Origin: Candidatus Thorarchaeota archaeon
GTDB taxonomy: Archaea; Asgardarchaeota; Thorarchaeia; Thorarchaeales; Thorarchaeaceae
Reading direction: 5' to 3'
NCBI GenBank assembly: GCA_019057475.1
Contig: DXJO01000041.1
Coordinates: forward strand, 64,001-128,000
DNA: 64,000 bases
Part shown: positions 1 through 64,000 of the stretch, in pieces
How positions within the stretch are numbered: the stretch's first letter is position 1
How the letters are laid out: each line of letters starts with the position of its first letter
Notes under the pieces: generated by a model
What the model was told of the DNA's origin: nothing
Seen by the model: the letters and a program-made list of their open reading frames with translations, nothing else
Databases searched by the model: none
Translations under genes and position numbers: made by a program

Positions 1-113
1 CCTATCACGTCAGGCACAAGAAGTGCGCAGCCTGCGGCTATGGCGCCTCAGCCAGACTCCGGAAGTTCGCCTGGGCTCACAAGAACATTCAGGGCACTCG
101 TATTCGGGGTTAA
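1..113 (+). CDS. rpl37e: 50S ribosomal protein L37e, 3' part (5' end outside window)
   Basis: Frame from nt 3 reads YHVRHKKCAACGYGASARLRKFAW...*, the L37e zinc-ribbon C-terminal half. Confidence 0.9.
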   Translation, partial: YHVRHKKCAACGYGASARLRKFAWAHKNIQGTRIRG

Positions 114-160
114 AACCAGAGTCGGTAGGTCAGCGCCATCACATGCCATGTTTTCTTTTC

Positions 161-529
161 CTACTCTATTTCGTCTATGAGGAAGTCACCGAGTGACACC
201 ACGCCTCTCGCGAAATAGGGGATAAAGACACGGAAACGCCGGCCCATAATGGCCAGGACTAGGACCTGTCCAGCTTCGTATCTCTGTTCACCGTAGAACT
301 GACCGTCCTCATCTGTCAGGACAGTTTCACTTGTAAGCTCGTCGGTGGCGAATATTCGAACCTCGACTCCAGCGGCTGGGGTGTAGTTGGACCAGTACAC
401 GAAACCTTCGACATGGGCATTGTAGCCACTGTAGCCACCGATGAGCAGAGCTGGAGCCGGTGAATACTCGCTGTACATGACTGGAGCGTAGAACAATGGG
501 CTCACTGTTATGACGATGGCCAGCAGCAT
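161..529 (-). CDS. Secreted/membrane-anchored protein with carboxypeptidase-regulatory-like beta domain
   Basis: Hydrophobic N-terminus; V.G.V......PAAGVEV and TDEDGQF motifs; true start may be slightly upstream. Confidence 0.55.
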   Translation of the reverse strand: MLLAIVITVSPLFYAPVMYSEYSPAPALLIGGYSGYNAHVEGFVYWSNYTPAAGVEVRIFATDELTSETVLTDEDGQFYGEQRYEAGQVLVLAIMGRRFRVFIPYFARGVVSLGDFLIDEIE

Positions 530-573
530 CAGGAGGAATACAAGCCCGCGACTAGGCAGTCTAGCCCTCCTGA

Positions 574-861
574 CTACTCGTTTTTTTGGAGGCTGGCATG
601 GAGGGGGTAAAGGCGGTCGACCATCTTGTCGATTATGGCAGTAGATATGACAATGCCAATACCTATAGTAATAGTGCCGATAGTGGAAACGCTAACCCAC
701 TCGACACCAAGCCAGATGATGATGTCCGTGATAAGCGAGCCAATTCCCCACCAAATGATGATGAGGCCCGCCAGCATTACAAGTCGGAGGGCCAACTTCA
801 CACGCCAGTATTCCGGGGTGTATGTGACTTCTTCACCCATCGATGTTACCTCAGGAATCAC
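574..861 (-). CDS. Small two-TM membrane protein
   Basis: Two hydrophobic segments, co-oriented with 161..529. Confidence 0.55.
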   Translation of the reverse strand: MIPEVTSMGEEVTYTPEYWRVKLALRLVMLAGLIIIWWGIGSLITDIIIWLGVEWVSVSTIGTITIGIGIVISTAIIDKMVDRLYPLHASLQKNE

Positions 862-1035
862 CTATGTTGTGCCGTGGTTTCTGACGAAAAAAGCCCGTCG
901 TGGTTGTTAGGGCGATGTAAGCATATAAGTATGAAGAGATACTCGGATTCGTACTAGAACTACTTCCGGCCATCCACTAGGACAAGTGGGACAACTTGCA
1001 GGTGATTGACAAAATCACAAGTCACTCCACAATTC

Positions 1036-1041
1036 TTTTAA
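1036..1041 (+). promoter_or_regulatory. TATA box of tRNA-Ala
   Basis: TTTTAA 38 nt upstream of the tRNA; similar boxes lie 33 nt upstream of tRNA-Phe, -Val and -Gly(GCC). Confidence 0.55.
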
Positions 1042-1073
1042 CCGTTCTCTTGGGATTTGCGAACTAACAACAT

Positions 1074-1181
1074 GGGCCGGTAGTTCAGCCTGGACGCGAC
1101 TTCACTCGCGAAGCCGCGGGGACCTAGAATGCCTCCTTGGCATGGAGGAGGTCGTGAGTTCAAATCTCACCCGGTCCACCA
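1074..1181 (+). tRNA. tRNA-Ala(GGC) with ~30-nt D-loop intron (~1095-1124)
   Basis: Acceptor GGGCCGG/CCGGTCC with G3:U70; anticodon arm CCTCC-TTGGCAT-GGAGG; T arm GTGAG-TTCAAAT-CTCAC; encoded CCA; extra hairpin cgcg..cttc/gaag..cgcg in the D loop. Confidence 0.93.
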
Positions 1182-1187
1182 TTTCTT

Positions 1188-3896
1188 CTATTCCAATGAC
1201 CCCTCTTTCTGAAGTTGCCTTCTTACTCTCTCTACGTCATCAGGTCTTTCCGCTAGCCAACTCTTAACCTTGTCAGATTTCTTCGGGTCGTTGGGTGGAG
1301 CAAGTAATGCCCATCTAATTGCATCATCCTTGGACTTGGTCTTTGCCACCCATTTCAGTGAGATTCTACCAGTTCCTTCATACAATGTAATATTCTCTGC
1401 ATAGATATGTATCTCAATGCCCAATTGCTTTGCCAAAGTCGCTTCATCATCTAACAACTTGCTTCGTTTGGTTTCTACGATTGATAATGCAGTTCGAGCA
1501 ACTTCCGATTCGGATTGCTCCTCAATTCTTGAAATCGGTATGAAGATATGCCCTCTCACCTTATCCCTTCTTACATTTTCCATACCACTCAAAAAATCAA
1601 TCTCTTTCTGCATGAATCCGGGTTCCAGTTTATATTTCACATCGTTACTTCCAGAATTGAGTACAATAGTCCGACTCCATCTGAAACCGGCATAGTGTCC
1701 GAATGATCCGTCCTCTGAAATCAAGTCTTCCAAATATGCTCTACTGGATTCGAGAGTTCCATTCCTCACAGATTCTACAAGCCGTTCATTTTGAATGGGC
1801 TTATCACCAACTGTAAATCCCCAGTAAATGAAAGCCTTGCCCACTGGTCGTGGGAGCAACATTTTGGAACATTCACTCGCTTCATTTGGCACCTGGGTAA
1901 ATGATATGTTTCCGAAGCATTGAAACTGCTTCTCTACTATTCTTATTCTATCAGCATTAGCCTCAGTGTATTGTAGCTGACCATCTGCTCCAAGCCAACA
2001 ATCGCTATTGACAACTGCACCTAACCGAGCTCGCAGAATCTCCAGTTCTTTTCCTCTGAGAAGTTTTGGATGAGGAATTCCACCGCGCCCGTTCTTCCCT
2101 GTGACCTTCTCAATCCCATCCTCAAAATCCCGTGGCGAAGCTCCCAAAATGTTGCATTGTAGATGCAAGACCTCTCCCATTGCACGTGATTGACCGCTCT
2201 TTATCCTAATCTGACTCGCGGAATCATCTGACACCATCTGCCGAATCAGTTTATTGAGATGTTGTAGTCTGGAGTAACTACCCTCATCTAGTTTGAGTCT
2301 ATCTCCAACTCTTTCTACTATGCTCGCAAGGTCTTGGCTTTTGAAGTGGAAGTAATGGTCAGCCCATACATTGATGAGATCATCGGATGTCTTGTTTGGA
2401 GTCCAGACGTAAATTCTGTTGTCCACCACACCCAACCGAATGTTTCGGTCAGATTCACTCAACCCTAGACGGTCCTGCAAAGCCGCTTCAACCTCTGTGT
2501 GGTTGGCTTCTAGAGCTTCTTTGAAGTGCGTCAATCTATCCTTGTTCAATCCCCCGGAGTTGAGTTCCAGATATGACACCTTGACCTTGGTGTCGATTGA
2601 CTCTCTATGCAGTTCCTCAGCAACATCAGTTAGTGTCTTGAGGGAATCTGATTCATTGTCACATCTCGATAGAGCTTCAAGTAGTTTGGTTAATCTAATT
2701 TCATGAACAGTTCTACTTGATAACCCCGGAAATTCTACATGTCCAATATCTCTCACAACCGCTCGCCTTTCTCTCTGTAGGTAGTCATTCAACCTTTCAT
2801 GCGCCCATTCTTTCACGATACGGTCTTCTTCGAGCCTTCGAAGAGTAGCGACGGATTCCGGTTCCTTCCCCGACCTATAATCACTGATCCGTTGTTGAAT
2901 CACTTCATGAGTCTTAGCCAGCTGTTGCTGCGTCTTTGACTTGCTATCCTTGACATCCAAATAGACACCAGCTCGCCTATAGGACTCCTGGGAATTTTTC
3001 CATCCTCGTAGATGCGGATATGTTTCCAGCAATCTGTCAATGTCGGTCATTGTTTCTATTCTGACTTCTGGGGAATGACCAACATCTCTTTCATATGCAA
3101 GATGCAACTCCTTCTTCTCAATGAATGATAGAAGCTTTGGAGTATGTCTTCGACTGCTTTCGTCTGATTCAAAATACTGTCTTATCCTGCTATACTCCTT
3201 CTCGAAGTTCTCCCTATAGCGAAATTCTGGGTATCTCTTGAGCGCTCGGTCAAAATCGTCTATTGAACGAATTACCCTGACTTGTCCGACATCTTTCTCT
3301 CTCTTGGTCATCTTGGATTCAGGTCGTCCCGTTCTCAGCCTGTGATGTTGCTGTTCCTTTGAATCCTTCCGAGTTTCCGACGCCTTTTTGTCTTCCTTGG
3401 CGTCTGTACCTGAAGACCGAAACCGCTTTTCCTGTGCGGACTCAACGCTAGAGGCTGACTCTCGCTTGGTTTTCTTGGTCGGTTTGCTTTGCTCCTCTCG
3501 TTCTTGGGAATCCTTGGTTTTTTCTTCCGAGCTATCAGCACTCCTGCGAGCAACTGAGAATCTGAAGGCTTCAGCAATGGTTCTTAGCAAGTCCCTCCCC
3601 GAGTCCTTCACTTCGGAAGTAGAAAACCGGCTTGGACGTTTTCTATTTCCGTTGGGAAACATATGCTTCCACTCACGTTCAACCCACTCATCGAACTTCT
3701 TCCTGTCGACCAAGCACGCATCTGACACGACAGGCTTGTGGTCTTTGGGAAGGTCACCGTGAAGGTGCTCCTTCTCTCTCTTCTTCAGTTTCTGTTTTCT
3801 TTGGAACTCCTGAGCAGCTTCTGTCAGTTTAGATGCTAGCTCCCTCCTAAGCCGCGCCTTGGTCTTTGATTCAATCCCTTTGAATCGGGATCCCAC
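1188..3896 (-). CDS. 902-aa protein: charged N-terminus, internal repeat, HTH, C-terminal tandem LAGLIDADG-like domain
   Basis: LGAVVNSDCWL and YLEDLISEDGSF resemble two LAGLIDADG helices; TQQQLAKTHEVIQQRISDY is HTH-like; repeat I.S/T..D.DR.L..YP..R...N. Confidence 0.65.
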   Translation of the reverse strand: MGSRFKGIESKTKARLRRELASKLTEAAQEFQRKQKLKKREKEHLHGDLPKDHKPVVSDACLVDRKKFDEWVEREWKHMFPNGNRKRPSRFSTSEVKDSGRDLLRTIAEAFRFSVARRSADSSEEKTKDSQEREEQSKPTKKTKRESASSVESAQEKRFRSSGTDAKEDKKASETRKDSKEQQHHRLRTGRPESKMTKREKDVGQVRVIRSIDDFDRALKRYPEFRYRENFEKEYSRIRQYFESDESSRRHTPKLLSFIEKKELHLAYERDVGHSPEVRIETMTDIDRLLETYPHLRGWKNSQESYRRAGVYLDVKDSKSKTQQQLAKTHEVIQQRISDYRSGKEPESVATLRRLEEDRIVKEWAHERLNDYLQRERRAVVRDIGHVEFPGLSSRTVHEIRLTKLLEALSRCDNESDSLKTLTDVAEELHRESIDTKVKVSYLELNSGGLNKDRLTHFKEALEANHTEVEAALQDRLGLSESDRNIRLGVVDNRIYVWTPNKTSDDLINVWADHYFHFKSQDLASIVERVGDRLKLDEGSYSRLQHLNKLIRQMVSDDSASQIRIKSGQSRAMGEVLHLQCNILGASPRDFEDGIEKVTGKNGRGGIPHPKLLRGKELEILRARLGAVVNSDCWLGADGQLQYTEANADRIRIVEKQFQCFGNISFTQVPNEASECSKMLLPRPVGKAFIYWGFTVGDKPIQNERLVESVRNGTLESSRAYLEDLISEDGSFGHYAGFRWSRTIVLNSGSNDVKYKLEPGFMQKEIDFLSGMENVRRDKVRGHIFIPISRIEEQSESEVARTALSIVETKRSKLLDDEATLAKQLGIEIHIYAENITLYEGTGRISLKWVAKTKSKDDAIRWALLAPPNDPKKSDKVKSWLAERPDDVERVRRQLQKEGSLE

Positions 3897-6455
3897 TCAA
3901 ACCCCTCCGCTCTCGGGCAGAGTCAAGCCCGATTGCAAGTTATCACCCACTAGCTTGGCCACCAAGTCACGGTCCGGCGGATTGGAGGGTGCTCCAAGGA
4001 TCTCAACTGAACGTTTCAGGAGAACCCAAGCGAACTCAATCGGGCTCAGGTTGGGAACCTGAAGGCTGGCCGCGTAGAATGCAATCACCTCTTCGACTCG
4101 GTGTGCTGTATCGTCCTGGCCCTTGACGCCTATTGATGCGAGGTACAGTCTGCGAAAATCATCATCCTGAACCACATCTTCAACCAGAAGTGCTAGTTGG
4201 ACTATGTCATCGCCGTTGGTTCTAGGCTCAAGTTGCGGCGCTCTTGGTGTTGCTGCAAAATCTGGATGTGTATCATAGAAGGGCTTCATTCTTCTTCTCA
4301 CATCATCATCTGTCCAATTGTGTTTCATGTCCGGATGAAACTCAGGGTCATAGAACACCTTTACCTTGGTCGGAACATCGTCAGAAGGCAAACGTAGAAC
4401 AATTTCCCCATTCTTCAGAACGCCTATGTGCCTTGCCTGCTCCGGCGTACAGCCTGTTTCCAGACCAAGCAAGTTCCAATCCTCTGGACTCGTTAAACGA
4501 TGTACAATCTTCGTATTGCAGGTCTTGAGAGCATCACGCGATAGACGCGCGGGGTTCTGGTCAGCTATCACAAGCCCGAGTCCAGAACTTCTAGCTTCTG
4601 CAAGCAGGTTCAGCAGCTGGTCCAGAACTTGTCTTCTTGAAACTGCGCCCTCGCTCATGTCGGCAATTCTGGGCAGTTCCTCAAGGAAACTATGCGCCTC
4701 ATCAATCACAAGCAGATTGCGGAGCTTTTTCGCCGGACCAAGCTTGTCAAAGAATTCGTAAACACGGATGATAAGAAGACTAAGCATAAGGGCCTTGAAG
4801 CTAGGGTCACCAATGTGCTTCAGCTCAATGATAGTTGGCTTTGAGAGCAGCTCATCGATTGGTAAGTTCCTTTCAGCGTTGAGAATTGCCGCACGCGATT
4901 GGTCACAGAGATCCTGAGCTCTTGCTACAATAGCGCCTTCGAAGTCTTTCTTGAGTTCCGCACCATATCTGAGATTTCGTGAGTAGGTTTCTGCTTCCTC
5001 TAAAAACATGTCCAGCGTGATGGGTTTTCCTGGACTGTTGTTGAGCAAATCCCATCCATTATGCTTGTACGTCCGATTTATCACCTTGCGTAAATGATTG
5101 GCGAGAATACCGTAAAGTGGCCATGCAGCCAAGAAACATGAATAGAGCAAGTCAATGTGAAGTTGAACTGGCACATTCACGTCAATCAGGAACGGATTAT
5201 GGCGGTAGGGAGCCACATCCTCCCGGCCCACCGTGAAGACGCGCATCTCAGGAATGGCACCCATGAGAATGCGTGCATCGGTTTTCACCGGCTCAATCAA
5301 CAGACTAGGAATTCCGTTCCTCCATGCGTCGATGACAATCCTGTTCTTTGTAGTGCTCTTTCCTGACCCTGACATTCCTACGATGGCCGTGTGGAGTCTA
5401 AGTTGCTCCATCTCAATGAGTTTCGTTCGTGACTTGTCAACAGTGTTGTGTCGGAATACATGACCGAGAGCGATACGACCAGTTTGGAATTCTAGGATCT
5501 CTGATGTCGATTGTGTTGCTTTGGCGCCAGATGTTGAAAATGATGCTGGGCTGCCTACTCTTGTCCCAACTTCGACACTGGGGACCTCAACCAATGAAAC
5601 CGCTTCTTCCGGCAGCAGTTCAGTTGTCATCCTCCTCCTTTCTAGCATGAGCGTCTTTCGAATCACGTTTCGGGCAATCTTACCTGAGAGAAACCTAACC
5701 TTCATCCTGGCGTTTCTGTGGCTGGATGAGAGTGCTGCAAGCAATGCATTCACAGCAGTTCTCAGCTTCTCTTCCGAATCCGGTCGATCCCAGAATGCCA
5801 ATGTGATTTGACATTTCAGAACGCGATTCGAGATTGACCTCCCATAGTTTCTCTCAAGATGTTTGAGGTTCATCTTGGCGTTTACATCAGCTTGTGTCGC
5901 AGTTTCTTGACCCCCCAGCCAAGTCTGAGTCGTTTTTTGCCTTTGGAGGCCCTCCAAAGCAGACCTGTAGCGCTTCTTTGCAAGAATTCGCCTAGCCCTA
6001 CTTGGCCTCGCAGGAACCATCCAGACTTGGTATAATGAATTACCTTCGAAGTTGACCATAATCTCTGTCATTGCCTGCAATGCTTGGACAGCCGGCTGGG
6101 GAACTCCGGTCAATAACGCAGCATTTGCTTGTCCAGCCACCAAAGGGCACCCAACTTCGGATAAGGACTGAACCACGAACTCAGGGAAGTGCGCTGCAAA
6201 GCTCTCCTTGATGACCTCCATATTCGACCTACTACCTCTTGTAACGTAGAGCAATCGAGCATTCCCTCCTGACCCTTGAATCCTGAATCCAGTTGGGACA
6301 TCCGTGTGTGAAAGAGAACTTAGGAATCTCTCAAGCTTGACATGCGTCGGACTGGAAGCCTTTTTCTCAAGATGCTTCATGGCATGCTCGAAGTAGGACC
6401 TAGGAATCTCAGTAATCTCGATTGCATACACTTGGTTCCTGTGGTTCTTTTCCAA
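3897..6455 (-). CDS. HerA/FtsK/VirB4-like P-loop ATPase
   Basis: Walker A GMSGSGKST, Walker B LLVIDEAH, EARSSGLGLVIADQNP and NTKIVHRL motifs; its TGA directly abuts the GTG of the next gene. Confidence 0.85.
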   Translation of the reverse strand: MEKNHRNQVYAIEITEIPRSYFEHAMKHLEKKASSPTHVKLERFLSSLSHTDVPTGFRIQGSGGNARLLYVTRGSRSNMEVIKESFAAHFPEFVVQSLSEVGCPLVAGQANAALLTGVPQPAVQALQAMTEIMVNFEGNSLYQVWMVPARPSRARRILAKKRYRSALEGLQRQKTTQTWLGGQETATQADVNAKMNLKHLERNYGRSISNRVLKCQITLAFWDRPDSEEKLRTAVNALLAALSSSHRNARMKVRFLSGKIARNVIRKTLMLERRRMTTELLPEEAVSLVEVPSVEVGTRVGSPASFSTSGAKATQSTSEILEFQTGRIALGHVFRHNTVDKSRTKLIEMEQLRLHTAIVGMSGSGKSTTKNRIVIDAWRNGIPSLLIEPVKTDARILMGAIPEMRVFTVGREDVAPYRHNPFLIDVNVPVQLHIDLLYSCFLAAWPLYGILANHLRKVINRTYKHNGWDLLNNSPGKPITLDMFLEEAETYSRNLRYGAELKKDFEGAIVARAQDLCDQSRAAILNAERNLPIDELLSKPTIIELKHIGDPSFKALMLSLLIIRVYEFFDKLGPAKKLRNLLVIDEAHSFLEELPRIADMSEGAVSRRQVLDQLLNLLAEARSSGLGLVIADQNPARLSRDALKTCNTKIVHRLTSPEDWNLLGLETGCTPEQARHIGVLKNGEIVLRLPSDDVPTKVKVFYDPEFHPDMKHNWTDDDVRRRMKPFYDTHPDFAATPRAPQLEPRTNGDDIVQLALLVEDVVQDDDFRRLYLASIGVKGQDDTAHRVEEVIAFYAASLQVPNLSPIEFAWVLLKRSVEILGAPSNPPDRDLVAKLVGDNLQSGLTLPESGGV

Positions 6456-6704
6456 GATGGTCTACCGTAGGTTGGTCTGGAGCTGGCCTAAAGAACACCA
6501 CAAAAGGTGACTTGAACGTGCAGGCACGAGAGATGTTCTGGCCTATCCGTGAGTAGTATCAATCCTGCTCATAAGCCCCTGAAAGGGACATCTACCAGTC
6601 TGAGTTATTTACGAGTCGAACCTGACGAGTTCCTCTAGTTCGCCCAGACCATCGAACTCGGAATGAGTTATATCAACCTACAATAGAAATGGAAGGGAGT
6701 AAAA

Positions 6705-7280
6705 ATGGAAGATATCCAATGGGTAGTCAAGCATAGGGATGAGATAAACAACTGGTACTCCGACCTTGGCGTATTTGGGGATGACGCACTCTATGAAGAT
6801 GGAGATAGTAAAGCCTACTATGAAAGCTATGTTGTCAATTATGTAGCAGCGAATGCAGAGAAATTCACAGGAAAGCCGCCCAATCATATCTGGCATGAGT
6901 TGGATGTGCACGATTTCAGATTGAAAGAAATTGAAACAGATCCTAATGTAAAACCCTGGTGGAAGGGTCGTGTTAAACCAGATTTGTTATTGCAGTTTGA
7001 CGATGCGATTTGGGTGATCGAGGTCAAATTCGGTTTCAAAAGCCCTAATCTCGAAGCAGTCCCGACGATGAAGGGTCCGAAGTCCTGCATCGATCAAGTC
7101 AGTATCTACGTAAAGAGGCTTGAAAATATGATGACTCTGGGATGGTTTCCAAACATGGAGATTCATCCGGTTGTAGTCTGGGCTTTTTGGGAAAAACGAG
7201 TACGCCCGTCCGAGATGTACATGGACGCAATCCGGTCAGAGTGGCCCTATTTGCGAGAAGACCCGTATCCGAAACCATAG
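6705..7280 (+). CDS. PD-(D/E)XK nuclease (RecB-like)
   Basis: KPDLLL...IWVIEVK followed by Q...Y (DQVSIY). Confidence 0.7.
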   Translation: MEDIQWVVKHRDEINNWYSDLGVFGDDALYEDGDSKAYYESYVVNYVAANAEKFTGKPPNHIWHELDVHDFRLKEIETDPNVKPWWKGRVKPDLLLQFDDAIWVIEVKFGFKSPNLEAVPTMKGPKSCIDQVSIYVKRLENMMTLGWFPNMEIHPVVVWAFWEKRVRPSEMYMDAIRSEWPYLREDPYPKP

Positions 7281-7470
7281 AAGGAGGCCACTTGCCCCTA
7301 TGACTGCGGGAATCGAAGTCATAACAGGGTTGATCTACCGGCCCATGTTGTTGGTTCGCAATTCTTGATGGAACGGCTAAAAGAATTGTGAAGTGAAGCG
7401 AGGACCTTGGTCATCGAAACTTAAGGAATCTATCTTTGATGGTTTTAGCTGCTCAATTATGCCTTGGCTT

Positions 7471-8899
7471 CTAGTTGATTTGCTTCTCAATGTGATTTAG
7501 GAATTTAATCAGATTGTTGAGATTCTTTCTGATGTCTAGCAATGAATCCCTATCTGTGAAACTTCCCAAGTGATGAACATCAACGTTGAAATCATTCTTC
7601 AGTTTCTCCAAATCAGCCTTTAGCTTGTCTGTTTTCTTTCTATTTGTAGTGGGAGAAAATTTGATAATCTCGTCAGGGAATGCTATCCAGAAATTGGTAA
7701 GAAGCTCACTAAAGGACTTCGATCTATATTCACCTCGTCGGTCTTTGTATAGGTAAAGGCCGGAATCGTTCTTCCCGAACTTTCGCTGCAGTATCGATAT
7801 CACAAGATTCTCTAGAAGTTTCCGTGATAGAAAAGCCGTGCAGACATAGCATCCAGCACTAAAGGCATTGTTAATCTCCTCTACGAGGTCGTACATCAAT
7901 CCTCCAAAGTCAAGAGGGTTGATATAGAAGAATGTCTGTTTTCGGGATACTGACTCCTTTTCATAAGTGGATTCTTGCACTAATGTGTCAACAAACTTAA
8001 TGTTCCCGAGAAAACGCTGAACCCATTTTGGCATTGGCCTGAAAGATGCATATTTAGCTGATGCCTGTAGCATCACATCGTTATCGATTGAAAGAAGTTG
8101 AAAGTTATCGCAATGAAATAAGGGAGTGATGTCTATCTCCTGAAGCTGGTTATGATTCAGTTTCAATTCTCTCATGAGTTTGCAATTCGCTAAAGGCGAC
8201 AGGTCTATCTTCCGAAGTCGATTGGATGAGAAATCTAGCTTCTCGAGTGAGTGTAATCCTGAAAGCGGTTCGAGTTCAATCGATTCCAACTTATTTGCTG
8301 AACATGATAACGTTCTCAATGTTTTGATATGCCTTAATGGAACAAGGTCAATTATCTTAAGGGAATTGCGTCCAATATTTAGATTCATCAATCTCCTAAG
8401 CTTCGAGAGAGGCTCTAAGTTGACTGTTTCTAATTGATTATTATAGAAATAAAGTGATTCTAGATGAGGTATGTTTCCAAGTGAGTTGAAATCTAAATCA
8501 GTCAGCATATTCTGAATCATATTTATGGTTTTCAGATTAGGATGACCTGCAAGTCCGGATAGATCAATTGCAGTGAGCTTATTCTCAGTGAGATCAAGCG
8601 ATTCAAGCCGATCACATCCATTCAATGAATCCAACTTTGCATCCTTGATTCGATTAAATGAGATATTGAGATGTTCTAACCGTTTGCATTGTTCTATGCC
8701 GTGAAGATAGAGATATTCTAAATAATTGCCACCGAGGTCTATGCTTTTTTAAAAAGCGGAAATTCGAGAAATGATTAAATTCGATTGCTGTGATTTTCAT
8801 CCCCCTTAGAGATATGTATTCCGCACTCTCATCAAACTCTTTAGATTCCTGTTCACCTGAGCTTGTCCGGAAATATACTTTCCACCTAATTACGATCAC
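7471..8899 (-). pseudogene. Leucine-rich repeat protein with C-terminal DUF4145/HEPN-like domain, split by a 1-nt frameshift near 8745-8755
   Basis: ~22-aa LRRs (L..L.L..N.L..IDL.PL); upstream ORF 8654..8899 joins in frame if one A is removed from TTTTTAAAAAA; C-terminal EINNAF..GCY....LSRKLLE. Confidence 0.75.
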
Positions 8900-8960
8900 T
8901 CCCTATGTTCCCGTAGAATACACTCTATCAACCCTAGTTGTAACTCAGAGGTCATTTTTA

Positions 8961-11798
8961 TCATTTCAATTCCTTAAGAATCAAGTTGTCTATTCGTTTC
9001 TTGGATTCCAACTCAGAGAGCCCCCAGCATTCAATGTAAGTCAAATTCAAGAACTGGAGCGCTTTCATGACATCCCTACGGTGATGTTCAGAAATCTTGG
9101 TCGCAGCTTCATGGAACATTTTGATGGCTTTAACGAAGTTTGCTTCCGCTTCTTTGCATTTGCTCAACCCATGATAGGTTTTTCCAAAATTTGCATATAT
9201 CATGGCCATTTCAACAAGATGGGTTTCTCTTGAGTTTTCAAGTAGCTTCTTCCTAATCTCCATTGATTCAAGTAGGTATTTTCCTGCCGTCCCCCATCTC
9301 TCCAAACAGTGCAGTGCAATGGCGATATTATTCAAGTTCGCTGCAATTGCAGCTCCATAGGCATTTCCTTCCTCAGGAAGTGATCGCCAAATATCTAGTG
9401 CTTCCAAGTGAAGCTCCAATGATTCTGAGCATTTTCCGATATCAGTGTAGAGAAACCCAAGAGCATTAAGTGCATTCGCAAGATTCATTTCAAAGAAACT
9501 GGATACTTCTGCATCTAGTTCTCTATAGATGGCTATGCTCTCTCTCAAGCGTTCTTCGCTTTCGTGTAGAAGTTTTGGATTTCCTGAACTGATTCCTAAT
9601 CTATGACAAGCGATTCCAAGTGCATTCAGAGTGTCAGCAACCGATGAGATATGAATATGAAACGGAAGCATTTCGTCAAGAGTTTTACGTATATCAAGAG
9701 TCTCTGTAAGCATGGAAATACTTGAATTGAGATTGCCAGAATCCTTTAGAAGTAGTCCAAGGTTGTGGAGAATCGTCCCTCTCAAAGAGAGATAGATTTC
9801 AGGGTACTTGTCTAGTTGCTGCTGAACAACATCTAAAGCTCTCCTAAAATGTAACTCTCCTTGTTTGTAGTTGCGTAGTCCATAATAGGATAAACCTAGA
9901 CTGTTATGGACTCCAACCAAATTATAGAAGAACTCTTCTTCTTTTCTGGCTGAAAGGTTTTCAAAAAGATTCAATGATTCATTCAAGGATTTCAGAGACT
10001 CGGAGAATCGACCTAGTCGACGATAGAGATTTCCTAGATTGTTCAGGTTTCCAGCTTTACCTTCCTGAGAAATGTCGGGATGTGAGTCAATGAATTGGTT
10101 GTTGATTGCCAATGCATCTTTCAAGTATGTTTCTGCATCTGTAAGTTGCCCTTTACTTCGGCATAACAATGCGTAATTGTTCAGCACGCCTGCCACATGC
10201 AACAATCTTTCATCTTTTGGTTCAATTGGTTCAGTTTTATATCTGCTAATAGCTTCCACAAATTGCACACTGGCGTCACCCAGAACACCAATGTCCAAAT
10301 AGGATTGACCTAGCATTCCCTTCTGAATTGATTTGAACCAATCTGATCGAAATTCAACAGATTCGAGCAGTTCAGATATTTCTTCATACTTGTGCCGCAT
10401 TCGAAAACTTCGCAGGATTGGTCGAAGCTCTTGCATCGCATGGTTTTCCGAGTATAATGCTGCAGAAGAAACAGCTAGTGACAGAAAAGATAGGTTTCCA
10501 CTCTCTTTGTAGTGTTTCATAAGAATTGAACTTGCTTCTAGGATGATTTCAGGCGTGTCTTCATTGACCATCCTGATGGCAAGCTCGCGTGCAATCTCAT
10601 GCATTCTGAAGTATGGCTCTTCAAAAGTAATGACACTCAATCTAATGAAATCCCTCCAAATCTGCGGGTCTAGAGATGGGCAAATTAGCCGAGCTATATT
10701 TCTGTCAAAATGCGGAATTAGGGCTAATCTACTAGCGATTGGAGATAAATGTCGAAGTCCGTCAAAGAGAAGCTTCCATGATCTCTCATATACTTCTGAT
10801 ATGGTATGTTGTTCAAAATCGGTCAACTCTGAAATGACTAAAGCATCTCTCTCAAAGGCATCACAGAAAGCATGAATTACAAACGGTGACTCGTGACTTG
10901 ATAGTATGATGATATTTCGTATCTCTTTAGGTATTCCTCTTTTTTCAAGAATTTTGTTGCAGCTTTTGCGATCAAGTTGTTGTATTTCTTTGTCCTGCCT
11001 TGATACCCCCAGCACTTGAGGTGGAAGGGGTAGCGTTCTTGCTGCAAGTACTCCTAGACTTCCCTTTACCTTGGTCAGAAATAAATGCCACAGTTCACCT
11101 TCACTTAAACTGACCACTTCATTTCCAACTTTAGAAGGAAAACGCATGAAATCATCCAAATGATCAATGGAGTCCAACATGATTAGGAATGGTAGGTCCT
11201 TCTCCGTTACGGCATTATTCAAATCTTGGGCTAAACCATCAAGAAAAAGTTGAATAGCGAACCCTGGGTTTACTCTAAGAAGCTCTAGGAATCGTCGACC
11301 ATAATCCTTGCCAAGTTGTTCCTTCAACCAAACGCCCACTTCTCCAAAATGCATGTCTACAAGTTTATGCAGTTTCTTTCCGGTAGTAGACATGGCTACT
11401 GCGATTTTGGCAATCTGGCTTAAAGGGGGAATCCAATCCACTAAGTCTTTGATCCATCGCTTGCTTTCAGGCCTATGAGGTTCAATTCCCTTGACTAATC
11501 GAGTTCTAAGATCCAGCAGTCGATTGGATATGCTTGTCTTAATCCCCTTAGCATTGATTTCTCTGACTAGTGCCCTGTATCTTGAGTAGAAATCTCCATG
11601 GTCTCTGAAATTAACTAGAAATGAGTATTCATGCCTATGTACCAATGCCTTGAGAATGGCACTCTTTCCAATTCCTCCAATTCCGAAGATACCAACCATC
11701 GCGGTTTCTCCATCCTTGCAGGCATTCATAGTATCCAATATCCATTCAATCGTGTCCGTTCTACCCACAAAGAAAGTATCCTTTTCTAGTTGGGACAT
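8961..11798 (-). CDS. STAND-like NTPase with C-terminal TPR array
   Basis: FVGR..., Walker A GIGGIGKS, Walker B LIMLDSID, RMHEIARE (MHD-like), many LNNLG/LNALG TPRs. Confidence 0.85.
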   Translation of the reverse strand: MSQLEKDTFFVGRTDTIEWILDTMNACKDGETAMVGIFGIGGIGKSAILKALVHRHEYSFLVNFRDHGDFYSRYRALVREINAKGIKTSISNRLLDLRTRLVKGIEPHRPESKRWIKDLVDWIPPLSQIAKIAVAMSTTGKKLHKLVDMHFGEVGVWLKEQLGKDYGRRFLELLRVNPGFAIQLFLDGLAQDLNNAVTEKDLPFLIMLDSIDHLDDFMRFPSKVGNEVVSLSEGELWHLFLTKVKGSLGVLAARTLPLPPQVLGVSRQDKEIQQLDRKSCNKILEKRGIPKEIRNIIILSSHESPFVIHAFCDAFERDALVISELTDFEQHTISEVYERSWKLLFDGLRHLSPIASRLALIPHFDRNIARLICPSLDPQIWRDFIRLSVITFEEPYFRMHEIARELAIRMVNEDTPEIILEASSILMKHYKESGNLSFLSLAVSSAALYSENHAMQELRPILRSFRMRHKYEEISELLESVEFRSDWFKSIQKGMLGQSYLDIGVLGDASVQFVEAISRYKTEPIEPKDERLLHVAGVLNNYALLCRSKGQLTDAETYLKDALAINNQFIDSHPDISQEGKAGNLNNLGNLYRRLGRFSESLKSLNESLNLFENLSARKEEEFFYNLVGVHNSLGLSYYGLRNYKQGELHFRRALDVVQQQLDKYPEIYLSLRGTILHNLGLLLKDSGNLNSSISMLTETLDIRKTLDEMLPFHIHISSVADTLNALGIACHRLGISSGNPKLLHESEERLRESIAIYRELDAEVSSFFEMNLANALNALGFLYTDIGKCSESLELHLEALDIWRSLPEEGNAYGAAIAANLNNIAIALHCLERWGTAGKYLLESMEIRKKLLENSRETHLVEMAMIYANFGKTYHGLSKCKEAEANFVKAIKMFHEAATKISEHHRRDVMKALQFLNLTYIECWGLSELESKKRIDNLILKELK

Positions 11799-11953
11799 CT
11801 TCGGTCACCAGGTGAAGAAACGCTTATCTTTGAGGACGAGTATCAAAATGCATTTCTCTGCAAAACAAGAGAGATGGCAATGCTTGCGAGTCCTCAAGAC
11901 AGTTGCTAATACCGAAAGCATTTCATTCTTCCTGATTTCGGTCTTCTAGTTCC

Positions 11954-12913
11954 TTGATTATTGGTTCTATGCACATCCATGAATCTTTATGTCAATCCAC
12001 TGAAGCAACAAACGAGGGTTATGAATTGCTAACTGACAACCGACAGACGATGTTGGACAGAAATGTGGATTATTGCAGACAAGTAGTGGTTGTTGTAATA
12101 GCTGCAGTTGGAGCATACTGGTCCACAACTCTGGCATCGGAGGTTTTGCTACCATGGACTCTGTTCCTGTTTGGAGGCGCCATTATTTACACTCTCGTTC
12201 TGCCATACAAAAGAGCATCATTGATAGAGGGCCGTTGGGGTCTTCCAGCCAGAGTCAAGGCACTTACTGTTGTCTTGATGGGATCCCCCTTCTACCTGTT
12301 TCCCTCAATTGCAGTACTCTTGGACACTTCTTTGGCGGAATCCCTGCCCATGTTTCACTACCAAATCGCAACATTCCAGTTTGAAACGGCATTCAGCTCC
12401 TTCATACCACTAGTAATGAGTTTCCTATACGGAGGCTTATTCGCGTCAATACTCACTGCGCGTGTTGGTATTCGGTTCATTCTCAGGAAATTTCGCTATG
12501 GAGAGGCAGAAATAAATGAAACGCTTAGGTATGCAACAGACAGAACTGGTCGCATAGAACTTGGCTTTTCTCTTGCGATTGTCTTCGCTGCTCTTTATGT
12601 GATAGCAGGATGGTATCGCCTTGACGTTTCAAGCACGTCACAGTATTACTTCTTTGGTGCTTTTCTTCTAGTGATGATGTTAGTCTTCTATGGGTACTTC
12701 TTTGTAACCTATACACCATCTGTATGTCCCAAGTGGACTCGAAGACTCCTAGAGGCGATTCTTCTTCTCTCAATCTTTGCAACAATTATCGGCTACCTAT
12801 TGGGGATACTCTTCGCATTAGCGGCAATCACTCTTCTCCATTTCCTTTCCAACAAAGGCCGCCGCAAGCTTGAGCTTAGAGCGTTTGTTGAGGAGAAACA
12901 AGAGGAGAATTAG
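11954..12913 (+). CDS. Multi-pass membrane protein
   Basis: About 8 hydrophobic segments; start uncertain. Confidence 0.65.
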   Translation: MIIGSMHIHESLCQSTEATNEGYELLTDNRQTMLDRNVDYCRQVVVVVIAAVGAYWSTTLASEVLLPWTLFLFGGAIIYTLVLPYKRASLIEGRWGLPARVKALTVVLMGSPFYLFPSIAVLLDTSLAESLPMFHYQIATFQFETAFSSFIPLVMSFLYGGLFASILTARVGIRFILRKFRYGEAEINETLRYATDRTGRIELGFSLAIVFAALYVIAGWYRLDVSSTSQYYFFGAFLLVMMLVFYGYFFVTYTPSVCPKWTRRLLEAILLLSIFATIIGYLLGILFALAAITLLHFLSNKGRRKLELRAFVEEKQEEN

Positions 12914-13014
12914 ATGAGAAAAAGAAAAGGGAAAGAGACAAGCTTGATCAGGACCGGTGGACGTATTACTTCTACAAACTGTATCCAAGCTTAGAATATG
13001 GCATATACGGTGCG

Positions 13015-13230
13015 GTGACTTTGGGGATTCTTGGCTTCTCAGTTCTTTCACTTGTTGGATACCAAATTGGATTTGTTGAGTTGCTTCTTTTCTTGCTTCT
13101 GATTAGTGGTATCTATTTCGGACTTCCTAGGGCGTACTTCTTACTGAAAGTTCATCGCGGAGAGTTTGATGATATCGTAAGAAGGCTCGAATCCAAGCGG
13201 GTTGAAGGAGCCTTTGACCTGCTCAGTTAG
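13015..13230 (+). CDS. Small membrane protein (frame open further upstream without a canonical start)
   Basis: Two TM segments; stop lies just before the first tRNA fragment. Confidence 0.45.
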   Translation: MTLGILGFSVLSLVGYQIGFVELLLFLLLISGIYFGLPRAYFLLKVHRGEFDDIVRRLESKRVEGAFDLLS

Positions 13231-13236
13231 TCATTG

Positions 13237-13284
13237 TCCTTGGCATGGAAGAGGTCCCGAGTTCGAATCTCGCTCGGTCCACCA
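13237..13284 (+). repeat. tRNA-Ala 3'-half copy 1 (att-like)
   Basis: TCCTTGGCATGGAAGAGGTCCCGAGTTCGAATCTCGCTCGGTCCACCA; 42/48 identical to 1134-1181. Confidence 0.92.
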
Positions 13285-13341
13285 ATCATCTTCATAGTTG
13301 TTTCGGGTTTCATCCACGATTCCTAACATGAAGCCGGGCTA

Positions 13342-14256
13342 TTGCTAGCACTCTTTTATAGTACAATGGGATCAATAGATTGTGAATCAAATCATATCCA
13401 GACAATAAGGGGGCGGCTTCTAATAACGAGTCAACGCGAAAATGATTGGGGAAAAATCGTTGCTAATAAACAGGTCCAGACGTGGTTGAAGAATGATGAG
13501 GAGCATGTACTTCCAATCATGATTAAGGATTTCAGGGGCCTTTCACTTGGACCGGCCAAACTTATTCCTACCTATGACACCAAAGAGATCCCTAAAGCGC
13601 TCAAATCAATAGATGTAGAATTACTACGCAACCAAAAGGGTGGCTGCTTGTTAATCAAGAGGAAAGCTGTTGGCTCGCAGACATTGTTTCCAAAGCTTCC
13701 CACTCCCACGAAATCACATTCCGGACTCCCCTTCCAGTCAATCCCTGAATTATCTGTACTGAGAAAACCAAAATCCCGACTTGTAAATGAAGAAACAGGA
13801 ATACACTTAGCTTGGACCATGGGCATCCTTCAATCTTTTTTCATGGAGGTTTTCTCTCCGTACGAGCAATTTGCAGTTGGGGGAAGATTGAAGACGCGTG
13901 TTAAGGGGAAGTTCATGATATTGGGTCAAGATTATCCCGTTGACGCTCTTGTCGAAGCTGATGGATACTTTGAATCTCGGGATAGAATAATCGTATTGGA
14001 GGCAAAACAATCAGACAACAATCAATTTTGTGCAGACTTTAGCATCCATCAACTCCTACTACCTCTCATGTTGGTAAGAGGAATCACTAAGAAGATGAGT
14101 AGTGGGATGTTCTTAGACTATTCAATTAGCAGAAGTGATGGACGAGCAACAGTAAACTACAGGATTTACCACTATGATATCCCTGGAAGCGATTCATCGA
14201 TTGATCCGTTTAGTTACAGAGCAGGCTCGTCAAAGGAATATTTGATAACCATTTAG
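13342..14256 (+). CDS. Type II restriction endonuclease-like PD-(D/E)XK protein
   Basis: VEADGYFE...IIVLEAKQ...DFSIHQL motif. Confidence 0.65.
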   Translation: MLALFYSTMGSIDCESNHIQTIRGRLLITSQRENDWGKIVANKQVQTWLKNDEEHVLPIMIKDFRGLSLGPAKLIPTYDTKEIPKALKSIDVELLRNQKGGCLLIKRKAVGSQTLFPKLPTPTKSHSGLPFQSIPELSVLRKPKSRLVNEETGIHLAWTMGILQSFFMEVFSPYEQFAVGGRLKTRVKGKFMILGQDYPVDALVEADGYFESRDRIIVLEAKQSDNNQFCADFSIHQLLLPLMLVRGITKKMSSGMFLDYSISRSDGRATVNYRIYHYDIPGSDSSIDPFSYRAGSSKEYLITI

Positions 14257-14304
14257 CCTCTTTGGATAACTTAGCACTTGTGACGCACTCTGCGTGCATC
14301 CAAA

Positions 14305-14344
14305 ATGGAAGAGGTTGCGAGCTCGAATCTCGGGTGGTCCACCA
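14305..14344 (+). repeat. tRNA-Ala 3'-end copy 2
   Basis: ATGGAAGAGGTTGCGAGCTCGAATCTCGGGTGGTCCACCA; 31/40 identical to the tRNA 3' end. Confidence 0.85.
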
Positions 14345-14440
14345 CCTTCTTCTATTTCTAAAGGAAACTGGACGGTTCAAGTTTCCAAGCACCTCGTCAT
14401 TCTTATGGGAACTAATCCATACATGTAGTGGTACTGAATC

Positions 14441-14923
14441 ATGCTCTTCGTCACAGTTGCAGGTCTACTCTCATGGTTTATTCCAAGAAGAAGAGTGCAG
14501 TGGAAATGGTCTCTTGTAGCCTTTCTCCTAGTGACTTTGACAGTTTCATTATGGGTCATAGATGATGTCCGAGCAGCCGGTGTGGTACGTGATGTCACTC
14601 GTTCAGAAGGAGACCTTGTCTACTCCATTGTATATCTCAACAGCACTGCATTGTTCCCGTTTGTACTGCAGAAGCATCACAATTGGACCGCAAGGTCATT
14701 CGTATACTATATTCGGTTCTTGAACCATGATGGTAGCCTAGTTTCTCAGACAAGGCCAGGCCCCGATCAGAGTGAGTTTATGCATATGGCTTTGTTTGCA
14801 ATATCGATTTCCCTCTGCTTTCAAGGATTCATAATAGCTCTGCTTGCAATTCTAGGGGCGGAATTCATCACATGGTGGCGAAAACCGAACAGAATGGATA
14901 TTCTGCGTAGTATTACAGAGTAA
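14441..14923 (+). CDS. Membrane protein
   Basis: Three TM segments; sole gene between repeats 2 and 3. Confidence 0.6.
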   Translation: MLFVTVAGLLSWFIPRRRVQWKWSLVAFLLVTLTVSLWVIDDVRAAGVVRDVTRSEGDLVYSIVYLNSTALFPFVLQKHHNWTARSFVYYIRFLNHDGSLVSQTRPGPDQSEFMHMALFAISISLCFQGFIIALLAILGAEFITWWRKPNRMDILRSITE

Positions 14924-14942
14924 CTCTCTTATCTTCCAGTTG

Positions 14943-14970
14943 GCGAGTTCGAATCTCGCCCGGCCCACCA
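14943..14970 (+). repeat. tRNA 3'-end copy 3
   Basis: GCGAGTTCGAATCTCGCCCGGCCCACCA; 24/28 identical; intact T arm. Confidence 0.9.
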
Positions 14971-15002
14971 ATCGTTTTCGTAGTCGTTCCTTTCAACGAA
15001 TT

Positions 15003-15467
15003 TCATCCACGACTCCGCTCATGAAGTCGAGTTCGAATTCTGTCAAGCAACAGGCGTATGTCTATTCGGTAGGGCGAGAAGAGATAAAGCAGTCCTAGAG
15101 CAACCCAGACAATCCAGATTCCACAATGTATGAACATTATGTAGAATACCTGGTCAATAAGATATCCATGTGAAAGCGCCTGATACCCCCCGGACGGAGC
15201 TGGAATGGGAAGGAATCTCCCGGGAGGGAGGCTTGACCACATCAACCCCTCTTCGAGGCTCCACCACCAACCACCAATAAACCAAGCGGATATCAAAATC
15301 CAAATGTAGTAGACCAAAATGAGAGCAACCATGACGCGGCGTATCCGGGCAGCCCTGTCCACATGACGCCTCACTAGCAGGTTTTGATTCCGGAACTCCA
15401 CATTCAGAGTATTCGATTCACTCATCGATATCTCACAATTCCAGAGCAATGATACTCTACGAGTCAA
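15003..15467 (-). CDS. Membrane protein
   Basis: Two TM segments; sole gene between repeats 3 and 4. Confidence 0.6.
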   Translation of the reverse strand: MTRRVSLLWNCEISMSESNTLNVEFRNQNLLVRRHVDRAARIRRVMVALILVYYIWILISAWFIGGWWWSLEEGLMWSSLPPGRFLPIPAPSGGYQALSHGYLIDQVFYIMFIHCGIWIVWVALGLLYLFSPYRIDIRLLLDRIRTRLHERSRG

Positions 15468-15531
15468 TTGCCCAGCTTTGGCAATAATCTTCCTATTTCA
15501 GTAATTGATTCCAGTAGACGACTGTATGCAC

Positions 15532-15552
15532 CGAATCTCGGCGGGTCCATCA
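15532..15552 (+). repeat. tRNA 3'-end copy 4 (degenerate)
   Basis: CGAATCTCGGCGGGTCCATCA. Confidence 0.65.
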
Positions 15553-15592
15553 CACTTTTCAAATCTTGGACATCTGCATGTCTTGAAAAGCC

Positions 15593-16195
15593 ATGAAACA
15601 CAAACTGCTTCTCGAATTGCCAGAAATCCTAGAAACAGATGCACTGGTCATTAGGAAATACAGGAGAGAAGATGGAAAGCAATACAATGATCTGTTTGAG
15701 AGGAATAACAATCGAGATTTGTTGAAAGAACACGTTGATGAGGCTACAGAAATCACTACAACGGAGAAAGCTGAGATCAGGATAAGAGAACATGCTGCAG
15801 AATGGGAAGCACGAACAAGGTTTGTGATGGGCGTATGGTTGAAGAAAGAAGAACTGTATATTGGCCAGATTTGGATTGAGCCCAAGAATTGGGAAGTACC
15901 GTCATTCGAACTCGGCTATTTCTTGGATGACGGATATCAGGGACATGGCATTGCATTTGTAGCAGCTAAACGTTCTCTAAGGTTCCTCTTCGATGAACTT
16001 CACGCTCACAAAGTGATGATTCTGACACGTGACACAAACGAAAAGAGCTGGAAACTAGCTGAACGACTTGGTTTTGTGAGGGAAGGTCATCTAAGGGAAT
16101 GCGGCGTTGGGAGTGGCAAACGTTGGGGTCAGTATCATTATGGAATGCTTGTAGGAGAGTACAGGACAAAGCAAAAGGGTACTTCACAGGGATAG
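15593..16195 (+). CDS. GNAT acetyltransferase, RimJ/RimL family
   Basis: ELGYFL...YQGHGIA and NEKSWKLAERLGFVREG.LR motifs. Confidence 0.88.
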   Translation: MKHKLLLELPEILETDALVIRKYRREDGKQYNDLFERNNNRDLLKEHVDEATEITTTEKAEIRIREHAAEWEARTRFVMGVWLKKEELYIGQIWIEPKNWEVPSFELGYFLDDGYQGHGIAFVAAKRSLRFLFDELHAHKVMILTRDTNEKSWKLAERLGFVREGHLRECGVGSGKRWGQYHYGMLVGEYRTKQKGTSQG

Positions 16196-16681
16196 CATGA
16201 TTCAATCTCAAAGGAATCTGATGCTGGCCATCTTATCGCTGATTCCAATCATGTATTCATTCTAAGGGTCGCTAAATTGAAATCGCAAAGTTGTGAAAAA
16301 CACTATAAGTTTTCATGAGCATTAAGAGATTGAGGAGTTTCTTTGCAGCTTGAGATTGTCCCTGAAACCGTTCTCATAAGCGTCTTTGTGGGGACATGCC
16401 TTCTCTTCACACTATACCTGATATTGAAGACATGTTCTGAAAGAAATTTGGTAAGACCTGAACGAAGGGGAGGAACACCGAGGGTTGACGACTTGACCGC
16501 AACACAGAGTGCATATGGGCATGAGGTTTCGTATTCCTCTAGCATCCGTGGGTGTGGATCTTCAGCAGGTCCTTTTCCAATTGGTGGAAGAACAGAAAGA
16601 CTTCCCACAAGGTCGTTTGGAAGCTACACTAAACCGAGAAGGAAATCAAAGAAAAGCTGACTTGTGACTTGAGGAAATCCT

Positions 16682-16711
16682 GGTGCGAATCGAATCTCGC
16701 CCGGTCCAGCA
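16682..16711 (+). repeat. tRNA 3'-end copy 5
   Basis: GGTGCGAATCGAATCTCGCCCGGTCCAGCA. Confidence 0.8.
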
Positions 16712-17029
16712 CTCACTCCTAGGAATTATTGATTTTTCTCACGGTTTCTTTACATAAATGGTTGCTATAATGAGAACAACCGCGACACCAGCTCCAACAA
16801 CTAGAAACATTGTTTGCGAAGGGGGGATTGTGGAGGTTATGGGGGTTGTGGTTTCTGTTGTACTAGTTGTGTATGGCCATTATGCATATCTAGTTCTTGC
16901 CGCATTCATGACAATATTCCACATCTGATGATGACACTAGTAGTATCCTCGGTTCTAACTTTGGGAGTAATCGGAATAGTATTACTAGGAAGATGGTTTC
17001 AGAGGGATGGGGCGACTTCTTGATGGATT

Positions 17030-17836
17030 ATGATAAATAGAAGCAACGCCGAAAGGAATTCTATGAACGAGACTTTGAAGACAATTGATGATCGGAAATC
17101 GTTGAGAGGATATGATTCAAGAGAGATTTCTTCAGAACACAAGAAGTGGATTCTCCACAGTGCTTTTCGAGCTCCTACCGCGGGGAATATGATGCTTTAT
17201 TCCATCATTGAAGTAGCAGATCAAAAGATGAAGGATAAACTAGTCAAGACATGTGACAACCAACCCTTCATAGCCAAAGCCCCCCTTGTGTTATTGTTCC
17301 TTTCAGACATGCAGAGATGGTACGACCTCTTCGAATATTCCAGTGTACCAGACCTATGCAAGGAGCGAAGCATCGAATATGTCACCCCAAAAGAATCAGA
17401 CTTGCTGCTCGCTTCCTGTGATGCACTGATAGCGGCACAAAATGCTGTGATTGCTGCTGAGTCTTTGGGCATAGGTTCGTGCTACATTGGCGACATAATG
17501 GAGAACATAGAGATTCACAGAGAGATGTTTAATCTACCTAAGTGGGTCTTTCCAATAGCGCTTCTATGCTTCGGCTATCCCCGACGGGATGACCGGGATG
17601 ACCGTGAGAAGACACCCCGATTCCCTGAACACTTGGTGTATTTCAAGAACAAATACATCCGAACAGATGGTAAAGAATTCGAGTCAACACTCATGGCTCA
17701 AACCAGGGATAAGGAAGCCATCTTCAAAAAGGCCAAGAACATTGGGCAGTTCATCTATTTACGGAAGACCGGTGCAGACTTTACTACCGAGATGCGTCGT
17801 TCAGTCAAGGTCGCAATTACCGACTGGATTGAATGA
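17030..17836 (+). CDS. Nitroreductase family protein (NfsA/FRP-like)
   Basis: RKSLR, APTAGN, DALIAAQNAVIAAESLGIGSCYIG. Confidence 0.92.
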   Translation: MINRSNAERNSMNETLKTIDDRKSLRGYDSREISSEHKKWILHSAFRAPTAGNMMLYSIIEVADQKMKDKLVKTCDNQPFIAKAPLVLLFLSDMQRWYDLFEYSSVPDLCKERSIEYVTPKESDLLLASCDALIAAQNAVIAAESLGIGSCYIGDIMENIEIHREMFNLPKWVFPIALLCFGYPRRDDRDDREKTPRFPEHLVYFKNKYIRTDGKEFESTLMAQTRDKEAIFKKAKNIGQFIYLRKTGADFTTEMRRSVKVAITDWIE

Positions 17837-17875
17837 ATCAAGAATCGGTGCTAGACTGCGGATTACCAAATCGAT

Positions 17876-18724
17876 GTGAAGAGGTCGCCAGTTATGAATT
17901 CAGTTGCTCTGGTGAAGTGCAAAAGCAGCGTCGGCAAAGCCCTACAAGAGGGCCTTGAGCATATTGGTGGTTTCGGGGTTCTAGATTCTCCAGTTCTCAT
18001 CAAACCAAATATCTGCACAATATCAGACGATACAGGATACTCTGTTACTCAGGTAGAGGTTGTCAAAGCTTTAGTCGAGCTGTTATTGCAAACTGATGAG
18101 GACCTATCCATCAAGATTGTTGAGTCTGACAGCCAGAGTAAGTTTGCAGAAGAAGCCTTTGAGAAGTTCGGATACAAACGACTCTGTGATGATATGAAGG
18201 ACTCAGGATTCGATGTAAGGACTGTTGACCTCAGTAAGGACCCCTTGATGGAGCTCCAGTTCGTTGGGGATTACTTCGAGAATCCTGAACTGCCAGAAAC
18301 AGTCCTCAATGCAGGATATTTCATCTCAGTTGCAGTCCCTAAGACACACTATCTTTCCTTTATCACGGGGGCTTTGAAGAATCTCTTTGGAATCCTTCCA
18401 AGAAAAGACCAAGCGTACTATCATTCAAAGATAGATGAAGTGATTGTGGATTTAGCTAGAATCATCAGACCGAACCTATGCATTATTGACGCAAGAATAG
18501 GCGTTGAGGGATGGAATGGTCCTAAAACAAGAAGGCTTGATGCATACATCGTGGGACACGGAGCAGTATCAGTAGATGCAACAATGGCACGAATCATGGG
18601 TTTCGAGCCTGAACAGATTCGTCACATCATGGATTCGCATGATTATGATCTGGGTACGATTGATCCCACTGTTCTTGGTGAATCTATCGAGTCGATCGCA
18701 GTCAATTTCAAACCTCCGAGATAG
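17876..18724 (+). CDS. DUF362 family protein
   Basis: VLIKPN, VPKTH, GALKNLFG, VDAT.ARIMG. Confidence 0.85.
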   Translation: MKRSPVMNSVALVKCKSSVGKALQEGLEHIGGFGVLDSPVLIKPNICTISDDTGYSVTQVEVVKALVELLLQTDEDLSIKIVESDSQSKFAEEAFEKFGYKRLCDDMKDSGFDVRTVDLSKDPLMELQFVGDYFENPELPETVLNAGYFISVAVPKTHYLSFITGALKNLFGILPRKDQAYYHSKIDEVIVDLARIIRPNLCIIDARIGVEGWNGPKTRRLDAYIVGHGAVSVDATMARIMGFEPEQIRHIMDSHDYDLGTIDPTVLGESIESIAVNFKPPR

Positions 18725-18771
18725 AGAGAAATTATGTTTCTGATGCATATCCACATAATTATGGTCGAGGC

Positions 18772-18792
18772 CAAATCTCACTCGGTCCACCA
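18772..18792 (+). repeat. tRNA 3'-end copy 6
   Basis: CAAATCTCACTCGGTCCACCA; 20/21 identical to the resident tRNA end. Confidence 0.85.
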
Positions 18793-18948
18793 GTTTCATT
18801 ATGAAGCATTCAGAGAGAGATTGAACGGAACAATGGGATTAAGGGAAATTGGTCAAGACTCCCATTCTTCGAATGTGTGAGAAGATTCTTATCAAAGCTC
18901 GGCAAATCCTAACAGTCTGTGAATAATCGCAGACGGAGTTAGGAAAAG

Positions 18949-19200
18949 ATGAAATTCCTCATAGAATGGCATACTAAGCCAAAACATAGAGAGAAGTTGA
19001 ATAATCTAATCGAAAAGTGGAAGCCTCCAGACGAATTTAAATTCTTGATTCCGCCTTATCACGTGGTGGGTGGTCATCGAGGCATGGCTGTAATTGAAGT
19101 CGATGATGTGGAAATCCTCCAGAAGGGTCTAGGATTCTTCATGGATTTCGCGGATTTCGTGGTCACACCGATCCGTCCTTTGCTTCCTGTTCCTAAGTAG
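18949..19200 (+). CDS. DUF3303-like small protein
   Basis: MKFLIEW...GGHRGMAVIEVDD...VTPI pattern. Confidence 0.7.
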   Translation: MKFLIEWHTKPKHREKLNNLIEKWKPPDEFKFLIPPYHVVGGHRGMAVIEVDDVEILQKGLGFFMDFADFVVTPIRPLLPVPK

Positions 19201-19284
19201 TCCAGTTATCTATCAACTTGTGCATTGGAACTCTTTCAGTGAGTACGATACCCCATTCAATAAGAGAAAGAAAGAGCCTATCGA

Positions 19285-19307
19285 TTCGAATCTCACCCGG
19301 GCCACCA
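19285..19307 (+). repeat. tRNA 3'-end copy 7
   Basis: TTCGAATCTCACCCGGGCCACCA; 21/23 identical. Confidence 0.85.
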
Positions 19308-19382
19308 CTCTCTTCTCATCATCCCTATCCCATCCAAATGAATCAAATACGTCAATAGAGATGCTCTCATTGGAGAAGTAAC

Positions 19383-19952
19383 TTGCAGAATACCTCAACC
19401 TTTGAAGCCCCGATGCAGAGGATTCGGCTAGACCGACTGCCTCAGGGAGAGCCCATTCTGGATGTAGGAGCCGGGGGAGAGGGATTGGTGTCAAGAATCG
19501 AAGGCGCAAGAGTATGCGCTATTGACATCCGGATGGATGAGATAAGGGAAGCGCGCATTCATGACCCACCTTCCAATTGGTTTGTTGGTGATGGTAGGGC
19601 TCTTTGTTTTCGCGACTCCAGCTTTCAGGTAGCCACACTCTGGTTCTCGCTTGGATACATGAGAGATTGGGAAACCAAGCACCAAGTCATGAAAGAGGTG
19701 CAGAGAGTCCTGAAGCCGGATGGGGTTGTATCAATCATGGCCAGCAAGATAGTATGCAAGGAGGACAGATTCTTATTCAGAGTAGTGTATACTCTCCCTG
19801 ATGGGACCATTTCCCAAACAGGCTACGGAGTCAGAGGGAAACAGGATCAGACGCTTGAGAGTGCTAGTCGATTGCTGGAGGATATGGGCTTCAGACTAGA
19901 GCGTACTCAGGAGCATGAACACTGGTTCGAGATTCTAGCCGTAAAGCAATAG
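19383..19952 (+). CDS. Class I SAM-dependent methyltransferase
   Basis: ILDVGAGGEG and RVLKPDG motifs. Confidence 0.85.
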   Translation: MQNTSTFEAPMQRIRLDRLPQGEPILDVGAGGEGLVSRIEGARVCAIDIRMDEIREARIHDPPSNWFVGDGRALCFRDSSFQVATLWFSLGYMRDWETKHQVMKEVQRVLKPDGVVSIMASKIVCKEDRFLFRVVYTLPDGTISQTGYGVRGKQDQTLESASRLLEDMGFRLERTQEHEHWFEILAVKQ

Positions 19953-20022
19953 TGCATGCTTCGCATCTCCAAAACCTTAAAGTGGACACCTTATGCTGAC
20001 CGAGCCAACCCGCAGTAGGTGA

Positions 20023-20547
20023 TTGAGATTGAGTCTAGCAGTATGGTGGAAACGTGGCAGCAAACCTGGACTCATCATGATATTCTTGGGTATAGCGGGG
20101 CTGGTTCAGATTCCAGTTATGTGGCACGCTCAAGTCTACGTTCAGGTGTTGAGTGCTGAGCTGCAATTGATTGTGAGTTTGGGTGCCATGGTAGTGCTCA
20201 CAGGTGCTTACGTTGTGATGGCAGAAACAATGTATCGCTGGGCGCACATTGTATCCAAAAGGAAAGTACGCAGACGACAGAGAGCGAAATCGAACTGGAT
20301 AACCAAGCTCTCAGCTTTCGCTAGATCTTGGCAGGACCTGCCAGCGTTTGTTGGTGTTGCACTCATCACATGCATCTTCTTCATGCTATACTTCGTGCCA
20401 TTTGGAGTGTCGGACATGACCAATCTCCCCTCCTGGTTAGCCGCACTAGCATTCCTTGATCCTCTCTTTGTGTATCCTCTAGGTGTCAACATCGCTGCTG
20501 TCATTTGCGCAGTCATTGCTAGCTACATGAACCACAAGGTACGGTAG
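20023..20547 (+). CDS. Four-TM membrane protein
   Basis: Hydrophobic segments flanking a basic loop. Confidence 0.65.
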   Translation: MRLSLAVWWKRGSKPGLIMIFLGIAGLVQIPVMWHAQVYVQVLSAELQLIVSLGAMVVLTGAYVVMAETMYRWAHIVSKRKVRRRQRAKSNWITKLSAFARSWQDLPAFVGVALITCIFFMLYFVPFGVSDMTNLPSWLAALAFLDPLFVYPLGVNIAAVICAVIASYMNHKVR

Positions 20548-20656
20548 GACACAGCAGTCAAAGGACTTGTTGTGGTTGCTGCAGTCAGTATTTGCTTGGT
20601 ACCATAACTGAGGCCTTAATTACCCGCCGGGCTGTTAACGTTGACGAAGTGATTCT

Positions 20657-21133
20657 ATGACAGGTGGACTCAAAGCAGGTGACAAAGGACCAGACTTCAC
20701 TTTGTGGGAAGCGCCAGGCAAGAGCGTGACGCTCAGTGAGGAACTCGAGAAAGGACCAGTCGTGTTAGCATTCTACCCAGCTGACTTCACGTCGGTCTGC
20801 CAGAAGGAACTCTGTACATTCAGGGATGCACTAGCGGCCTATAATAAGCTGGGAGCGAATGTCCTTGGAATATCGGTAGACAGCATCTTCAGCCACGCGG
20901 CCTTCAAGGAGGCGAACCAGATTCAATTTCCACTCCTATCGGACTGGGAGAAGACGGCTATCAGGGATTACGATATTGTGCATCCAGACCTTGCAGGAAT
21001 GAAGAACGTTGCTAGGAGGGCAGTTTTTGTGATAGGCATGGATGGTAAGATTGCATACTCGTGGGTCGGCGATAGCCCTGGGGACCTACCACCATTCGAT
21101 GATGTGCAAAAAGCAGTTGAGAGCCTAAGCTAA
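20657..21133 (+). CDS. Peroxiredoxin (AhpC/TSA family)
   Basis: FYPADFTSVCQKELC, GISVDS, RAVFVI. Confidence 0.92.
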   Translation: MTGGLKAGDKGPDFTLWEAPGKSVTLSEELEKGPVVLAFYPADFTSVCQKELCTFRDALAAYNKLGANVLGISVDSIFSHAAFKEANQIQFPLLSDWEKTAIRDYDIVHPDLAGMKNVARRAVFVIGMDGKIAYSWVGDSPGDLPPFDDVQKAVESLS

Positions 21134-21186
21134 CTTCGACTGGTGACGCTAGCTTTATATTTCCACAGCAAGGGTCAAGCCACTGA

Positions 21187-21293
21187 GCCGCGGTAGATCA
21201 GCCAGGGAGATCGCACGGCTGAAGACCGTGTTGTCGCCGGTTCAAATCTAGTTGTGATTACCACAACTGGTGAATGTCCGGCCCGCGGCACCA
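21187..21293 (+). tRNA. tRNA-Phe(GAA) with ~30-nt T-loop intron (~21248-21277)
   Basis: GCCGCGG/CCGCGGC acceptor; CACGG-CTGAAGA-CCGTG; T stem GCCGG/CCGGC interrupted by hairpin CTAGTTGTG/CACAACTGG; CCA. Confidence 0.93.
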
Positions 21294-21390
21294 CTTATTC
21301 TATCCAAGCATTTCCTCTCCTGAGTGTAAGAAGATTCAATACAAAGCTGGCGACCAATGTGAATCAATGTGTGTAGGGAGATTATTGGAT

Positions 21391-21624
21391 TTGAAGCAAT
21401 CAGGAAAATGTCCGAAGTGTAATAGTTCGAACATTTGGAATAATTCTCATCTTCAAGTAAATCGAAGTGTTACTGCAAGAAGATGGATTTTGGTCCATAT
21501 CACAGGCATGTTTGGTTTGACTCGTAAATATGCATTCAAAGACGAGTATGTCTGTGTTGATTGTGGATATTCTGAAACGTTTATTGATGAGGTGGGTCTA
21601 GAAACCATCAGAGAATATGGATGA
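21391..21624 (+). CDS. Small zinc-ribbon protein
   Basis: CPKC ... CVDCGYSE; TTG start chosen because the longer ORF overlaps the tRNA. Confidence 0.7.
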   Translation: MKQSGKCPKCNSSNIWNNSHLQVNRSVTARRWILVHITGMFGLTRKYAFKDEYVCVDCGYSETFIDEVGLETIREYG

Positions 21625-22304
21625 GGCGATTAGTAATGAATTTGAAAGATTATTTGAATTCAACAAAATTCTGTGATTGCGACAATCAAGAAATAATTGC
21701 TAAGGCGAAGGAACTTACACAGAATGATAAAACATCAAGAGAGATGGCGTTGAGCATCTTTCATTTTGTAAGAGATCAGATAAAATTCATGATGAGCGAT
21801 TTTGTCAAAGCGTCTGAAACTCTAAAGAATGGAATTGGTGATTGCGGCAATAAAACGAATCTTCAAGTTGCATTATTGCGCTCAGTCAATATTCCAGCTA
21901 GATATCATATTGCTTCTCTACGTAAAGAGAGCATCAAAGGCATAGTTTCTGAAATGCTATATCAAGGAGCGCCAGATGAAATACCATTTCATCCTTGGTG
22001 TGAGTGTTATATTTCCGAAAAATGGATTTCTTGCGACACACTATTGGATAAAGCATTGACTGATACTATTTACAAAAAGGGCATTTTCACTAAAGAAGAA
22101 ATTCCAACAATCAATTGGGATGGTGAAAGTAATCTGAATACCATGACCAACTGGATGATAGAGGATAAGGGAACTTTTCCTTCTCTTGATGAATTATTCC
22201 TAGAGGTGCAAAAGCAGTCTGAAGAGAGTCCAATCGATAAGGACCTAATAGAAATGGTGGTTAAGCAATCAAATGAGTATACGGATAGCCTACGAGAACA
22301 ATGA
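21621..22304 (+). CDS. Transglutaminase-like protein
   Basis: GDC.NK..L.VALLR...IPARY and HPWCE motifs. Confidence 0.85.
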   Translation: MRRLVMNLKDYLNSTKFCDCDNQEIIAKAKELTQNDKTSREMALSIFHFVRDQIKFMMSDFVKASETLKNGIGDCGNKTNLQVALLRSVNIPARYHIASLRKESIKGIVSEMLYQGAPDEIPFHPWCECYISEKWISCDTLLDKALTDTIYKKGIFTKEEIPTINWDGESNLNTMTNWMIEDKGTFPSLDELFLEVQKQSEESPIDKDLIEMVVKQSNEYTDSLREQ

Positions 22305-22447
22305 TTGTAGATAGCCCCACTTGACCACTGACCTATATTTCAATAACAGGTTCTTTTCAGTGATTGAAATGACCTACTTCAGAATCATATCAAGTTCCTG
22401 GCATTGGTGTGAGTCCGAGTAAGGTTTCTTGTTTTAGTACTAGTTGA

Positions 22448-22521
22448 GGGCCAGTGGTCTAGCGTATGACATCTCTCTGATATAGAGAAGATCGAAGGTT
22501 TCAGTCCTTCCTGGCCGACCA
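22448..22521 (+). tRNA. Atypical tRNA, anticodon GAT (Ile) on a Val-like body; possibly a pseudo-tRNA
   Basis: Cloverleaf with TCTCT-CTGATAT-AGAGA, GAAGG/CCTTC T stem and ACCA, but G1:G72 mismatch and T loop TTTCAGT. Confidence 0.7.
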
Positions 22522-22523
22522 AT

Positions 22524-22602
22524 GGGATGTTGGTCTAGCTCGGTGAATGACATTGCTCTTATATGGCGAAGATTGGCGGTTCGATTCCGCCACATCCCAC
22601 CA
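22524..22602 (+). tRNA. Atypical tRNA, anticodon TAT (Ile UAU) on a Val-like body
   Basis: GGGATGT/ACATCCC acceptor; TTGCT-CTTATAT-GGCGA; GGCGG-TTCGATT-CCGCC; ACCA. Confidence 0.8.
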
Positions 22603-22605
22603 TTT

Positions 22606-22902
22606 CTACTTCTGTCGGGTTCTCTTTGTGACTGTGATTTTGAGAACGACACCGGATGAAGTCGGATTCGGACAGCGAACAAACTCAGTTGTCACTCCGT
22701 CCTTGTTGATTATTTTCTCGTAAGGAGTTCCTTTGTATGACCAGCCAAGTCGTCCATCATGCTGCAGCACTCGAATCATGTGACTTGCACTATCAATCAG
22801 CCAGTTGCACATCTTACCGGTACCAAAGGGATACTTGAATTTCTAACCTACCTTATGTTTTCGACAACCACTCTCGAATATCTCTAGTTCAATGTTTCTC
22901 AT
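22606..22902 (-). pseudogene. TIGR04076-like small Cys protein with in-frame TAG at 22843-22845
   Basis: MRNIELEIFESGCRKHKVG*KFKYP...MCNWL...VRCPNP read in a single frame. Confidence 0.65.
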
Positions 22903-22994
22903 AGAATACAAACCCGCGTTTTACTATTCAGACTATACAATAGGAGTCTCTATCTGCGCAGGGATTCTTCATAGAATCATGGAATTGTTGTGAT

Positions 22995-23617
22995 TCACTT
23001 CTTAGGGGGTTTCAACATGTCCCAGTGTGGGATGTCAGCAGTTGGAACATAGCCCTTGGCTAGAACTTCAAACCCGTAATGTTCGTAAATTGACACATTA
23101 GACTCACATTGTGCCTTAAGATAACAGGGCAATTCCAGCCTGTCAAGTCGTTCAAGCATTGGACGGATGAGTTTGCTTGAATAACCCTGACCTTGTAGCT
23201 CAGGATTAACAGCAACTGGACCAAGATGCATGTAGGGAGTAACCGCGTACTTCGCTCTTCGTTGATTTGTGAATTGATCCATTTTCATCATCCGATTGAC
23301 TGGATTTCTGCCCATCGCCCTAAGAAGCCCAAACCACCTGCTCGAAGATGTTTCCAGAGAGTACTATCTACTGTGTTCGAGTGTTGCCATATTGCCACTC
23401 CCTCTAATCTTGATGAGGTGGCATATACCTCTCCGTATTGGAGAGGCTGTTTCAACCTGAACTTGAAGAAGACTGGCAATAGCTTCTTTCTCTCCTCTTT
23501 ATTGGGAAAGAAGTGAACACATAGAGGATCATCCCAAAATGCGCGTGTCAACAAATCTACAGCCAGCCCGATATCGGACTTGGAGAGCTCAATCAATCCA
23601 TCAAGAGCAGAAGCCAT
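22995..23617 (-). pseudogene. GNAT acetyltransferase split by a frameshift near 23300-23320
   Basis: N-half (RAFWDDP...EGVAIW) and C-half (LGPVAVNPELQGQG...NVSIYEHYGF) lie in different frames. Confidence 0.75.
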
Positions 23618-23720
23618 CCATATTCTTCAACTCGCTGGAGATAATGAATCAGATGTACATTGAGTACAGTATCAAGAACCGTCACCTATTTCTTGTCGCA
23701 TCAAGTACAGTTTGTTGACG

Positions 23721-24164
23721 ATGAGAAACGACAAGGTCGAAATTCGGGTGAAACGACTCAATCCGGATGCAAGAATACCAGAAACCGCCAAGCCGGGAGA
23801 TGTTGCGTTCGACCTGTTTTCTGTGGTTGACTACGACTTAGAACCTGGCAACCGCTTCCCAGTTCCTACAGGATTGGCGATGGAGATACCTACTGGCTAT
23901 GAAGGACAAGTAAGACCAAGAAGTGGTCTTGCGTTCCGCAAGGGAATAACGACTCTGAACACCCCCGGTACAATCGACAGCGGGTATCGAGGGGAAGTCA
24001 AAGTCATTCTGATTAACCATGGGCATGAAACTTTTCATATAGAGAAAGGTATGCGGATTGCTCAGCTCGCAATCCGGTCCGTACCAGAAGCTAGGTTTGC
24101 TGAGGTAGATGCGCTCGCAGACTCAGAGCGTGGCACTGACGGTTTCGGCAGCACTGGATTTTGA
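23721..24164 (+). CDS. dut: dUTP diphosphatase
   Basis: RPRSGLA, GTIDSGYRGE, RIAQL, RG.DGFGSTG. Confidence 0.95.
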   Translation: MRNDKVEIRVKRLNPDARIPETAKPGDVAFDLFSVVDYDLEPGNRFPVPTGLAMEIPTGYEGQVRPRSGLAFRKGITTLNTPGTIDSGYRGEVKVILINHGHETFHIEKGMRIAQLAIRSVPEARFAEVDALADSERGTDGFGSTGF

Positions 24165-24231
24165 ATGGTAATCTACTAATACCGCACAGCAGTCTAGCAC
24201 GCATTCCGGTTCATCTACCGAGGAGAGAATA

Positions 24232-25443
24232 ATGCCAGACTATGATGTCATCATCGTGGGCGGTGGCCCCGCAGGTTCTACGGCTGCCAGGCGAATCGCT
24301 CAGAGAAACCTGAATGTGCTCCTTCTGGACAAGGCAACATTTCCAAGAGTCAAGCCTTGTGCGGGAGCAATGACAGACCGTGTGAGGAACGTCCTTGATT
24401 TTAGTATTGACGAAGTTGTTCAAAGACGATCATTTGGGCAACGATTCATTTCCCCGTCTGGCACCATTGTGGATTGTACGAGACCTGTTACGACCGGAGA
24501 CTTGCTGATGCGTGACGAATTTGACACGCTGCTCCTGCGAAAGGCCGAGGAGGCGGGTGCCAAAGTCAGAGAAGGAGTCAAGGTGGTCAGCGCTGAACAA
24601 GACGCAGACAAGATTACAGTGACGACGAGCGAGGGGGAGCGGATAGATGCTAAGTATCTCGTCGGAGCAGATGGCATCAATAGTGTAGTAGCAAAGAGTC
24701 TAGGTTTCTACAAACGCTGGTCTGCAAGTGACGCAGCTATCTGCATTGAGATAGAGGCAGAAGTTGGCGAAGAAGCGGTGGAGAGAATCTGTGGTGTGCC
24801 CTATGAAGAGAAGGGGGTTGCCATTCACATCTATTTCGGTCCTGTCCCGTTTGGCTACATCTGGTGTTTTCCCAAGAAATCCATATTGAGCTTGGGTGCA
24901 GGTTGCATGCAAGCCAAAGCAAAGAACATCAGAGGGCTCTTCAACAAATGGTTCGAGGACTTCAAAGAGAAACATGACATTGATCCCAAAATCATTTCCG
25001 ACACAGCGGCTCGTATGCCTTACTCAGGTGCGGCAAAGAAGACCGTGATTGGCAGGACAATTCTCATTGGAGATGCTGCAGGCTTTGTGCCTCCGTTCTC
25101 AGGAGAGGGAATACTGCTGGCAGTTCAGTCTGCTATTATTGCAGCTCCTGTCTTGGAGAGGGCTGTGGCGAACTCCAATCCACGCGTCTTGATTGAGTTT
25201 GAGAAGAGTTGGAAGCAGGCATTTGGAAGCGACCTGAAGGTAGCAAAGAGCATCGCAGACCTGATGTTCAAGAGCGAGAAGAACATGAATACCATTCTTC
25301 GCTTGGCTCATGAGGATCAGGTTATCAACGACGTTATGTACAAGATGATTGCTGGCCTAGACTCCTACAAGAACCTCAAAAGACAACTGGTGAAACGGAT
25401 ACTGACAAAGCACCCACGGGCTGGATTGTCACTCTATACATGA
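24232..25443 (+). CDS. Geranylgeranyl reductase family FAD oxidoreductase
   Basis: GGGPAGS, FPRVKPCAG, GADG, IGDAAG.V.P.SGEGI. Confidence 0.9.
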   Translation: MPDYDVIIVGGGPAGSTAARRIAQRNLNVLLLDKATFPRVKPCAGAMTDRVRNVLDFSIDEVVQRRSFGQRFISPSGTIVDCTRPVTTGDLLMRDEFDTLLLRKAEEAGAKVREGVKVVSAEQDADKITVTTSEGERIDAKYLVGADGINSVVAKSLGFYKRWSASDAAICIEIEAEVGEEAVERICGVPYEEKGVAIHIYFGPVPFGYIWCFPKKSILSLGAGCMQAKAKNIRGLFNKWFEDFKEKHDIDPKIISDTAARMPYSGAAKKTVIGRTILIGDAAGFVPPFSGEGILLAVQSAIIAAPVLERAVANSNPRVLIEFEKSWKQAFGSDLKVAKSIADLMFKSEKNMNTILRLAHEDQVINDVMYKMIAGLDSYKNLKRQLVKRILTKHPRAGLSLYT

Positions 25444-25493
25444 TAAGCCCGTCGTAACGTTTTTAATTCGCACCCATCGTGATTCGTGAGAAT

Positions 25494-25601
25494 GGGTCGG
25501 TAGTCTAGTTGGCTATGATTCCGCATTGACATAGAATTCTGATTCTTCAGGGTTTTTCAAACGTGCGGCGGTCGGGAGTTCGAGTCTCCCCCGACCCACC
25601 A
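25494..25601 (+). tRNA. tRNA-Val(GAC) with canonical 37/38 intron
   Basis: GGGTCGG/CCGACCC; CCGCA-TTGACA-[intron]-TGCGG; GGGAG-TTCGAGT-CTCCC; CCA. Confidence 0.92.
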
Positions 25602-25607
25602 CTATTC

Positions 25608-25994
25608 TTACACAATGCCTTTGTTAGACAAGAGTTGCAAGAAGCCTCGAAAGAGAGACCGGTCTCTGCTTCTTCGAAACTCATCTAGTGCGTCAGAATA
25701 CGTTTCAAGAAACAAATCAGCGATTTCGTGCAGCTTCGACTTATTCTCCGTAGCATTATCATCGGCTGCGGCAACTGCGAATATCAAGTCCCCCTTAGCA
25801 ACAACTAGAAAGTACAGACTGCCAAGACTGATTTCGCTCACCTCTTCACCGGAGATGGTGGCCCCAAAGCTTCGCAGAGCAACTATGAATCCACTAACAA
25901 CCGCGGGGTCATCTGCAAGCGCTTGAAACCCCCCGACACTGGTTTCGAACAGCGTATTGCCTCCACTGTCGAGGATTACGATATTTCCAATCAT
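25608..25994 (-). CDS. Longin/roadblock-like domain protein
   Basis: I.ILD.GG..LF ... D..VVSGF..AL.SF ... L..I...F...Y pattern typical of Asgard longins. Confidence 0.7.
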   Translation of the reverse strand: MIGNIVILDSGGNTLFETSVGGFQALADDPAVVSGFIVALRSFGATISGEEVSEISLGSLYFLVVAKGDLIFAVAAADDNATENKSKLHEIADLFLETYSDALDEFRRSRDRSLFRGFLQLLSNKGIV

Positions 25995-26048
25995 CTTGGA
26001 ATGAAGAAAAGACTGAGAGTGGAGATTAAGGTTTCTAGGAGGAGCCTG

Positions 26049-26570
26049 TTAGAAGTACATTCCAGCCCGCATGGGATAGCGCTCTCTGAAGGTCTTCTCA
26101 GCCTCTTTGTCCAGCATGCTCGTCAACTTGGACATCTCAGGGCTGAGAGAGGCAAGGTCAGGCCGTGCAAGGATCGGGCCGGTCAGCAGATGGCTGCTCT
26201 TGATACGATCCAGATCAAGTGGCGATACTGGGGCCCTTCGTATGATGGACTCTAAATTTGGTCGAGCGATACTAGGCTGAGTCAGTGACTTGATTATTCG
26301 CTCAAAGTCACGATTACTCAGGGGTCTCAGACCAAACTCTGGGGAAGACTTTACAGAGTCCAATGCAGCCTGAGGACTAGGAAGCTCTATTCCTGCACCA
26401 GTGAACTCCCATGGATTAAGGGGAATCATCTTCAGCTGAAAAGCAGAATCGGGTCCAAGGACTAGCATGTCTCCACGAGGCGTGCTCATGACCCTCCAGC
26501 CTCGCGGCTTCTCTGCATACCTGTCCTGAATTCGAGAGAGTATCTCCTCTACTGGCTCTGTTTTTATCAC
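26049..26570 (-). CDS. Hypothetical protein
   Basis: 173-aa ORF with protein-like composition, co-oriented with neighbours. Confidence 0.6.
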   Translation of the reverse strand: MIKTEPVEEILSRIQDRYAEKPRGWRVMSTPRGDMLVLGPDSAFQLKMIPLNPWEFTGAGIELPSPQAALDSVKSSPEFGLRPLSNRDFERIIKSLTQPSIARPNLESIIRRAPVSPLDLDRIKSSHLLTGPILARPDLASLSPEMSKLTSMLDKEAEKTFRERYPMRAGMYF

Positions 26571-26693
26571 GTTTCCTCATTACTAATCTTGCGCCTGAAT
26601 TCATATCATTATTGGTATCTATGAAAAAGACCGTATTGAAGTAGACAGAGTGTATAATCCCATAGAGATCGGAACGCTGCAGTTGGACCTGTT

Positions 26694-27101
26694 TCACGAT
26701 CGCATTGCCAGTGCTTCACCTAGTGAGGTTTCAGACTCGATCTTTCCGCGGATGAGTTCAACTTCTTGGCCGAGGCTTGCTACAATCCCGGTGATCAACT
26801 TGTCAATCTCGTCTACCTGCTCATTCCATGATTTGTCTTTATCTTGAAGACTATCAAGGTCAATCGCATACTTGAATGTCAATGGTACACCCTTGACTCT
26901 AACTCCGATAGCGTATAGAGTCACTCGCCGCAACCTCTTCCGATCGTCAAGGAATGGACTAACGAAATAATCGGGATCGTAAGTCACCAGAGCAGCGCTT
27001 CTAGCATACTCCTTGAAATCCTCATAACGTTCAAGCACAACAGGGGGAATGAATACAGGCCGGGCTTCGCTCATTTTCACCATCTCGACATCTAGACCCA
27101 C
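26694..27101 (-). CDS. Hypothetical protein
   Basis: 135-aa ORF with protein-like composition. Confidence 0.6.
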   Translation of the reverse strand: MGLDVEMVKMSEARPVFIPPVVLERYEDFKEYARSAALVTYDPDYFVSPFLDDRKRLRRVTLYAIGVRVKGVPLTFKYAIDLDSLQDKDKSWNEQVDEIDKLITGIVASLGQEVELIRGKIESETSLGEALAMRS

Positions 27102-27302
27102 TTACCCCATTACTTCCTGTGGAACCAATGGAGGGCAGTGCATCATGAGAATCTTCTGACTCTGTCTAGTACGTAATTAGTATAATTCTATATAAATATT
27201 TCTATATTTTTATTTTATTCATTTTTCGTTTAGTAATAATGCGTTGGAACACGTGTTCTAAGAACGGGAATAGAATATGCGAGGAATTTGCACTGCAGCA
27301 AT

Positions 27303-27794
27303 CTATTCGTAGCGCCGCTCTGCATCCCCAAAGGACTCGCAGACACGGCGGAGCCTCTCAATATGGCCGCCCTTCAGATATGCAATATACTCAAACAGCC
27401 GACTCACGACCTTTGATTTAGCGCGAGTTGCAATTGAGATGTAAAAATGATAAGCCTTGATATCGCGTTCCAATGCCCCGTTGCAGAGACTCCAACGTTC
27501 AAACTGTAGGCCTGGTGAAGAGGCAGAACCGAAATTGAAGGGTTTCTCATTTGGAGGAATCATCGAATCTCGAAGTTTGAGGACCTCTTCCATGGCGGTT
27601 GTAACTCCGCCTATCATCATACCTTCAATGGCAGCAATCAAGGTTTCTTCTGATTCGGCAAGCACCTTGAGCAAGGCTTTTACCTCAGGTGCCGTCCTGG
27701 CGGCCGCCTCATCCAGATAGAACTGAAGGTCGTTGAGGGCAGTGGCGAGAGCCAGGTTCAACATGTACTTTACTGAATCTTGGGCGTTAATCAT
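27303..27794 (-). CDS. Ferritin-like/rubrerythrin-type four-helix protein
   Basis: Duplicated ALA.E....FY...A ... LF..LA..E..H pattern. Confidence 0.7.
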   Translation of the reverse strand: MINAQDSVKYMLNLALATALNDLQFYLDEAAARTAPEVKALLKVLAESEETLIAAIEGMMIGGVTTAMEEVLKLRDSMIPPNEKPFNFGSASSPGLQFERWSLCNGALERDIKAYHFYISIATRAKSKVVSRLFEYIAYLKGGHIERLRRVCESFGDAERRYE

Positions 27795-27848
27795 TAGAGT
27801 AAGGATATGCGGGGTTCATCTCAAGAAAGAGGTTTCGGTAGTCAAAGG

Positions 27849-28568
27849 TCAGGGACGATTCTGGTAGTTACTGGGATCGGCTAGATATCCCGAAACTAGT
27901 TTGTACTCACTTTTGGACATGAGGGGCTTTATGAATGCCAAACCCTCATCTACAAGTCGAATCAGGGAGTGGAGCCTTAGACCCACTTCTGAAGCCCGTT
28001 CCATTGCGCCTTGTTGCCGATCAATGATAACTGCCACATCATTACAGCTCACGTCACTGAGTTCTCGTTTGCTGGCCTCAGCAAGAACTTGGGAGCGGGC
28101 AATCATCTTGCTCTCCATCCCAGTTACGAGGTCATCTACCAAACAGAGTGAGTCTCCATCTTTCAGAACACCCTCCAATATCGAGTGCTGACCATAATCA
28201 GCCAACGCTCTTTGAAGATCCGCCTCAGTCTTCACACCCAGCATCTTTCGGGTATGGCATGCTGGAAGACCCGATTCAATGGATACTGCAGTAGCTATTG
28301 GTATGCCTGAGAACGCAATCCCAACAAGCTTGTCAACGGCGGGGGCAGCCTCCTTAATCATAATCGTCATGGCCTTCCCTACTTTTCGCATTGTTTCAGG
28401 GAAGGAGCTGAGGTTGCGGAGCTGAATGTAAAATGGACTCCATAATCCGGATACCAATCTCCAACCCTCAGGCTGGTCGCGCTCTGATGTAAGGAGCATT
28501 CTGTTCTTGTATATGTTGACCATAATCTCCTTCTTCAGACTCTCTAGTCGAGTGCTGTCCTTCACCAT
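27849..28568 (-). CDS. pyrE: Orotate phosphoribosyltransferase
   Basis: L.SG.WSPFYIQLR, LVDDLVTG PRPP motif, IIDRQQG. Confidence 0.85.
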   Translation of the reverse strand: MVKDSTRLESLKKEIMVNIYKNRMLLTSERDQPEGWRLVSGLWSPFYIQLRNLSSFPETMRKVGKAMTIMIKEAAPAVDKLVGIAFSGIPIATAVSIESGLPACHTRKMLGVKTEADLQRALADYGQHSILEGVLKDGDSLCLVDDLVTGMESKMIARSQVLAEASKRELSDVSCNDVAVIIDRQQGAMERASEVGLRLHSLIRLVDEGLAFIKPLMSKSEYKLVSGYLADPSNYQNRP

Positions 28569-28669
28569 CGGAGCCTCCCACCAACTTCAGCTATTTGCTG
28601 TTCTTAAGACTGTCCCCCACGATAGCTGGAGTGAAAATTCATAAACGTGATGAGGTACTCTGGTCGGGC

Positions 28670-29737
28670 ATGGACTCATACGAGCTCACTGAGTGGCTTC
28701 TGAATAACGGAGGCCCCGTAATTCGATTCAGAACAATGGTGGAGATTCAGGAAGAGCAGGACATCGGGAAAATAAGTGGAGCTCTCGACAAGCTCATGGA
28801 CAGCTCCATTATCCAGAAGTGGCTGTCTAGATTGGTTCCGGGAACTGGATTCAATCAGATACATTCAAGCAAGCCAGAGGCCTTCGAGAATGCGATGGGC
28901 AAGCTGACTCAGCTCGGACTTCATGCAGGTCTGCAACCATTCGACAGTCTGACTCTGCCCTTCAGAGTGTGGCTCTCAGAGAGCATCGGTGAGAAGAATG
29001 ATCGGCCGTTCAGTGTCTTTGCTCAAACTCTTGTTGCCGCCTTCCTGGCTCTAGCCAGATATGATGATTTGAATTTCGTCGATGCAGTCCTGAAACAAAG
29101 GTTGAAGACAATCTATAGCTTTGCAGAAGACCCTGATTTCTCAGAGATCTATGATAATAGGGGAGAGTTCGGAACAGTACCAAAGGGACTGGCTCATCAT
29201 AGGCTGGTGAAACCAAACGTCTTCCACGAGCAGCAATTCATGCTGCCATGGATACACGATGTTATGGGGTTCGCAAACTCGAGAAACATCATGGAAGACA
29301 TCGTACTCAGGGACATGGCTGAACGCGTGGTAGGCATGACTCTGTTTCAGGAATACCAAGAGATGCCATCGGACTACGGAGTGATGAGGCATGGCACAAG
29401 GTGCTACGTGATAGGATGGGGAATTGATCTTCCTGGCTACAATGGAGTTGTAGATAATTCGAACTTTGCAAAGCTGTTGTTTAGACTAGAGATGATGGCC
29501 CCATTTCGAGTCGCTCGCAATAGTGATTGGTTCGAGCGGTCAATGGCATTCCTAGAAACCCACCGCATAGAAAAGGGGATTTATCGGTTTCCAAGAGTCG
29601 CAATGCATGAGAAACGTAGCGGGTATTGGGTCAATGGGGCTTACATGGCTATGGAAGAAGAGCGCAAGAGTCAGCTTGCTATTGATATTGAATCAACTTT
29701 CATGATGACCAGAATAAAACGACTGGCTCGGTACTAG
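28670..29737 (+). CDS. Conserved hypothetical helical protein
   Basis: Long ORF with WLL.NGGPVIRFRT start motif. Confidence 0.7.
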   Translation: MDSYELTEWLLNNGGPVIRFRTMVEIQEEQDIGKISGALDKLMDSSIIQKWLSRLVPGTGFNQIHSSKPEAFENAMGKLTQLGLHAGLQPFDSLTLPFRVWLSESIGEKNDRPFSVFAQTLVAAFLALARYDDLNFVDAVLKQRLKTIYSFAEDPDFSEIYDNRGEFGTVPKGLAHHRLVKPNVFHEQQFMLPWIHDVMGFANSRNIMEDIVLRDMAERVVGMTLFQEYQEMPSDYGVMRHGTRCYVIGWGIDLPGYNGVVDNSNFAKLLFRLEMMAPFRVARNSDWFERSMAFLETHRIEKGIYRFPRVAMHEKRSGYWVNGAYMAMEEERKSQLAIDIESTFMMTRIKRLARY

Positions 29738-29807
29738 CGAAGTGGTTCTTGTAAACCCTCCCGTTTGGCAATCTTTTTAACGCCCTCCAACGCGGTCAGC
29801 TCCGATT

Positions 29808-29943
29808 GCGCTCGTTGTCTAGGGGCTATGATGGATCCCTGCCAATGTGCGGGGGTTAATCCCTCGGCGCCGTAGAACGGACCGAGACGTATAACTGCTC
29901 GGGTTTAAATCCGGCCCGGGTTCGAATCCCGGCGAGCGCACCA
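29808..29943 (+). tRNA. tRNA-Gly(GCC) with two introns (37/38 at ~29845-29877 and ~41/42 at ~29882-29909)
   Basis: GCGCTCG/CGAGCGC; GATCC pairs with GGA+TC only after removing the second hairpin CCGAG..CTCGG; CCGGG-TTCGAAT-CCCGG; CCA. Confidence 0.88.
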
Positions 29944-29995
29944 TCCCCTATTCTTCTTCAGCAAGACGCCAAGCTTGTTCATGTCTTGTTCCTAC

Positions 29996-30652
29996 TCATT
30001 CACCGTTTTTTTGTCCAACATATTGAATGATACCTCTAAGCTGTGAGCGGGATTTCGATCGATAGAAGGTTAATCCTTCAGTATAGTAACGGAGCTTCAG
30101 TTCCGGAAAGAGTCCAAGTATCTCATTTCTTGAGAAGAAGTGAAAGTGGTGATTGTACTTAGTAAGGTAGTACGTGTTTTCCTCAACCTTCTCAATTTCA
30201 CCCCAGCTTTCGACGTTTTGAAGATCTTCTACAGAGAACGTGAAGATGTAGATGATACCTTTTGGTTTCAAACCAGCCTGCAACCGCTCTGCAATTATTT
30301 CAATGTCTGATTTTCGAAAAAGGTGCATAATTCTCGCAACTATAATCAATGCATACCTTCTTGGCGGAATTCGGAACTCTCGTATGTCCATCCTGTGATA
30401 TGTAAAATCGAGACCCTCAGCTTCGACCACTTTAGAGAATCCTTTTGCCAGCTTCGAGGTATCAACGCCTTCCACCTTACGACCTAGTTTGGCAAAAAAG
30501 AGAGCATGCCGACCCTTACCCATTCCAAGGTCTAGGACTGGACCTCTAGGGATGCGGCTCAGATATTCTATCAGTTTGAAGTCCGGACCTTGCTTCCTAT
30601 TCTCCTTAACTTCCCTATAGGCTTGTACCCAGAAGGTTTTCTTCTTACTCAT
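29996..30652 (-). CDS. SAM-dependent methyltransferase (TehB-like)
   Basis: VLDLGMGKGRHALFFA, GLKPKG. Confidence 0.85.
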   Translation of the reverse strand: MSKKKTFWVQAYREVKENRKQGPDFKLIEYLSRIPRGPVLDLGMGKGRHALFFAKLGRKVEGVDTSKLAKGFSKVVEAEGLDFTYHRMDIREFRIPPRRYALIIVARIMHLFRKSDIEIIAERLQAGLKPKGIIYIFTFSVEDLQNVESWGEIEKVEENTYYLTKYNHHFHFFSRNEILGLFPELKLRYYTEGLTFYRSKSRSQLRGIIQYVGQKNGE

Positions 30653-30939
30653 GAAATGCCCCTCGATACTTTGTAATCAGAAAGCGTTTGCTCGTCAAAG
30701 ATTTTGTCATTAGAGCATAAGACAATCAGGGTCAAGAAGCTCAGGAAAGAAGAGCTGGTAGAGTTAGGCTAATTAATTTCTTGTTTTCTTGCGTTTTTCA
30801 TTTTCTGCAGTATCCTTGAAACTTCACATTGATGTTGGCAAGAAGCCTGGCAGTTCACGCGGATACTGCGGAATTTCTATGAACACATCTCGTTTTCTAG
30901 GTTGCCGCAGAGAGTACTAGAGGAATCTGCAATTCTTGC

Positions 30940-31935
30940 CTACAAAATCTCTTCTTGATTCTCGCCAGAAGATATTCTCCTCTTTAGCGATTCTTCACGA
31001 ATGTATCTCATTTTCCGAATTGGATAAACTAAAACTGTACTCACAATGATAATGGATGGGATTGCAAGCAGGATTTCCGATATTACCTCGACTTCTCTTG
31101 TGTGATTAACAAGAAAATTACACCAGAGTGTGTTTTCTCTCACAGAATGAAATCCTCTCCAATACCGGAGAGGAAATTTCGATTTAACGGCTGATTGTAT
31201 TTCATCCATTGAGATACGCTTGGGGTCCCAGTTAAGTCGGAACGCTATTGAAATAACATCTGCAGCATCCAGATTTACATGAATTGTGAATTCAATTGCC
31301 TGACCGTCAATCATTTCATCTATACACTTTCGAACTGTACGCGATGTCATTCCAAGCATCTTAGTAAGATTCGTAATCGGTTCACGTGGATTTGATAGAA
31401 GGCATCTCAAGATGCGTTTGTGGTTCTTTCGTAGTTCGATACTACCACCACGACTTGCAGGTAGTGCATGAATCTCCACCCGATCCACAGAATCGATACT
31501 CCGAACGTATTGATTAAGCTCATCAATCATTGTCGCATCTGTGCATTCAGCATGGACAATACAAGAACCATAGGAGTCGAAATAGATTCTAGAAACGCGA
31601 GGAAACTCAAATATGCTATCTATAAAATCATTCTTTGAAACACCCTCAGTAGGGTATATCAGAATAAAGACCAGTTCGGATCCAATCATTGCTCTACTTG
31701 GTCTAATGTAATACCTCTCAATGACTCCTTTATCCTCCAAATGTTTTATCCGTTTCCGGATGGCGGAATCAGAAATTCCAAACTTGCGTGCCAATTCCTT
31801 TCGTGAAGCACGACAATTCTCACCTAATTTATGAAGAATGCCCAAATCAATATCATCCAAAGGAATCACCACATACGGGTCATGATAGACATGAAATCGA
31901 ACTAATTGGTTCTTTTTTCTGTTTTGTTCTGCCAT
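30940..31935 (-). CDS. Double Lrp/AsnC-type wHTH transcriptional regulator
   Basis: LDDIDLGIL..L..NCR.S..ELARKFGIS.SAIRKRI, plus a second HTH (NPREPITNL..MLGMTSRTV). Confidence 0.85.
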   Translation of the reverse strand: MAEQNRKKNQLVRFHVYHDPYVVIPLDDIDLGILHKLGENCRASRKELARKFGISDSAIRKRIKHLEDKGVIERYYIRPSRAMIGSELVFILIYPTEGVSKNDFIDSIFEFPRVSRIYFDSYGSCIVHAECTDATMIDELNQYVRSIDSVDRVEIHALPASRGGSIELRKNHKRILRCLLSNPREPITNLTKMLGMTSRTVRKCIDEMIDGQAIEFTIHVNLDAADVISIAFRLNWDPKRISMDEIQSAVKSKFPLRYWRGFHSVRENTLWCNFLVNHTREVEVISEILLAIPSIIIVSTVLVYPIRKMRYIREESLKRRISSGENQEEIL

Positions 31936-32029
31936 TATTAGCAAGAAAGCGGATTGCGTGGAAAGAACGTGCTTATTATTCAAATATCAAATCCGACTGT
32001 ACATGAAAGAGTATTAAGAGCTGAAAGTA

Positions 32030-32944
32030 ATGATTCTGATTCCTCCAATACTGGCATTTGTTTTCGCTTTCCTTATTCCGATATTCATTTGCATTATTAC
32101 TGGGTTGGCGATAAGATCTAAGAAACGCGGTTTCAATGATTGCTTTGGTACAATCGCCAGGATATTATACATACCAGAAGCAAAGGATATGGCTAGAGAT
32201 GAGGGGACACATGAATCCAGCGGAATCAGTACATCGCTTCTCTTGATGTTTGTGGGAATCGTGATTTTCACCATCGCTAATCTTCTTGCTACATTCTATT
32301 TGAGCTTGATTGATGTTATGCATGTAATAAGCGTGGATAATGCCGGAGTGGTTAGCAATGTTTCATTCATATCAATTGAAGACCCTTTTCATGGAGGATG
32401 GTGGGGATACTTACCCTGGTATGGTGGATATCCTATGCCACTTCTCGGACAAGATGCACATCATGAAACATGGGAGTGGATTCTATTCACAGGTATTGCA
32501 TGGAACAATGATGTCTTCCTGCAATGGAGAATCATTGACATAAATCTGGGGCTTATAATTGCAAGTCTTTTCTTCCTCACTCCCCTTCTATTCAAAGCAG
32601 TTCGTGAAGCTGCAATACCATCGATTCTTCTCTTTCTATCAGGAACTCTGACAGCTATCAGAGGCTTCATCGGTATGCTTGGTAAAACAGTATCAATCCT
32701 TTATTTTGGTGGAACTCTGGATATGGGATATGTCAGCTATGACCTAGCAGAAATTGGAACAGCAGGCTTCGTGCAAATAGTGATGATATCCTTACCTGTT
32801 ATTCTAATTGGATTGGCAGTGTTTTCAATACTGGGATATTTCTATTGGAAATCACAACTTAAAGAAAGGGGAATCTCTGCCAAGTGGTTTATTCTCTTTG
32901 TTATGGCAACTTACCTTGTACCATTATTCCTTTCCGTGTGGTGA
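32030..32944 (+). CDS. Multi-pass membrane protein
   Basis: Six hydrophobic segments. Confidence 0.7.
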   Translation: MILIPPILAFVFAFLIPIFICIITGLAIRSKKRGFNDCFGTIARILYIPEAKDMARDEGTHESSGISTSLLLMFVGIVIFTIANLLATFYLSLIDVMHVISVDNAGVVSNVSFISIEDPFHGGWWGYLPWYGGYPMPLLGQDAHHETWEWILFTGIAWNNDVFLQWRIIDINLGLIIASLFFLTPLLFKAVREAAIPSILLFLSGTLTAIRGFIGMLGKTVSILYFGGTLDMGYVSYDLAEIGTAGFVQIVMISLPVILIGLAVFSILGYFYWKSQLKERGISAKWFILFVMATYLVPLFLSVW

Positions 32945-32948
32945 TAGA

Positions 32949-34205
32949 ATGACACGAAAATTACAAGTCATATCAGTCTTGGTTTGCTGTTGTATAATCA
33001 CACTCTCACTACCTCAGAATTCAGTGGAGTACAATTCAAGGGAATTACATAGCGAGTTCACAGTAAGTGACAGAAACTATTGGCCTACAGAAGGTTGGAG
33101 GAATTCAACTCCTGAAGAACAGGGGATGAGCTCTGAAGATATCAATAGAATGATGAACTTCATTGAGGCGGAAGATATCAATATCGATTCTGTGTTAATC
33201 ACAAGACACGGGTATATTGTGCATGAAGAGTATCCCAGTTCGTGGTATGATGAGGATAGAAAGCACGAGTTGCATTCAGCAACTAAGAGTTTCACATCAG
33301 CATTGGTAGGAATCGCAATAGACAATGGGTATATTGACAATGTTTCTCAACCCATGTTGCCGTTCTTTTCAGATTACAATATAACCAATATCGATGAACG
33401 AAGAGAAAGAATTTCAATTGAAGATCTGCTAACGATGCGAGCGGGTATGTTCTGGGATGAAATAAGTGCACCCTATCTTTCACCTGAGAATGATGTATAT
33501 TACATTCTAACAGGTGATGGAGTAGACCATTGTCTCAATCTTGATATGGTGGCAGAACCTGGGGAATTATGGCACTACAGCGGTGGAGCCTCACACCTAC
33601 TTGCAGCAATTGTACAAGTTGCAACTGGAACGGATTTTCTTGAATTTGCGACAGAGCACCTCTTTGATCCCTTAGGAATTGACGATTATTATTGGACATA
33701 CGATGGGAGTCATAACTGGTATACCGGAGCGTGGGGATTGAAGTTGAATTCTCGCAGTCTTGCAAAGTTCGGATATCTATTCTTGAACAATGGAACTTGG
33801 GATGGGCAACAGATAATCTCTGAAGAATGGGTAAATGTATCAACATCTAGCTATACTTTGTTTGAAGGTCATACGGGCTATGGATATCAATGGTGGACAC
33901 TTCCAAACTTTGGTGTATATTATGCAGCGGGAAGAAATGGTCAATTCATCCTCGTTGTTCCAGACCTAGATATTGTGGTTGTCTTCACATCAAGTATCTA
34001 TACTGAAAGCCATAATATACCAATCAGTCTACTCACGGACTTCATCTTAAATAATGATAATGTGCCTATTCCGGATTCAATCCGAAGCATTGTCATCAAT
34101 ATCATCATAGTTGCATTACTAGCGGTCCCAGTTGTGATTATGGGATATCAACGGATGAATGCTCGGAAACCCAACCTCAATCACAATTCCACTTCTAGCA
34201 TTTAG
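32949..34205 (+). CDS. Membrane-anchored serine hydrolase (beta-lactamase class C fold)
   Basis: SATK (SxxK), LLTMRAG, PG..WHYS, GYGYQWW; signal peptide and C-terminal TM. Confidence 0.88.
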   Translation: MTRKLQVISVLVCCCIITLSLPQNSVEYNSRELHSEFTVSDRNYWPTEGWRNSTPEEQGMSSEDINRMMNFIEAEDINIDSVLITRHGYIVHEEYPSSWYDEDRKHELHSATKSFTSALVGIAIDNGYIDNVSQPMLPFFSDYNITNIDERRERISIEDLLTMRAGMFWDEISAPYLSPENDVYYILTGDGVDHCLNLDMVAEPGELWHYSGGASHLLAAIVQVATGTDFLEFATEHLFDPLGIDDYYWTYDGSHNWYTGAWGLKLNSRSLAKFGYLFLNNGTWDGQQIISEEWVNVSTSSYTLFEGHTGYGYQWWTLPNFGVYYAAGRNGQFILVVPDLDIVVVFTSSIYTESHNIPISLLTDFILNNDNVPIPDSIRSIVINIIIVALLAVPVVIMGYQRMNARKPNLNHNSTSSI

Positions 34206-34423
34206 GACAATCTGGAACTCTCCCTTAGGTGGGAACCGAAGCCTTTAGAGTAGAAACAAAAAAACGGCAGAATCTACTCAGAGTTGCGCTTGAACGAATG
34301 GAGATGGGCTGAATCAAGAAATAGCTGCAGTTTCACATCCTGAAGTTTCCTTAAAACTTTGCTTCGACATCGGCAATATCTTATTACAAGTGAAAACACT
34401 CTGACAACGCTGGCTGAAGAACC

Positions 34424-34834
34424 ATGAAGAGAGTGCTTTTCCTATGTACAGGAAACTCAGCAAGGAGTCAGATGGCTGAGGCACTCCTGAGGTCGCTTGC
34501 GGGCGACAGTTACGAGGCGTATAGTGCCGGTACTGACATCGCTCCCGTTGTGAATCCATTCGCACTAGAGGTACTTGGGGAGGTAGGTGCAGATACAGAG
34601 GGGCTGCATTCGAAAAGCCTTGACATCTTCATGGACCAGTCCTTTGATTTGGTCATCACTGTCTGCGACAATGCTAGACAAACTTGTCCGTTCTTTCCGG
34701 GAGCCAAATCAATGGACCACTGGTCCTTGGAAGACCCTGCTGCATTCCAAGGTACTCGCGAAGAAATTCTCTTTAAGTTCAGGGAATCTAGGAACGAGAT
34801 TGAGAGGAGAATCAGGACTGCCTTTCTGATTTAG
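34424..34834 (+). CDS. arsC: Arsenate reductase ArsC (LMW-PTP fold)
   Basis: FLCTGNSARSQMAE, TVCD...CPFFPG, HWSLEDP. Confidence 0.9.
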   Translation: MKRVLFLCTGNSARSQMAEALLRSLAGDSYEAYSAGTDIAPVVNPFALEVLGEVGADTEGLHSKSLDIFMDQSFDLVITVCDNARQTCPFFPGAKSMDHWSLEDPAAFQGTREEILFKFRESRNEIERRIRTAFLI

Positions 34835-34857
34835 TAATAACGAGGCTTCCATGGGAC

Positions 34858-36864
34858 TCATCGCTCAACCCATGTGAACTTCCTCTGTAGTGTCGTGGGA
34901 TACACCTTACGCCAGTCATATTCCACCCTCTGACACCACTTGTACACAGTCCTAGGATGAATATAAGATTTCAAGGAGGTTCCCAAGTTCCACGTGCGAC
35001 AATTCCCAGCCAGAGCATAATCGACTTGAATCTTCTTTTTGGCAAGCTCCGCCTTCTTGACGCGATCTCTTGCCCCCTGCACTATTCGCTCTACTCGTGC
35101 AACACGCTCAATTGACTTCTCGCGGAACGTCGCGAGGATATTTTGCTTCCTCTCAAGGTTAGCTTTGCTCTTTCGATAACGTTCTCTTGCGTTGGCCAGC
35201 CCGGTTTCAGCTTTCTCTAGTCGGTTTCGAGCCCTCTCTATACTAGCTTGGGCACCTTCAAGGCGTTCTTTCTTGGTTGTCATGCCCTTGCGCTTGCTTC
35301 CCCTTGTGCGACGTTTGCGATCTCTGGCATTATCCCATGTGATTTTCGCTTTATCCCGCTTCTCTCGCCAAATCGCAACAGTGGCTTTGTTCTTTTCCAC
35401 AATCTGCTTCTGTCTAGTGACCAAGTCTTGCTTCTTCGTTCGCAATGTCTTCTCTTTTCTGGATACTGCCCTCAGGCGCTTTCTCTTGACAGCAAGTTGC
35501 GCTTTCGCTTTCTCAATGCGGACATCTGCTTTCTTCAGTCGCTCAAGATACCGTTCTGCAGTGCGATTCCAACCTTTGGGTGCTTGCTTGGTATGATTCA
35601 TCACTCGCGCAACTTCTAGGTTGGCACGCTTGAAAGCCGCTTTCTTGATGAAATTAGGGTCAGTTCGCTTTGTACGGCTGCGCGTCAATTCCTCTTGCAT
35701 CAACTTTGTGGCATGGTGTGTCCTGAACATTTTGGCTGTGAGGTCTGGATCCACTTCACTCAGGAATTTGTTGACGTGTGTGCTGCGAATGCTGGGGAAT
35801 ATCTGGGCTAGTTTCCTCGGGTCGGCGCTGGTTCTTCTGCCCGCTCGGGAAGAGAATGATTCTACTCGTTCTACGGCCCCTTCGTATATTTCTCTAAATA
35901 CTTCAAAGACTTCAGAAGGCACTTCCAGCTCCTTATGCCAAGAAACGCTATCCTTGCCCAAGAAGTCAAACACAATGGAGTTTCTCTTGAATGTCAGATG
36001 CTCAGCTCTGAGTGTCGTTGCACCAACAGTGTCTGCCTCGTCGGGGTCCTTTTCATCACCCACACGTAGACTGAGGTACTCGATCAGATAGCATGCAGCG
36101 GCAACCATTCTTCGCTTTGGTTTATCAGAATGCAGCCCCTCCATTATGTGGTCACGAATCACTTCTGTTAATCGTCCCATTCGAAGTGCTTTGTCGAACT
36201 TCGCAGCCTCGCGCTCCTGTTTGATGGGAGTGCTATCATGCAGCCAGATGTATTTCACCTTGCCCGTGAGCTCATCCATCCACTTGGCAATCCACATGGA
36301 ATCGTGGGACCACTCAAGTGCCCTCCAGTGACCTTCTGGTATCGGCGCATCGGGGCTAAGATTCAGCGTGATGTCTTTGTGTGTGACCCCTCGTTTCCAT
36401 CTTCCTCTGAAAGGATGTTTGCCCCGACCCATGAAAATGCCTGAGGGTTCCGTTTGGTAGTTTCCAAGCTCCATTCGCTCCCCGTCAACAAGAGCGTAGC
36501 CAAAGACCTCTTTCAAACGCTCGCGCTCAGCTTTCCTTGATTCCCGCGCGGCCTTCTTCTCCTCCTTGGTCATTGCCGCTTTGGCTGCACGTTCTCTCTC
36601 AACCACATCAACTGCTTCGCTGAAGTCTACCTCTTCGACTCTGAGGTTTGGCTCGATCTGGAGTGCATCGCTGAAATCGTTCATGAAGTTGCTTGCAAAC
36701 ACAGGGTCCTCAACATACGGCGTACCGAGCTTCTTCACCCAGGCAATTGCCATTGCTTCCTGCAACTGGTCAAGGGTGATGCTTTCACCTCTCGCTATTA
36801 TGGCAAGGCCAAGGGGTTCTGGCTGCTCGATGACTATTATGCCGTTGTGCTGTAGTGACTCCAT
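34858..36864 (-). CDS. top1: Eukaryote-type DNA topoisomerase IB
   Basis: F.GRG.HP.RG, LRVGDEKD..EADTVG, FDFLGKDS, TAKMFRT, NH, LGTSLKSY(catalytic)I.PR. Confidence 0.95.
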   Translation of the reverse strand: MESLQHNGIIVIEQPEPLGLAIIARGESITLDQLQEAMAIAWVKKLGTPYVEDPVFASNFMNDFSDALQIEPNLRVEEVDFSEAVDVVERERAAKAAMTKEEKKAARESRKAERERLKEVFGYALVDGERMELGNYQTEPSGIFMGRGKHPFRGRWKRGVTHKDITLNLSPDAPIPEGHWRALEWSHDSMWIAKWMDELTGKVKYIWLHDSTPIKQEREAAKFDKALRMGRLTEVIRDHIMEGLHSDKPKRRMVAAACYLIEYLSLRVGDEKDPDEADTVGATTLRAEHLTFKRNSIVFDFLGKDSVSWHKELEVPSEVFEVFREIYEGAVERVESFSSRAGRRTSADPRKLAQIFPSIRSTHVNKFLSEVDPDLTAKMFRTHHATKLMQEELTRSRTKRTDPNFIKKAAFKRANLEVARVMNHTKQAPKGWNRTAERYLERLKKADVRIEKAKAQLAVKRKRLRAVSRKEKTLRTKKQDLVTRQKQIVEKNKATVAIWREKRDKAKITWDNARDRKRRTRGSKRKGMTTKKERLEGAQASIERARNRLEKAETGLANARERYRKSKANLERKQNILATFREKSIERVARVERIVQGARDRVKKAELAKKKIQVDYALAGNCRTWNLGTSLKSYIHPRTVYKWCQRVEYDWRKVYPTTLQRKFTWVER

Positions 36865-37513
36865 CAGGATGCCTCTTCCATTGCTAAGGTGGGATGTAAA
36901 GACAGATATCTATCAGGCGGCTCGCGGACTCCGCTTAGAGTCGTGGTCAACAGGGAGTGAACAAAAGCATTGTGCTAACGGTGGCCCACTAGGTGGTCAC
37001 CATACGATGATTCGCTGACCCCTGGAGCTGGAGGAAAGGGGAGGTTCACGATTATCTCATCAAGCTACACCTGGAGAGGTGAATCGAATGGAATCGGTCT
37101 GACTTGATGCTGCTTGTACAATTTTGACTTATTCGACATTGGGATGGTTGATTCAAACTATATCGTCGTTGAATCGGGAGTCCTTGCGGCTTCAGCCAGG
37201 TAGATCCTCAAAGTCTGCAACAGACCACGAAAATCTGATGGTGTCATGCTCCAGAGCGTGTCCATTCCACTCACAAACCATAGTCGGATTACTCATGACT
37301 GCGTTCCAGAGTAAGCTGATTAATAAGGTCATTTTCTCATTTTGAATAATGATTCATATGTTTCTTCTGTCGGCGAATGCAGGCATGCCGGCTAAGCTTC
37401 TTGATAACCCAGCATGGGTACAATGCTCAAGACGTTTTGACTGGAATTAAAATGAGAACGAAGGGAAAAAAGGGAGGCAGACGAAAACGGAGAAAGCAAA
37501 AAACGGAGGAGTT

Positions 37514-37954
37514 ACGACACCTTATGAAGAAGCTTTCAAACCAAGAATTATCGCATTCCTTTGCAATTGGTGTAGTTATGCAGGAGCGGATTTAGCAGGT
37601 ACAAGCCGTGTTCAGTATTCCCCCAATGTATACCCGGTCAGGGTCAACTGCTCGAGTCGGGTGGATCCTACTATCGTGATTAAAGCCATTTTGATGGGAG
37701 CAGATGGTGTACTCATAGCAGGCTGTCATCCAGGTGATTGCCACTACAAATCTGGTAACCTCTATACAAGAAGGAGGGTCATGATGCTAAAGACACTTCT
37801 TGAAACAATAGGGATAGCACCTGATAGATTGCGATTGGAGTGGATATCTGCATCGGAGGGCAATAAGTTTGGCAAAGTGGTTGACCAATTTGTGGAAGAG
37901 ATCAAAGAACTTGGTCCATATCCCATGGGGGGCTTATTGAATGATCGAGTATGA
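37514..37954 (+). CDS. mvhD: MvhD/VhuD [2Fe-2S] subunit; no canonical start codon (ACG inferred)
   Basis: FKPRIIAFLCNWCSYAGADLAG...CSSRVDP...GCHPGDCHY...WISASEG. Confidence 0.88.
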   Translation, partial: TTPYEEAFKPRIIAFLCNWCSYAGADLAGTSRVQYSPNVYPVRVNCSSRVDPTIVIKAILMGADGVLIAGCHPGDCHYKSGNLYTRRRVMMLKTLLETIGIAPDRLRLEWISASEGNKFGKVVDQFVEEIKELGPYPMGGLLNDRV

Positions 37955-39968
37955 GTCAACCATTTGTCCATACTGCAGCTGCGGCTGCGGAATTTACTTA
38001 GTAATAAAGGATGGAAAGATCATCGGTCAGGAGCCGCAGCATGAACACCCTATAAATGAAGGGGGGAACTGTCCCAAGGGAAGGAATGCCTACCAATTTC
38101 TATATGCTGATGATAGACTGAAAACACCCTTGATAAAAAAAGATGGTAGGTTGGAAGAAAGCACATGGGATGAAGCGCTTGACCTCATTGCCGCCAAACT
38201 GAAGAAAGCAGACCCAGATGATTTCGGTCTGCTAGCATCGGGGAAGAATACAAATGAAGAGGCCTATGTACTGCAGAAGTTTGCACGTGTGATTATGGGT
38301 ACCAACAATGTAGAGTACTGTGGTCGTCTGTGTCATTCACCTACTGCGGCTGGACTCGGTCCTACAGTTGGGTCCGGCGTCATGCCAATTTCTCAGCTTG
38401 ATATTCAGAAAGCAGATTGCATCTTTCTAGTCGGAATCAATCCAAAAGAAACATTCCCTATGATGGCAAAGAGGATACTAAGGGCTAAGGAGAAAGGCGC
38501 AAAGGTAATCGTATTGGACCCAAGGAAAACAGTCACTGCAAGAGATATTGGAAACATCCACCTCCAGTTGGAGCCGGGAACAGACATAGCTGTACTCAAT
38601 TCTATGATGAAAGTCATTCTTGATGAGGGACTAGAAAGTAAAGAGTTTATAGAGTCCCGAACAGAAGGGATCGAAAGACTGCGCGATCATCTTGCTTCTC
38701 TAGACCTGAAGGAGATGGAAAAAATTTCTGGGGTTCCCCTGAAAGAACTAAAAAAGGCAGCTCGATGGCTTGCTAAGGCGGAAATTGGTTGTGTGTTATA
38801 TAACCAAGGGCTCAATCAACATTCTAAAGGAGCAGATAATGTCAAGGCTCTCGCTACACTGGCGTTGGTGACTGGTCAATACGGAAGACCGGGTACAGGT
38901 ATCAGCCCAACTCGTGGTCAGATCAACGGTGAAGGTACGGGAGATATGGGTTGCCTTAATGTGTTTTACCCTGGATTCCAGAGAGTTGGTACAGGTGCAT
39001 CTGAAAAGTTTGAGAAGCTCTGGGGTGTAGATAACCTTCCTTCTAAACCTGGATATCCGTATACCAAAATGCTCCAAGAAACTAAGTATCTGTGGGTGGT
39101 AGGAACAAATCCTATGATGGCGGCCCCAGATGTTGATAGTGTGCGAGAGGCGCTTGAGCGAAAAGAGCTGTTGATAGTCCAAGACATCTTTCCCACAGAA
39201 ACAGCCCAGTTGGCTGATGTCGTGCTCCCTGTGGCTACGTGGGTAGAAAGAGAAGGCATCCATGCTTATGTAGATCGGAGAGTACAGAAGATAAATAGAA
39301 TAATAGACCCACCAGCTGAAGCTAAACCAGATTGGTGGATTGTGTGTCAGTTGGCGGAAAGAATGGGATACAAGAGCAAATTCGACTTCTCATCTCCTGG
39401 TGAGATATTCGAAGAGATAAGAAGATGTGTTCCACCATATAAGGGAATAACCTATGAAAGACTCGAAAAGACTGTAGGAGGTATCCAATGGCCATGCCCT
39501 ACGGAGGATCATCCAGGCACCACTACTTTCTTCACAAAAAAGTTCAACACGCCTGATGGACTAGGCCATCTTCAAGTAGTAGACTACAGACCTCAAGCTG
39601 AACAGCCTGATGAAGATTATCCCTATGTTCTCACAACTGGAAGAAGTATATTCCATTATCACACTGGCTCGATGACCCGTAGGACGCCAAAGCTGAATGA
39701 TGAAACCCCAAAAGGTTTCTGCCAGATTAACCCTACTGATGCTGTTGCAGAGAAAATTAGAAACGGAGACAAAGTCATTCTGAAAACTAGACGTGGCAGT
39801 ATCGAAGCAGAAGCTCACGTAACCGATGAGGTTCCGAAGGGGCTTGTGTTTCTTCCTTTCCACTTCGGCGAGTCATGCGCCAACAAGCTCACTAATCCCG
39901 TATTGGACCCTGCTTGCGGGATGCCGGAGTATAAAGCATGTGCAGTCAAGATAGAGGTGAAAACATGA
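37941..39968 (+). CDS. fdhA: Formate dehydrogenase alpha subunit (Cys form)
   Basis: CPYCSCGC...CPKG, RLCHSPT, RGQ.N, HYHTGSMTRR, PEYK.CAV. Confidence 0.93.
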   Translation: MIEYESTICPYCSCGCGIYLVIKDGKIIGQEPQHEHPINEGGNCPKGRNAYQFLYADDRLKTPLIKKDGRLEESTWDEALDLIAAKLKKADPDDFGLLASGKNTNEEAYVLQKFARVIMGTNNVEYCGRLCHSPTAAGLGPTVGSGVMPISQLDIQKADCIFLVGINPKETFPMMAKRILRAKEKGAKVIVLDPRKTVTARDIGNIHLQLEPGTDIAVLNSMMKVILDEGLESKEFIESRTEGIERLRDHLASLDLKEMEKISGVPLKELKKAARWLAKAEIGCVLYNQGLNQHSKGADNVKALATLALVTGQYGRPGTGISPTRGQINGEGTGDMGCLNVFYPGFQRVGTGASEKFEKLWGVDNLPSKPGYPYTKMLQETKYLWVVGTNPMMAAPDVDSVREALERKELLIVQDIFPTETAQLADVVLPVATWVEREGIHAYVDRRVQKINRIIDPPAEAKPDWWIVCQLAERMGYKSKFDFSSPGEIFEEIRRCVPPYKGITYERLEKTVGGIQWPCPTEDHPGTTTFFTKKFNTPDGLGHLQVVDYRPQAEQPDEDYPYVLTTGRSIFHYHTGSMTRRTPKLNDETPKGFCQINPTDAVAEKIRNGDKVILKTRRGSIEAEAHVTDEVPKGLVFLPFHFGESCANKLTNPVLDPACGMPEYKACAVKIEVKT

Positions 39969-41233
39969 GTGGAAATATGCATATTGCCCGTTCCTCAGAC
40001 AAGAGCATACTAGAGAAGGCAGAATGTGGTGGAGCTGTTACTTCTATTCTCAAATTCGCTCTAGAAACAGGGAAGGTTGATGGTGTAGTCACGATAAGAG
40101 CAAAGAACGGCAATAGGTATGCAGGTGTACCTGTTTTGATTACAGAGCCAGAGGAATTGTCTGAAACTTCTGGTTCGCTCCATTGCTCTACTCCGAATAT
40201 TCCTCGGTTTGTGAAGGAATATCTTGATGGCGCTTCTACTATGAAATTGGCTGTCGTAGGCAAACCGTGTGACATTAGAGCAATTATAGAACTCCAGAAG
40301 AGGAAACAGATAGACAATGACAACTTGATTCTCATAGGCCTAAACTGTACTGGTACTCTCTCACCTACCACCGCCAAAGAGATGTTTATCGAGGAATTCG
40401 AGGTTGAACCAACTGAAGTCATGAGAGAAGACATCGATGAGGGGAAGCTCGTCATTATTCTAGAAGATGGGACTAGCAAATCCAAGGATCTTATAGAATT
40501 GGAGGAAAAGGGCGTCGGGCGTCGGGATAATTGTAGAAGATGTGAAATAAACATACCAATCTTCGCAGATCTGGCGTGTGGTAAATGGGGAGCTGAAACT
40601 GAGGAAAAAAAGAGCACGTTTATAGAAGTATGCTCAAACAAAGGCAAGGCGCTGATAGACGAAGCGATAGAAGAAGGATTCATCGAGGTTGAAGAACCCG
40701 ACAAGAGAAGTATCCAACTGCGAGAGGAAAAAGATAAGGCAGAAAAAGAACGTGCAAAGGAATGGAAAGGTCGTGATTTTGAGCCTCTATTGGAGCTTGC
40801 CCCATCAGAGAGATTGGATTATTGGATAAGGGAATTCAACAAGTGCATAAAGTGTTACGGATGCAGGGATGCGTGTCCGATATGTTATTGCGACCATTGT
40901 CTTTTAGAGGCAAATAGAGGGTTCGTGGAGGGTGGCAAAATACCTCCAGATGCGGTGTTTCCTCTTACAAGACTTGCACACGTTGCTGATTCTTGTATCA
41001 ATTGCGGACAGTGTCAAGATGCATGTCCAATGGAACTCCCATTATCTAAACTATTCAATCTTCTGAATACCAAACTCAGCGAGGTATTCGACTACACTCC
41101 TGGAGTCGATGTTGAGCAAGGTCCTCCACTGAGCGCAGTAATGATGGAGGAACTTCAGATAGAAGATACGTTCTTAGATATGTCATCAATTAATACTAGA
41201 TTGCGCGGAAGTGAGTCTTCGAACAGCAGTTAA
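39965..41233 (+). CDS. fdhB: F420-type formate dehydrogenase beta subunit
   Basis: GGAVT, GSLHC, KPCD, GLNC.GT, R.NCRRCE...P..ADLACG.WG, two ferredoxin motifs. Confidence 0.9.
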   Translation: MSGNMHIARSSDKSILEKAECGGAVTSILKFALETGKVDGVVTIRAKNGNRYAGVPVLITEPEELSETSGSLHCSTPNIPRFVKEYLDGASTMKLAVVGKPCDIRAIIELQKRKQIDNDNLILIGLNCTGTLSPTTAKEMFIEEFEVEPTEVMREDIDEGKLVIILEDGTSKSKDLIELEEKGVGRRDNCRRCEINIPIFADLACGKWGAETEEKKSTFIEVCSNKGKALIDEAIEEGFIEVEEPDKRSIQLREEKDKAEKERAKEWKGRDFEPLLELAPSERLDYWIREFNKCIKCYGCRDACPICYCDHCLLEANRGFVEGGKIPPDAVFPLTRLAHVADSCINCGQCQDACPMELPLSKLFNLLNTKLSEVFDYTPGVDVEQGPPLSAVMMEELQIEDTFLDMSSINTRLRGSESSNSS

Positions 41234-41374
41234 ATGAAGACCTAAGACTGCCAGACCTATTAATGAAGACCTAGTCAATGGGAGCGTATCCCGATGATGG
41301 TGCGACCGCGGGAAATCGGCTTGGCAGCATCCACAGACTCCACCCAGCAAGAATATGGTTCGTCAAGCTTCATG

Positions 41375-41782
41375 TCAATCCAACTGTTGAGGATCCTGCA
41401 ATGACTTCCTTGGCCGCGTGACTCTCAATCGTCCGCTGTGACATTCGTCACGGGCCCAGGTTCCCAGATTATTGAGTTTCGTAATGAGGACTAAGCCAAC
41501 ATCGGACAGTGAGTATTCCACGCGAGGTGGGACTTCATCAAAGCTCTTACGAGACAGGATGCCAAGCTTGGTCAATTCGGATAGCTTCTTCGATAATGTT
41601 GAGTCGCTAATCTCTCTCTTGCTAAGGCTCACCAGCTGCTCTCGTATCTCAGAGTATCTCATATCGGACCCAAACTCACTCAGGACAAGCATCAATGGGA
41701 TGGTCCAGCGACGCCCAAGCAATTGGACAACGCTCAAGAGTGGTGCAAGACAGGAACCCGAGGAAGTTGTAATATCACGCAT
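41375..41782 (-). CDS. HxlR-family transcriptional regulator
   Basis: LGRRWT, LS.KL.EL, EVPPRVEYSL. Confidence 0.88.
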   Translation of the reverse strand: MRDITTSSGSCLAPLLSVVQLLGRRWTIPLMLVLSEFGSDMRYSEIREQLVSLSKREISDSTLSKKLSELTKLGILSRKSFDEVPPRVEYSLSDVGLVLITKLNNLGTWARDECHSGRLRVTRPRKSLQDPQQLD

Positions 41783-41868
41783 TCTTCACACATCCGAAGC
41801 AACTTGCCTAAGGCGTAGCGAGAAGTTAAATCCAATGTTTATTCTCAGCAAGTGAAGGAGTCCTACGA

Positions 41869-42012
41869 TTGAACAAGTGCAAATGTGAGAAAGGCGACCA
41901 CCACAAGACCATGACCAAAACGGAGAGAATCAAGCATCTGGAAGATTGCATGGCGAGTATCATCCACAAGCTCGACTGCGTGAAGCAGGAATTAGGGGAA
42001 CTAAATGGATAG
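41869..42012 (+). CDS. 47-aa Cys/His-rich coiled-coil peptide
   Basis: AAGGAG SD then TTG; MNKCKCEKGDHHKTMTKTERIKHLEDC...; divergent from the HxlR gene. Confidence 0.5.
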   Translation: MNKCKCEKGDHHKTMTKTERIKHLEDCMASIIHKLDCVKQELGELNG

Positions 42013-42217
42013 GCAGGAGTTCCCGATTTCGGCACCATGACGTGGTCCAATGACATAAGAGATAGTTACGGTCATCATGTCTAACAAAGAAACATGGTGA
42101 CCTAGCTGCGGAGAATGGCGTTTCTTTCACATGAAGCTGGGCAGAGTAAGGGCGGAACACAGAAGTCTGCAGATAGAGCTCACTCAACATGTAACAGAAC
42201 GGGTCTAGGGAAAGAAA

Positions 42218-42292
42218 TGGTGCGCCTGCCGGGAATCGAACCCGGGTTTCGAGCTTGGAAGGCTCGGGTCATAACCCCTAGACAACAGGCGC
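42218..42292 (-). tRNA. tRNA-Gly(TCC)
   Basis: GCGCCTG/CAGGCGC; CGAGC-CTTCCAA-GCTCG; CCGGG-TTCGATT-CCCGG; CCA. Confidence 0.96.
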
Positions 42293-42344
42293 AAGTGTTC
42301 ACACGCGGGCAGTCATGGCTCACCATTGCATCGCGATTTAAGGA

Positions 42345-42465
42345 TGTTGTTGCAGTGGGTCTATCAGGATGGTCAGTGGAAGGGTGCGTCATAGTGTGCA
42401 AAGCGCATGGTAACGGATTACCAATGGAAGGCTGAAACTCTTGAGGGTGCTCTAGCAAGCACGCC
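42345..42465 (+). repeat. Intergenic GGAYGGTCAGTGGAAGG repeat cluster 1
   Basis: Cores at 42367 and 42415; 42345-42383 is 37/39 identical to 45257-45295. Confidence 0.8.
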
Positions 42466-42546
42466 CTCTTCGAGGGTCTTGTGGATTCCTGCCTAACCCA
42501 GTAAAAGACATCCTTAAGTCGATCCACATCGCTAGAAGTTGCGGGG

Positions 42547-42999
42547 GTGCGACCTGAAGTGACTGCTCGGGAAGACACAACAAGACCGTTCGGGATTCTT
42601 GTCCTTTGGATACTGAGTGTTATCCGCATTGCTTGCCTGTTTGCCTTTATGAACGCAACCCACCTTGAGTACTTGGAATGTATCAAAGGTCCCGGTCTCC
42701 CGCCTTTCCATCCGCCGTCCTGTCCCCACTATGAACCCTACCTTGCAGCACTTGGTTTCTTCGACATTGCAGTCCTCGCCTTGCTGCGAAAACCGGGTCA
42801 CTACAGGTTACTACTTGCGTCAGCCTTTGACGTGTTTCTGTATGCTGTTGGAACATTGACTGTAGTGACAGGCCTATGGCGCTTCTCATCTCTACAGTTC
42901 TACGCCATTGCTATATGGTTGCTATCCATAGGCCATGCCGCGATATTCCTTGTTCCAGTGGTACGAGAGTACTACAGAAAGCGGACTAATCAGAAATAG
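42547..42999 (+). CDS. Membrane protein
   Basis: Four TM segments. Confidence 0.55.
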   Translation: MRPEVTAREDTTRPFGILVLWILSVIRIACLFAFMNATHLEYLECIKGPGLPPFHPPSCPHYEPYLAALGFFDIAVLALLRKPGHYRLLLASAFDVFLYAVGTLTVVTGLWRFSSLQFYAIAIWLLSIGHAAIFLVPVVREYYRKRTNQK

Positions 43000-43025
43000 G
43001 GAATTTTAGGCCATCTTAGGACCTT

Positions 43026-43084
43026 GTGGCAAAAATGCGCAGTCACGGATGGTCAAATGGCTGCGTGTTAACGGATGATTCACC
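43026..43084 (+). repeat. Intergenic repeat cluster 2 (degenerate)
   Basis: GGCAAA..TGCGCAGTCACGGATGGTCA matches 45223-45249. Confidence 0.65.
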
Positions 43085-43092
43085 GCTTCGAT

Positions 43093-44205
43093 TCAAATAT
43101 ACCGTTGCAGTGATAGGCCAGAGATGACGCATAATGTACTGGTATGGTGGCATTGTTTGTCGGCTTTGAGAGACTGAAGCCAAGCTGCCAAAACAGTGGT
43201 GGCATTGGATTCGTCCAGAAGAAGAGGATAATGGTCTACACTCCCAGCTGATCCTGGGACTAGGTAGACTCCGCTGCCATCATAGTCGCACCAGTAGTTG
43301 CCCTGATTCACTCCGTTATCCCATTTGTTGTCTAGTCCATCATCTATGGCATTACTCATTTCATTCCAACCAAGGCGATTGTAAACCAATGAGATGTTTC
43401 CCGTCTGTTCACCAAGCCTAATGCCTACGCCCGTATTGTTCAACACTGTGTTGTATCGGATAGACCAGTTTGTGCAAAGGATTTGCACGTCAACTCCTTC
43501 CTGATTCTCTGAGATGGTGTTGTTCCACAGCTTGCAGGAGTCAGAGAACTGTGCTAGCACACCCCATTCGTTGTGACAAACTCTGTTGTGGGAGAGATCA
43601 ACACCCACGCTGCCAATGATAATAGCACCATAGGTACAGTTACGTATCTCGCTGTTCTCAAATCGGAGGTCGTGAGATTCCGTGGCGTTTACGCCTGCGC
43701 ACGATGCTTCGATCGTGCAGTTATGGACAGTACAATCACGGGAGAGGAAAAACTGCATACCATCATCATTAGAGTGTACAACACATGATTCCAGATACGC
43801 ATTCGAAGAATTGTATATCGAAATAGCTGCACAGTCTGCACTCAACTCAGGTGTGGAACTCAAGAAGCAGTTCCGTACGACGAAGTGGACTGTGATATCT
43901 GAGATGTCTACGCATTCTGCATCGCTTCTAATCCAGAGATTCTCAATCAGATACGGGCTGCTTGATGTGCCATTACCTTTCCAGCCTTCTTCAGCGGCCT
44001 GATTCGCAAATTCAGTGTTGCTCCTGAGAGTGATAGGAGGATGCTGCGTATATGTGCCCCCCTCAATCGTCGTTATGTCACCCCCGGGCGGCGTTTCGTC
44101 AAGGACTATCATCAGGAAGCCGACAGATGCGATTGCCATGACCACGACTACTACGACGAATATCTTTGCTGTCTGATGCGATGACACCTTCACCACGTCC
44201 CTCAT
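43093..44205 (-). CDS. Membrane-anchored NosD/CASH right-handed beta-helix protein
   Basis: G.GT...PY.IENL, parallel beta-helix repeats, GNYW.DY.G, D.YPL. Confidence 0.85.
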   Translation of the reverse strand: MRDVVKVSSHQTAKIFVVVVVVMAIASVGFLMIVLDETPPGGDITTIEGGTYTQHPPITLRSNTEFANQAAEEGWKGNGTSSSPYLIENLWIRSDAECVDISDITVHFVVRNCFLSSTPELSADCAAISIYNSSNAYLESCVVHSNDDGMQFFLSRDCTVHNCTIEASCAGVNATESHDLRFENSEIRNCTYGAIIIGSVGVDLSHNRVCHNEWGVLAQFSDSCKLWNNTISENQEGVDVQILCTNWSIRYNTVLNNTGVGIRLGEQTGNISLVYNRLGWNEMSNAIDDGLDNKWDNGVNQGNYWCDYDGSGVYLVPGSAGSVDHYPLLLDESNATTVLAAWLQSLKADKQCHHTSTLCVISGLSLQRYI

Positions 44206-44357
44206 AGATACTCATTGTGAGCATATTAGGTTTGACAAGATTCGATGTCACAAGCGAGTGGAGATTGTCTAAATGTGGCATCAATAAACAATTGAAAAAA
44301 GGTTTGCAGCAATTAATTATGATAGAAGATATGTAATGCCCGAACAGGTAATGAACC

Positions 44358-45098
44358 ATGACTGAAAGCAAACTGGGTTTTGATACTCACAGAAGCTCCC
44401 TGGCTATTCATTACTTCGCATTCACATTGGCGTATTGTGCGAGTATTGTCTTCGCAGTCATACTGGGAGCCACTTTTGGCCTAGTCCCGCCTATCGACTT
44501 CTGGTTACGAATTGCAGGGCCTTTTTTCATTCATGTTTCGATTATAGGACTGTGGCTCTTCATCGTATGTCTGCCGATCTTATTCGTGACTAACCTGAAC
44601 GTTATCTGGTTCGGACGGGTTCTCAAGCAGAGATTCGTTTCTACTTCCGATGCCATCAGGACTGTACTCGGGGTGATTGTTGCGGCTCCTTTGCTCATTA
44701 TCGCGGTGTGTATCTACATTCTTATGGGCCACATATTCATCTGGCCGGGCGTATTACTTGTCTTAGGCCCGATCCTGTCTGGGTTCCCTCTCGTCTATGT
44801 ACTCGTCATCATTGGGATTATGACCAAAAACACAAAACAACTCATCCTAGACTGTGTAAAGGACCCTCGTTTTTGGTTTGTGTCCCTCTTGTTGATTGTC
44901 ATTCTTCTCGTCCCCCTGGCCGCCCTAGGTCTCCCATTACAAAAGGGCTATTTCCAGTACTTCCAGTCAGAAGAGCTCTTCCTAATGAACATCCCTGGCC
45001 TCGTTGTCAGGGCACTGATGATAGCATCTGTCTTACCCGCCATACCACTTGCATTCCTTCGGCTCAGAGATGAAATTCTCTTTGACCCACCAGATTAG
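44358..45098 (+). CDS. Multi-pass membrane protein
   Basis: Six hydrophobic segments. Confidence 0.7.
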   Translation: MTESKLGFDTHRSSLAIHYFAFTLAYCASIVFAVILGATFGLVPPIDFWLRIAGPFFIHVSIIGLWLFIVCLPILFVTNLNVIWFGRVLKQRFVSTSDAIRTVLGVIVAAPLLIIAVCIYILMGHIFIWPGVLLVLGPILSGFPLVYVLVIIGIMTKNTKQLILDCVKDPRFWFVSLLLIVILLVPLAALGLPLQKGYFQYFQSEELFLMNIPGLVVRALMIASVLPAIPLAFLRLRDEILFDPPD

Positions 45099-45142
45099 AT
45101 AAAGCGACCATTTAGTGGATACAGGCGCGATTGCCCATACGC

Positions 45143-45326
45143 GGGCGATCAGTGGAAGAGTCGAATCAGGTTGGATTGGAACGCGCTATCATGGATGGTC
45201 AGTGGAAGGGTGAATCTTGGCGGGCAAAGCGCGCAGTCAAGGACGGTCAGTAAGCGTGTTGTTGCAGTGAGTCTATCAGGACGGTCAGTGGAAGGCTGAG
45301 ATCCATGAGGGCTCCAACAGACACGC
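45143..45326 (+). repeat. Intergenic repeat cluster 3
   Basis: Cores at 45143, 45193, 45241 and 45279. Confidence 0.8.
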
Positions 45327-45377
45327 TCGGTTCATTTTCGCTTTGTTTTATTAAGCAGTGTTTCCAAAGACACAAAC

Positions 45378-46775
45378 ATGGTGGAGGTTTCTTTGCATCA
45401 ACTCATTGCTCGATTCAGGGAGAACCTGTCGATCTTTTCCGCTTCAGCACTCAAGAGATGGTTCGCGATAGTGTTTGCCTCGTGTGCATTCTTCGTGCTT
45501 TGGATTAGTGGCAGCAGACCCGCGCTGGAAACCATCTATCGAATTGCAAACTATATCGGCTGGCTGCTTTTCACCGGGATTCCCTTTGTAGTTGGAGCCT
45601 CTCTTCTGTTTGGCTCACAAGAGTCGCACCGCAGCATTGCTGATTCCGCACAAAAGGGCAGCAAGGTGAATTTTGCTTCTCTTTTCATCACATATGTTGT
45701 ACTGACTCTGCTAGTGATGGCAGTTGCGGTTGTTATCGGTTTCGTGTTTGCCTTTGTGTTCTCAGATCCACTCTGGATTCTTGGTGCCCTCCCATATATG
45801 CTCGTTCTGACACTCGCCATTTCCCTACTACTTTGTCCTATTGCTGCGTTCTTAGCTCTGGCAATTGATCAATGGAAGACCAGTACAGTCCTAGGAATAT
45901 CGATATTCCTTGCTGTTGGGCTCGCCACAGGTCAGCCGGGATTCCCCGTGAATTACCCGGAGATTGCTTTGCTCGGACCTGTTCACCTTCTCACTGCTCT
46001 CTTGTTCATATTGGTTGCTGGTTCTGAATATCAAGGGGCTATCGATTATTATGTAGGCGTCAGCTTTGTACCAGGTCAACTCATACTACCAATCCTTCTA
46101 CTTATCTTTGCTTCAGCAATCTCCTATGTCTTTTCCAAGCGGATGTTCGAATCCAATCTACATCGCTGGACAATCGAGAGAAAACAATGGTTGTCAACTG
46201 AAGAGGGCATGCAGGACAAGCCTGAAGCTCAATCGAATGTCAATCTGCCAACTCTCTATGAAGAGCTGAAACTGAGAAGAAGGATAATAGCCGCTCTTGC
46301 AGTTGCAGCCATTCTTCTGATTCCACTTGCTGGAATGGGCTACGTGTCAGTAAGACAGGAGGAGTGGACCCAAGTTGTATACGAGAGTCCAGCGGGAGGC
46401 GAAATGGTCGAGGTAGGGCAGCAGTGGTTATACGGTGAATTCTTCGGAGTAAACCCTCCTGATAATGTGCACCTTGCAGTGGGCTGCCTGGGTGAGATAC
46501 TTAGCGGAGGTGGCGACTCCGACGTTGTGCGCATGAACTTTGAACACAGACAGATGTCACTGGATGAATTCCTACATCTAAACGATACAGAGATTGAAGA
46601 TATGTTTGGGCGTAGTGAATCTGGAAATTACGGCACTAGCGGGTCCTTCAGCACTGGCTGGGGCGGGCCCATTCACGCGGTACAGTATATCTGGGTTCTC
46701 AGATTCCTCGACGCGCTTGGGCAAACTGAGGGCAGCATCAGTATTTCGTTTCGCGTCATAATGAGAGCCACGTAG
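45378..46775 (+). CDS. Multi-pass membrane protein (ABC-2 permease-like) with C-terminal extracellular domain
   Basis: About 8 TMs followed by a soluble beta-rich tail. Confidence 0.7.
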   Translation: MVEVSLHQLIARFRENLSIFSASALKRWFAIVFASCAFFVLWISGSRPALETIYRIANYIGWLLFTGIPFVVGASLLFGSQESHRSIADSAQKGSKVNFASLFITYVVLTLLVMAVAVVIGFVFAFVFSDPLWILGALPYMLVLTLAISLLLCPIAAFLALAIDQWKTSTVLGISIFLAVGLATGQPGFPVNYPEIALLGPVHLLTALLFILVAGSEYQGAIDYYVGVSFVPGQLILPILLLIFASAISYVFSKRMFESNLHRWTIERKQWLSTEEGMQDKPEAQSNVNLPTLYEELKLRRRIIAALAVAAILLIPLAGMGYVSVRQEEWTQVVYESPAGGEMVEVGQQWLYGEFFGVNPPDNVHLAVGCLGEILSGGGDSDVVRMNFEHRQMSLDEFLHLNDTEIEDMFGRSESGNYGTSGSFSTGWGGPIHAVQYIWVLRFLDALGQTEGSISISFRVIMRAT

Positions 46776-47410
46776 TTTCCCAGTTTGGTGTATGGAGGAA
46801 GTCCCTAACTGCGCAAGGATTTTGCTGTATGAATTGGCAAGGAAAAGGGAAATGAGCTGGCAGCATGTTCACTGCCAGACTCTGCGCGAATTACAGTTCA
46901 AATTCGTGATACTCGTAGTGTGTGAGCGGGAGTGCTTCACAGTCTGTAGTGTCTGCAATGTCATAACCCATTTCTTGCATCTCATGTGAGTGACACTCAA
47001 CTACAAGAAACTCCTGTGTTCCACCCTTCCCCTGCCAGATGTCGCCATCCTCCACTCTCCATCGGAGTCTGGAGTCAGCAGGGGCTTTGTCTGTCATCAT
47101 CGAGATGGAATCCCTCCCACAGACCTGGCTTCCTTCTCCTGTCTTGATGCTGGCATATCACTCCCAGCGACAGAGAGGGTCTTCACAGTTCTTGCCACGG
47201 CGAGGTCATTATCACCCATCCCAGATTCATCACTGAAACTGGGAAGACTCGTCTGAGCATGGTGAACAGCCGCGGACTCCCCTGAGTGGGATACACCACT
47301 CCTCATGGAGAGTAAGGACCTCCCTTGAGAAGAGACCTTCCCTCGGGCTTTCGGGAGCGAGTGTGTGCTGCGCGAAACAGCATTAGCCCACTTGCCTAGT
47401 CCTCTCATAT
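46775..47410 (-). ncRNA. Candidate large structured non-coding RNA (~630 nt)
   Basis: At least 10 consecutive stems, several needing G-U pairs available only on the minus strand; TTTTAT box at 47436-47431. Confidence 0.6.
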
Positions 47411-47737
47411 AGTGAAGTACGCTTGTGAGAATAAAAGCTCGTACAGAATCTTGCTTTTTCAGCCCTGTATAGTTTGGGATCACACAGGATTCCACTTCCT
47501 CTAGATTCAGAGATGGTGAGGAGTGACCTTGACGAACTGAGGCTTGATGAGTCGATGCTGAAGGACATAATCAGGAGCTGTGTCCAAGCGCCGCAGGACC
47601 GGAGTATCAGGGTTTCCTGAGGAGGATATCAGGAATGAGATGGATTGACAGGGGTTCTGGCGATACAAGCACGTGTGGATGACTCCTACGTAATGTGATA
47701 ATATTGCATATTTCTTACATTTCTGTGTTCCAGATTA

Positions 47738-47917
47738 CTAGAGATGTGTAAGAATTCCATCGCTCATGATTCCTGCATTAGAAAGCAGAGCGATTCTGAT
47801 CGTGTCATTTTCCGCATTGGTTGGCACAAGGGATGCTGCAAATAGCCCCACCCCAATTACTCCTATCACTAGAACAACAACTACAGCAATAACTAGGGGT
47901 TTGTTCGTGGGTGCCAT
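47738..47917 (-). pseudogene. Truncated N-terminus of a membrane-anchored protein (possibly MBL-fold hydrolase)
   Basis: MAPTNKPLVIAVVVVLVIG... IRIALLSNAGIM then an early stop at 59 aa. Confidence 0.4.
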
Positions 47918-48152
47918 ATTTCCGAATTACCTAGGTAAACCAGTATTAAAGCACAGGTTTGACGCATGAGATGTTTGAACGCGGGTATTCTCTCAGATGT
48001 GTCTGTGAATGAATACAACGTCAGTCGCTCAAAGATTTGGAGTAGATTCCCATCATCACTTTCTCTCACATCGATGCTGTATTCATCTAGGAAGATCAAG
48101 ATTACAATTGCGCTAATCCTAGAATAGATATCAAGCGAGGCGCGATTTTCTC

Positions 48153-48977
48153 ATGGAGTCGGCAATTATGGAGGACTCAACTTCAACTAGTAGTCTGAAA
48201 CCCAAGACGTGGGGTGGATTCTGGGATATTTTTGGGGATATGCTTGTAGACTTGCTGGATATCAAAGAAGGAGCAAATGTTCTTGATATCGGGACTGGTG
48301 GCGGTGCCATACTCTACCCTGCAGCGAAGAGAGCTGGAAACTCAGGTCTTGTAACGGGAGTGGAGCTCTGTGATCATTGCGTCAAGGCCACAACCGATCA
48401 GATTGAGAGATGCGATATTAAAAATGTCAAGGTACTGCTCATGGATGCTAGCAATACAGGGTTCGATTATCACTCCTTCGATTATGTTACTGCAGGGTTC
48501 ATAGGATGGGATGACTACTTCGACTTTCAAGCCCACAAGTACACGAAGGAAGACCTGCTGATGGCTGAAATTGGCAGAGTCCTAAAGCCTGGAGGGTTGA
48601 TTGGCATCACTACGTGGCTTCTTCAGGAAGATTTGGACTGGATGTATCAGTTCCTAGAACGGCACTCTATCTTGTGCAAAAGGAATTATTCCATCGAGAA
48701 TGAAAAGGACTGGAGAGAGATTATGTCTGCTTCCGGATTCAAGGATGTCCAAGTCGCATCTGAATCTGCAACCTATACTTACGAATCCATTGAGGCATGG
48801 TGGAAAGAAATGAGGGACTATGATTGGGTTCTAGAGGGGAAGGACGATGATGTGATAACTGATTCCCTGAAGGATGATGCATTCTCATCCATTCACGCAC
48901 ATGTTACTGATGAGGGGGGAGTTCAGTTCAAGCGAGACGCCCTATTTGTAATCGGCAGGCAACCCATACCAAAATGA
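48153..48977 (+). CDS. Class I SAM-dependent methyltransferase (UbiE-like)
   Basis: VLDIGTGGG, SFDYV, RVLKPGG. Confidence 0.88.
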   Translation: MESAIMEDSTSTSSLKPKTWGGFWDIFGDMLVDLLDIKEGANVLDIGTGGGAILYPAAKRAGNSGLVTGVELCDHCVKATTDQIERCDIKNVKVLLMDASNTGFDYHSFDYVTAGFIGWDDYFDFQAHKYTKEDLLMAEIGRVLKPGGLIGITTWLLQEDLDWMYQFLERHSILCKRNYSIENEKDWREIMSASGFKDVQVASESATYTYESIEAWWKEMRDYDWVLEGKDDDVITDSLKDDAFSSIHAHVTDEGGVQFKRDALFVIGRQPIPK

Positions 48978-49182
48978 CTTAGATTGTATTTGACTGAGAT
49001 CTCAATTCAACATGCAACCTAAGATGCTCTCCACATCTTCATAGATGTGCCAGTGCCTGAAGTCAATCTATGCGGGTCCATCCAGAGCTATTTCGACAAG
49101 AAATTGCCTGGTGCAGTTATGTTTGATATATGTCCCAGCAAAAGATGCTAGAACCAAAGAATGCTGGCTAATGAGATTCGGA

Positions 49183-49887
49183 CTACAATCTGCCGGTGAC
49201 GCCTACTTTCGAAGAGTACGTCCATAGGACTTCGGCACAGACATGCCAAGCCATCATTACTTCCTTGTCGAGTTCTAGGTGGGTGCTAAACAGCTCCTTT
49301 ACAGAGTTGGACATATCGCCGTGCGGAAAAGCCCCCACACCCAGGATAACAGGTATCGTGGAATCCTGTGGCAGTATGTTTCTCAACGATTCAGCTGAGG
49401 TCTTTGTGCCATCCTCTATTGCCAAGAGAACCAATGACTCACCAGAGCCAGCAGCGAAGTTGCTGACTAAATCGGGAAGGCTAGTATCAATCACTCTCGC
49501 CAATGGCTCACCCTCTGGAGGAATCCTGCCATTCATTAAGAGCTGCTCGAACAATCCAACGAACCGGTCATAGTTTCTAGGAAGCCGAACATCAGGGCTA
49601 ATCTCTATTACTCGACCATCTACGAGATGAAGATGAACAGTGAGTAACCCCGCTTTGCATAGGGGCGTTTCAAGTACTGACAGAAGACTGAGAAAGGTGA
49701 TGTCTGGACGGCCGCGCTTTTCCATGCTATCAAGGCGTGTCATTGCTCGCCCGTGAAGCGTCTGATCTAGCATCAACTGACCGGGTTTCTTACGTCTACG
49801 TCTAGCATGCGCCTGTATCTCTTTCAAACTAGTGAGTTCCCTAGGAACCAACTCGATTGCGCACTCGAGAAGAATCACGTGGAGCAT
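49183..49887 (-). CDS. nep1: Nep1/Emg1 rRNA pseudouridine methyltransferase
   Basis: RGRPDI, TPL.K.G, RLPRNY.RF.GL.EQL, VGAFPHG. Confidence 0.92.
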   Translation of the reverse strand: MLHVILLECAIELVPRELTSLKEIQAHARRRRKKPGQLMLDQTLHGRAMTRLDSMEKRGRPDITFLSLLSVLETPLCKAGLLTVHLHLVDGRVIEISPDVRLPRNYDRFVGLFEQLLMNGRIPPEGEPLARVIDTSLPDLVSNFAAGSGESLVLLAIEDGTKTSAESLRNILPQDSTIPVILGVGAFPHGDMSNSVKELFSTHLELDKEVMMAWHVCAEVLWTYSSKVGVTGRL

Positions 49888-49964
49888 AATCAGACCTCTA
49901 TCAACGGATGGTTGCGAACGATTTAAGCGATGTGACTATCACTCGAAACAAGAGTTGTCCGTCC

Positions 49965-50288
49965 GTGAGGAGAAGAAGAGCACCAAGGGCTGAAACAAGA
50001 AGACTAGCTCGAGAAAGGATCGATATCCTGTGGGAACAGGCGAGCGATGTTGCCTCACAGAAACCACATCTTGCCCGGCAGAGAATGGCTAGCGCCAGGA
50101 AGATTGCACAGAAGGCGAGAATCAAGATACCACGCCATATAGGAAGACAGCTCTGTAGGAAATGCGGGACTGTGCTTGTGCTTGGTCAGAACTGCAGAGT
50201 AAGGCTGCGAAACAATAGATCAAGACATCTCACCGTTACCTGTTTGAACTGCGGTGCAATAAGACGGTTCTATAACAAGAAACAATGA
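49965..50288 (+). CDS. rnp4: RNase P protein component 4 (Rpp21)
   Basis: ARERIDIL, CRKC..VLV.G, TCLNCG..RR. Confidence 0.9.
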   Translation: MRRRRAPRAETRRLARERIDILWEQASDVASQKPHLARQRMASARKIAQKARIKIPRHIGRQLCRKCGTVLVLGQNCRVRLRNNRSRHLTVTCLNCGAIRRFYNKKQ

Positions 50289-50340
50289 TGCCACGTCAGA
50301 ACCTTAAAGAAGAGAACGACTGACGCTTCAATGAATCAAT

Positions 50341-50613
50341 ATGCCTAGCAAGCCCCATCTCGATTCCACAAGGATCAGTATCGCCTGGCAAGACCCAGTC
50401 ATGCTTCAGATAGGAAAGGCCGGTATCACGGATAACACCATATCAGAGGCAAGGCGACTTCTCAAGAAACACAAATGTTTCAAGGTTCGAGTGTTGCGCA
50501 GTGCCCTCGACGGAGAACTGACAAAACAGATGTTATTCGAAACTCTGTGTGAACGTTCTGGCGCAGAGCTGGCGGGTTTGCGCGGCAACACAGCTGTGGT
50601 CTACAAGAAATAA
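50341..50613 (+). CDS. YhbY/CRM RNA-binding protein
   Basis: LQIGKAGIT, KVRVLRS, RGNTAVVYK. Confidence 0.85.
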   Translation: MPSKPHLDSTRISIAWQDPVMLQIGKAGITDNTISEARRLLKKHKCFKVRVLRSALDGELTKQMLFETLCERSGAELAGLRGNTAVVYKK

Positions 50614-50785
50614 TAAGTCGTCATGGTATAATCGGGTCCAAGCCGAGTTCTGTGGCTCTAATTGAAGCCGAATGCAACGACAACCTTTTATGCGGACTCT
50701 AGATTGCGGGGCCAGCCTTCTGGGGTAGGCTACCGGCCGACTCTAGGTAGGGTGAACGCACTTCAATGTGTACGGTGACAAACAT

Positions 50786-51238
50786 ATGCCCACGGTCTAT
50801 GATATTCCCGCCAACATCCTGATACGGCGTCTTGCACTTGACATAAAAGCTCGGAAAGAGATTACACCTCCGGAATGGGCTTCTTACGTCAAGACAGGCG
50901 CTCACAAGGAGAGAGCACCAGATCAAGAGGACTGGTGGTATACGCGGTGCGCGAGTATCATGAGGAAGATATACTTGCGAGGACCAGTCGGGATTGAGCG
51001 ATTGAGAGTCGAGTATGGTGGGAGAAAGAGGAGAGGCACAAAGCCTAACAAATTCCAACGAGGCAGTGGCGCGGTCATAAGGACTGCTTTACAGCAGCTG
51101 GAGAAGGTGGGCTTTGTCAAGAAACGTGGGAATAAGGGTCGAGAAATGACCAATGAGGGCAAGTCCTACATGGACAAGCTATCGGCCACATTGAAGACAG
51201 AACTCTCGAAGGCTATACCGGAACTGGAGAACTACTGA
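50786..51238 (+). CDS. rps19e: 30S ribosomal protein S19e
   Basis: PEWA.YVKTG.HKERAP...DWWY.R.ASI.RK. Confidence 0.97.
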   Translation: MPTVYDIPANILIRRLALDIKARKEITPPEWASYVKTGAHKERAPDQEDWWYTRCASIMRKIYLRGPVGIERLRVEYGGRKRRGTKPNKFQRGSGAVIRTALQQLEKVGFVKKRGNKGREMTNEGKSYMDKLSATLKTELSKAIPELENY

Positions 51239-51266
51239 AGGAAGCCCCGGGCTAGGGGTGAGATGA

Positions 51267-51596
51267 TTGAGTGATGAAGAGCTTGAAGCAATTCGGCAGA
51301 GGAAGCTAGCGGCCCTCCAAGATCGGGCGATCCAAGAGCAGAGACATGAGCAACAGCTGTCCGAAGCGCAAACAAAGAAAGAGGCTCTTCTTCGTCAGAT
51401 ACTCACTCCAGAAGCACGACAACGGTTGACCAACGTAAAGATGGTGAAGCCACAGTTTGCTGAACAGATAGAGGCGCAGTTGATTCAGCTCGCCGCATCA
51501 GGCAGACTCAAGGGACGAGTGGATGACAATCAACTCAAGACACTCCTGCAACAGATCCAGGGAAGGGAGAGAGAACGAAAAGTCACGTTCAGATAG
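51267..51596 (+). CDS. PDCD5-like DNA-binding protein
   Basis: ELEAIRQRKL, LRQILTPEARQRL. Confidence 0.92.
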   Translation: MSDEELEAIRQRKLAALQDRAIQEQRHEQQLSEAQTKKEALLRQILTPEARQRLTNVKMVKPQFAEQIEAQLIQLAASGRLKGRVDDNQLKTLLQQIQGRERERKVTFR

Positions 51597-51618
51597 AAAA
51601 ACGCTATAGGTGATGCAA

Positions 51619-51774
51619 ATGGCAAGAAACAAGCCACTCGCGAAGAAACTGAGGATGGCAAGAGCTCTGAAATCGAATTCCTCGGTGCCTACATGGGCCG
51701 TTGTTAGGACAGGTGGAAAGGTACGAAGAACACCGACGCAACGGAACTGGCGTCAGACAAAACTAAAGCCATAA
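51619..51774 (+). CDS. rpl39e: 50S ribosomal protein L39e
   Basis: [28 protein letters not shown]...RNWR; below the ORF-track cutoff. Confidence 0.95.
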
Positions 51775-51788
51775 ACAGGTGAGAATAG

Positions 51789-52211
51789 ATGCCTCCAAAA
51801 AAGAAGAAAGTGGTCAAAGAGACCAAGGATCTGCCTGAAGTAGAGGAAATAGAAGAGGTAAAAGAGGCAGAGGAGATGGATGAAGTCGAGGACGCCGAGG
51901 AAACGGTTGCTGAGGAGGCGGAAACTCCAGTAGAGGAAGTCCCAGAGGAAGAAATCATCGATGAACGAATTTACACAGTGCCACTCCGCAGAGCGTACTG
52001 GACTGGTAGCAGACTCCGCAGATCCAACAGAGCAGTAAGAATTCTCAGAAAGTTCGTAGAGAGGCACATGAAGCCGGAAGAGATTGTGATTCAGGCTGAA
52101 GTCAACGAGAAAATTTGGTCCCGTGGAATTCAGAAACCGCCCAGAAGAGTTAGGATTAGAGCCACTAAGAACTCAGATAATTTGGTCCGAGTTTACCTTG
52201 CGGAGGGATAG
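51789..52211 (+). CDS. rpl31e: 50S ribosomal protein L31e with acidic N-terminal extension
   Basis: ERIYTVPL, RAVR..RKF..RHMK, VNEKIW.RGI.KPP. Confidence 0.95.
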   Translation: MPPKKKKVVKETKDLPEVEEIEEVKEAEEMDEVEDAEETVAEEAETPVEEVPEEEIIDERIYTVPLRRAYWTGSRLRRSNRAVRILRKFVERHMKPEEIVIQAEVNEKIWSRGIQKPPRRVRIRATKNSDNLVRVYLAEG

Positions 52212-52217
52212 CACGGT

Positions 52218-52883
52218 TTGATCGCCCGGACGGATTTCGAGGGCGATCCGAATGTCGGAGCCTTTGCTGTCATAACCAATGAGATTGCGTTCACATCTCC
52301 ACATATGAGCAAGAAGTCCATCGACACCCTCGGACGCGCCTTCAATACACAGTTAGTTCAGTCAACAGTAGCAACCCTGGACGTCGTAGGACTAATGTCC
52401 GTTGCGAACCGCAACGGGCTACTTCTGCCTTACACAACAAGGGATGAAGAGCTGGACATAATCAAGCGGAGCGTTGACATAACGGTAGACTGGCTGGACA
52501 ATAAGATGACTGCCCTAGGCAACATCATTCTGGCCAATGATAACGGCGCCATATGCCATCCGGATTTCGATTCAAAGGCAATAAAGAAAATCTCTGATGT
52601 CCTGGATGTCGAGGTGGTCCCCGGCACCGTGGCCAAGCTCCCTATCGTGGGTGTGAGCTCCGTAGTGACAAGTCAGGGGGCGGTCGTGCACCCCATGGCG
52701 ACCAGTGAGGAGATTGAACGCATATCAGAGATGTTAAGAGTGCATGTTGAAGTCGGTACAGTGAACAGAGGCAGCCCGTATGCCCGTCTCGGCGTGTTAG
52801 CCAATACCGACGGAATGATTGCCGGATCTGACACCACAGGTGTCGAACTCGCGCATATTTCACAGGTGTTGGGATATGTGTAA
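52218..52883 (+). CDS. eif6: Translation initiation factor 6
   Basis: LGNIILAND.GA..HP, GTVNRGS, TTG.EL. Confidence 0.95.
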   Translation: MIARTDFEGDPNVGAFAVITNEIAFTSPHMSKKSIDTLGRAFNTQLVQSTVATLDVVGLMSVANRNGLLLPYTTRDEELDIIKRSVDITVDWLDNKMTALGNIILANDNGAICHPDFDSKAIKKISDVLDVEVVPGTVAKLPIVGVSSVVTSQGAVVHPMATSEEIERISEMLRVHVEVGTVNRGSPYARLGVLANTDGMIAGSDTTGVELAHISQVLGYV

Positions 52884-52898
52884 TAGAGGTGCTTAGTT

Positions 52899-53144
52899 AT
52901 GGATACGAAAGTATGGCGAGCAATCGGAAAGTACAGGAAGAACAAGAGAACATTCACATTCACAAAGGAACTGATAGCTCTGAAGGAGTCGCATGTGAGA
53001 GAACGCATACTCTCTGATCTAGGCAGCCGCCACAGAGTTAAGAGAAGGGACATCGAGATTTCCGAGGTCATAGAGATAAAGCCTGAGGAAGTAGTTAGTC
53101 TCGAGTTGCGAACAATCCTAGGTGTGGAGAGCAAGATTGGATGA
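52899..53144 (+). CDS. rplX: 50S ribosomal protein L18Ae/LX
   Basis: FTKE, S.LGSRH.VKR..I.I. Confidence 0.9.
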   Translation: MDTKVWRAIGKYRKNKRTFTFTKELIALKESHVRERILSDLGSRHRVKRRDIEISEVIEIKPEEVVSLELRTILGVESKIG

Positions 53145-53575
53145 GTGAGGAGCAGGAGAATCTTCTGCGGAGAGTATATGCAGAACAGCAGATGGCTTCC
53201 ACCACCATAGAGCGTAAGGGACAGCAAATGATTCGTGTGCAGTCATACTTGGACAACTACCAAGTTGGCTTGCTGGTTCTGGAAGAGTTGCTGGGGAAGA
53301 AGACGGGAGAAGAGATACTCATGAATGTTGGTGGTGAAATCTATGTCCACGCCAAGCTCGTTGACTCAAAGAAGGTTACCAGACACATCGGAAAAGGCAT
53401 CAGCATAGAACAGGACATAGCAGATGCCAAGAAGAGTATTGAGGAGATTATTTCGAGCCTAAAAAAGCAGTATGACTCCCTTGCTCAGGAGTATCAGCAG
53501 CTGCTTGGTTGGTCGTCAAAGTTGGGCACACAGTTCCAGCAATTAGCCGCGGAGATGCAGAAAAAGGAGGAGTAG
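53141..53575 (+). CDS. pfdA: Prefoldin alpha subunit
   Basis: Coiled coils flanking EIL..VGG..YV...IG.G..IE; conserved gene position. Confidence 0.85.
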   Translation: MSEEQENLLRRVYAEQQMASTTIERKGQQMIRVQSYLDNYQVGLLVLEELLGKKTGEEILMNVGGEIYVHAKLVDSKKVTRHIGKGISIEQDIADAKKSIEEIISSLKKQYDSLAQEYQQLLGWSSKLGTQFQQLAAEMQKKEE

Positions 53576-53579
53576 CAGA

Positions 53580-54491
53580 GTGTTTGACAAGCTCCGTGGC
53601 GCCATTAGCAATGCTGTGACCAAGGCGACCACAAAAGAGCTTACAGACAAGAATCTCTCCGATGCAGTATGGGAACTACAGCTAGTCCTCATACAGAATG
53701 ATGTAGCAGTGGAAGTGGCAGAACACATTTGTGAACTCACAAAGGAAAAAATGCTCGGTTCTAGAACTGGGCGCTTGGAAAACCTTACGAAGCTCTTCCA
53801 TTCAGCATTGCACGATTCAATAATCGAAGTTCTTACTCCTGAATACCCCCTAGACCTTCTAGAATTCGCCAAGAAAAGAAGAGATGAAGGTGACCCGACA
53901 ACAATTCTCTTCGTAGGTGTCAACGGAACGGGGAAGACAACAACACTAGCGAAACTGGCACACCTCTACAAGAAGAACGGGTTCTCGGTAGTCATTGCCG
54001 CTGGAGATACATTCCGGGCTGGAAGCATTGAGCAGCTTGAGAAGCATGCTGAGAAACTGGAGATTAGGGTCATCAAGCAGGGCTATGGTTCAGATGCTGC
54101 GGCAGTCGCATATGATGCAGTTGCTCACGCAAAGGCCAGACACATTGATGTTGTGCTCATTGACTCCGCGGGAAGGATGCAGAGCAACAAGAATCTCCTA
54201 GCAGAGATGAAGAAGATGGCCCGCGTTGCAGAGCCAGATCTTAAAATCTTCGTGGGAGATGCTTTAGCAGGGAACGATGCATTGTCTCAAGCGAAGGAGT
54301 TCAATGATGCAATTGGTATCGACGGGGCAATTCTCACCAAGATTGATGCGGATCCATCAGGAGGCGCTGCCCTATCAGTGACATTCATCACTGGGCGGCC
54401 CGTTGTCTACGTGGGTATAGGCCAAGGCTACGAGGACTTGCATCGATTCGATCCCGAGTGGCTTGCACAAAGGCTCATGTCAGAGAAGTGA
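53580..54491 (+). CDS. ftsY: SRP receptor FtsY
   Basis: GVNGTGKTTT, DTFRAG, DSAGR, TKID. Confidence 0.96.
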   Translation: MFDKLRGAISNAVTKATTKELTDKNLSDAVWELQLVLIQNDVAVEVAEHICELTKEKMLGSRTGRLENLTKLFHSALHDSIIEVLTPEYPLDLLEFAKKRRDEGDPTTILFVGVNGTGKTTTLAKLAHLYKKNGFSVVIAAGDTFRAGSIEQLEKHAEKLEIRVIKQGYGSDAAAVAYDAVAHAKARHIDVVLIDSAGRMQSNKNLLAEMKKMARVAEPDLKIFVGDALAGNDALSQAKEFNDAIGIDGAILTKIDADPSGGAALSVTFITGRPVVYVGIGQGYEDLHRFDPEWLAQRLMSEK

Positions 54492-54556
54492 CTGAGTGGA
54501 CAGTTTTATTACTGAGGGCTTCTGATGTCGCTCGCGTTTGCATATAGCAACCAGAG

Positions 54557-55489
54557 GTGGTCAGGTTGAGCCTAAAGGGCAGACATCTGGTAGACTTGTC
54601 AGACTTTGAAACACAAGAACTCCGTAAAATACTGGATACTGCTCATGATCTCAAGCAGAAACAGAAGAAAGGAAAGCCACATGAGATCCTTAAGGGCAAG
54701 TCCCTTGCAATGATATTCATGAAGTCCTCAACAAGGACTCGAGTTTCTTTTGAGGTAGGAATGACTCAACTGGGTGGACATGCACTCTATCTTCAACCCA
54801 GTGGAACACAGCTCGGGCGGGGTGAAACAATAGGTGACACAGCCCAGGTTCTCAGCAGATACTGTGATGTTATTATGGCGAGGGTGTATGCCCATAGCGA
54901 GGTTGCTGGTCTAGCCAAGTATGCTACTGTACCTGTGATAAATGGGCTTTCAGACTTTCTGCATCCCTGCCAAATTATGGCAGACATGCTGACTATAGAG
55001 GAACACAAGGGAGGCCTTGAAGGTCTCAAAATCACCTACGTCGGGGACTCGAACAATGTTAGTAACTCGATTATGCAGGGCTGCACGATGATGGGCATGG
55101 ATGTTACAATTGGGTCGCCCAAGGGTTATACACCGATTGAGGAAATAATGACGAGAGCGGATAGACTCAGCAAGAAGCACGGCACGACACTCGAGGTTGT
55201 GAATACTCCCGCCGAGGCCGTAAAAAACGCGGATGTCATCTACACAGACACGTTCTTCTCGATGGGCCAAGAGAAGTCAAAGGAGAAGGAGAGTGCACTG
55301 ATGCAATTCCAAGTGAACAAGGGACTGGTTGGAAAGGCGAAATCCGATGTCATTGTAATGCATTGCTTGCCTGCGCATCGAGATGAGGAACTTACTTCAG
55401 AAGTCATGGATGGCCCCCATTCAGTTGTCTTCGATCAAGCAGAGAACCGCTTGCATGCGCAAAAGGCGATACTTGCACTCATCGTATAA
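54557..55489 (+). CDS. argF: Ornithine carbamoyltransferase
   Basis: STRTR, HPCQ, SMG, HCLP, QAENR. Confidence 0.95.
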   Translation: MVRLSLKGRHLVDLSDFETQELRKILDTAHDLKQKQKKGKPHEILKGKSLAMIFMKSSTRTRVSFEVGMTQLGGHALYLQPSGTQLGRGETIGDTAQVLSRYCDVIMARVYAHSEVAGLAKYATVPVINGLSDFLHPCQIMADMLTIEEHKGGLEGLKITYVGDSNNVSNSIMQGCTMMGMDVTIGSPKGYTPIEEIMTRADRLSKKHGTTLEVVNTPAEAVKNADVIYTDTFFSMGQEKSKEKESALMQFQVNKGLVGKAKSDVIVMHCLPAHRDEELTSEVMDGPHSVVFDQAENRLHAQKAILALIV

Positions 55490-55501
55490 GAGGCGGAGCA
55501 G

Positions 55502-56470
55502 TTGGTCAACGAAATCATTGCCATCGGCAGAATAAACATTGACATGGTCATGTATGTTGACACGCTTCCGGGTCGCATTCAGCATGTTGTATCAGACAAG
55601 GGACATATCTCATTTGGTGGCTCTGCTGCAAACTTCGCAGTGGAAGCAACGCTACTGGGTGTGAAGACGGGGCTAGTGAGCTGTGTTGGTGATGATATCT
55701 ACGGCAAGATGGTTCTGAAACAGCTGTCAAAGTTTGGTGTAGATACGAGTAATGTACTGGTGCTGGGCAAGCAGGCGACAGGGCTCTTCTTCATGGCGCG
55801 CCATCCAACGGATGGAAACATAGTGGTGGCCAACCCGGGGGCAAACCGCTTCCTTGAGAAACATGTGCTTGATGAGGAATACGTTGCACGTGCAAGTAGC
55901 ATTCATGTGGCTGGCGGCTTCCCAATGATGACTAGCAGGGCGTTAGAGATCGCCTCAACCAATGGGATGATTTTTTCGTTTGATCCGGGTCATGCTGCAG
56001 ATACAGTGGACTTCTCGAAGATACTACCTGGGACTGACCTGCTTTTCGTGAACCAGTACGAACTGAAGAAGTACTTCAAGATTAGTCTGTCAGAGAAGGC
56101 GCTCAAGACCTTTGCAAAGGGATTTCCGGGCATGGTCATAGTGAAGACCGGGAGTAAGGGTGCAATAGCGACTGACGGGTTTGAGTATCACACATCGGAC
56201 ATATTCGAGGTGCCAGTAGTAGACACCGTTGGCGCGGGTGATGCTTTTGCTGCAGGATTCCTAACGGCATGGACTCGATCAGAGAAAATAGCGCAGGCAC
56301 TTCATTTCGCTAATGCGGTGGCCGCACTTGCAATAACGAAAAGCGGAGCTCAGACTGGACCCACATTGGATGAAACTGCGAGTCTTCTGGCTAAGCATGG
56401 GGTTTCCATTGAGCCTATTCTTCGTTCTTTTCGGAAAGGCATGAAGAAGAAACGGTACCGACATAACTGA
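55502..56470 (+). CDS. PfkB-family carbohydrate kinase
   Basis: GGSAAN, VGDD.YG, VDTVGAGDAF. Confidence 0.92.
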   Translation: MVNEIIAIGRINIDMVMYVDTLPGRIQHVVSDKGHISFGGSAANFAVEATLLGVKTGLVSCVGDDIYGKMVLKQLSKFGVDTSNVLVLGKQATGLFFMARHPTDGNIVVANPGANRFLEKHVLDEEYVARASSIHVAGGFPMMTSRALEIASTNGMIFSFDPGHAADTVDFSKILPGTDLLFVNQYELKKYFKISLSEKALKTFAKGFPGMVIVKTGSKGAIATDGFEYHTSDIFEVPVVDTVGAGDAFAAGFLTAWTRSEKIAQALHFANAVAALAITKSGAQTGPTLDETASLLAKHGVSIEPILRSFRKGMKKKRYRHN

Positions 56471-56548
56471 GTATTACCGGTGTAGTATTCTCCTTTTTGT
56501 GCACATAATACGCCCGTAATAACAGCGAACTGCAGGTGTGAGTGAATT

Positions 56549-57682
56549 ATGCATCCCATCTTAGAAGAGGTCCTGAAGTCATCAAACGCAGGACGAAAGG
56601 CGCAAGTTAGTAGGGCGGCGAAACGAACCATCAAGAATACTACATCAGATGAAGAGATAGCAGCCATTCTTGAGGAAGTTAGTGCCAGAATCTTGGTTGT
56701 GGGCGTAGGTGGAGCCGGTAATAATGCCGTGACCCGCTTGATGGATGTTGGAGTAGAGGGGGCTGAAACTCTTGCGGCAAACACGGATGCGCAAGACCTC
56801 TATTTCTGTAACTCGCATCATAAGCTGCTCCTTGGTAGGGACACCTGTGGAGGTTTGGGAGCAGGTAATGATCCTGATGTAGGAGAAGCTGCTGCAGTTG
56901 AATCGTACGAAACAGTCAAGGATGTCGTAAGAGGGGACCTTGTCTTCATTACCGCGGGGATGGGTGGAGGTACAGGTACCGGTGCGGCACCAATCATAGC
57001 AAAGGCTGCAAGAGAGAACGGCGCATTGACTGTGGCCATAGTATGCCTTCCTTTTGAGGTGGAAGGCAAAACAAGGAAGAAGAACGCTACCAGAGGGCTC
57101 AACGCACTGATGGAGCACGTGGATACGCTGATAGCGATTCCCAATGAGAAGCTCTTAGAGATTGCTCCTGACCTCTCGATGCCAGAAGCCTTCATGGTTG
57201 CAGACGAAGTTCTGGTCCGAGCAGTCAAAGGAATTGCAGAGTTGATTTCGAAGCCGGGGCTGGTGAATCTTGATTTCGCAGATGTCCGGACGACGATGAA
57301 GAACGGTGGGGTTTCACTAATTGCGCTCGGTGAGGGTCAAGGAGAGGAACGGGCCGATGAAGCAGTATATAATGCTCTGAGGAACCCACTGATTGATGTG
57401 TCAATAGACAATGCAAGGAACATCCTAGTCAATGTGAGTGGGAGCATGGACATGCAGCTTATCGAAGCCAAGAGGGTAGTAGAGCTCGTTACAGAACAGG
57501 TCAATCCGGGTGCAGAGGTAATATGGGGAGCACTCATTGTACCAGAGCTGGAAGACAGAATCAGAGTAACGATTATTGCCTCAGGCGTGAGTTCCCCCTA
57601 TGTGTTTGACTCTGAAACAACACCGGTCACACCTCTTGCAGATGATCTCAAGACGGACCTCGGAATACCTCGCTTGAGCTAG
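56549..57682 (+). CDS. ftsZ: Cell division protein FtsZ
   Basis: GVGGAG.N, GMGGGTGTG, NLDFAD. Confidence 0.97.
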   Translation: MHPILEEVLKSSNAGRKAQVSRAAKRTIKNTTSDEEIAAILEEVSARILVVGVGGAGNNAVTRLMDVGVEGAETLAANTDAQDLYFCNSHHKLLLGRDTCGGLGAGNDPDVGEAAAVESYETVKDVVRGDLVFITAGMGGGTGTGAAPIIAKAARENGALTVAIVCLPFEVEGKTRKKNATRGLNALMEHVDTLIAIPNEKLLEIAPDLSMPEAFMVADEVLVRAVKGIAELISKPGLVNLDFADVRTTMKNGGVSLIALGEGQGEERADEAVYNALRNPLIDVSIDNARNILVNVSGSMDMQLIEAKRVVELVTEQVNPGAEVIWGALIVPELEDRIRVTIIASGVSSPYVFDSETTPVTPLADDLKTDLGIPRLS

Positions 57683-57783
57683 TCCGATAGCCGACACTCA
57701 GCAAGGGTTAAAAGCGCACTAGACTGCTTGCAGTCGATTTAAGAAACTGCTAAGGCAGTTTTATTCAGGGAAGTGAAACCACT

Positions 57784-57960
57784 ATGGGCATTGGCAGCTT
57801 CATCAGGGATGGCAGACGAATATTGAAATTGGCCACGAAACCATCCAGAAAGGAGTTATGGATGAGTGCGAAGATTAGTCTGCTTGCAATGTTCCTCGTA
57901 GGATTGCTTAGCTTTGGCATACAATACCTGATGACAGTACTCACTTACACCTGGCAATAG
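57784..57960 (+). CDS. secE: Protein translocase SecE/Sec61-gamma
   Basis: RRILKLATKPSRKEL followed by a TM; lies between ftsZ and spt5; below the ORF-track cutoff. Confidence 0.92.
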   Translation: MGIGSFIRDGRRILKLATKPSRKELWMSAKISLLAMFLVGLLSFGIQYLMTVLTYTWQ

Positions 57961-58015
57961 TAGTTTCAGCCAGACTACTAGACACAAGCGTTTCGTGCTT
58001 AACGGAGGCATTTAG

Positions 58016-58705
58016 TTGCAATCAAGAACCAGCGTATATGCAGTGCGTACAACGATTTCACAGGAGAGATCTGTAGCTGATCTCATCACTACAGCAGTGG
58101 TTGGTGAAACTGACATATGGGAATGCCCATTCTGCTCGGAGCAGTTTGCGTCAGACAAAAGCACTAAGAAGCATATGAAGAAGAGCTGCAAGAAAGCGAA
58201 AAAGAAGAAAGGAGAACCAAAACTAATCTCCCGGAATCAGTTGCTTGGTCGTGTCAAGGCGATACTGGTTCCCGAAACTCTCCGAGGTTATGTTTTTCTG
58301 GAAACGCTAGAGTTCAGGGACGTTGAGTTAGCCATCTCCGGAGTGCCGCACGTGCGCGGTAGAGTCAGCGGAAAGGTGAGCTTTGAGGAAATCGACAAGT
58401 GGTTGAAGCCAAAGCCCGCTGCTGAAGGTATCATGATAGGCGATGTGGTCGAGATTATCTCAGGGCCATTCAAGGGAGAAAGAGCACGGGTTGCGCGAGT
58501 AGACGCAGCCAAGGAAGAGCTCATACTGGAGTTGCTGGACAGTCCACACACCATTCCCATTCGTGTGCATGCTGACTTCGCGAAGATCGTCGAGAAAGCA
58601 CACAGAGAGGAACCGAAAGAAGGTGACGAGACTGATGAATCCGGGGAGAAGAAAGATGAGCTCGATGATGATTCTTTCTGGGCGCATCAACCAGACTTAG
58701 CCTGA
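58016..58705 (+). CDS. spt5: Transcription elongation factor Spt5 with inserted C2HC zinc finger
   Basis: YAVRTT..QE, LRGYVF.E, KOW GDVVEIISGPFKG. Confidence 0.93.
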   Translation: MQSRTSVYAVRTTISQERSVADLITTAVVGETDIWECPFCSEQFASDKSTKKHMKKSCKKAKKKKGEPKLISRNQLLGRVKAILVPETLRGYVFLETLEFRDVELAISGVPHVRGRVSGKVSFEEIDKWLKPKPAAEGIMIGDVVEIISGPFKGERARVARVDAAKEELILELLDSPHTIPIRVHADFAKIVEKAHREEPKEGDETDESGEKKDELDDDSFWAHQPDLA

Positions 58706-58951
58706 AAGCACAAGTCAACAACCTGACTGGTCAAACGCACGGGCGACCCAACGCAATGCTTAAAACCAGTTCTCCATGGGGGAGGTCTGCTCCTTAATCT
58801 GACATGAGCGCATAGACGCCGTGTCCGGGGTGAAAACAGTTGAAATTGAATGCAGTAGATCTTGTGGGATGTAAAGCTGATTTTGTCCTGCAGGTCGACC
58901 CAAACGGTACAGCGATGTGCCAATTGCACTGCATCAGGAGAAGTGACAAAT

Positions 58952-59455
58952 TTGAGTAGTCAGAAAATAACTGTTGAGGCCATGGTAGAGGGTGGTAAAG
59001 CTTCAGGTGGGCCTCCAATTGGTCCCGCGCTGGGGCCGACCGGAGTGAACATCTTCCAAGTGGTCACCAAGATCAATGAGGTGACTGCACCTTTTGCAGG
59101 ACTCAAGGTACCCGTGAAAATAATCGTTGACCAAGACACGAAGCAGTTCGAGGTTGAGGTTGGCACTCCACCTACCAGTGCCCTAATTCTAAAGGAAATC
59201 GGAGCAGAGAAGGGCTCAGGTGAGCCAAATACAAACATAGTTGGTAATCTTACGATTGACCAGATTAAGACCATTGCCAAGGGAAAAGCAGACCACCTGT
59301 CGGCGTTGACAGTGAAGAATGCAGTCATGATTGTTTCAGGCACCTGTGTTTCAATGGGCGTGACAGTTGAAGGCAAGGCACCCAAGGAGTTCCAGCAGGA
59401 AGTCCGAGAGGGTCTTTGGGATAGCCAGCTTGAAGGCGTGCTGAAGGAGGAATAG
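58952..59455 (+). CDS. rpl11: 50S ribosomal protein L11
   Basis: GGKAS.GPPIGPALGP, GTC.SMG; TTG start after AGGAG. Confidence 0.96.
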   Translation: MSSQKITVEAMVEGGKASGGPPIGPALGPTGVNIFQVVTKINEVTAPFAGLKVPVKIIVDQDTKQFEVEVGTPPTSALILKEIGAEKGSGEPNTNIVGNLTIDQIKTIAKGKADHLSALTVKNAVMIVSGTCVSMGVTVEGKAPKEFQQEVREGLWDSQLEGVLKEE

Positions 59456-59458
59456 ACA

Positions 59459-60115
59459 ATGTCATTAAACATCGAGTCTATCGAGGCTTCAGTTGCCAGG
59501 GCAAGGTCAGAGGGAAAGAAGAGAAAGATCAAATTCAAGCAGAGCTTTGATATTGCAGTCAGCTTCAGGAAGAAGGAGCTGGACGTAACAAAACCTGAGA
59601 ATAGAATCAACCAGGAACTCGTCCTACCCAATGCTCTCTTTCCTCCAGCCAAGGTATGTGCCTTTGGCGATGGTGATTTCGCAGAGAATGCCAAAGCAGC
59701 CGGAGTAGAACATATAGTATCCAAGGATGATATTCCCAAGATTGGGGAGGAGAAGAAAGAGAGGAAATCACTCGCCAAGACTTATGATTTCTTCATTGCT
59801 TCCGTTGATACCATGCCGCTTGTTGGTCGATACTTAGGGCAGGCGCTCGGTCCTAGAGGGAAGATGCCTAGACCATTCCCGCCACAGGCTGACCTTGCTC
59901 CCGTCGTAAGTCAATACCAGCGGACGGTCCGGTTGAAGATGAAAAACACACCGACAATCCATGTCAAAGTAGGTCATGAAACGATGAGCGATAGAGAAGT
60001 GGCAGACAATATTATTGCGGTCCTCAACTTCGTTGAAAGCAAGGAATTGCTTGGGAAGTTAAGCTCTATTGTGGTGAAGCTTACTATGGGACCACCAGTG
60101 CCTGTATCCATCTAG
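59459..60115 (+). CDS. rpl1: 50S ribosomal protein L1
   Basis: F.QSFD, LGPRGKMP, KLTMGP. Confidence 0.96.
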   Translation: MSLNIESIEASVARARSEGKKRKIKFKQSFDIAVSFRKKELDVTKPENRINQELVLPNALFPPAKVCAFGDGDFAENAKAAGVEHIVSKDDIPKIGEEKKERKSLAKTYDFFIASVDTMPLVGRYLGQALGPRGKMPRPFPPQADLAPVVSQYQRTVRLKMKNTPTIHVKVGHETMSDREVADNIIAVLNFVESKELLGKLSSIVVKLTMGPPVPVSI

Positions 60116-60127
60116 AGGTGAAAAGAA

Positions 60128-61150
60128 GTGTCAGTATACAAAAGCGAGTGCCCCCAATGGAAACTGGATGCAGTGGAAAAGATAGTGTCGTCAATCGATG
60201 GCAGCTTGATGGTTGGACTCGTCAATATAGAGGGTGTAGGTGCCAGACAGCTCCAAGGTATCAGGGATAGCCTAAGAGGATCTGCTGTCATACACATGGC
60301 ACGGAACACCCTGATGATTCGAGCATTAGAGAAATCTGACAAAAAGGGCGTAAAGAAATTGGTCGAGTATGTCACCGGCCCGATTGTGTTCATATTCAGC
60401 AATGAGGACCCGTTTGCTCTGAGCAAGTTCCTCAGTGATAACAAGGCAGCAGCTCCAGCGAAGGGAGGTCAAATTGCTCCCAAGGACATAGTCATTCCTG
60501 CAATGAATACCGGCGTGGCACCCGGGCCGTTCATTAGTGAGCTTGCAGCTCTCAAAATTCCATCCCGAGTGAAGACTGGTGTTATCCACATCACTGACGA
60601 CTCTGTGGCTGTGAAAGCCGGAGATGTTGTATCCAACGCCATGGCACAGATGCTGAACAGACTTGGTATTGAACCAATGGAGCTTCAGCTCAAGCTAATC
60701 GCTGCCTATACGGACGGGAAAGTGCTTACAGCAGAGATTCTCGACATTGACATTGAATCCTTGTTCAATGAGGTCATTCTGGGTCATCAGTACGCAGTCA
60801 ACCTCTCCGTCAATGCCGGTATTCCAACGGCAGACACAATTCCGTTGATCATAGTCAAGGCGAACATGGAGGCAAAGAGCTTGGTTATGGAGATTGGTTT
60901 CTTCACACCAGACATGCTCGATGTCTACCTGGCCAAGGCCAACTCGCAGGCGCTTGCACTTGCTGCAGCGCTCTCCGAGAGAGATCCAGAAGCAATACCT
61001 TCGGAAATGCTTAATCAGGTCCAAGCCGCTGCTGCATCGTCAGCAGCAGCTGCACCGGCCTCAGATGAGGCGGAGCAGAAAGAAAAACCAGAGGAAGAAC
61101 CCGAAGAGGAAGAAGAAGCAGTAGCAGGTCTAGGAGGCCTGTTCGGATAA
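60128..61150 (+). CDS. rplP0: Acidic ribosomal protein P0 (L10)
   Basis: QLQ.IR, RNTL, T...PGP, C-terminal EEEE.AGLGGLFG. Confidence 0.96.
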   Translation: MSVYKSECPQWKLDAVEKIVSSIDGSLMVGLVNIEGVGARQLQGIRDSLRGSAVIHMARNTLMIRALEKSDKKGVKKLVEYVTGPIVFIFSNEDPFALSKFLSDNKAAAPAKGGQIAPKDIVIPAMNTGVAPGPFISELAALKIPSRVKTGVIHITDDSVAVKAGDVVSNAMAQMLNRLGIEPMELQLKLIAAYTDGKVLTAEILDIDIESLFNEVILGHQYAVNLSVNAGIPTADTIPLIIVKANMEAKSLVMEIGFFTPDMLDVYLAKANSQALALAAALSERDPEAIPSEMLNQVQAAAASSAAAAPASDEAEQKEKPEEEPEEEEEAVAGLGGLFG

Positions 61151-61171
61151 AATAGCAACGAGGTAAGAATT

Positions 61172-61498
61172 ATGGAATACGTATACTCAGCACTTCTGCT
61201 CCACAAAGCGGGCAAGAAAATGACTGCCAAGGCAATGGATGGCATTCTCACTGCTGCAGGTGTTGACCCTGACAAGAACAGGATCAAGGCCTTGCTGGCG
61301 GCTCTGAAGGATGTCGATATCGATGAGGCACTGAAAGGTGCCGCAATGCCGATGGCAGTTGCAGCTCCTGCGGGCGTAACCGCGGCTGCTGCAGAACCTG
61401 CTGCAAAGGGGAAGAAGAAGGGGAAGAAGAAGGGGAAGAAGGAAGAGGAAGAGAAGGAAGAAGAGTTCACTGCTGGACTTGGCAGTCTCTTTGGCTAA
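61172..61498 (+). CDS. rpl12: 50S ribosomal protein L12 (P1)
   Basis: MEYVYSALLLH, GLGSLFG; 12-bp tandem repeat encoding KGKK x3. Confidence 0.96.
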   Translation: MEYVYSALLLHKAGKKMTAKAMDGILTAAGVDPDKNRIKALLAALKDVDIDEALKGAAMPMAVAAPAGVTAAAAEPAAKGKKKGKKKGKKEEEEKEEEFTAGLGSLFG

Positions 61499-61674
61499 GG
61501 TGGGTATTTCGCCCCCCTCTTAATCTTAAAACAGAGGGCAATAGGCCATGCGCCTGCTGCCCACTGCAACTTCTTTTTTCATTTTTATCAGGCTGATATA
61601 GCTGAAAAGCTATAACACGCTCTGAGTACATTCATAGACAGGAAGAATCTGATGACCTTCTATCCGGGAAAGGA

Positions 61675-61995
61675 ATGACCAAGATGAAGATAGTGTATCA
61701 TCCTCTGATGAGAGAAAGCTATGACCGTACACCCGCAGGAGCCCCTGGGAGATTGGAGACCTCTGTGAAAATCCTGAGCAAACACCCAGACTACGAGTTT
61801 GTAAAGGCAAGGTCTGCGACCGAAGAAGAGATCAATCGAGCTCATGCTCCGGGTCACATCGAGAGGGTGAGGCGGGACTATGACTCAACAAGGGAGGACC
61901 TACTGTATCAGGTAGCGACCTTGGCGGCAACACTATCGGTTATTATCGATCATGCTGATGAGCTTAATTCAGAAATATCGAAGTTCATCGGTTAA
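61675..61995 (+). pseudogene. Truncated histone-deacetylase-family protein (N-terminal part only)
   Basis: Y...PA..PGR, A.EEEI.RAH..GHI, LY..A.LAA then unrelated tail; catalytic GHH and DxH motifs absent. Confidence 0.65.
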
Positions 61996-62004
61996 AATAC
62001 AGAT

Positions 62005-62433
62005 CTAGAGTGACATAATCTTGATGAGGGCTTCACCTTCAATGACAACTTCTTGGTTCTGATTTGTACATAAGGTCTTCAAAGTGACTCGTTGCTTCTC
62101 ATCGTTAAGAGAAGCTACCTCGACCCTAGCAGTTATTGTGTCACCAATTCTGACTGGCCCCATGAAATTCATACTCTGTCCTAAATATATCGTCCCGGGA
62201 CCGGGTAATTTCATGCCGATGGCAGCACTGATGAACGAAGCAGTGAGCAGTCCATGAGCAATTCGTCCATTAAACATCGTAGTCTTAGCCCATTCTTCAT
62301 CGAAGTGCAATGGATTGTAATCTCCACTAAGGTCTCCGAATGTCTGAATATCCTCCTCTGTGATAGTATGTGTTACCTCTGCAAATTGTCCAATGTGAAG
62401 ATCAGAATATTTTGTCGCTTTTATTTCATTCAC
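62005..62433 (-). CDS. MaoC-family (R)-enoyl-CoA hydratase
   Basis: SGDYNPLHFD, IAHG, PGPG.IY..Q...F..PV.IGD. Confidence 0.92.
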   Translation of the reverse strand: MNEIKATKYSDLHIGQFAEVTHTITEEDIQTFGDLSGDYNPLHFDEEWAKTTMFNGRIAHGLLTASFISAAIGMKLPGPGTIYLGQSMNFMGPVRIGDTITARVEVASLNDEKQRVTLKTLCTNQNQEVVIEGEALIKIMSL

Positions 62434-63451
62434 CTTTCCACATTCCCCATTTGATTGTAATCGCATTCCATGACCAGCCAATCCCAGCAGCGGTCAAAAC
62501 AACAATGTTCCCATCCTTTATCTTTCCATCCTTTAGACCTTCTTCAACTGACACAATCGAATCGTTTTGACCCATATGTCCCCATTCATCGAAATATGTT
62601 GCTTGATTATATGGATGAACACCTAGTTCATTTGCTACGAACTCAAAGGCACTTCTCTTCATTCTGATGAGCCCAAGATAGTCAATATTCTTTCGAGTAT
62701 ATCCACTCTTCTCTAATGATTCATCTACGACTTTCAAGAAATTGGTCATTGATAGTCTATCAAGACGGTCTTTCAACCCTGGAGGATCAGTGACATCCAA
62801 GTACTGCATGCGTTTCTCAATCGCCTCACATGTGATAGGAATGACAGTGCCACCTGCAGGTACATAGACATCTTCTGAAAATTGGCCATCTGTGATGACG
62901 CTTCCCTCTAGGATGACATTTTGTGGATAATCATTACGAAGAATCATGGCGACTCCACTGGCAGCTAAATCATGCATGAATCGTGTCCGGATATTCGAGT
63001 AGTCTATGAGATCACAGTTCCTGTATCCACTGCCAATTAGAACCCGTTTGTATCCTTGGGTTTCCATTAAAGACTTGGCAATGATCATGGCAACAACAAT
63101 TGTGCCGCATCTCTGGTTGACATCAAACGCCCAAGCTTTTGTTGCACCCACCTCGTTTTGGAACTTGATGGCATAGGTTTGCATAGGATGCTCTGCGTAA
63201 ACCTCGCCAGCCCAAATCACTAAGTCAATATCCTTTGCAGGATCTAGCCCCGCTCGTTCTATAGCAATCTTTGCAGCCTTCACGCCCATTGCCACAGTGT
63301 GATCATCTGGACCAGGCACAGCCTTACTCTTCATACCCATCTTCGTTTCAATTATCTCTGCTGGAGTTCCAGATTGTTCAGATATGTATTGAGCAGTATG
63401 CCTCTCAGGAGGTATATAGGTGCCAATCGCTTCAATTCCAATCTTTCTCAT
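62426..63451 (-). CDS. 3-oxoacyl-ACP synthase III (FabH)-like condensing enzyme
   Basis: AFDVNQRC, WGHMGQ.D, AAGIG.SW. Confidence 0.85.
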   Translation of the reverse strand: MRKIGIEAIGTYIPPERHTAQYISEQSGTPAEIIETKMGMKSKAVPGPDDHTVAMGVKAAKIAIERAGLDPAKDIDLVIWAGEVYAEHPMQTYAIKFQNEVGATKAWAFDVNQRCGTIVVAMIIAKSLMETQGYKRVLIGSGYRNCDLIDYSNIRTRFMHDLAASGVAMILRNDYPQNVILEGSVITDGQFSEDVYVPAGGTVIPITCEAIEKRMQYLDVTDPPGLKDRLDRLSMTNFLKVVDESLEKSGYTRKNIDYLGLIRMKRSAFEFVANELGVHPYNQATYFDEWGHMGQNDSIVSVEEGLKDGKIKDGNIVVLTAAGIGWSWNAITIKWGMWKGE

Positions 63452-64000
63452 TTCGCATCCTCCAACTCTCTTTTCAGAATTTTGCCTGTTGCGCTTTTGG
63501 GTAGGTTTCCACGAAATTCGTAATGCTTAGGAATCTTATAACTTGCAAGTTTATCATCCATATACTGTCTTATTTCGTCCTCTGCTAGTGATTCTCCATC
63601 CTTCAAGACAATGAACACCTTTCCGACTTCTCCCCACTTTTCATGTGGCACTCCAATTACAGCAGCCTCAAGTATTGCAGGGTGCTTGTATAGTACATCT
63701 TCAATCTCTGAGGGAAATACATTTTCTCCCCCTGAAATGAACATATCTTTCTTGCGACCAACTATATAGTAGAACCCATCACTATCACGCATGACGAGGT
63801 CTCCTGTATGCACCCATCCATCAGATTCAATGACTTTTGCTGACTCTTCAGGTTCCTCCCAATAACCACTGAATGTATGAGGTCCTCTCAACATCAACTC
63901 ACCTACCTCCTCATCTGACAGCGTTACATTGTCATCATCAACTATCTTCATATCACAGTGGAATGCAGGAAAACCAACAGATGTTGGTCTTTCCTTAACA
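63448..64000 (-). CDS. Acyl-CoA synthetase (AMP-binding), 3' part
   Basis: GW.HTGD, GRKKDMFISGGENV.P.EIE, LPKSATGKILK. Confidence 0.92.
   Translation of the reverse strand, partial: VKERPTSVGFPAFHCDMKIVDDDNVTLSDEEVGELMLRGPHTFSGYWEEPEESAKVIESDGWVHTGDLVMRDSDGFYYIVGRKKDMFISGGENVFPSEIEDVLYKHPAILEAAVIGVPHEKWGEVGKVFIVLKDGESLAEDEIRQYMDDKLASYKIPKHYEFRGNLPKSATGKILKRELEDAK

Follow-up and report, generated by a model that had tools for sequence, protein, structure and literature searches.

How does a tRNA gene come to be followed by a row of gene-sized segments, each closed by a copy of that gene's own 3' end? Such a row lies in a 64,000-nucleotide stretch of DNA (the window) from a member of Thorarchaeota, an Asgard archaeon. 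Asgard genomes are rich in genes of horizontal origin, although a tyrosine integrase is seen in only a minority of the genomes of this family, and these arrays are a concrete place of single-gene turnover, involving nucleases, Schlafen and HEPN proteins, methylases, redox proteins and surface proteins. The initial annotation of the window proposed an integron-like platform, with a tyrosine recombinase acting in trans at a tRNA-derived att site. Here, G000 denotes the Thorarchaeota genome that contains the window, and other G and L numbers denote relatives' genomes and loci that were compared with it.

The array behind tRNA-Ala(GGC)

The tRNA-Ala(GGC) gene that anchors the array was missed by ARAGORN, and its 3' part was scored by Rfam; its register was set from the intron-free allele in the relative G005 (Table 1). 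At a threshold of at most 5 mismatches to the last 20 nt of this tRNA, 7 copies were identified on the + strand and 0 on the opposite strand, compared to a mean of 0.08 and a maximum of 2 in shuffled sequences, which confirms the seven direct, same-strand copies recognized in the initial annotation. Its placement of the copies between genes also holds, all seven being intergenic when checked against ORFs. The copies end in CCA or in a decayed CCA. The anticodon-loop intron of repeat 2 is absent from the tRNA-Ala of G000 itself and present in the tRNA-Ala of the relative G020.

Table 1. Features of the tRNA-Ala(GGC) array and its flanks (window positions).
Feature	Positions	Strand	Basis or remark
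tRNA promoter region; putative T-rich TATA-like box ~33 nt upstream of tRNA-Ala	1022..1073	+	conserved upstream of tRNA-Ala in relatives
tRNA-Ala(GGC), array anchor, with 31-nt D-loop intron at ~1094-1124	1074..1181	+	
Free-standing two-motif LAGLIDADG homing-endonuclease-like protein, 902 aa	1188..3896	-	
HerA/FtsK-type P-loop ATPase, 852 aa, abutting the nuclease gene	3897..6455	-	
NERD-like nuclease ORF	6705..7280	+	weak Pfam match, E 0.006
Inverted promoter and 5' half of foreign tRNA-Ala allele, stopping at anticodon loop	7281..7400	-	
Leucine-rich-repeat protein (cargo)	7471..8634	-	Pfam
AAA-ATPase-TPR (STAND-like) protein (cargo)	8961..11798	-	Pfam
Membrane protein, probably in two pieces (11954-12913, 13015-13230)	11954..13230	+	homologs 377-393 aa
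Repeat 1: tRNA 3' half from anticodon stem, foreign allele	13237..13284	+	
Unit B: D-type unit scar (short), followed by 304-aa DUF6997 ORF (13342-14256)	13285..14269	+	
Repeat 2: 75 nt, with anticodon-loop intron	14270..14344	+	
Unit C gene, 160 aa	14441..14923	+	no Pfam match
Repeat 3	14943..14970	+	
Unit D gene, 154 aa	15003..15467	-	no Pfam match
Repeat 4	15532..15552	+	
Unit E1, GNAT acetyltransferase	15593..16195	+	Pfam
Repeat 8 (decayed), between E1 and E2	~16213..16232	+	alignment to intact junction in G001
Unit E2 ORF, 105 aa	16343..16660	+	
Repeat 5	16686..16711	+	
Unit F: nitroreductase (17030-17836) and DUF362 (17876-18724)	17030..18724	+	
Repeat 6	18773..18792	+	
Unit G gene, DUF3303	18949..19200	+	
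Repeat 7, array end	19283..19307	+	
Methyltransferase, conserved right flank of array	19383..19952	+	

The units measure 12103, 1060, 626, 582, 1159, 2081 and 515 bp, with a GC content of 43-48% vs. 48% in the genome. The first of them (unit A) is composite and opens with a LAGLIDADG nuclease and an ATPase; its inverted promoter and tRNA-Ala 5' half (7281..7400) forms a block end that recurs in L185. The 319-aa ORF adjoining repeat 1 was weighed as a candidate recombinase but is a membrane protein. The cargo further comprises DUF6997, two small ORFs without a Pfam match, GNAT, nitroreductase, DUF362 and DUF3303. The unit-B ORF carries a PD-(D/E)xK-like motif, and its DUF6997 match (35.9 bits) is barely above the cut-off; structure prediction for this protein gave no usable model (pLDDT 35).

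Exchange of units among relatives

Close relatives do not share one set or one order of the gene-sized units that copies of the tRNA 3' end delimit. Across the related arrays, 113 inter-repeat units have a median length of 1.1 kb, with 88 of the 113 no longer than 2 kb, and 61 of 87 units consist of one ORF; genes occur in both orientations (58 vs. 55), and their order varies between genomes. Units recur whole in relatives and in other genera, in support of the proposal of gene-sized units without an integrase, and most of their gains, losses and changes of order fall at the repeats. The 0.5-kb units of the G000 array, for example, recur in relatives in other orders, joined mostly at repeats. 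Unit C is the first unit behind the tRNA in G001, and unit D is the first in L104, has three paralogous units in G001, and has homologs between tRNA-Leu repeats in another genus. E2 forms a separate unit of 456-473 bp in G001 and G005; unit G, of 514-515 bp, is common to G005 and L177 at other positions, and DUF3303 homologs in other genera were not repeat-bounded. Unit F is probably a fusion, because the nitroreductase and DUF362 genes occupy different units in L177. Some relatives (e.g., G021 and G024) have an empty site, with the methyltransferase region within ~200 bp behind the tRNA.

The comparison of relatives that the initial annotation had called for thus places most, not all, of the changes at repeats: some junctions have lost theirs. 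Breakpoints unrelated to the repeats, an identical order in all relatives and integrase remnants in each block, which it had named as speaking against its reading, were none of them encountered outright. Its own alternative was serial island integration with later erosion. In that view, larger elements would have integrated one after another and decayed to remnants, the small units never moving alone, in the manner of CIMEs (PMC5704250) or tycheposon islands (bioRxiv 10.1101/2020.12.28.424599), where partial tRNA copies likewise separate units and decay leaves remnants. Erosion is indeed at work, given that the last 33 nuclease codons stand at the start of two units, the eighth in G005 and the first in L107, that unit B retains a scar, and that repeats have been lost. 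However, units of the same size and with the same ends stand in different order in close relatives, on which independent decay would not converge, and E2 and DUF362 each precede G in G000, whereas the order is reversed in L177. A 553-563-bp unit in six genomes of two genera and the preponderance of units up to 2 kb also tell against this alternative, as does the lack of integrase fragments in the Thorarchaeota arrays, whereas those islands have element-borne integrases, of which genes or fragments remain. We consider such a history very unlikely.

Integrase, integron and casposon signatures

The array is not an integron. Across the whole genome (96% complete), the best match to the IntI profile TIGR02249 scored 31.5 bits against a cut-off of 265, and a simple motif test (not HattCI) for paired RYYYAAC and GTTRRRY sites detected no attC on either strand within 320 nt around each of the seven repeats. 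What remains of the integron comparison is a functional likeness: as in integrons and CALINs, including the archaeal ones (PMC9668308), the units are mostly single-gene and their order is reshuffled, but the Thorarchaeota array lacks IntI and attC, is bounded by tRNA fragments, and holds genes in both orientations. Duplication by a casposon or Cas1 was likewise rejected, as Cas1 (PF01867) was found neither in G000 nor in the 6 other genomes of its genus or the 17 in g3, and the end-to-end inverted score, which would reveal terminal inverted repeats, equaled that of shuffled pairs.

A tRNA 3'-end direct repeat at the far boundary is also a property of tRNA-targeted tyrosine-integrase elements, and under the model of the initial annotation, non-autonomous cassettes would be excised as circles and reinserted at the tRNA-derived att site by integrases that passing elements would supply in trans. 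The repeat starts are compatible with this account: they are bimodal, with 72 of 117 at most 29 nt from the end (T-loop or T-stem) and 40 of 117 in the anticodon arm or its intron. The T-loop and the anticodon loop are said, after work by Williams in 2002, to be the classical sublocations of tyrosine integrases. The genome also yields eight PF00589 matches, and the two tRNA halves in unit A overlap by 5 nt, possibly as a recombinase overlap. Nevertheless, 188 kb of arrays contained neither a tyrosine integrase nor a remnant of one when searched with PF00589, with tblastn and with a profile built from 23 integrases of the family. PF00589 is present in 29 of 86 family genomes and was not found in the array-rich G010, G048, G089, G090 and G091 (assemblies 83-93% complete); neither a tRNA gene nor a tRNA end repeat occurs near any of 16 integrase loci from relatives; and no 7-mer at the unit ends clearly exceeds the interior control as a shared arm-type motif (11 and 9 vs. 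9 of 113). The single IMG/VR match in a search for a viral element with a tRNA-Ala attP is a tRNA in an unrelated phage tRNA cluster.

The T-stem alleles weigh against the proposed att site as well, in that they do not fit one fixed crossover. The same downstream unit stands behind three different T-stem alleles, and in G048 and G051 foreign 5' stems are joined to host 3' stems, which implies at least two crossover positions, although several integrases or later gene conversion could also produce this pattern. A pure target-site duplication of host sequence was rejected, because it would account for G048 and G051 while G000, G001, G005 and G050 do not conform to it. The action of a tyrosine recombinase in trans is therefore unsupported, and we hold it to be quite improbable.

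The nuclease at the head of the array and its possible role

The gene that heads the array was overlooked in the initial annotation. Sequence searches (Pfam, PADLOC, PDB and PF14528) did not recognize it, and an Atlas lead together with the fold alone revealed the family. In its AF2 model (pLDDT 90), the 902-aa protein has the two-motif fold of a LAGLIDADG homing endonuclease and is a putative cutter. The motifs lie at residues 625-633 and 721-730, with the acidic catalytic residue at position 8 of both (D632 and D729) that is D or E in all family members spanning the motifs. The best Foldseek match is I-Tsp061I (E = 2e-6), and VIA, at Z = 17.7, aligns 184 residues with the TliVMA intein (rmsd 2.3) and 186 with PI-PfuI (rmsd 2.7), while WhiA, a non-cutting LAGLIDADG protein, also matches the model, at Z = 16.7.

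The nuclease gene is convergent to the tRNA, with its stop codon 7 nt past the CCA, and it lies within 11 nt of, or overlaps, the tRNA-Ala CCA end in G000, G005, G011, G045, G051, G055, G099, L177, L178 and L186. The seven G genomes among these fall in one branch of the nuclease tree (99/98); a second branch (100/99) lies behind a different tRNA. The tree is no proof of targeting, because kin share neighborhoods. A HerA-like ATPase is paired with the nuclease in other genomes too and is a candidate for DNA handling; in L177, both form a 4.7-kb repeat-bounded unit. A replacement 3' end, the nuclease and a stranded end follow one another in G046, L177 and L178; in G000 and G005 the same succession extends over 10-12 kb. 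In G046, the tRNA in front is a tRNA-Val with an unusual T-arm, and the stranded end resembles the relatives' allele. No stranded same-strand copy was found in the 2-16 kb read in G011, G045, G051, G055 and G099, where the nuclease lies at tRNA-Ala.

These arrangements suggest, with about an even chance of being right, that the array at tRNA-Ala(GGC) was built by nuclease break-and-repair recombination, not by an integrase. The nuclease would cut tRNA alleles that lack it, possibly in the D-loop, the anticodon arm, the T-arm or the CCA-trailer junction. The left end would be repaired from donor DNA through the long homology of the conserved tRNA and its upstream region, and the right end would anneal to one of the donor's 20-75-nt tRNA copies, the repeats serving as crossover pads. 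A block (the nuclease unit with or without further cassettes) would thereby be loaded ahead of the recipient's array, with the tRNA 3' end stranded behind it. Pop-out between repeats would remove units, the nuclease included, and other deletions would erase repeats and fuse units; loading and pop-out together would yield different orders in different lineages. In keeping with such a mechanism, crossover positions vary, the repeats showed no decay gradient along the arrays (rho = -0.03, n = 58), the empty-site lineages g4 and g16 gave no nuclease match (0 of 5 and 0 of 1), and between G000 and G005 the nuclease part of the protein has been swapped (54-64% nucleotide identity), whereas the N-terminal part is 88-97% identical.

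Besides the five genomes without a stranded copy, several observations count against a nuclease-driven origin. The 5' ends of the repeats cluster at the T-loop and anticodon loop, three nucleases of the Ala branch are not at tRNA-Ala, the nuclease is missing from position 1 in close relatives that carry an identical tRNA allele, so that allele resistance is putative, and most arrays examined contain no nuclease or remnant (only G000, G005, L105 and L107 of that set do). Host homologous or microhomology recombination alone might suffice, with incoming DNA anchored through the conserved tRNA on one side and joined through a repeat on the other; the nuclease would then be no more than a selfish cassette, perhaps the source of the first repeat. 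Consistent with this, crossover positions vary, nuclease-free arrays predominate, and G000 has arrays of the same build on unrelated anchors, namely the acd 3' end (15 copies in 31 kb), the 16S trailer and several tRNAs. No member of the nuclease family adjoins the acd and 16S-trailer arrays of G000, and a link between the family and the acd array was rejected, no shared contig being seen in the family lists either. The additive flexible genomic islands of Ca. Actinomarinales offer a precedent, with small cassettes at tRNA genes, partial tRNA direct repeats and cross-genus exchange (PMC7771536, where the word "integrase" is absent); they differ in that no enzyme is named, the repeat is kept solely by the newest inserts, and the hosts are marine bacteria. 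But host recombination leaves unexplained why, across five genera, an intact nuclease branch keeps to within ~11 nt of this tRNA end. Longer homology would favor recombination, whereas most repeats are just 20-29 nt and, whole-gene duplications aside, none reaches 5' of the anticodon arm. We judge host recombination alone unlikely.

Under nuclease-driven break repair, the closest parallel is with the mORFs of fungal mitochondria (Allomyces macrogynus atp6; Glomus atp6, atp9, cox2 and nad3), where a free-standing LAGLIDADG or GIY-YIG endonuclease behind a conserved gene comes with a replacement 3' end and leaves the old one stranded downstream (PMC3630166). The Thorarchaeota array differs in its archaeal chromosomal tRNA, in a convergent nuclease of ~900 aa paired with a HerA-like ATPase, and in putatively mobile insertions that recur, giving arrays with as many as 15 copies and a cargo free of the nuclease. 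In phages T4/T6, SegB is also a free-standing homing nuclease beside tRNA genes; it cuts inside them and causes recombination-dependent co-conversion and segmental amplification (PMC2988022, PMC13096335), but it is a phage-borne GIY-YIG enzyme and the tandem amplification of one segment is unstable, whereas Thorarchaeota have lasting arrays of different cassettes. The 8-kb Asgard element HeimM2 of Heimdallarchaeum combines an LRR gene with a homolog of homing endonucleases beside a tRNA, the nuclease having been proposed as the integration enzyme (PMC8813620); it resembles our array by description and is a single element between 16S and tRNA-Arg with no repeat-punctuated array described. We found no paper on these tRNA cassette arrays, with subscription journals thinly covered.

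More tentatively, and with the odds somewhat against it, the arrays could reflect a lineage-wide, integrase-free mode of gene capture in Thorarchaeota, in which a family of free-standing LAGLIDADG nucleases, its members specific to a particular conserved gene end and in many cases partnered by a HerA-like motor, would let break repair load, duplicate and reshuffle single-gene cassettes between stranded ends, while tRNA introns and T-arm variants would spread as resistance alleles: an integron equivalent built on homing. None of the eight nuclease-adjacent tRNAs has the commonest T-stem allele, but with such small numbers a link between the nuclease and one T-stem allele is weak. Were the nuclease to drive the process, homing endonucleases would build adaptive cassette arrays beyond spreading themselves, and there would be a testable cause for the turnover seen in tRNA introns and T-stem alleles; a new archaeal meganuclease family with predictable tRNA targets would be a useful resource.

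Cassette arrays behind tRNA-Ala(GGC)

On the strand of the tRNA-Ala(GGC) gene, we identified seven copies of its 3' end (ending at 13284, 14344, 14970, 15552, 16711, 18792 and 19307), compared to none on the opposite strand and a mean of 0.08 in shuffled sequences. All seven are intergenic. Both the direct copies and their placement between genes, as described in the initial annotation, are confirmed. By the source names attached to close protein homologs, the host belongs to Thorarchaeota. An eighth, decayed copy (~16213-16232) aligns with an intact junction of the relative G001. At least nine matches to the repeat motif, a few of them real tRNA genes, were found in 35 of the 86 genomes surveyed (the family), and 30 of these 35 belong to three genera. 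The site is empty in the relatives G021 and G024, where the right-flank methyltransferase region lies at most ~200 bp behind the tRNA; in G005 (flanks ~91% identical), the tRNA is followed by 15 copies, with cargo including Mrr, NucS-like, Schlafen (two), HEPN, HNH, deaminase, PLD and UvrD genes.

Features of the tRNA-Ala(GGC) locus (window positions)
Feature	Position	Strand	Remark
tRNA-Ala(GGC), array anchor	1074-1181		31-nt D-loop intron
Nuclease ORF, 902 aa	1188-3896	minus	stop 7 nt past tRNA CCA
Inverted promoter + tRNA 5' half	7281-7400		ends at anticodon loop

The median unit size was 1133 bp, with 88 units of at most 2 kb, among 113 units from 26 arrays (including three, later removed, that end at another tRNA or a copy thereof); 61 of the 87 units scored contain a single ORF, and both gene orientations are present. 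Unit order is D (no Pfam match), E2 (105-aa ORF), nitroreductase, DUF362 and G (DUF3303) in the window, G, DUF362, D, E2 and nitroreductase in locus L177, and G, D and E2 in G005. The unit next to the tRNA also differs: G001 has C (no Pfam match) there, L104 has D, G003 has G and L106 has yet another unit. Six genomes from two genera share a unit of 553-563 bp, and D-gene homologs in another genus are flanked by tRNA-Leu copies. The units are cassettes, and the tRNA-Ala cassette arrays are real and lineage-wide; unit F (nitroreductase and DUF362) is probably a fusion of two cassettes. Erosion is visible in some junctions that have lost their repeat, in some units that open with nuclease remnants and in unit B (DUF6997), which begins with the scar of a D-type unit; serial integration with erosion, as an account of the whole array, appears to us decidedly improbable.

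Unit A, the first 12-kb unit, is composite: the inverted tRNA 5' half within it and the start of repeat 1 have five bases in common. The block 7324-13272 is found again in locus L185 (90% identity), with the same end points and a different left neighbour, and in the relative G045 a stranded tRNA 3' half with the same starting bases is inverted relative to its own tRNA. Anticodon-loop breaks are therefore recurrent, and may be made by a nuclease or by a recombinase. Upstream of the tRNA, G005:C140 (oriented 1831-3086) contains an inverted tRNA 3' end, a nuclease remnant and a DUF6602-type gene, and G045:C34:8371-11622 contains an inverted tRNA 3' end and a DUF6602-type gene; both arrangements are inversions around the tRNA.

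Junction alleles and integrase searches

Of 117 repeat starts, 72 lie at most 29 nt from the tRNA end; the remainder fall in the variable loop (5) or in the anticodon arm, including its intron (40), and none of the 117 repeats extends to the D-arm. These positions are also classical integrase sublocations, so the starts leave the mechanism undecided. Repeats far from the tRNA are no more decayed than those close to it. The intron in repeat 2 comes from another lineage, and units therefore cross lineages. Across 23 family loci, tRNA-Ala(GGC) has nine 3' T-stem alleles compared to two for the acceptor and three for the anticodon stem, and introns are variably present at the D-loop, anticodon loop and T-arm; one D subtype was found behind three different 3' T-stems. 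At L106 and L107, the 3' stem of the first repeat does not pair properly with the 5' stem of the host, which indicates a crossover on the 3' side of the T-stem; in G048 and G051 the host 3' stem is joined to foreign 5' stems, which indicates a crossover within the T-loop. These alleles fit variable-tract repair and do not seem to fit a single fixed overlap; their variety may also come from several integrases or from conversion at a later stage.

None of the eight matches to PF00589 in the genome under study is on the array-bearing contig, and neither tblastn nor a profile built from 23 family integrases detected an integrase in the arrays (188 kb). PF00589 is present in 29 of the 86 family genomes and was not seen in several array-rich ones, whose assemblies are incomplete. 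At 16 integrase loci of relatives there was no tRNA att, and the sole IMG/VR match was an unrelated phage tRNA. An integrase acting in trans is, in our estimate, quite unlikely. As a separate observation, XerA is usual in archaea, and the 57 family genomes with no PF00589 match include the single-contig assembly G044.

The initial annotation inferred an integron-like platform. The array does work like an integron, but it falls outside the integrons by the criteria of PMC9668308, and IntI and attC, like Cas1, a terminal inverted repeat and a shared arm motif, were absent in the array and genome tests. The repeat signature is shared with CIMEs (PMC5704250), tycheposon islands (bioRxiv 10.1101/2020.12.28.424599) and Actinomarina additive islands (PMC7771536), although the array lacks their integrases, where these are known. 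In the literature searched, we found no paper on tRNA-Ala cassette arrays.

A putative nuclease at the array head

The 902-aa ORF has no Pfam match, and Atlas offered LAGLIDADG clusters as a lead only. The predicted model of residues 430-902 (pLDDT 90) matches I-Tsp061I, PI-SceI and I-DmoI in Foldseek and reaches Z 17.7 with the TliVMA intein and PI-PfuI; the acidic residue at position 8 is kept in both LAGLIDADG motifs across the family of homologs. We read the protein as a putative LAGLIDADG nuclease. Its closest homologs, in six other genomes (five genera in all) and three metagenome contigs, stop at most 11 nt from a tRNA-Ala end or overlap it. In the nuclease tree, the seven tRNA-Ala genome rows lie within one branch (99/98), while genes of a second branch (100/99) are placed 27-57 nt past the end of another tRNA. 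Matches occur in 52 of the 86 genomes, and in the empty-site lineages there were none in five g4 genomes or in G021. The nuclease is frequently coupled to a HerA-like ATPase. Between the genome under study and G005, the nuclease part is only 54-64% identical and the N-terminal part 88-97%; among these close relatives, the G005 type pairs with an intron-free tRNA (G005, L105, L177, L186), and a D-loop-intron tRNA accompanies the window type.

In L177, nuclease and ATPase form one 4.7-kb unit bounded by repeats, and in G046 a tRNA-Val with an unusual T-arm is followed by the nuclease and a stranded end resembling the relatives' allele; both layouts are like those of fungal mobile endonuclease ORFs (mORFs), in which a nuclease is likewise combined with a stranded end (PMC3630166). 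The free-standing nuclease SegB cuts in tRNA genes and drives recombination-dependent amplification (PMC13096335), and nuclease-led insertion has been proposed for the Asgard element HeimM2 (PMC8813620).

We give an even chance to break repair initiated by the nuclease, in which the putative enzyme would start the break, donor DNA would serve the repair, the repeats would supply the second homology, and pop-out and erosion would come after loading. Against this reading, the majority of arrays have no nuclease gene, five nuclease loci show no stranded same-strand end, and no nuclease-family member was found at the acyl-CoA dehydrogenase (acd) and 16S-trailer arrays of the same genome. Host recombination alone seems unlikely.

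Other arrays and unusual tRNA genes

The acd array (G000:C26:102020-133416; G000 is the genome under study) contains 15 copies of a repeat made of the acd 3' end and a hairpin, spread over 31 kb with cargo genes between them, and multiple copies are also seen in many relatives. The stretch immediately following the 16S rRNA gene is present in five copies in G000:C9:15544-29725 and in at least six in G000:C41:19048-25698. Three further tRNA-Ala(GGC) end copies (G000:C9:1817, 2262 and 2760), one unit end of which also occurs in G005, have no parent tRNA on that strand and represent an orphan array piece or a strain mixture. On contigs C18, C21, C24, C34 and C54 of G000, lone units of 0.6-2.8 kb lie behind other tRNAs (Leu, Met, Gly and Tyr among them) and end in a copy of the tRNA 3' end. 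At G000:C42:359548-406505 (L182, L183), a full methylmalonyl-CoA mutase gene is followed by ~44 kb of other genes, the last being a 1065-aa ORF and a gene for a 1474-aa protein of the nuclease's LAGLIDADG family, and then by the stranded C-terminal 352 aa of a mutase (57% identical), possibly a large mORF-type insertion.

In L044 (G059:C146:2357-4075), a whole tRNA-Ala(TGC) gene occurs three times with an 849-bp period and 99% identity between the first two units, a recent tandem amplification. At L052:12054-12384 (G000:C46), a Group I intron interrupts the 23S rRNA gene. Within the window, a tRNA-Phe (21186-21300) has an apparent T-loop insertion, inside which the ARAGORN end (21263) falls, and two tRNA-like genes 2 nt apart (22448-22602) have the Ile anticodons GAT and TAT, the latter being rare in archaea.

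Follow-up and report, generated by a model that had tools for sequence, protein, structure and literature searches.

A motor ATPase and a LAGLIDADG-tipped partner beside a Thorarchaeota tRNA gene: a candidate polymorphic nuclease system

Introduction

Why do genes for a motor ATPase and a 902-aa nuclease-like protein lie back to back against the 3′ end of a tRNA gene in a Thorarchaeota archaeon? The locus is part of the window, the whole stretch of 64,000 nucleotides that was analyzed, which belongs to a genome (G000) that is 96% complete. The initial annotation had proposed either the mobility machinery for insertions at the tRNA gene or a new defense pair. SegB of T-even phages is a free-standing GIY-YIG homing endonuclease encoded beside tRNA genes. 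The YueA/EssC proteins of T7SS are FtsK/HerA pumps that export WXG/LXG nuclease toxins, with SUKH immunity (PMC3482391, PMC3113570). Classical polymorphic toxin systems have been reported to be scarce in archaea (PMC3482391), and the accessible part of that text does not mention LAGLIDADG. HerA, VirB4 and LAGLIDADG modules of the kind described here go unmentioned in papers on Asgard mobile elements and defense (PMC11529989, PMC13700489), and no description of the system was found in the papers that were searched, a set that did not extend to the mBio survey of 2019 on polymorphic toxins in archaea.

Results

Layout of the locus

Both genes are on the minus strand. The ATPase ORF (3897..6455) starts with TTG and encodes 852 aa. 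The partner ORF (1188..3896) starts with GTG and encodes 902 aa, comprising a charged leader, repeats, a putative HTH and a C-terminal LAGLIDADG nuclease. No nucleotide separates the ATPase TGA from the partner GTG, just 5′ of which a Shine-Dalgarno-like run, GGAGGGG, lies inside the ATPase 3′ end. The partner stop codon starts at 1188, 6 nt past the CCA end (1181) of a tRNA-Ala(GGC) gene on the plus strand (1074..1181). This tRNA gene has a 31-nt D-loop intron (1094-1124); it was missed by ARAGORN and its 3′ part was detected by Rfam. The two junctions were as initially annotated, as was the lack of an intein or intron context, the partner being a free-standing ORF that has no Hint domain and lies outside the tRNA. 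A leader of ~68 nt upstream of the ATPase (6456..6523, minus strand) forms the left edge of the two-gene unit, and the sequence beyond it differs in G005, G006 and other populations. Both frames were intact, and the unit was also present in other sediments. The assembly from 600 to 15585 was matched without differences by one contig of the probable source run, which is not independent of it. Genes for PD-(D/E)xK, LRR and STAND-TPR proteins adjoin the pair in the window. Neither in the window nor at the other loci that were read did relaxase, coupling, mating-pair or replication genes adjoin the pair.

The motor ATPase

The 852-aa protein is an intact motor of the HerA/VirB4 superfamily. It consists of an alpha/beta N-domain of ~320 aa, in which no HAS barrel was found, a single RecA-like motor domain with a helical insert, and a helical C-domain. 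Walker A (aa 360-368), Walker B (D585-E586), the arginine finger (R622) and the sensor glutamine (Q633) were invariant in the ATPase alignments, and the dN/dS ratio was 0.13 against G005. The closest solved proteins by sequence were the HerA motors of defense and repair complexes (PDB sequence matches, E 4e-16), and by structure comparison the motor domain had a TM-score of 0.72-0.74 to the VirB4 CTD and DndH. The best Foldseek matches of the ATPase were VirB4/TrwK, with 800-900 columns aligned to TrwK at an rmsd of 16-19 Å and a TM-score of ~0.3. Pfam P-loop_TraG scored 23.5 bits, which is under its cut-off, and NCBIfam HerA models scored 19-44 bits against cut-offs of 800-970; the PADLOC and NCBIfam HerA matches were all weak and partial. 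CedD was the best archaeal NCBIfam match, far under its cut-off, and the protein was also far under the TraC cut-off.

In the window, the ATPase lacks a transmembrane segment and the pair is not flanked by membrane genes. Most family members are membrane-anchored, many homologues being ~1020-1180 aa long with a transmembrane segment, and a membrane-anchored paralogue is encoded on contig C42 of G000. ATPases of a third, distant clade are preceded by three membrane genes, and close relatives of the window tip sit behind these ATPases. The three proteins have CedA/CedA1-like sizes, but they had no match in NCBIfam, Pfam or PDB sequences, which leaves a Ced identity unsupported.

Leader, repeats and HTH of the partner

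No match to the 902-aa partner was found in Pfam, PADLOC or NCBIfam, and it was identified by its fold alone; WXG/LXG domains had no Pfam match in the partners. The first 200 residues (3297..3896, minus strand), which are inherited along with the ATPase, form a charged leader and a linker of low complexity; K, E, D and R make up 44% of aa 1-300, in line with the charged N-terminus first described. Self-alignment located two copies of a helical unit of ~57 aa within aa 199-325 (2922..3302, minus strand), at approximately aa 199-255 and 268-325 with a period of ~70; the alignment scored 76, and 1000 shuffles reached at most 52. The duplication noted earlier is thus real, but its length of ~36 aa describes the core of the ~57 aligned residues. 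An HTH had likewise been proposed. At aa ~320-345 it is kept as putative: the partner itself had no Pfam match, and 2-3 of 19 homologues matched HTH_3/Sigma70_r4 at E~1e-3.

The LAGLIDADG tip

By its predicted fold, the C-terminus of the partner is an intact homing-endonuclease domain. The model of the monomeric two-motif domain (aa ~616-890; 1227..2051, minus strand) had a pLDDT of 94 and a pTM of 0.91, and its best Foldseek and VIA matches were all LAGLIDADG proteins (VIA Z 17.5), which bears out the LAGLIDADG-like helices of the initial annotation. In the model two alpha-beta-beta-alpha-beta-beta-alpha halves pack via the two motif helices, each of which ends in an acidic metal ligand (D632, D729), and each half has one lysine (K699, K873). 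These catalytic residues, assigned by alignment to the motif and not by side-chain superposition, were kept among relatives (D632 in 164/166, D/E729 in 165/166, K/R699 in 164/166 and K873 in 159/166). They were also kept in solo tip genes that have no inhibitor, and aa 500-902 had a dN/dS of 0.30-0.36 against close alleles. PI-PfuI, the TliVMA intein domain, I-Tsp061I and I-DmoI share the fold (Z 14-17.5, rmsd 2.2-3.1 Å over 161-188 residues) and the two acidic metal ligands and two lysines. Unlike these monomeric LAGLIDADG homing endonucleases, to which it is 11-14% identical, the tip is free-standing and has a ~70-aa insertion in its second half, and the partner adds a 615-aa N-terminal extension, coupling to an ATPase and a predicted protein inhibitor.

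Tip exchange behind related ATPases

A large partner directly followed the ATPase at 27 of 28 loci, the 28th being at a contig end. The proposed module of a HerA/VirB4-superfamily motor and a LAGLIDADG nuclease was upheld as a recurring unit, and partners were enriched at tRNA 3′ ends. The system was multi-copy and lineage-wide in Thorarchaeota, being present in 38 of 59 genomes of the family and in 13 of 19 genomes of a second family; many copies among the relatives were broken or solo. A viral origin was considered, but the patterns applied to IMG/VR contigs retrieved no relative, a negative that does not demonstrate absence and is neutral as to a defense role. The tips fell into classes: the LAGLIDADG of the window (A), a LAGLIDADG_3 type (B), NUMOD3x15+HNH, and HTH arrays with tandem HNH-like domains. 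When mapped on a quick ATPase tree, these classes were interleaved with 11 changes (minimum 6), the starred branches forcing at least six for A and at least five for B.

The exchange could be seen directly between close relatives. At the same tRNA, G000 and G005 were 93% identical in nucleotides over 3020-6523 and ~55% over 1188-3020, and the breakpoint (window ~3020, codon ~292) falls within the second repeat copy. Loci L059 and L049 have ATPases that are 93% identical and the same leader, with tips of class A and B, respectively; L090 and L083 have ATPases that are 63% identical, with an A and an HTH/HNH tip. The correlation with the ATPase was rho 0.31 for the leader and 0.05 for the tip, values that are descriptive as the pairs are not independent. 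These computations show that the leader is inherited with the ATPase and that the C-terminal DNA-binding and nuclease tip is exchanged by recombination.

A candidate cognate inhibitor

An acidic gene product of ~200 aa was encoded behind 12 type-A partners and behind none of 18 other partners. For the type-A domain and cognate protein of locus L057, used in place of the window proteins, complex prediction gave a score of 0.86 (best control 0.01), the score mark being one reached by 58 of 80 solved pairs and 2 of 110 mismatched pairs. The runs agreed in at least 65% of contacts and the pLDDT of the partner was at least 85. The cognate protein is thereby predicted to bind across the type-A active site, at an interface that includes the residue equivalent to D729 and the C-terminal saddle strands. 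Relatives also contained orphan cassettes, in which internal open reading frames of 74-163 aa with only the last 50-120 profile positions are followed by the inhibitor, as well as three tandem inhibitors and a 673-aa triple fusion.

No inhibitor gene was found downstream of the window partner or detected elsewhere in G000. None adjoined the 10 members of the window's clade, and 16 of 19 full-length tips without an ATPase had none, both counts being biased as loci were partly fetched via the inhibitor. The nuclease thus does not simply kill the cell that carries it.

The tRNA-Ala(GGC) site and the cassette array

Of 60 partner genes, 15 ended no more than ~120 nt from the 3′ end of a convergent tRNA; for ordinary genes the count was 9 of 893, within 450 nt. 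The distinct tRNA loci behind this enrichment are few, and the kin are not independent. Most of the window's clade adjoins tRNA-Ala(GGC), whether or not the ATPase is present. Some of its members sit away from tRNA-Ala, and for many copies the site is not a tRNA gene. Within this clade falls a member encoded in G133, a genome of a different Asgard family (AU p 0.002 against a tree that keeps that family together). It is found 63 nt ahead of the tRNA-Ala(GGC) of its genome, on the 5′ side; G133 is a MAG, so that mis-binning is possible.

G001 has an empty allele, with the same tRNA and cassettes and no pair. Its tRNA is directly joined to the cassette that begins at 14345 in window numbering, behind the tRNA 3′-end repeat (14297..14344, plus strand), which marks the rejoining point. 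The D-loop intron is missing in the congeneric G005 and kept in G001. Collaborative homing with the intron was considered but not supported: the intron is shared by G001, which lacks the pair, and an allele with 91% identity lies beside a tRNA with two different introns. In G005 a 150-bp remnant of the window's allele is retained behind an older tRNA-end repeat, which shows that the pair itself is a displaced cassette.

Discussion

We consider it about an even chance that the pair is a member of an undescribed Thorarchaeota polymorphic nuclease system of the toxin-immunity type, with homing endonucleases as warheads. Like the polymorphic toxins of FtsK/HerA pumps, the family combines a pump of this superfamily with a constant N-terminal part, an exchangeable C-terminal nuclease and a downstream inhibitor, and orphan tip/immunity cassettes and poly-immunity loci occur at the family level. 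A hexameric motor would engage the leader and move the partner; in membrane-anchored versions this would take place at a membrane complex and export the protein. The tip may then cut an extended, specific sequence at a conserved locus, in kin or in invading DNA, and the inhibitor would protect carriers. The window copy is a reduced variant, with neither a membrane anchor nor an inhibitor in the genome. With no inhibitor in G000, the nuclease must leave the chromosome of its host uncut. Most likely it is sequence-specific and finds no site in the adjoining tRNA-Ala(GGC) allele, or the leader or ATPase may hold it inactive. The copy might borrow the C42 paralogue or act inside the cell.

The missing inhibitor, in G000 and beside the 10 clade members, and the lack of an anchor or membrane genes weigh against a toxin-immunity system. 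So do the tips: every one identified resembles a homing endonuclease and carries DNA-recognition arrays, whereas classical toxins use promiscuous nucleases. The bacterial neighborhoods count against it as well, as they are mixed and contain a toxin/immunity pair in just one of six. A selfish homing or drive element with its own DNA pump is a possible but clearly less probable explanation. Here the free-standing LAGLIDADG nuclease would cut an allele without the module, at tRNA-Ala(GGC) or close to it, while cells exchange DNA, repair would copy the module in, the VirB4/HerA motor would move DNA in a Ced- or conjugation-like manner, the small protein would be a regulator only, and tip swaps would retarget the element. 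The enrichment at tRNA 3′ ends, the clade abutting tRNA-Ala(GGC) with or without the ATPase and in G133, the empty allele of G001, the catalytic residues of inhibitor-less solo genes, the VirB4/TrwK fold matches and the sub-threshold CedD match all fit it. It leaves unexplained the orphan tip and inhibitor cassettes, the stacked and fused inhibitors and the charged leader that tracks the ATPase, and it is further weakened by same-clade members away from tRNA-Ala, the possible mis-binning of G133, the lack of relaxase, replication and mating-pair genes, and the third-clade membrane genes without a Ced match. A further reading, put forward only tentatively, is that a protein-export motor of Asgard archaea took on homing endonucleases as interchangeable warheads, each specific for a sequence in a conserved locus such as a tRNA gene. 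Carriers would be safe through a dedicated LAGLIDADG inhibitor or because they already occupy the target locus; this would unite a kin-discriminating toxin with a cell-to-cell gene drive.

An intracellular defense complex, in which a motor without an anchor would pass foreign DNA on to the nuclease and the inhibitor would be an antitoxin removed by infection, seems unlikely. HerA-NurA, Sir2-HerA and DUF4297-HerA likewise couple a motor gene to a nuclease gene and give the best PDB sequence matches, the anchor-less clade often borders defense islands (type I and II R-M, OLD/TOPRIM, Cap4+SMC), and the neighbors in the window, named above, are suggestive. Unlike in these complexes, no HAS barrel is present, the nuclease is downstream and polymorphic, and the family models score far under cut-off; moreover, most family members are membrane-anchored, and arrays of orphan inhibitors would not be expected. 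The earlier label of a new defense pair came closer than that of insertion machinery, but missed the polymorphic tip, the cognate inhibitors and the orphan cassettes. Still less probable is that the window copy, without inhibitor or anchor and with many broken or solo kin, is a decaying hitch-hiker of an otherwise functional family; its intact frames, the dN/dS values of ATPase and tip, and its presence in other sediments speak against decay. Least probable, and largely refuted, is that the pair carries out the recombination by which the array of tRNA-fragment cassettes is built, although it heads the array in G000 and G005 in an integrase-like position and the G005 remnant lies behind an older repeat. 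Neither protein has a recombinase domain or fold, and the window's contig has no PF00589 match. The array occurs without the pair in G001, and tRNA-end repeats without such a pair occur on contig C9 of G000; many copies are at non-tRNA sites, and the remnant shows the pair itself as displaced cargo. Direct repeats of a tRNA 3′ end are the usual footprint of tyrosine recombinases; genes for seven such enzymes that pass the Pfam cut-off lie on other contigs of G000.

Compared with known systems, the polymorphic nuclease reading implies several departures. The ATPase has one motor domain instead of the three tandem ATPase domains of T7SS, and a VirB4-like N-domain; its partners lack WXG/LXG domains and have a charged low-complexity leader, LAGLIDADG or NUMOD3-HNH tips, a new inhibitor family and an archaeal host, with neither inhibitor nor anchor in the window copy. 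With VirB4/TrwK and Ced ATPases it shares a long N-domain joined to a motor, many anchored homologues and, in one clade, three upstream membrane genes; it differs in the overall TM-score of ~0.3, the absence of any other T4SS gene and the lack of a CedA/CedA1 match. The nuclease is cellular, motor-linked and LAGLIDADG instead of GIY-YIG, unlike SegB, and is not encoded inside an intron or intein as are mobile LAGLIDADG enzymes. In common with SegB are a stand-alone nuclease gene at a conserved tRNA locus and empty alleles in relatives.

If correct, this reading would show for the first time how kin conflict or drive looks in Asgard archaea and would assign LAGLIDADG nucleases a new role, together with a natural protein inhibitor of a meganuclease that could be used as an off-switch. 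All parts are soluble domains, which makes expression and assay possible without culturing the host. Among bacterial relatives of the ATPase, one has genes for an HNH nuclease and SMI1/KNR4 immunity behind it, and a second has a charged protein of 1135 aa.

Locus organization and the LAGLIDADG partner

Named homologues assign the window to Thorarchaeota. The 852-aa ATPase gene (3897-6455, minus strand) directly abutted the GTG start of the 902-aa partner gene (1188-3896, minus strand), whose stop codon lay 6 nt from the CCA of tRNA-Ala(GGC) (1074-1181, plus strand), which carries a 31-nt D-loop intron; all coordinates of the initial annotation were reproduced. Gene cassettes set apart by tRNA 3'-end repeats were located downstream. 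The 902-aa protein had no match in Pfam, PADLOC or NCBIfam, and its language-model features pointed weakly to archaeal LAGLIDADG clusters. A structure model of aa 500-902, built from 38 homologues (pLDDT 94), matched the LAGLIDADG enzymes TliVMA, PI-PfuI, I-Tsp061I and I-DmoI (Z 14.3-17.5), intein and intron enzymes that this region resembles in predicted fold, in agreement with the LAGLIDADG helices proposed initially. The duplication also proposed was found again, with a unit of about 57 aa and a period near 70 instead of ~36 aa, and the HTH was weakly supported. Among 166 aligned relatives D632 was conserved in 164, D/E729 in 165, K/R699 in 164 and K873 in 159. Such an acid and lysine pattern is typical of active monomeric LAGLIDADG enzymes, and the partner is probably a nuclease. 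The family was large, with 367 cluster representatives at E 1e-10. Within the searched sample it was nearly restricted to two Asgard families (38/59 and 13/19 genomes), with up to 7 matches per genome.

The motifs of the ATPase were complete. By sequence its motor was HerA-like; the best fold matches were full-length VirB4/TrwK, with poor overall superposition. It fell below every family cut-off in Pfam, PADLOC and NCBIfam, and the closest clusters were uncharacterised DUF87 proteins, ~900 aa long, from Bacillota and Actinomycetota. An additional N-terminal part of ~155 aa with about four hydrophobic segments was present in most Thorarchaeota homologues and absent from the window's clade. Upstream of one ATPase clade (L194:277-2011, L195:172-1957, L052:3275-5120) were three conserved membrane genes with about 1-2, 3 and 5-7 hydrophobic segments and no family match, the largest occurring in 10/86 genomes. 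At another locus (L081:386-5882) a second, shorter DUF87 gene lay within a cluster of small unknown genes upstream of the ATPase.

Pair recurrence and tip exchange

In an initial set of loci a large partner was found directly behind the ATPase in 27 of 28. The partners shared a charged N-terminal leader and ended in differing homing-endonuclease-like modules: LAGLIDADG type A (the window's), a second LAGLIDADG type B, 15 NUMOD3 repeats with HNH, and, by eye from sequence, HTH arrays with tandem HNH-like domains; some tips were unclassified. On a quick tree of 36 ATPases these classes were interleaved, with 11 changes, and in a descriptive comparison leader similarity, but not tip class, tracked ATPase similarity.

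Swapping was clearest locally. In G005, from the same genus, the pair at the same tRNA matched the window at 93% identity over 3020-6523; over 1188-3020 identity fell to about 55%, and synonymous sites were saturated past codon ~292. As 150 bp located 25 kb down the G005 array were 93% identical to window positions 1144-1293, the window's tip formerly stood at the array head in G005 too. The second pair of the window's genome (contig C42; L059:7036-12509), a 1065-aa membrane-anchored ATPase with a 1457-aa type-A partner, shared with G004 ATPases 92-93% identical and the first 680 aa of the partner at 82%, with tips A and B, respectively. This second pair ended on a methylmalonyl-CoA mutase gene that lacked ~200 codons at its start, and of which the genome had two intact paralogues (58%) elsewhere. 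At L054, L075, L081, L082 and L086 an anchor-less ATPase with a type-B partner converged on the same acyl-CoA dehydrogenase gene, and differing restriction or other defence genes lay upstream in several of them. Type-A genes without an ATPase (L182, L185, L187, L188; second Asgard family) were convergent with a common 401-aa subunit gene, hydrogenase/complex I-like by eye.

A putative cognate inhibitor gene

An acidic ~200-aa gene without a Pfam match was located behind 12 type-A partners and behind none of 18 other partners. For the L057 nuclease and its ~200-aa protein, the predicted complex scored 0.86 against 0.01 for the best control. Of 80 solved pairs 58 reached the mark, as did 2 of 110 mismatched ones. 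Contact agreement between runs was at least 65% and partner pLDDT at least 85. This model supports binding; its predicted interface takes in the C-terminal DNA-binding strands as well as the second catalytic acid. The putative inhibitor family was present in 32/86 genomes of the family. Orphan copies were found behind short tip fragments in contig interiors and as a run of three tandem copies (L153), and a 673-aa open frame in G031 (L158:5084-7042) fused three inhibitor-family domains. Orphan and stacked immunity genes are marks of polymorphic toxin loci (PMC3482391, PMC3113570). Six bacterial relatives of the ATPase were examined, and behind one of them lay HNH and SMI1/KNR4 genes.

Function of the pair

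We consider the pair to be, with a probability of about 0.5, a motor-coupled polymorphic nuclease system in which an inhibitor or the lack of an exposed target protects the carriers. The motor would act on the partner via the charged leader, possibly exporting it, and the exchangeable tip would cleave DNA of kin, or incoming DNA, at a specific conserved site. The likeness to a polymorphic toxin-immunity locus holds at family level, whereas the window's own copy was without immunity: no inhibitor gene adjoined it or was found elsewhere in its genome, and none was found for any of the remaining nine clade members (n=10). A tRNA-Ala-type 3' end was the terminus, or was flagged as such, for 8 of the 10 clade members and for window-like solo copies, whether or not an ATPase was present; 8/9 of the flagged rows were Ala(GGC) by sequence. 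Toxicity of the nuclease to its carrier therefore cannot be indiscriminate, and the window's copy would be tolerated through lack of an exposed target.

Target-linked homing, by an element equipped with a DNA pump, remains a serious rival, albeit clearly the less probable reading; the two are not exclusive. Convergent tRNA 3' ends were enriched, at 15/60 partner genes against 9/893 background genes (few independent sites). A member from a second Asgard family nested within the window's clade (AU p 0.002) and lay 63 nt before its own genome's tRNA-Ala(GGC). Other members occupied different sites; in two cases the gene lay behind a distant ATPase that has three membrane genes upstream. Intracellular defence by a HerA-nuclease pair, suggested in outline by the initial annotation, is rather unlikely, and the pair fell outside the definitions of HerA-nuclease defence, T7SS, T4SS and intron/intein homing. 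Decay of the window's copy is still less probable; dN/dS of aa 500-902 was 0.30-0.36 against alleles 91-94% identical. That the pair is the integrase of the array, the other role first suggested, seems very improbable, and the window's contig encoded no integrase for the array. No published description of the system was found in the literature searched, one relevant survey lying outside its coverage.

The tRNA-Ala(GGC) locus and neighbouring genes

The left edge of the two-gene unit (~6520) was common to G005, G006 and contigs from other sediments. G001 had the same flank and the same intron-bearing tRNA, joined straight to the cassette at 14345. The array at 13237-19307 is actively shuffled: cassette order and number differed in G001, G005 and other-sediment contigs, with tRNA 3'-end repeats at the joints. 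In close relatives tRNA-Ala(GGC) varied in intron number (0, 1 or 2) and in intron sequence, and the promoter-proximal DNA was common while the tRNA body was exchanged. The tRNA promoter and the first ~20 nt of tRNA-Ala recurred in inverted orientation at 7315-7396 (minus strand; 79% to 1022-1103). Since the 5' strand of the acceptor looks like the 3' end when read in reverse, the tRNA 5' end may also be used in recombination. Upstream of its tRNA, G005 carried an inverted remnant that combines a tRNA end with a LAGLIDADG C-terminus.

Outside the conserved pair, a 191-aa PD-(D/E)xK-like protein with a weak NERD match was encoded at 6705-7280 (plus strand), with a paralogue on another contig (C16) of the genome. 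The AT-rich segment 7471-11798 (minus strand), missing from the related populations compared, encoded two proteins, one an LRR protein whose C-terminal domain is helical, the other of the STAND NTPase-TPR type. At 34858-36864 (minus strand) a 668-aa protein resembled, by eye, a type IB topoisomerase.

Follow-up and report, generated by a model that had tools for sequence, protein, structure and literature searches.

The closest described systems are the leader-peptide attenuators of bacterial amino-acid and synthetase operons, such as trpL, ilvL and the pheST leader. Like them, the tRNA cassette described here, which lies in the window (the whole 64,000-nt stretch of Thorarchaeota DNA that was analysed), has a short open reading frame (ORF) with tandem codons for the same amino acid, a hairpin that overlaps it, a U tract, and a position upstream of the genes that would be controlled. 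Unlike them, it is archaeal, its candidate targets are tRNA genes, and the exact codons are fixed rather than just the amino acid. In addition, trp-type attenuators have a separate antiterminator helix; we found none in the cassette, which we therefore do not class with them, and in which a ribosome would have to block the hairpin directly.

The cassette also resembles the leaderless poly-Cys sensor ORFs of mycobacteria (10.1101/834739), a precedent for a sensor at the transcript start where a stalled ribosome blocks an inhibitory duplex. The mycobacterial duplex hides the ribosome-binding site of a protein gene (10.1101/834739), whereas nothing downstream of the cassette's leader is translated, so control would have to act on termination or processing.

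An AUA-reading anticodon with U34 is common to the cassette and to Mycoplasma mobile, a nanoarchaeon and a korarchaeon (PMC3575796, PMC3895270). The tRNA-Ile(UAU) of those organisms is Ile-derived, whereas the cassette is kept beside TiaS and tRNA-Ile2(CAU) and combines a Val-like body, U38, a GAU twin and a sensor ORF. As in tRNA-ProX of Streptomyces and Kitasatospora (PMC10404621), the body of one isotype carries the anticodon of another, and the genes are accessory and patchily distributed. However, tRNA-ProX stands alongside a dedicated ProRS isoform and has been shown to mistranslate (PMC10404621), whereas the cassette is without a dedicated synthetase and its tRNAs are only candidates for mistranslation. 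Spare tRNAs with altered anticodon loops (U38 for A38) are also the subject of a hypothesis paper on nuclease-resistant phage tRNAs (PMC10264068); the cassette differs in being chromosomal and archaeal, and we identified no Ile-specific nuclease. Within the literature covered, which excludes most subscription papers, we found no ribosome-sensing attenuator in archaea, none that controls tRNA genes, and no mention of these tRNAs.

Two tRNA genes with Ile anticodons

The cassette comprises the following features, all on the forward strand of the window.

22321-22339 (+): promoter, with a TTGACC motif and a TATA box (CTATATT here, TTATAT in most copies), in invariant or near-invariant alignment columns
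22362-22368 (+): putative transcription start at an invariant GA, with a 7-nt untranslated leader that lacks a Shine-Dalgarno motif
22369-22422 (+): leader ORF, M-T-x-x-x-I-I..., 10 codons in most copies and 17 here
22384-22389 (+): sensor codons ATC ATA (Ile-Ile), codons 6-7 of the leader ORF
22370-22425 (+): long imperfect hairpin with the leader ORF as its 5' arm; inner helix 22385-22393 with 22404-22412
22423-22435 (+): U-rich tract that follows the hairpin at once, a candidate site of premature termination
22448-22521 (+): tRNA 1, Ile(GAT), called by ARAGORN and by Rfam RF00005 (51.7 bits)
22524-22602 (+): tRNA 2, Ile(TAT), called by ARAGORN and by Rfam RF00005 (57.4 bits)
22603-22613 (+): pyrimidine-rich trailer resembling those of the genome's other tRNA genes, probable operon end

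A preliminary description of this DNA had noted two CCA-ending cloverleafs in tandem, 2 nt apart, and both are called as genes by ARAGORN and Rfam RF00005. The anticodon loops CTGATAT and CTTATAT, the GTCT/TGAC D stem and U38 that it read in the two tRNAs are all present. At gathering thresholds, Rfam matches in the window are to RF00005 only, with no T-box or other leader model among them.

The G1:G72 pair and the odd T loop reported for tRNA 1 were also found. G1:G72 is private to this genome, and the other intact copies have G:U (n=10) or A:U (n=4) at 1:72. In every copy, the D loop of tRNA 1 is short and lacks G18-G19, its T loop has C57 and free positions 55-56, and the elbow contacts of this tRNA are predicted to be lost on both sides. 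Nevertheless, its GAU anticodon, stems and CCA end are fixed in the 15 intact copies, in which 297/300 stem pairs are kept; tRNA 1 has decayed in two clades. tRNA 2 has a normal elbow, a Val-like D stem with G6:C67, an Ile-like U31:G39 pair, and U38. It keeps 377/380 stem pairs, and its anticodon loop is unchanged in 19/19 copies. The pair is real, and its two anticodons would jointly cover all three Ile codons.

Val-like bodies and the loss of the t6A motif

The preliminary description had regarded the bodies as Val-like and called for a comparison of Val and Ile isotype scores. We built family profiles from 19 Ile(GAU) and 20 Val genes and scored both tRNAs as log-odds with the anticodon masked. 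Both fall on the Val side, at -25 to -43 bits, where leave-one-out scoring gives +14 to +72 for Ile genes and -34 to -89 for Val genes. C12:G23, which had been taken as a Val mark, is present, but it is not diagnostic alone, as 2/19 of the family's Ile(GAU) genes share it. The pair that does separate the isotypes among family genes is U11:A24 (20/20 Val, 0/19 Ile).

The cassette tRNAs share U11:A24, the C12:G23 D stem, A73 and G45 with Val bodies. The house Ile(GAU) tRNA of Thorarchaeaceae has C11:G24, C6:G67 and A38 in 19/19 genes, where the cassette tRNAs instead have U11:A24 and U38; A35, U36, A73 and U31 of the house tRNA are present in both. Position 38 fits neither isotype, being A in all 19 house Ile genes, C or G in Val, and U in the cassette. 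The Val signal comes mainly from the D arm, and U31 is Ile-like. The nearest single genes are almost tied (49 versus 48 and 47 versus 49 identical of 65 positions). Anticodon remolding from Val, as had been proposed, is supported by the masked body scores and is the likeliest origin of these bodies, though not a proven one. In one genus, two house Ile(GAU) genes (L054, L055) carry C12:G23 and nearly match the cassette tRNAs in their anticodon stems, from which it appears that Ile/Val body exchange may have happened in more than one event.

C36 is a main determinant for ValRS, and A35, U36 and A73 suit IleRS (PMC9976931). C36 is absent from the cassette tRNAs, with U36 in all intact copies. Editing at position 36, another suggestion of the preliminary description, finds no support: U36 is fixed, and the Ile codons of the leader match it. 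Synthesis of t6A strictly requires a 36-UAA-38 motif (PMC13276492, PMC8565320). Position 38 is U in 15/15 intact copies of tRNA 1 and in 19/19 copies of tRNA 2, so the motif is missing and the cassette tRNAs have no t6A site.

A leader ORF with fixed Ile codons

The preliminary description did not include the unit of promoter, leader ORF, hairpin and U tract, which best accounts for the tRNA pair. No TATA box sits at the -33 position seen for the other tRNAs of this genome, as had been pointed out. Further upstream, at 22333-22339 and 115 nt from tRNA 1, there is a conserved one. The alignment reaches about 130 nt upstream of tRNA 1, and in 19/19 loci it places the TATA box 35-37 nt ahead of a conserved start codon. 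An invariant GA, the putative transcription start, lies 28-30 nt past the TATA start in all 19, and the start codon follows 7 nt further on. There is no Shine-Dalgarno motif before the leader ORF; the long ORFs of the genome are mostly led by one, without a clear leaderless peak.

The leader is conserved as a reading frame. It begins with ATG in 17 loci and GTG in two, and it contains no indel and no stop before codon 8 in any of the 19, with indels on both flanks. A stop stands at codon 11 in 16/19 (TAG 13, TAA 3); the rest end at codon 12 or 18, one also at 8. In this genome the codon-11 stop, at 22399-22401, has become TGG, and the frame runs on to the in-frame TAA at 22420-22422. The stop is otherwise kept in place through TAG/TAA exchange, even though its T-A falls in an unpaired loop. 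Avoidance of stops at codons 2-5 alone is not significant.

Codon 6 is ATC in 19/19 loci and codon 7 is ATA in 15/19; these are the codons that GAT and TAT, the downstream anticodons, would read, and they come in that order. In the genome at large, the ATC-ATA pair has a frequency of 0.45 per 1000 codon pairs. Across the 15 intact copies the sensor codons show 0 changes, whereas their five pairing partners show 8 (1.6 per site; Poisson P about 3e-4, a rough value). The A of ATC is unpaired yet invariant, and the C of ATC is kept in four copies in which its partner G is deleted. On these three observations, pairing alone does not account for the conservation of the sensor codons. In the four copies (two clades) that lack the GAU anticodon of tRNA 1, ATA is lost (ATG 3, CCT 1), and ATC and tRNA(UAU) are kept. 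This is the reverse of what one-to-one matching would give, and general relaxation is the simplest reading.

The hairpin cells are paired in 83% of cases, versus 26-43% when the pairing is slid, and the predicted fold has a mean z of -1.65, negative in 18/19 copies. The leader gave no consensus fold in RNAalifold, and covariation in it was not above that of shuffles; the pair count was reached in 1/500 shuffles, and in 23/500 with a shorter outer helix. A bacterial promoter/terminator scan did not call the hairpin and gave no useful information. With a ribosome footprint masked at codon 6 or codon 7, the mean computed fold changes from -16.1 kcal/mol (free) to -4.7 or -3.8 kcal/mol, and the masked folds are weak and differ among copies, with no conserved antiterminator helix. 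The U tract has 7-10 U in 14 nt in 18/19 copies.

A covariance model of the leader matches 12/87 Thorarchaeia genomes, always ahead of this tRNA pair. We found no convincing second Ile-Ile leader or TTGACC-TATA regulon in this genome. Pairing between the leader and the anticodon loop of tRNA 1 was considered and rejected, as it is lost in copies with A at that leader position.

House tRNAs, synthetases and isoleucine supply

The genome (3.34 Mb, 96% complete) has a normal house set: Ile(GAU), three CAU tRNAs including one of Ile2 type, Val(GAC), Val(CAC) and Val(TAC). In genome G000, the intact tRNA-Val(TAC) gene is closely preceded by a truncated duplicate (C54:73212-73271), which has a TATA box of its own. 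The tiaS gene, detected via PF08489, is an uninterrupted 445-aa frame here and is found in 10/11 carriers, and Ile2(CAU) was read in G000, G364, G383 and G389. With house Ile(GAU), Ile2(CAU) and tiaS all present, the cassette tRNAs are extras. The checks for tiaS and tRNA-Ile(CAU) proposed in the preliminary description thereby exclude the possibility that these are the ordinary Ile tRNAs of the lineage. Replacement of TiaS by the cassette's UAU tRNA was likewise rejected, tiaS and Ile2(CAU) being retained.

Kae1 is also present, as are one IleRS with intact editing motifs and one ValRS; none of the neighbours of the cassette is a synthetase. A bacterial-type SpeA-like protein at L115:673-2520 (-) in this genome is a likely source of agmatine for agmatidine. 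We found no pyruvoyl Arg decarboxylase of either type, and the enzyme is missing from Thorarchaeaceae (0/86). Agmatine auxotrophy as the main trigger was rejected on the basis of this SpeA-like protein, which is full length, with an E value of 1.6e-100 that falls just under the cut-off. ilvD is absent from all carriers and from 80/86 family genomes, and we found no true KARI; the carriers are Val auxotrophs too. With ilvD absent, a shortage of Ile could not be answered by synthesis, and more Ile-charged tRNA would be no help.

Distribution, selection and loss

A search pattern built from the shared D arm, loop and T arm matched 11/400 Asgard genomes, all in one family, compared to a total of one match for the reversed control pattern, so the tRNA pair is not a product of chance. 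A loose pattern for any UAU tRNA in the same 400 genomes was swamped by chance matches and is uninformative, so that UAU tRNAs with introns or other bodies may also occur there. Metagenomes added eight more distinct copies, giving 19 distinct loci, and the carriers are Thorarchaeota, including SMTZ1-45. The three non-archaeal matches to the pattern are not tRNAs. Relics occur in two further genomes, one whose leader is broken and whose anticodon is TTT, and the other without promoter, leader and tRNA 1; the relics in G384 and G392 are visibly decayed.

Parsimony on the cassette tree, using the 15 copies with intact tRNA 1, gives 0.27 changes per site for tRNA 2, 0.51 for tRNA 1, 0.85 for the U tract and 1.05 for the promoter, compared to 5.05 for the promoter spacer, 3.45 for the trailer and 3.2 for leader codons 3-5. 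tRNA 2 therefore changes about 19 times more slowly than the spacer. The preliminary description had proposed conservation in relatives as a check, and the substitution pattern across the 19 Thorarchaeota loci indicates that the cassette is under purifying selection.

In the main carrier genus the cassette adjoins tRNA-Phe, upstream of an FTR1 iron permease gene, and its place beside tRNA-Phe is the same in three genera. Among 23 FTR1 loci, the cassette is present in nine, a relic in one and absent from 12, and one locus is cut short. On the FTR1 tree the carriers are dispersed, a pattern that suggests repeated loss, and on this distribution the cassette is an accessory element that is often deleted. 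By eye, a remnant resembling the 3' end of tRNA 2 can be made out upstream of FTR1 in G368 (L172), and one resembling the cassette promoter in G377 (L165), in both of which the cassette is deleted. A palindrome, TTAACNATNGTTAA, stands before the FTR1/EfeU iron permease gene and is conserved across the family (L158-L187), a candidate DtxR/IdeR-type operator; in one genus the tRNA cassette is divergent from it.

The genome of the window belongs to another genus, and its copy nests, with weak support, among those of the main carrier genus. It also shares transglutaminase and GNAT neighbours with two copies (78-79% and 66-68% identity). Together, the nesting and the shared neighbours make lateral transfer between genera into this genome likely. 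The cassette stretch has 41% GC, versus 45-46%. The copy may be in early decay, as its codon-11 stop and its 1:72 pair are mutated and two neighbours are broken. Of these neighbours, a TIGR04076-like gene at 22606-22900 (-) is interrupted by an in-frame TAG (22843-22845) where relatives, in which the gene is intact, have a sense codon, and a GNAT gene at 22995-23617 (-) is frameshifted here and intact in relatives.

Two other tRNA genes of the window contain introns. tRNA-Phe(GAA), at 21187-21293 (+), has a T-loop intron, and ARAGORN wrongly puts its 3' end at 21263; in relatives the gene occurs with or without the insertion (77 versus 109 nt). An att site at tRNA-Phe was rejected, as the apparent duplication is this intron. 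In tRNA-Ala(GGC), at 1074-1181 (+), the intron lies in the D loop, and the 3' half of the gene recurs at about 13235-13284 (+). The 12-kb stretch between the gene and this repeat (44% GC) encodes a TraG-like P-loop ATPase, an LRR protein and an AAA-TPR protein, and is probably an island integrated at tRNA-Ala; Pfam recognises no integrase in it.

Discussion

Taken together, our alignments show a promoter, a 10-codon ORF with AUC-AUA, a hairpin, a U tract, tRNA(GAU) and tRNA(UAU) that are conserved as a unit at the level of sequence. We propose that this unit is a ribosome-sensing attenuator that switches on stand-by readers of Ile codons when these codons are decoded slowly, a reading to which we assign a probability of roughly 0.6. 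The spare tRNAs would then probably be made only when ribosomes stall on Ile codons.

In this model, a near-leaderless transcript would be translated from the leader start codon. If the Ile codons are read normally, the ribosome would complete the ten codons and depart, the hairpin would close, and the transcript would end at the U tract, either intrinsically or through aCPSF1/FttA, both of which are routes of archaeal termination (PMC8116511, PMC11616081). If AUC or AUA is read slowly, the stalled ribosome would cover the 5' arm, the hairpin could not form, and polymerase would read through. Both tRNAs would then be excised and would ease the stall, a negative feedback. IleRS would be expected to charge both tRNAs via A35, U36 and A73, and the Val-derived bodies and U38 would free them of any need for t6A or agmatidine and set them apart from the house Ile tRNAs. 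On archaeal ribosomes an Ile tRNA with U34 binds AUG as well, and it slows growth (PMC3895270); gating of tRNA(UAU) makes sense in this light. Counting against the attenuator model, U34 tRNAs are poor substrates of haloarchaeal IleRS, the leader lacks a Shine-Dalgarno motif, an antiterminator helix and significant covariation, and the copies without GAU have lost ATA rather than ATC. The model is also limited by the role that it gives to the hairpin. Archaeal termination is not known to need hairpins in general, so the direction of control follows from feedback logic only.

The attenuator reading has two branches, between which we see about even odds. In one, house Ile tRNAs would be cleaved or under-modified and the spares would deliver Ile as a backup. 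In the other, Val would be let through when Ile is scarce. This second branch, a programmed Ile-to-Val substitution in which Ile starvation is sensed by the leader and answered by Val-bodied tRNAs that decode Ile codons as Val, is possible, though well short of probable when taken as a claim of its own. Val could be attached by IleRS without proofreading, or by ValRS, which mischarges tRNA-Ile (PMC9976931) but would here have to act without C36. The idea makes sense of the missing ilvD and KARI, as extra Ile-charged tRNA would be useless to such carriers, and it accounts for the existence of such a cassette for Ile alone. I>V substitution is known to support growth of human cells deprived of Ile (PMC11724295), although the carriers are auxotrophic for Val as well. 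IleRS editing uses D-loop positions 16, 20 and 21, apart from the charging determinants (PMC11295145), and tRNA 1 has lost its elbow and both tRNAs have Val D arms. However, that D-loop effect is known for the E. coli enzyme and is debated (PMC11295145), the single IleRS has an intact editing site, no dedicated synthetase stands beside the cassette, and the UAU tRNA could also place Val at AUG. The corresponding description of the locus as an inducible mistranslation operon, in which two remolded Val tRNAs escape IleRS proofreading and bring Val to all Ile codons, is equally tentative.

A different explanation, which we consider unlikely, dispenses with translational control. The leader would be a DNA operator (the inverted repeat ATGA...TCAT) or a processing hairpin, its ORF would be incidental, and the tRNAs would be constitutive or controlled by a protein, with tRNA(UAU) a redundant AUA reader. 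Bacteria with both tilS and tRNA-Ile(UAU) are known (PMC3575796), and an inverted repeat of 4 bp, immediately after the start site, is made up of the most conserved leader bases. The half-sites, however, have a spacing of 16 bp, or one and a half turns of the helix, and the left half is altered in three copies (GTGC twice, ATGG once) that still keep a start codon. A processing hairpin would overlap the sensor codons and could account for part of their conservation, but neither a stop held at a fixed position through TAG/TAA exchange nor the 5' bias in conservation of the paired bases would be expected on this explanation.

We give still less weight to a translated leader with the opposite sign, in which stalling turns the tRNAs off, or to a tRNA 1 that is a non-decoding decoy or processing aid and leaves translation to tRNA 2. 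Uncoupling in archaea is thought to expose RNA to aCPSF1/FttA (PMC8116511, PMC11616081), as reverse control would need, but switching off Ile readers during Ile stalls would create positive feedback. The decoy role fits the absent elbow contacts and the two clades in which tRNA 1 has decayed and tRNA 2 is intact; it sits poorly with a GAU anticodon, stems and CCA end fixed in 15 copies. Finally, a neutral relic or the mobile-element decoy of the preliminary description is very improbable and, as a relic, already largely refuted by purifying selection: the patchy presence, low GC, probable single move between genera and broken neighbours would suit it, but tRNA 2 evolves about 19 times more slowly than the spacer, true relics (G384, G392) decay visibly, the place beside tRNA-Phe is shared by three genera, no neighbour resembles an integrase, and the cassette has no viral or phage matches (six pattern matches are not tRNAs).

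Coupling of stalling to termination has so far been hypothesised in archaea (PMC11616081, PMC8116511), and the attenuator model could be tested directly, as the 280-nt unit can be transferred whole to a genetically tractable archaeon. The cassette also offers natural tRNAs with Val bodies and Ile anticodons, with which the separation of IleRS charging determinants from those for editing could be tested, and an example from nature of an archaeal UAU tRNA that coexists with TiaS. If it is a mistranslation operon, it would be at once a leader-peptide attenuator in an archaeon, a case of tRNA genes controlled by attenuation, and a starvation-gated form of recoding that has no synthetase dedicated to it. 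If the Val branch is true, the genetic code of these Thorarchaeota, which are relatives of eukaryotes, would change in a programmed way gated by starvation.
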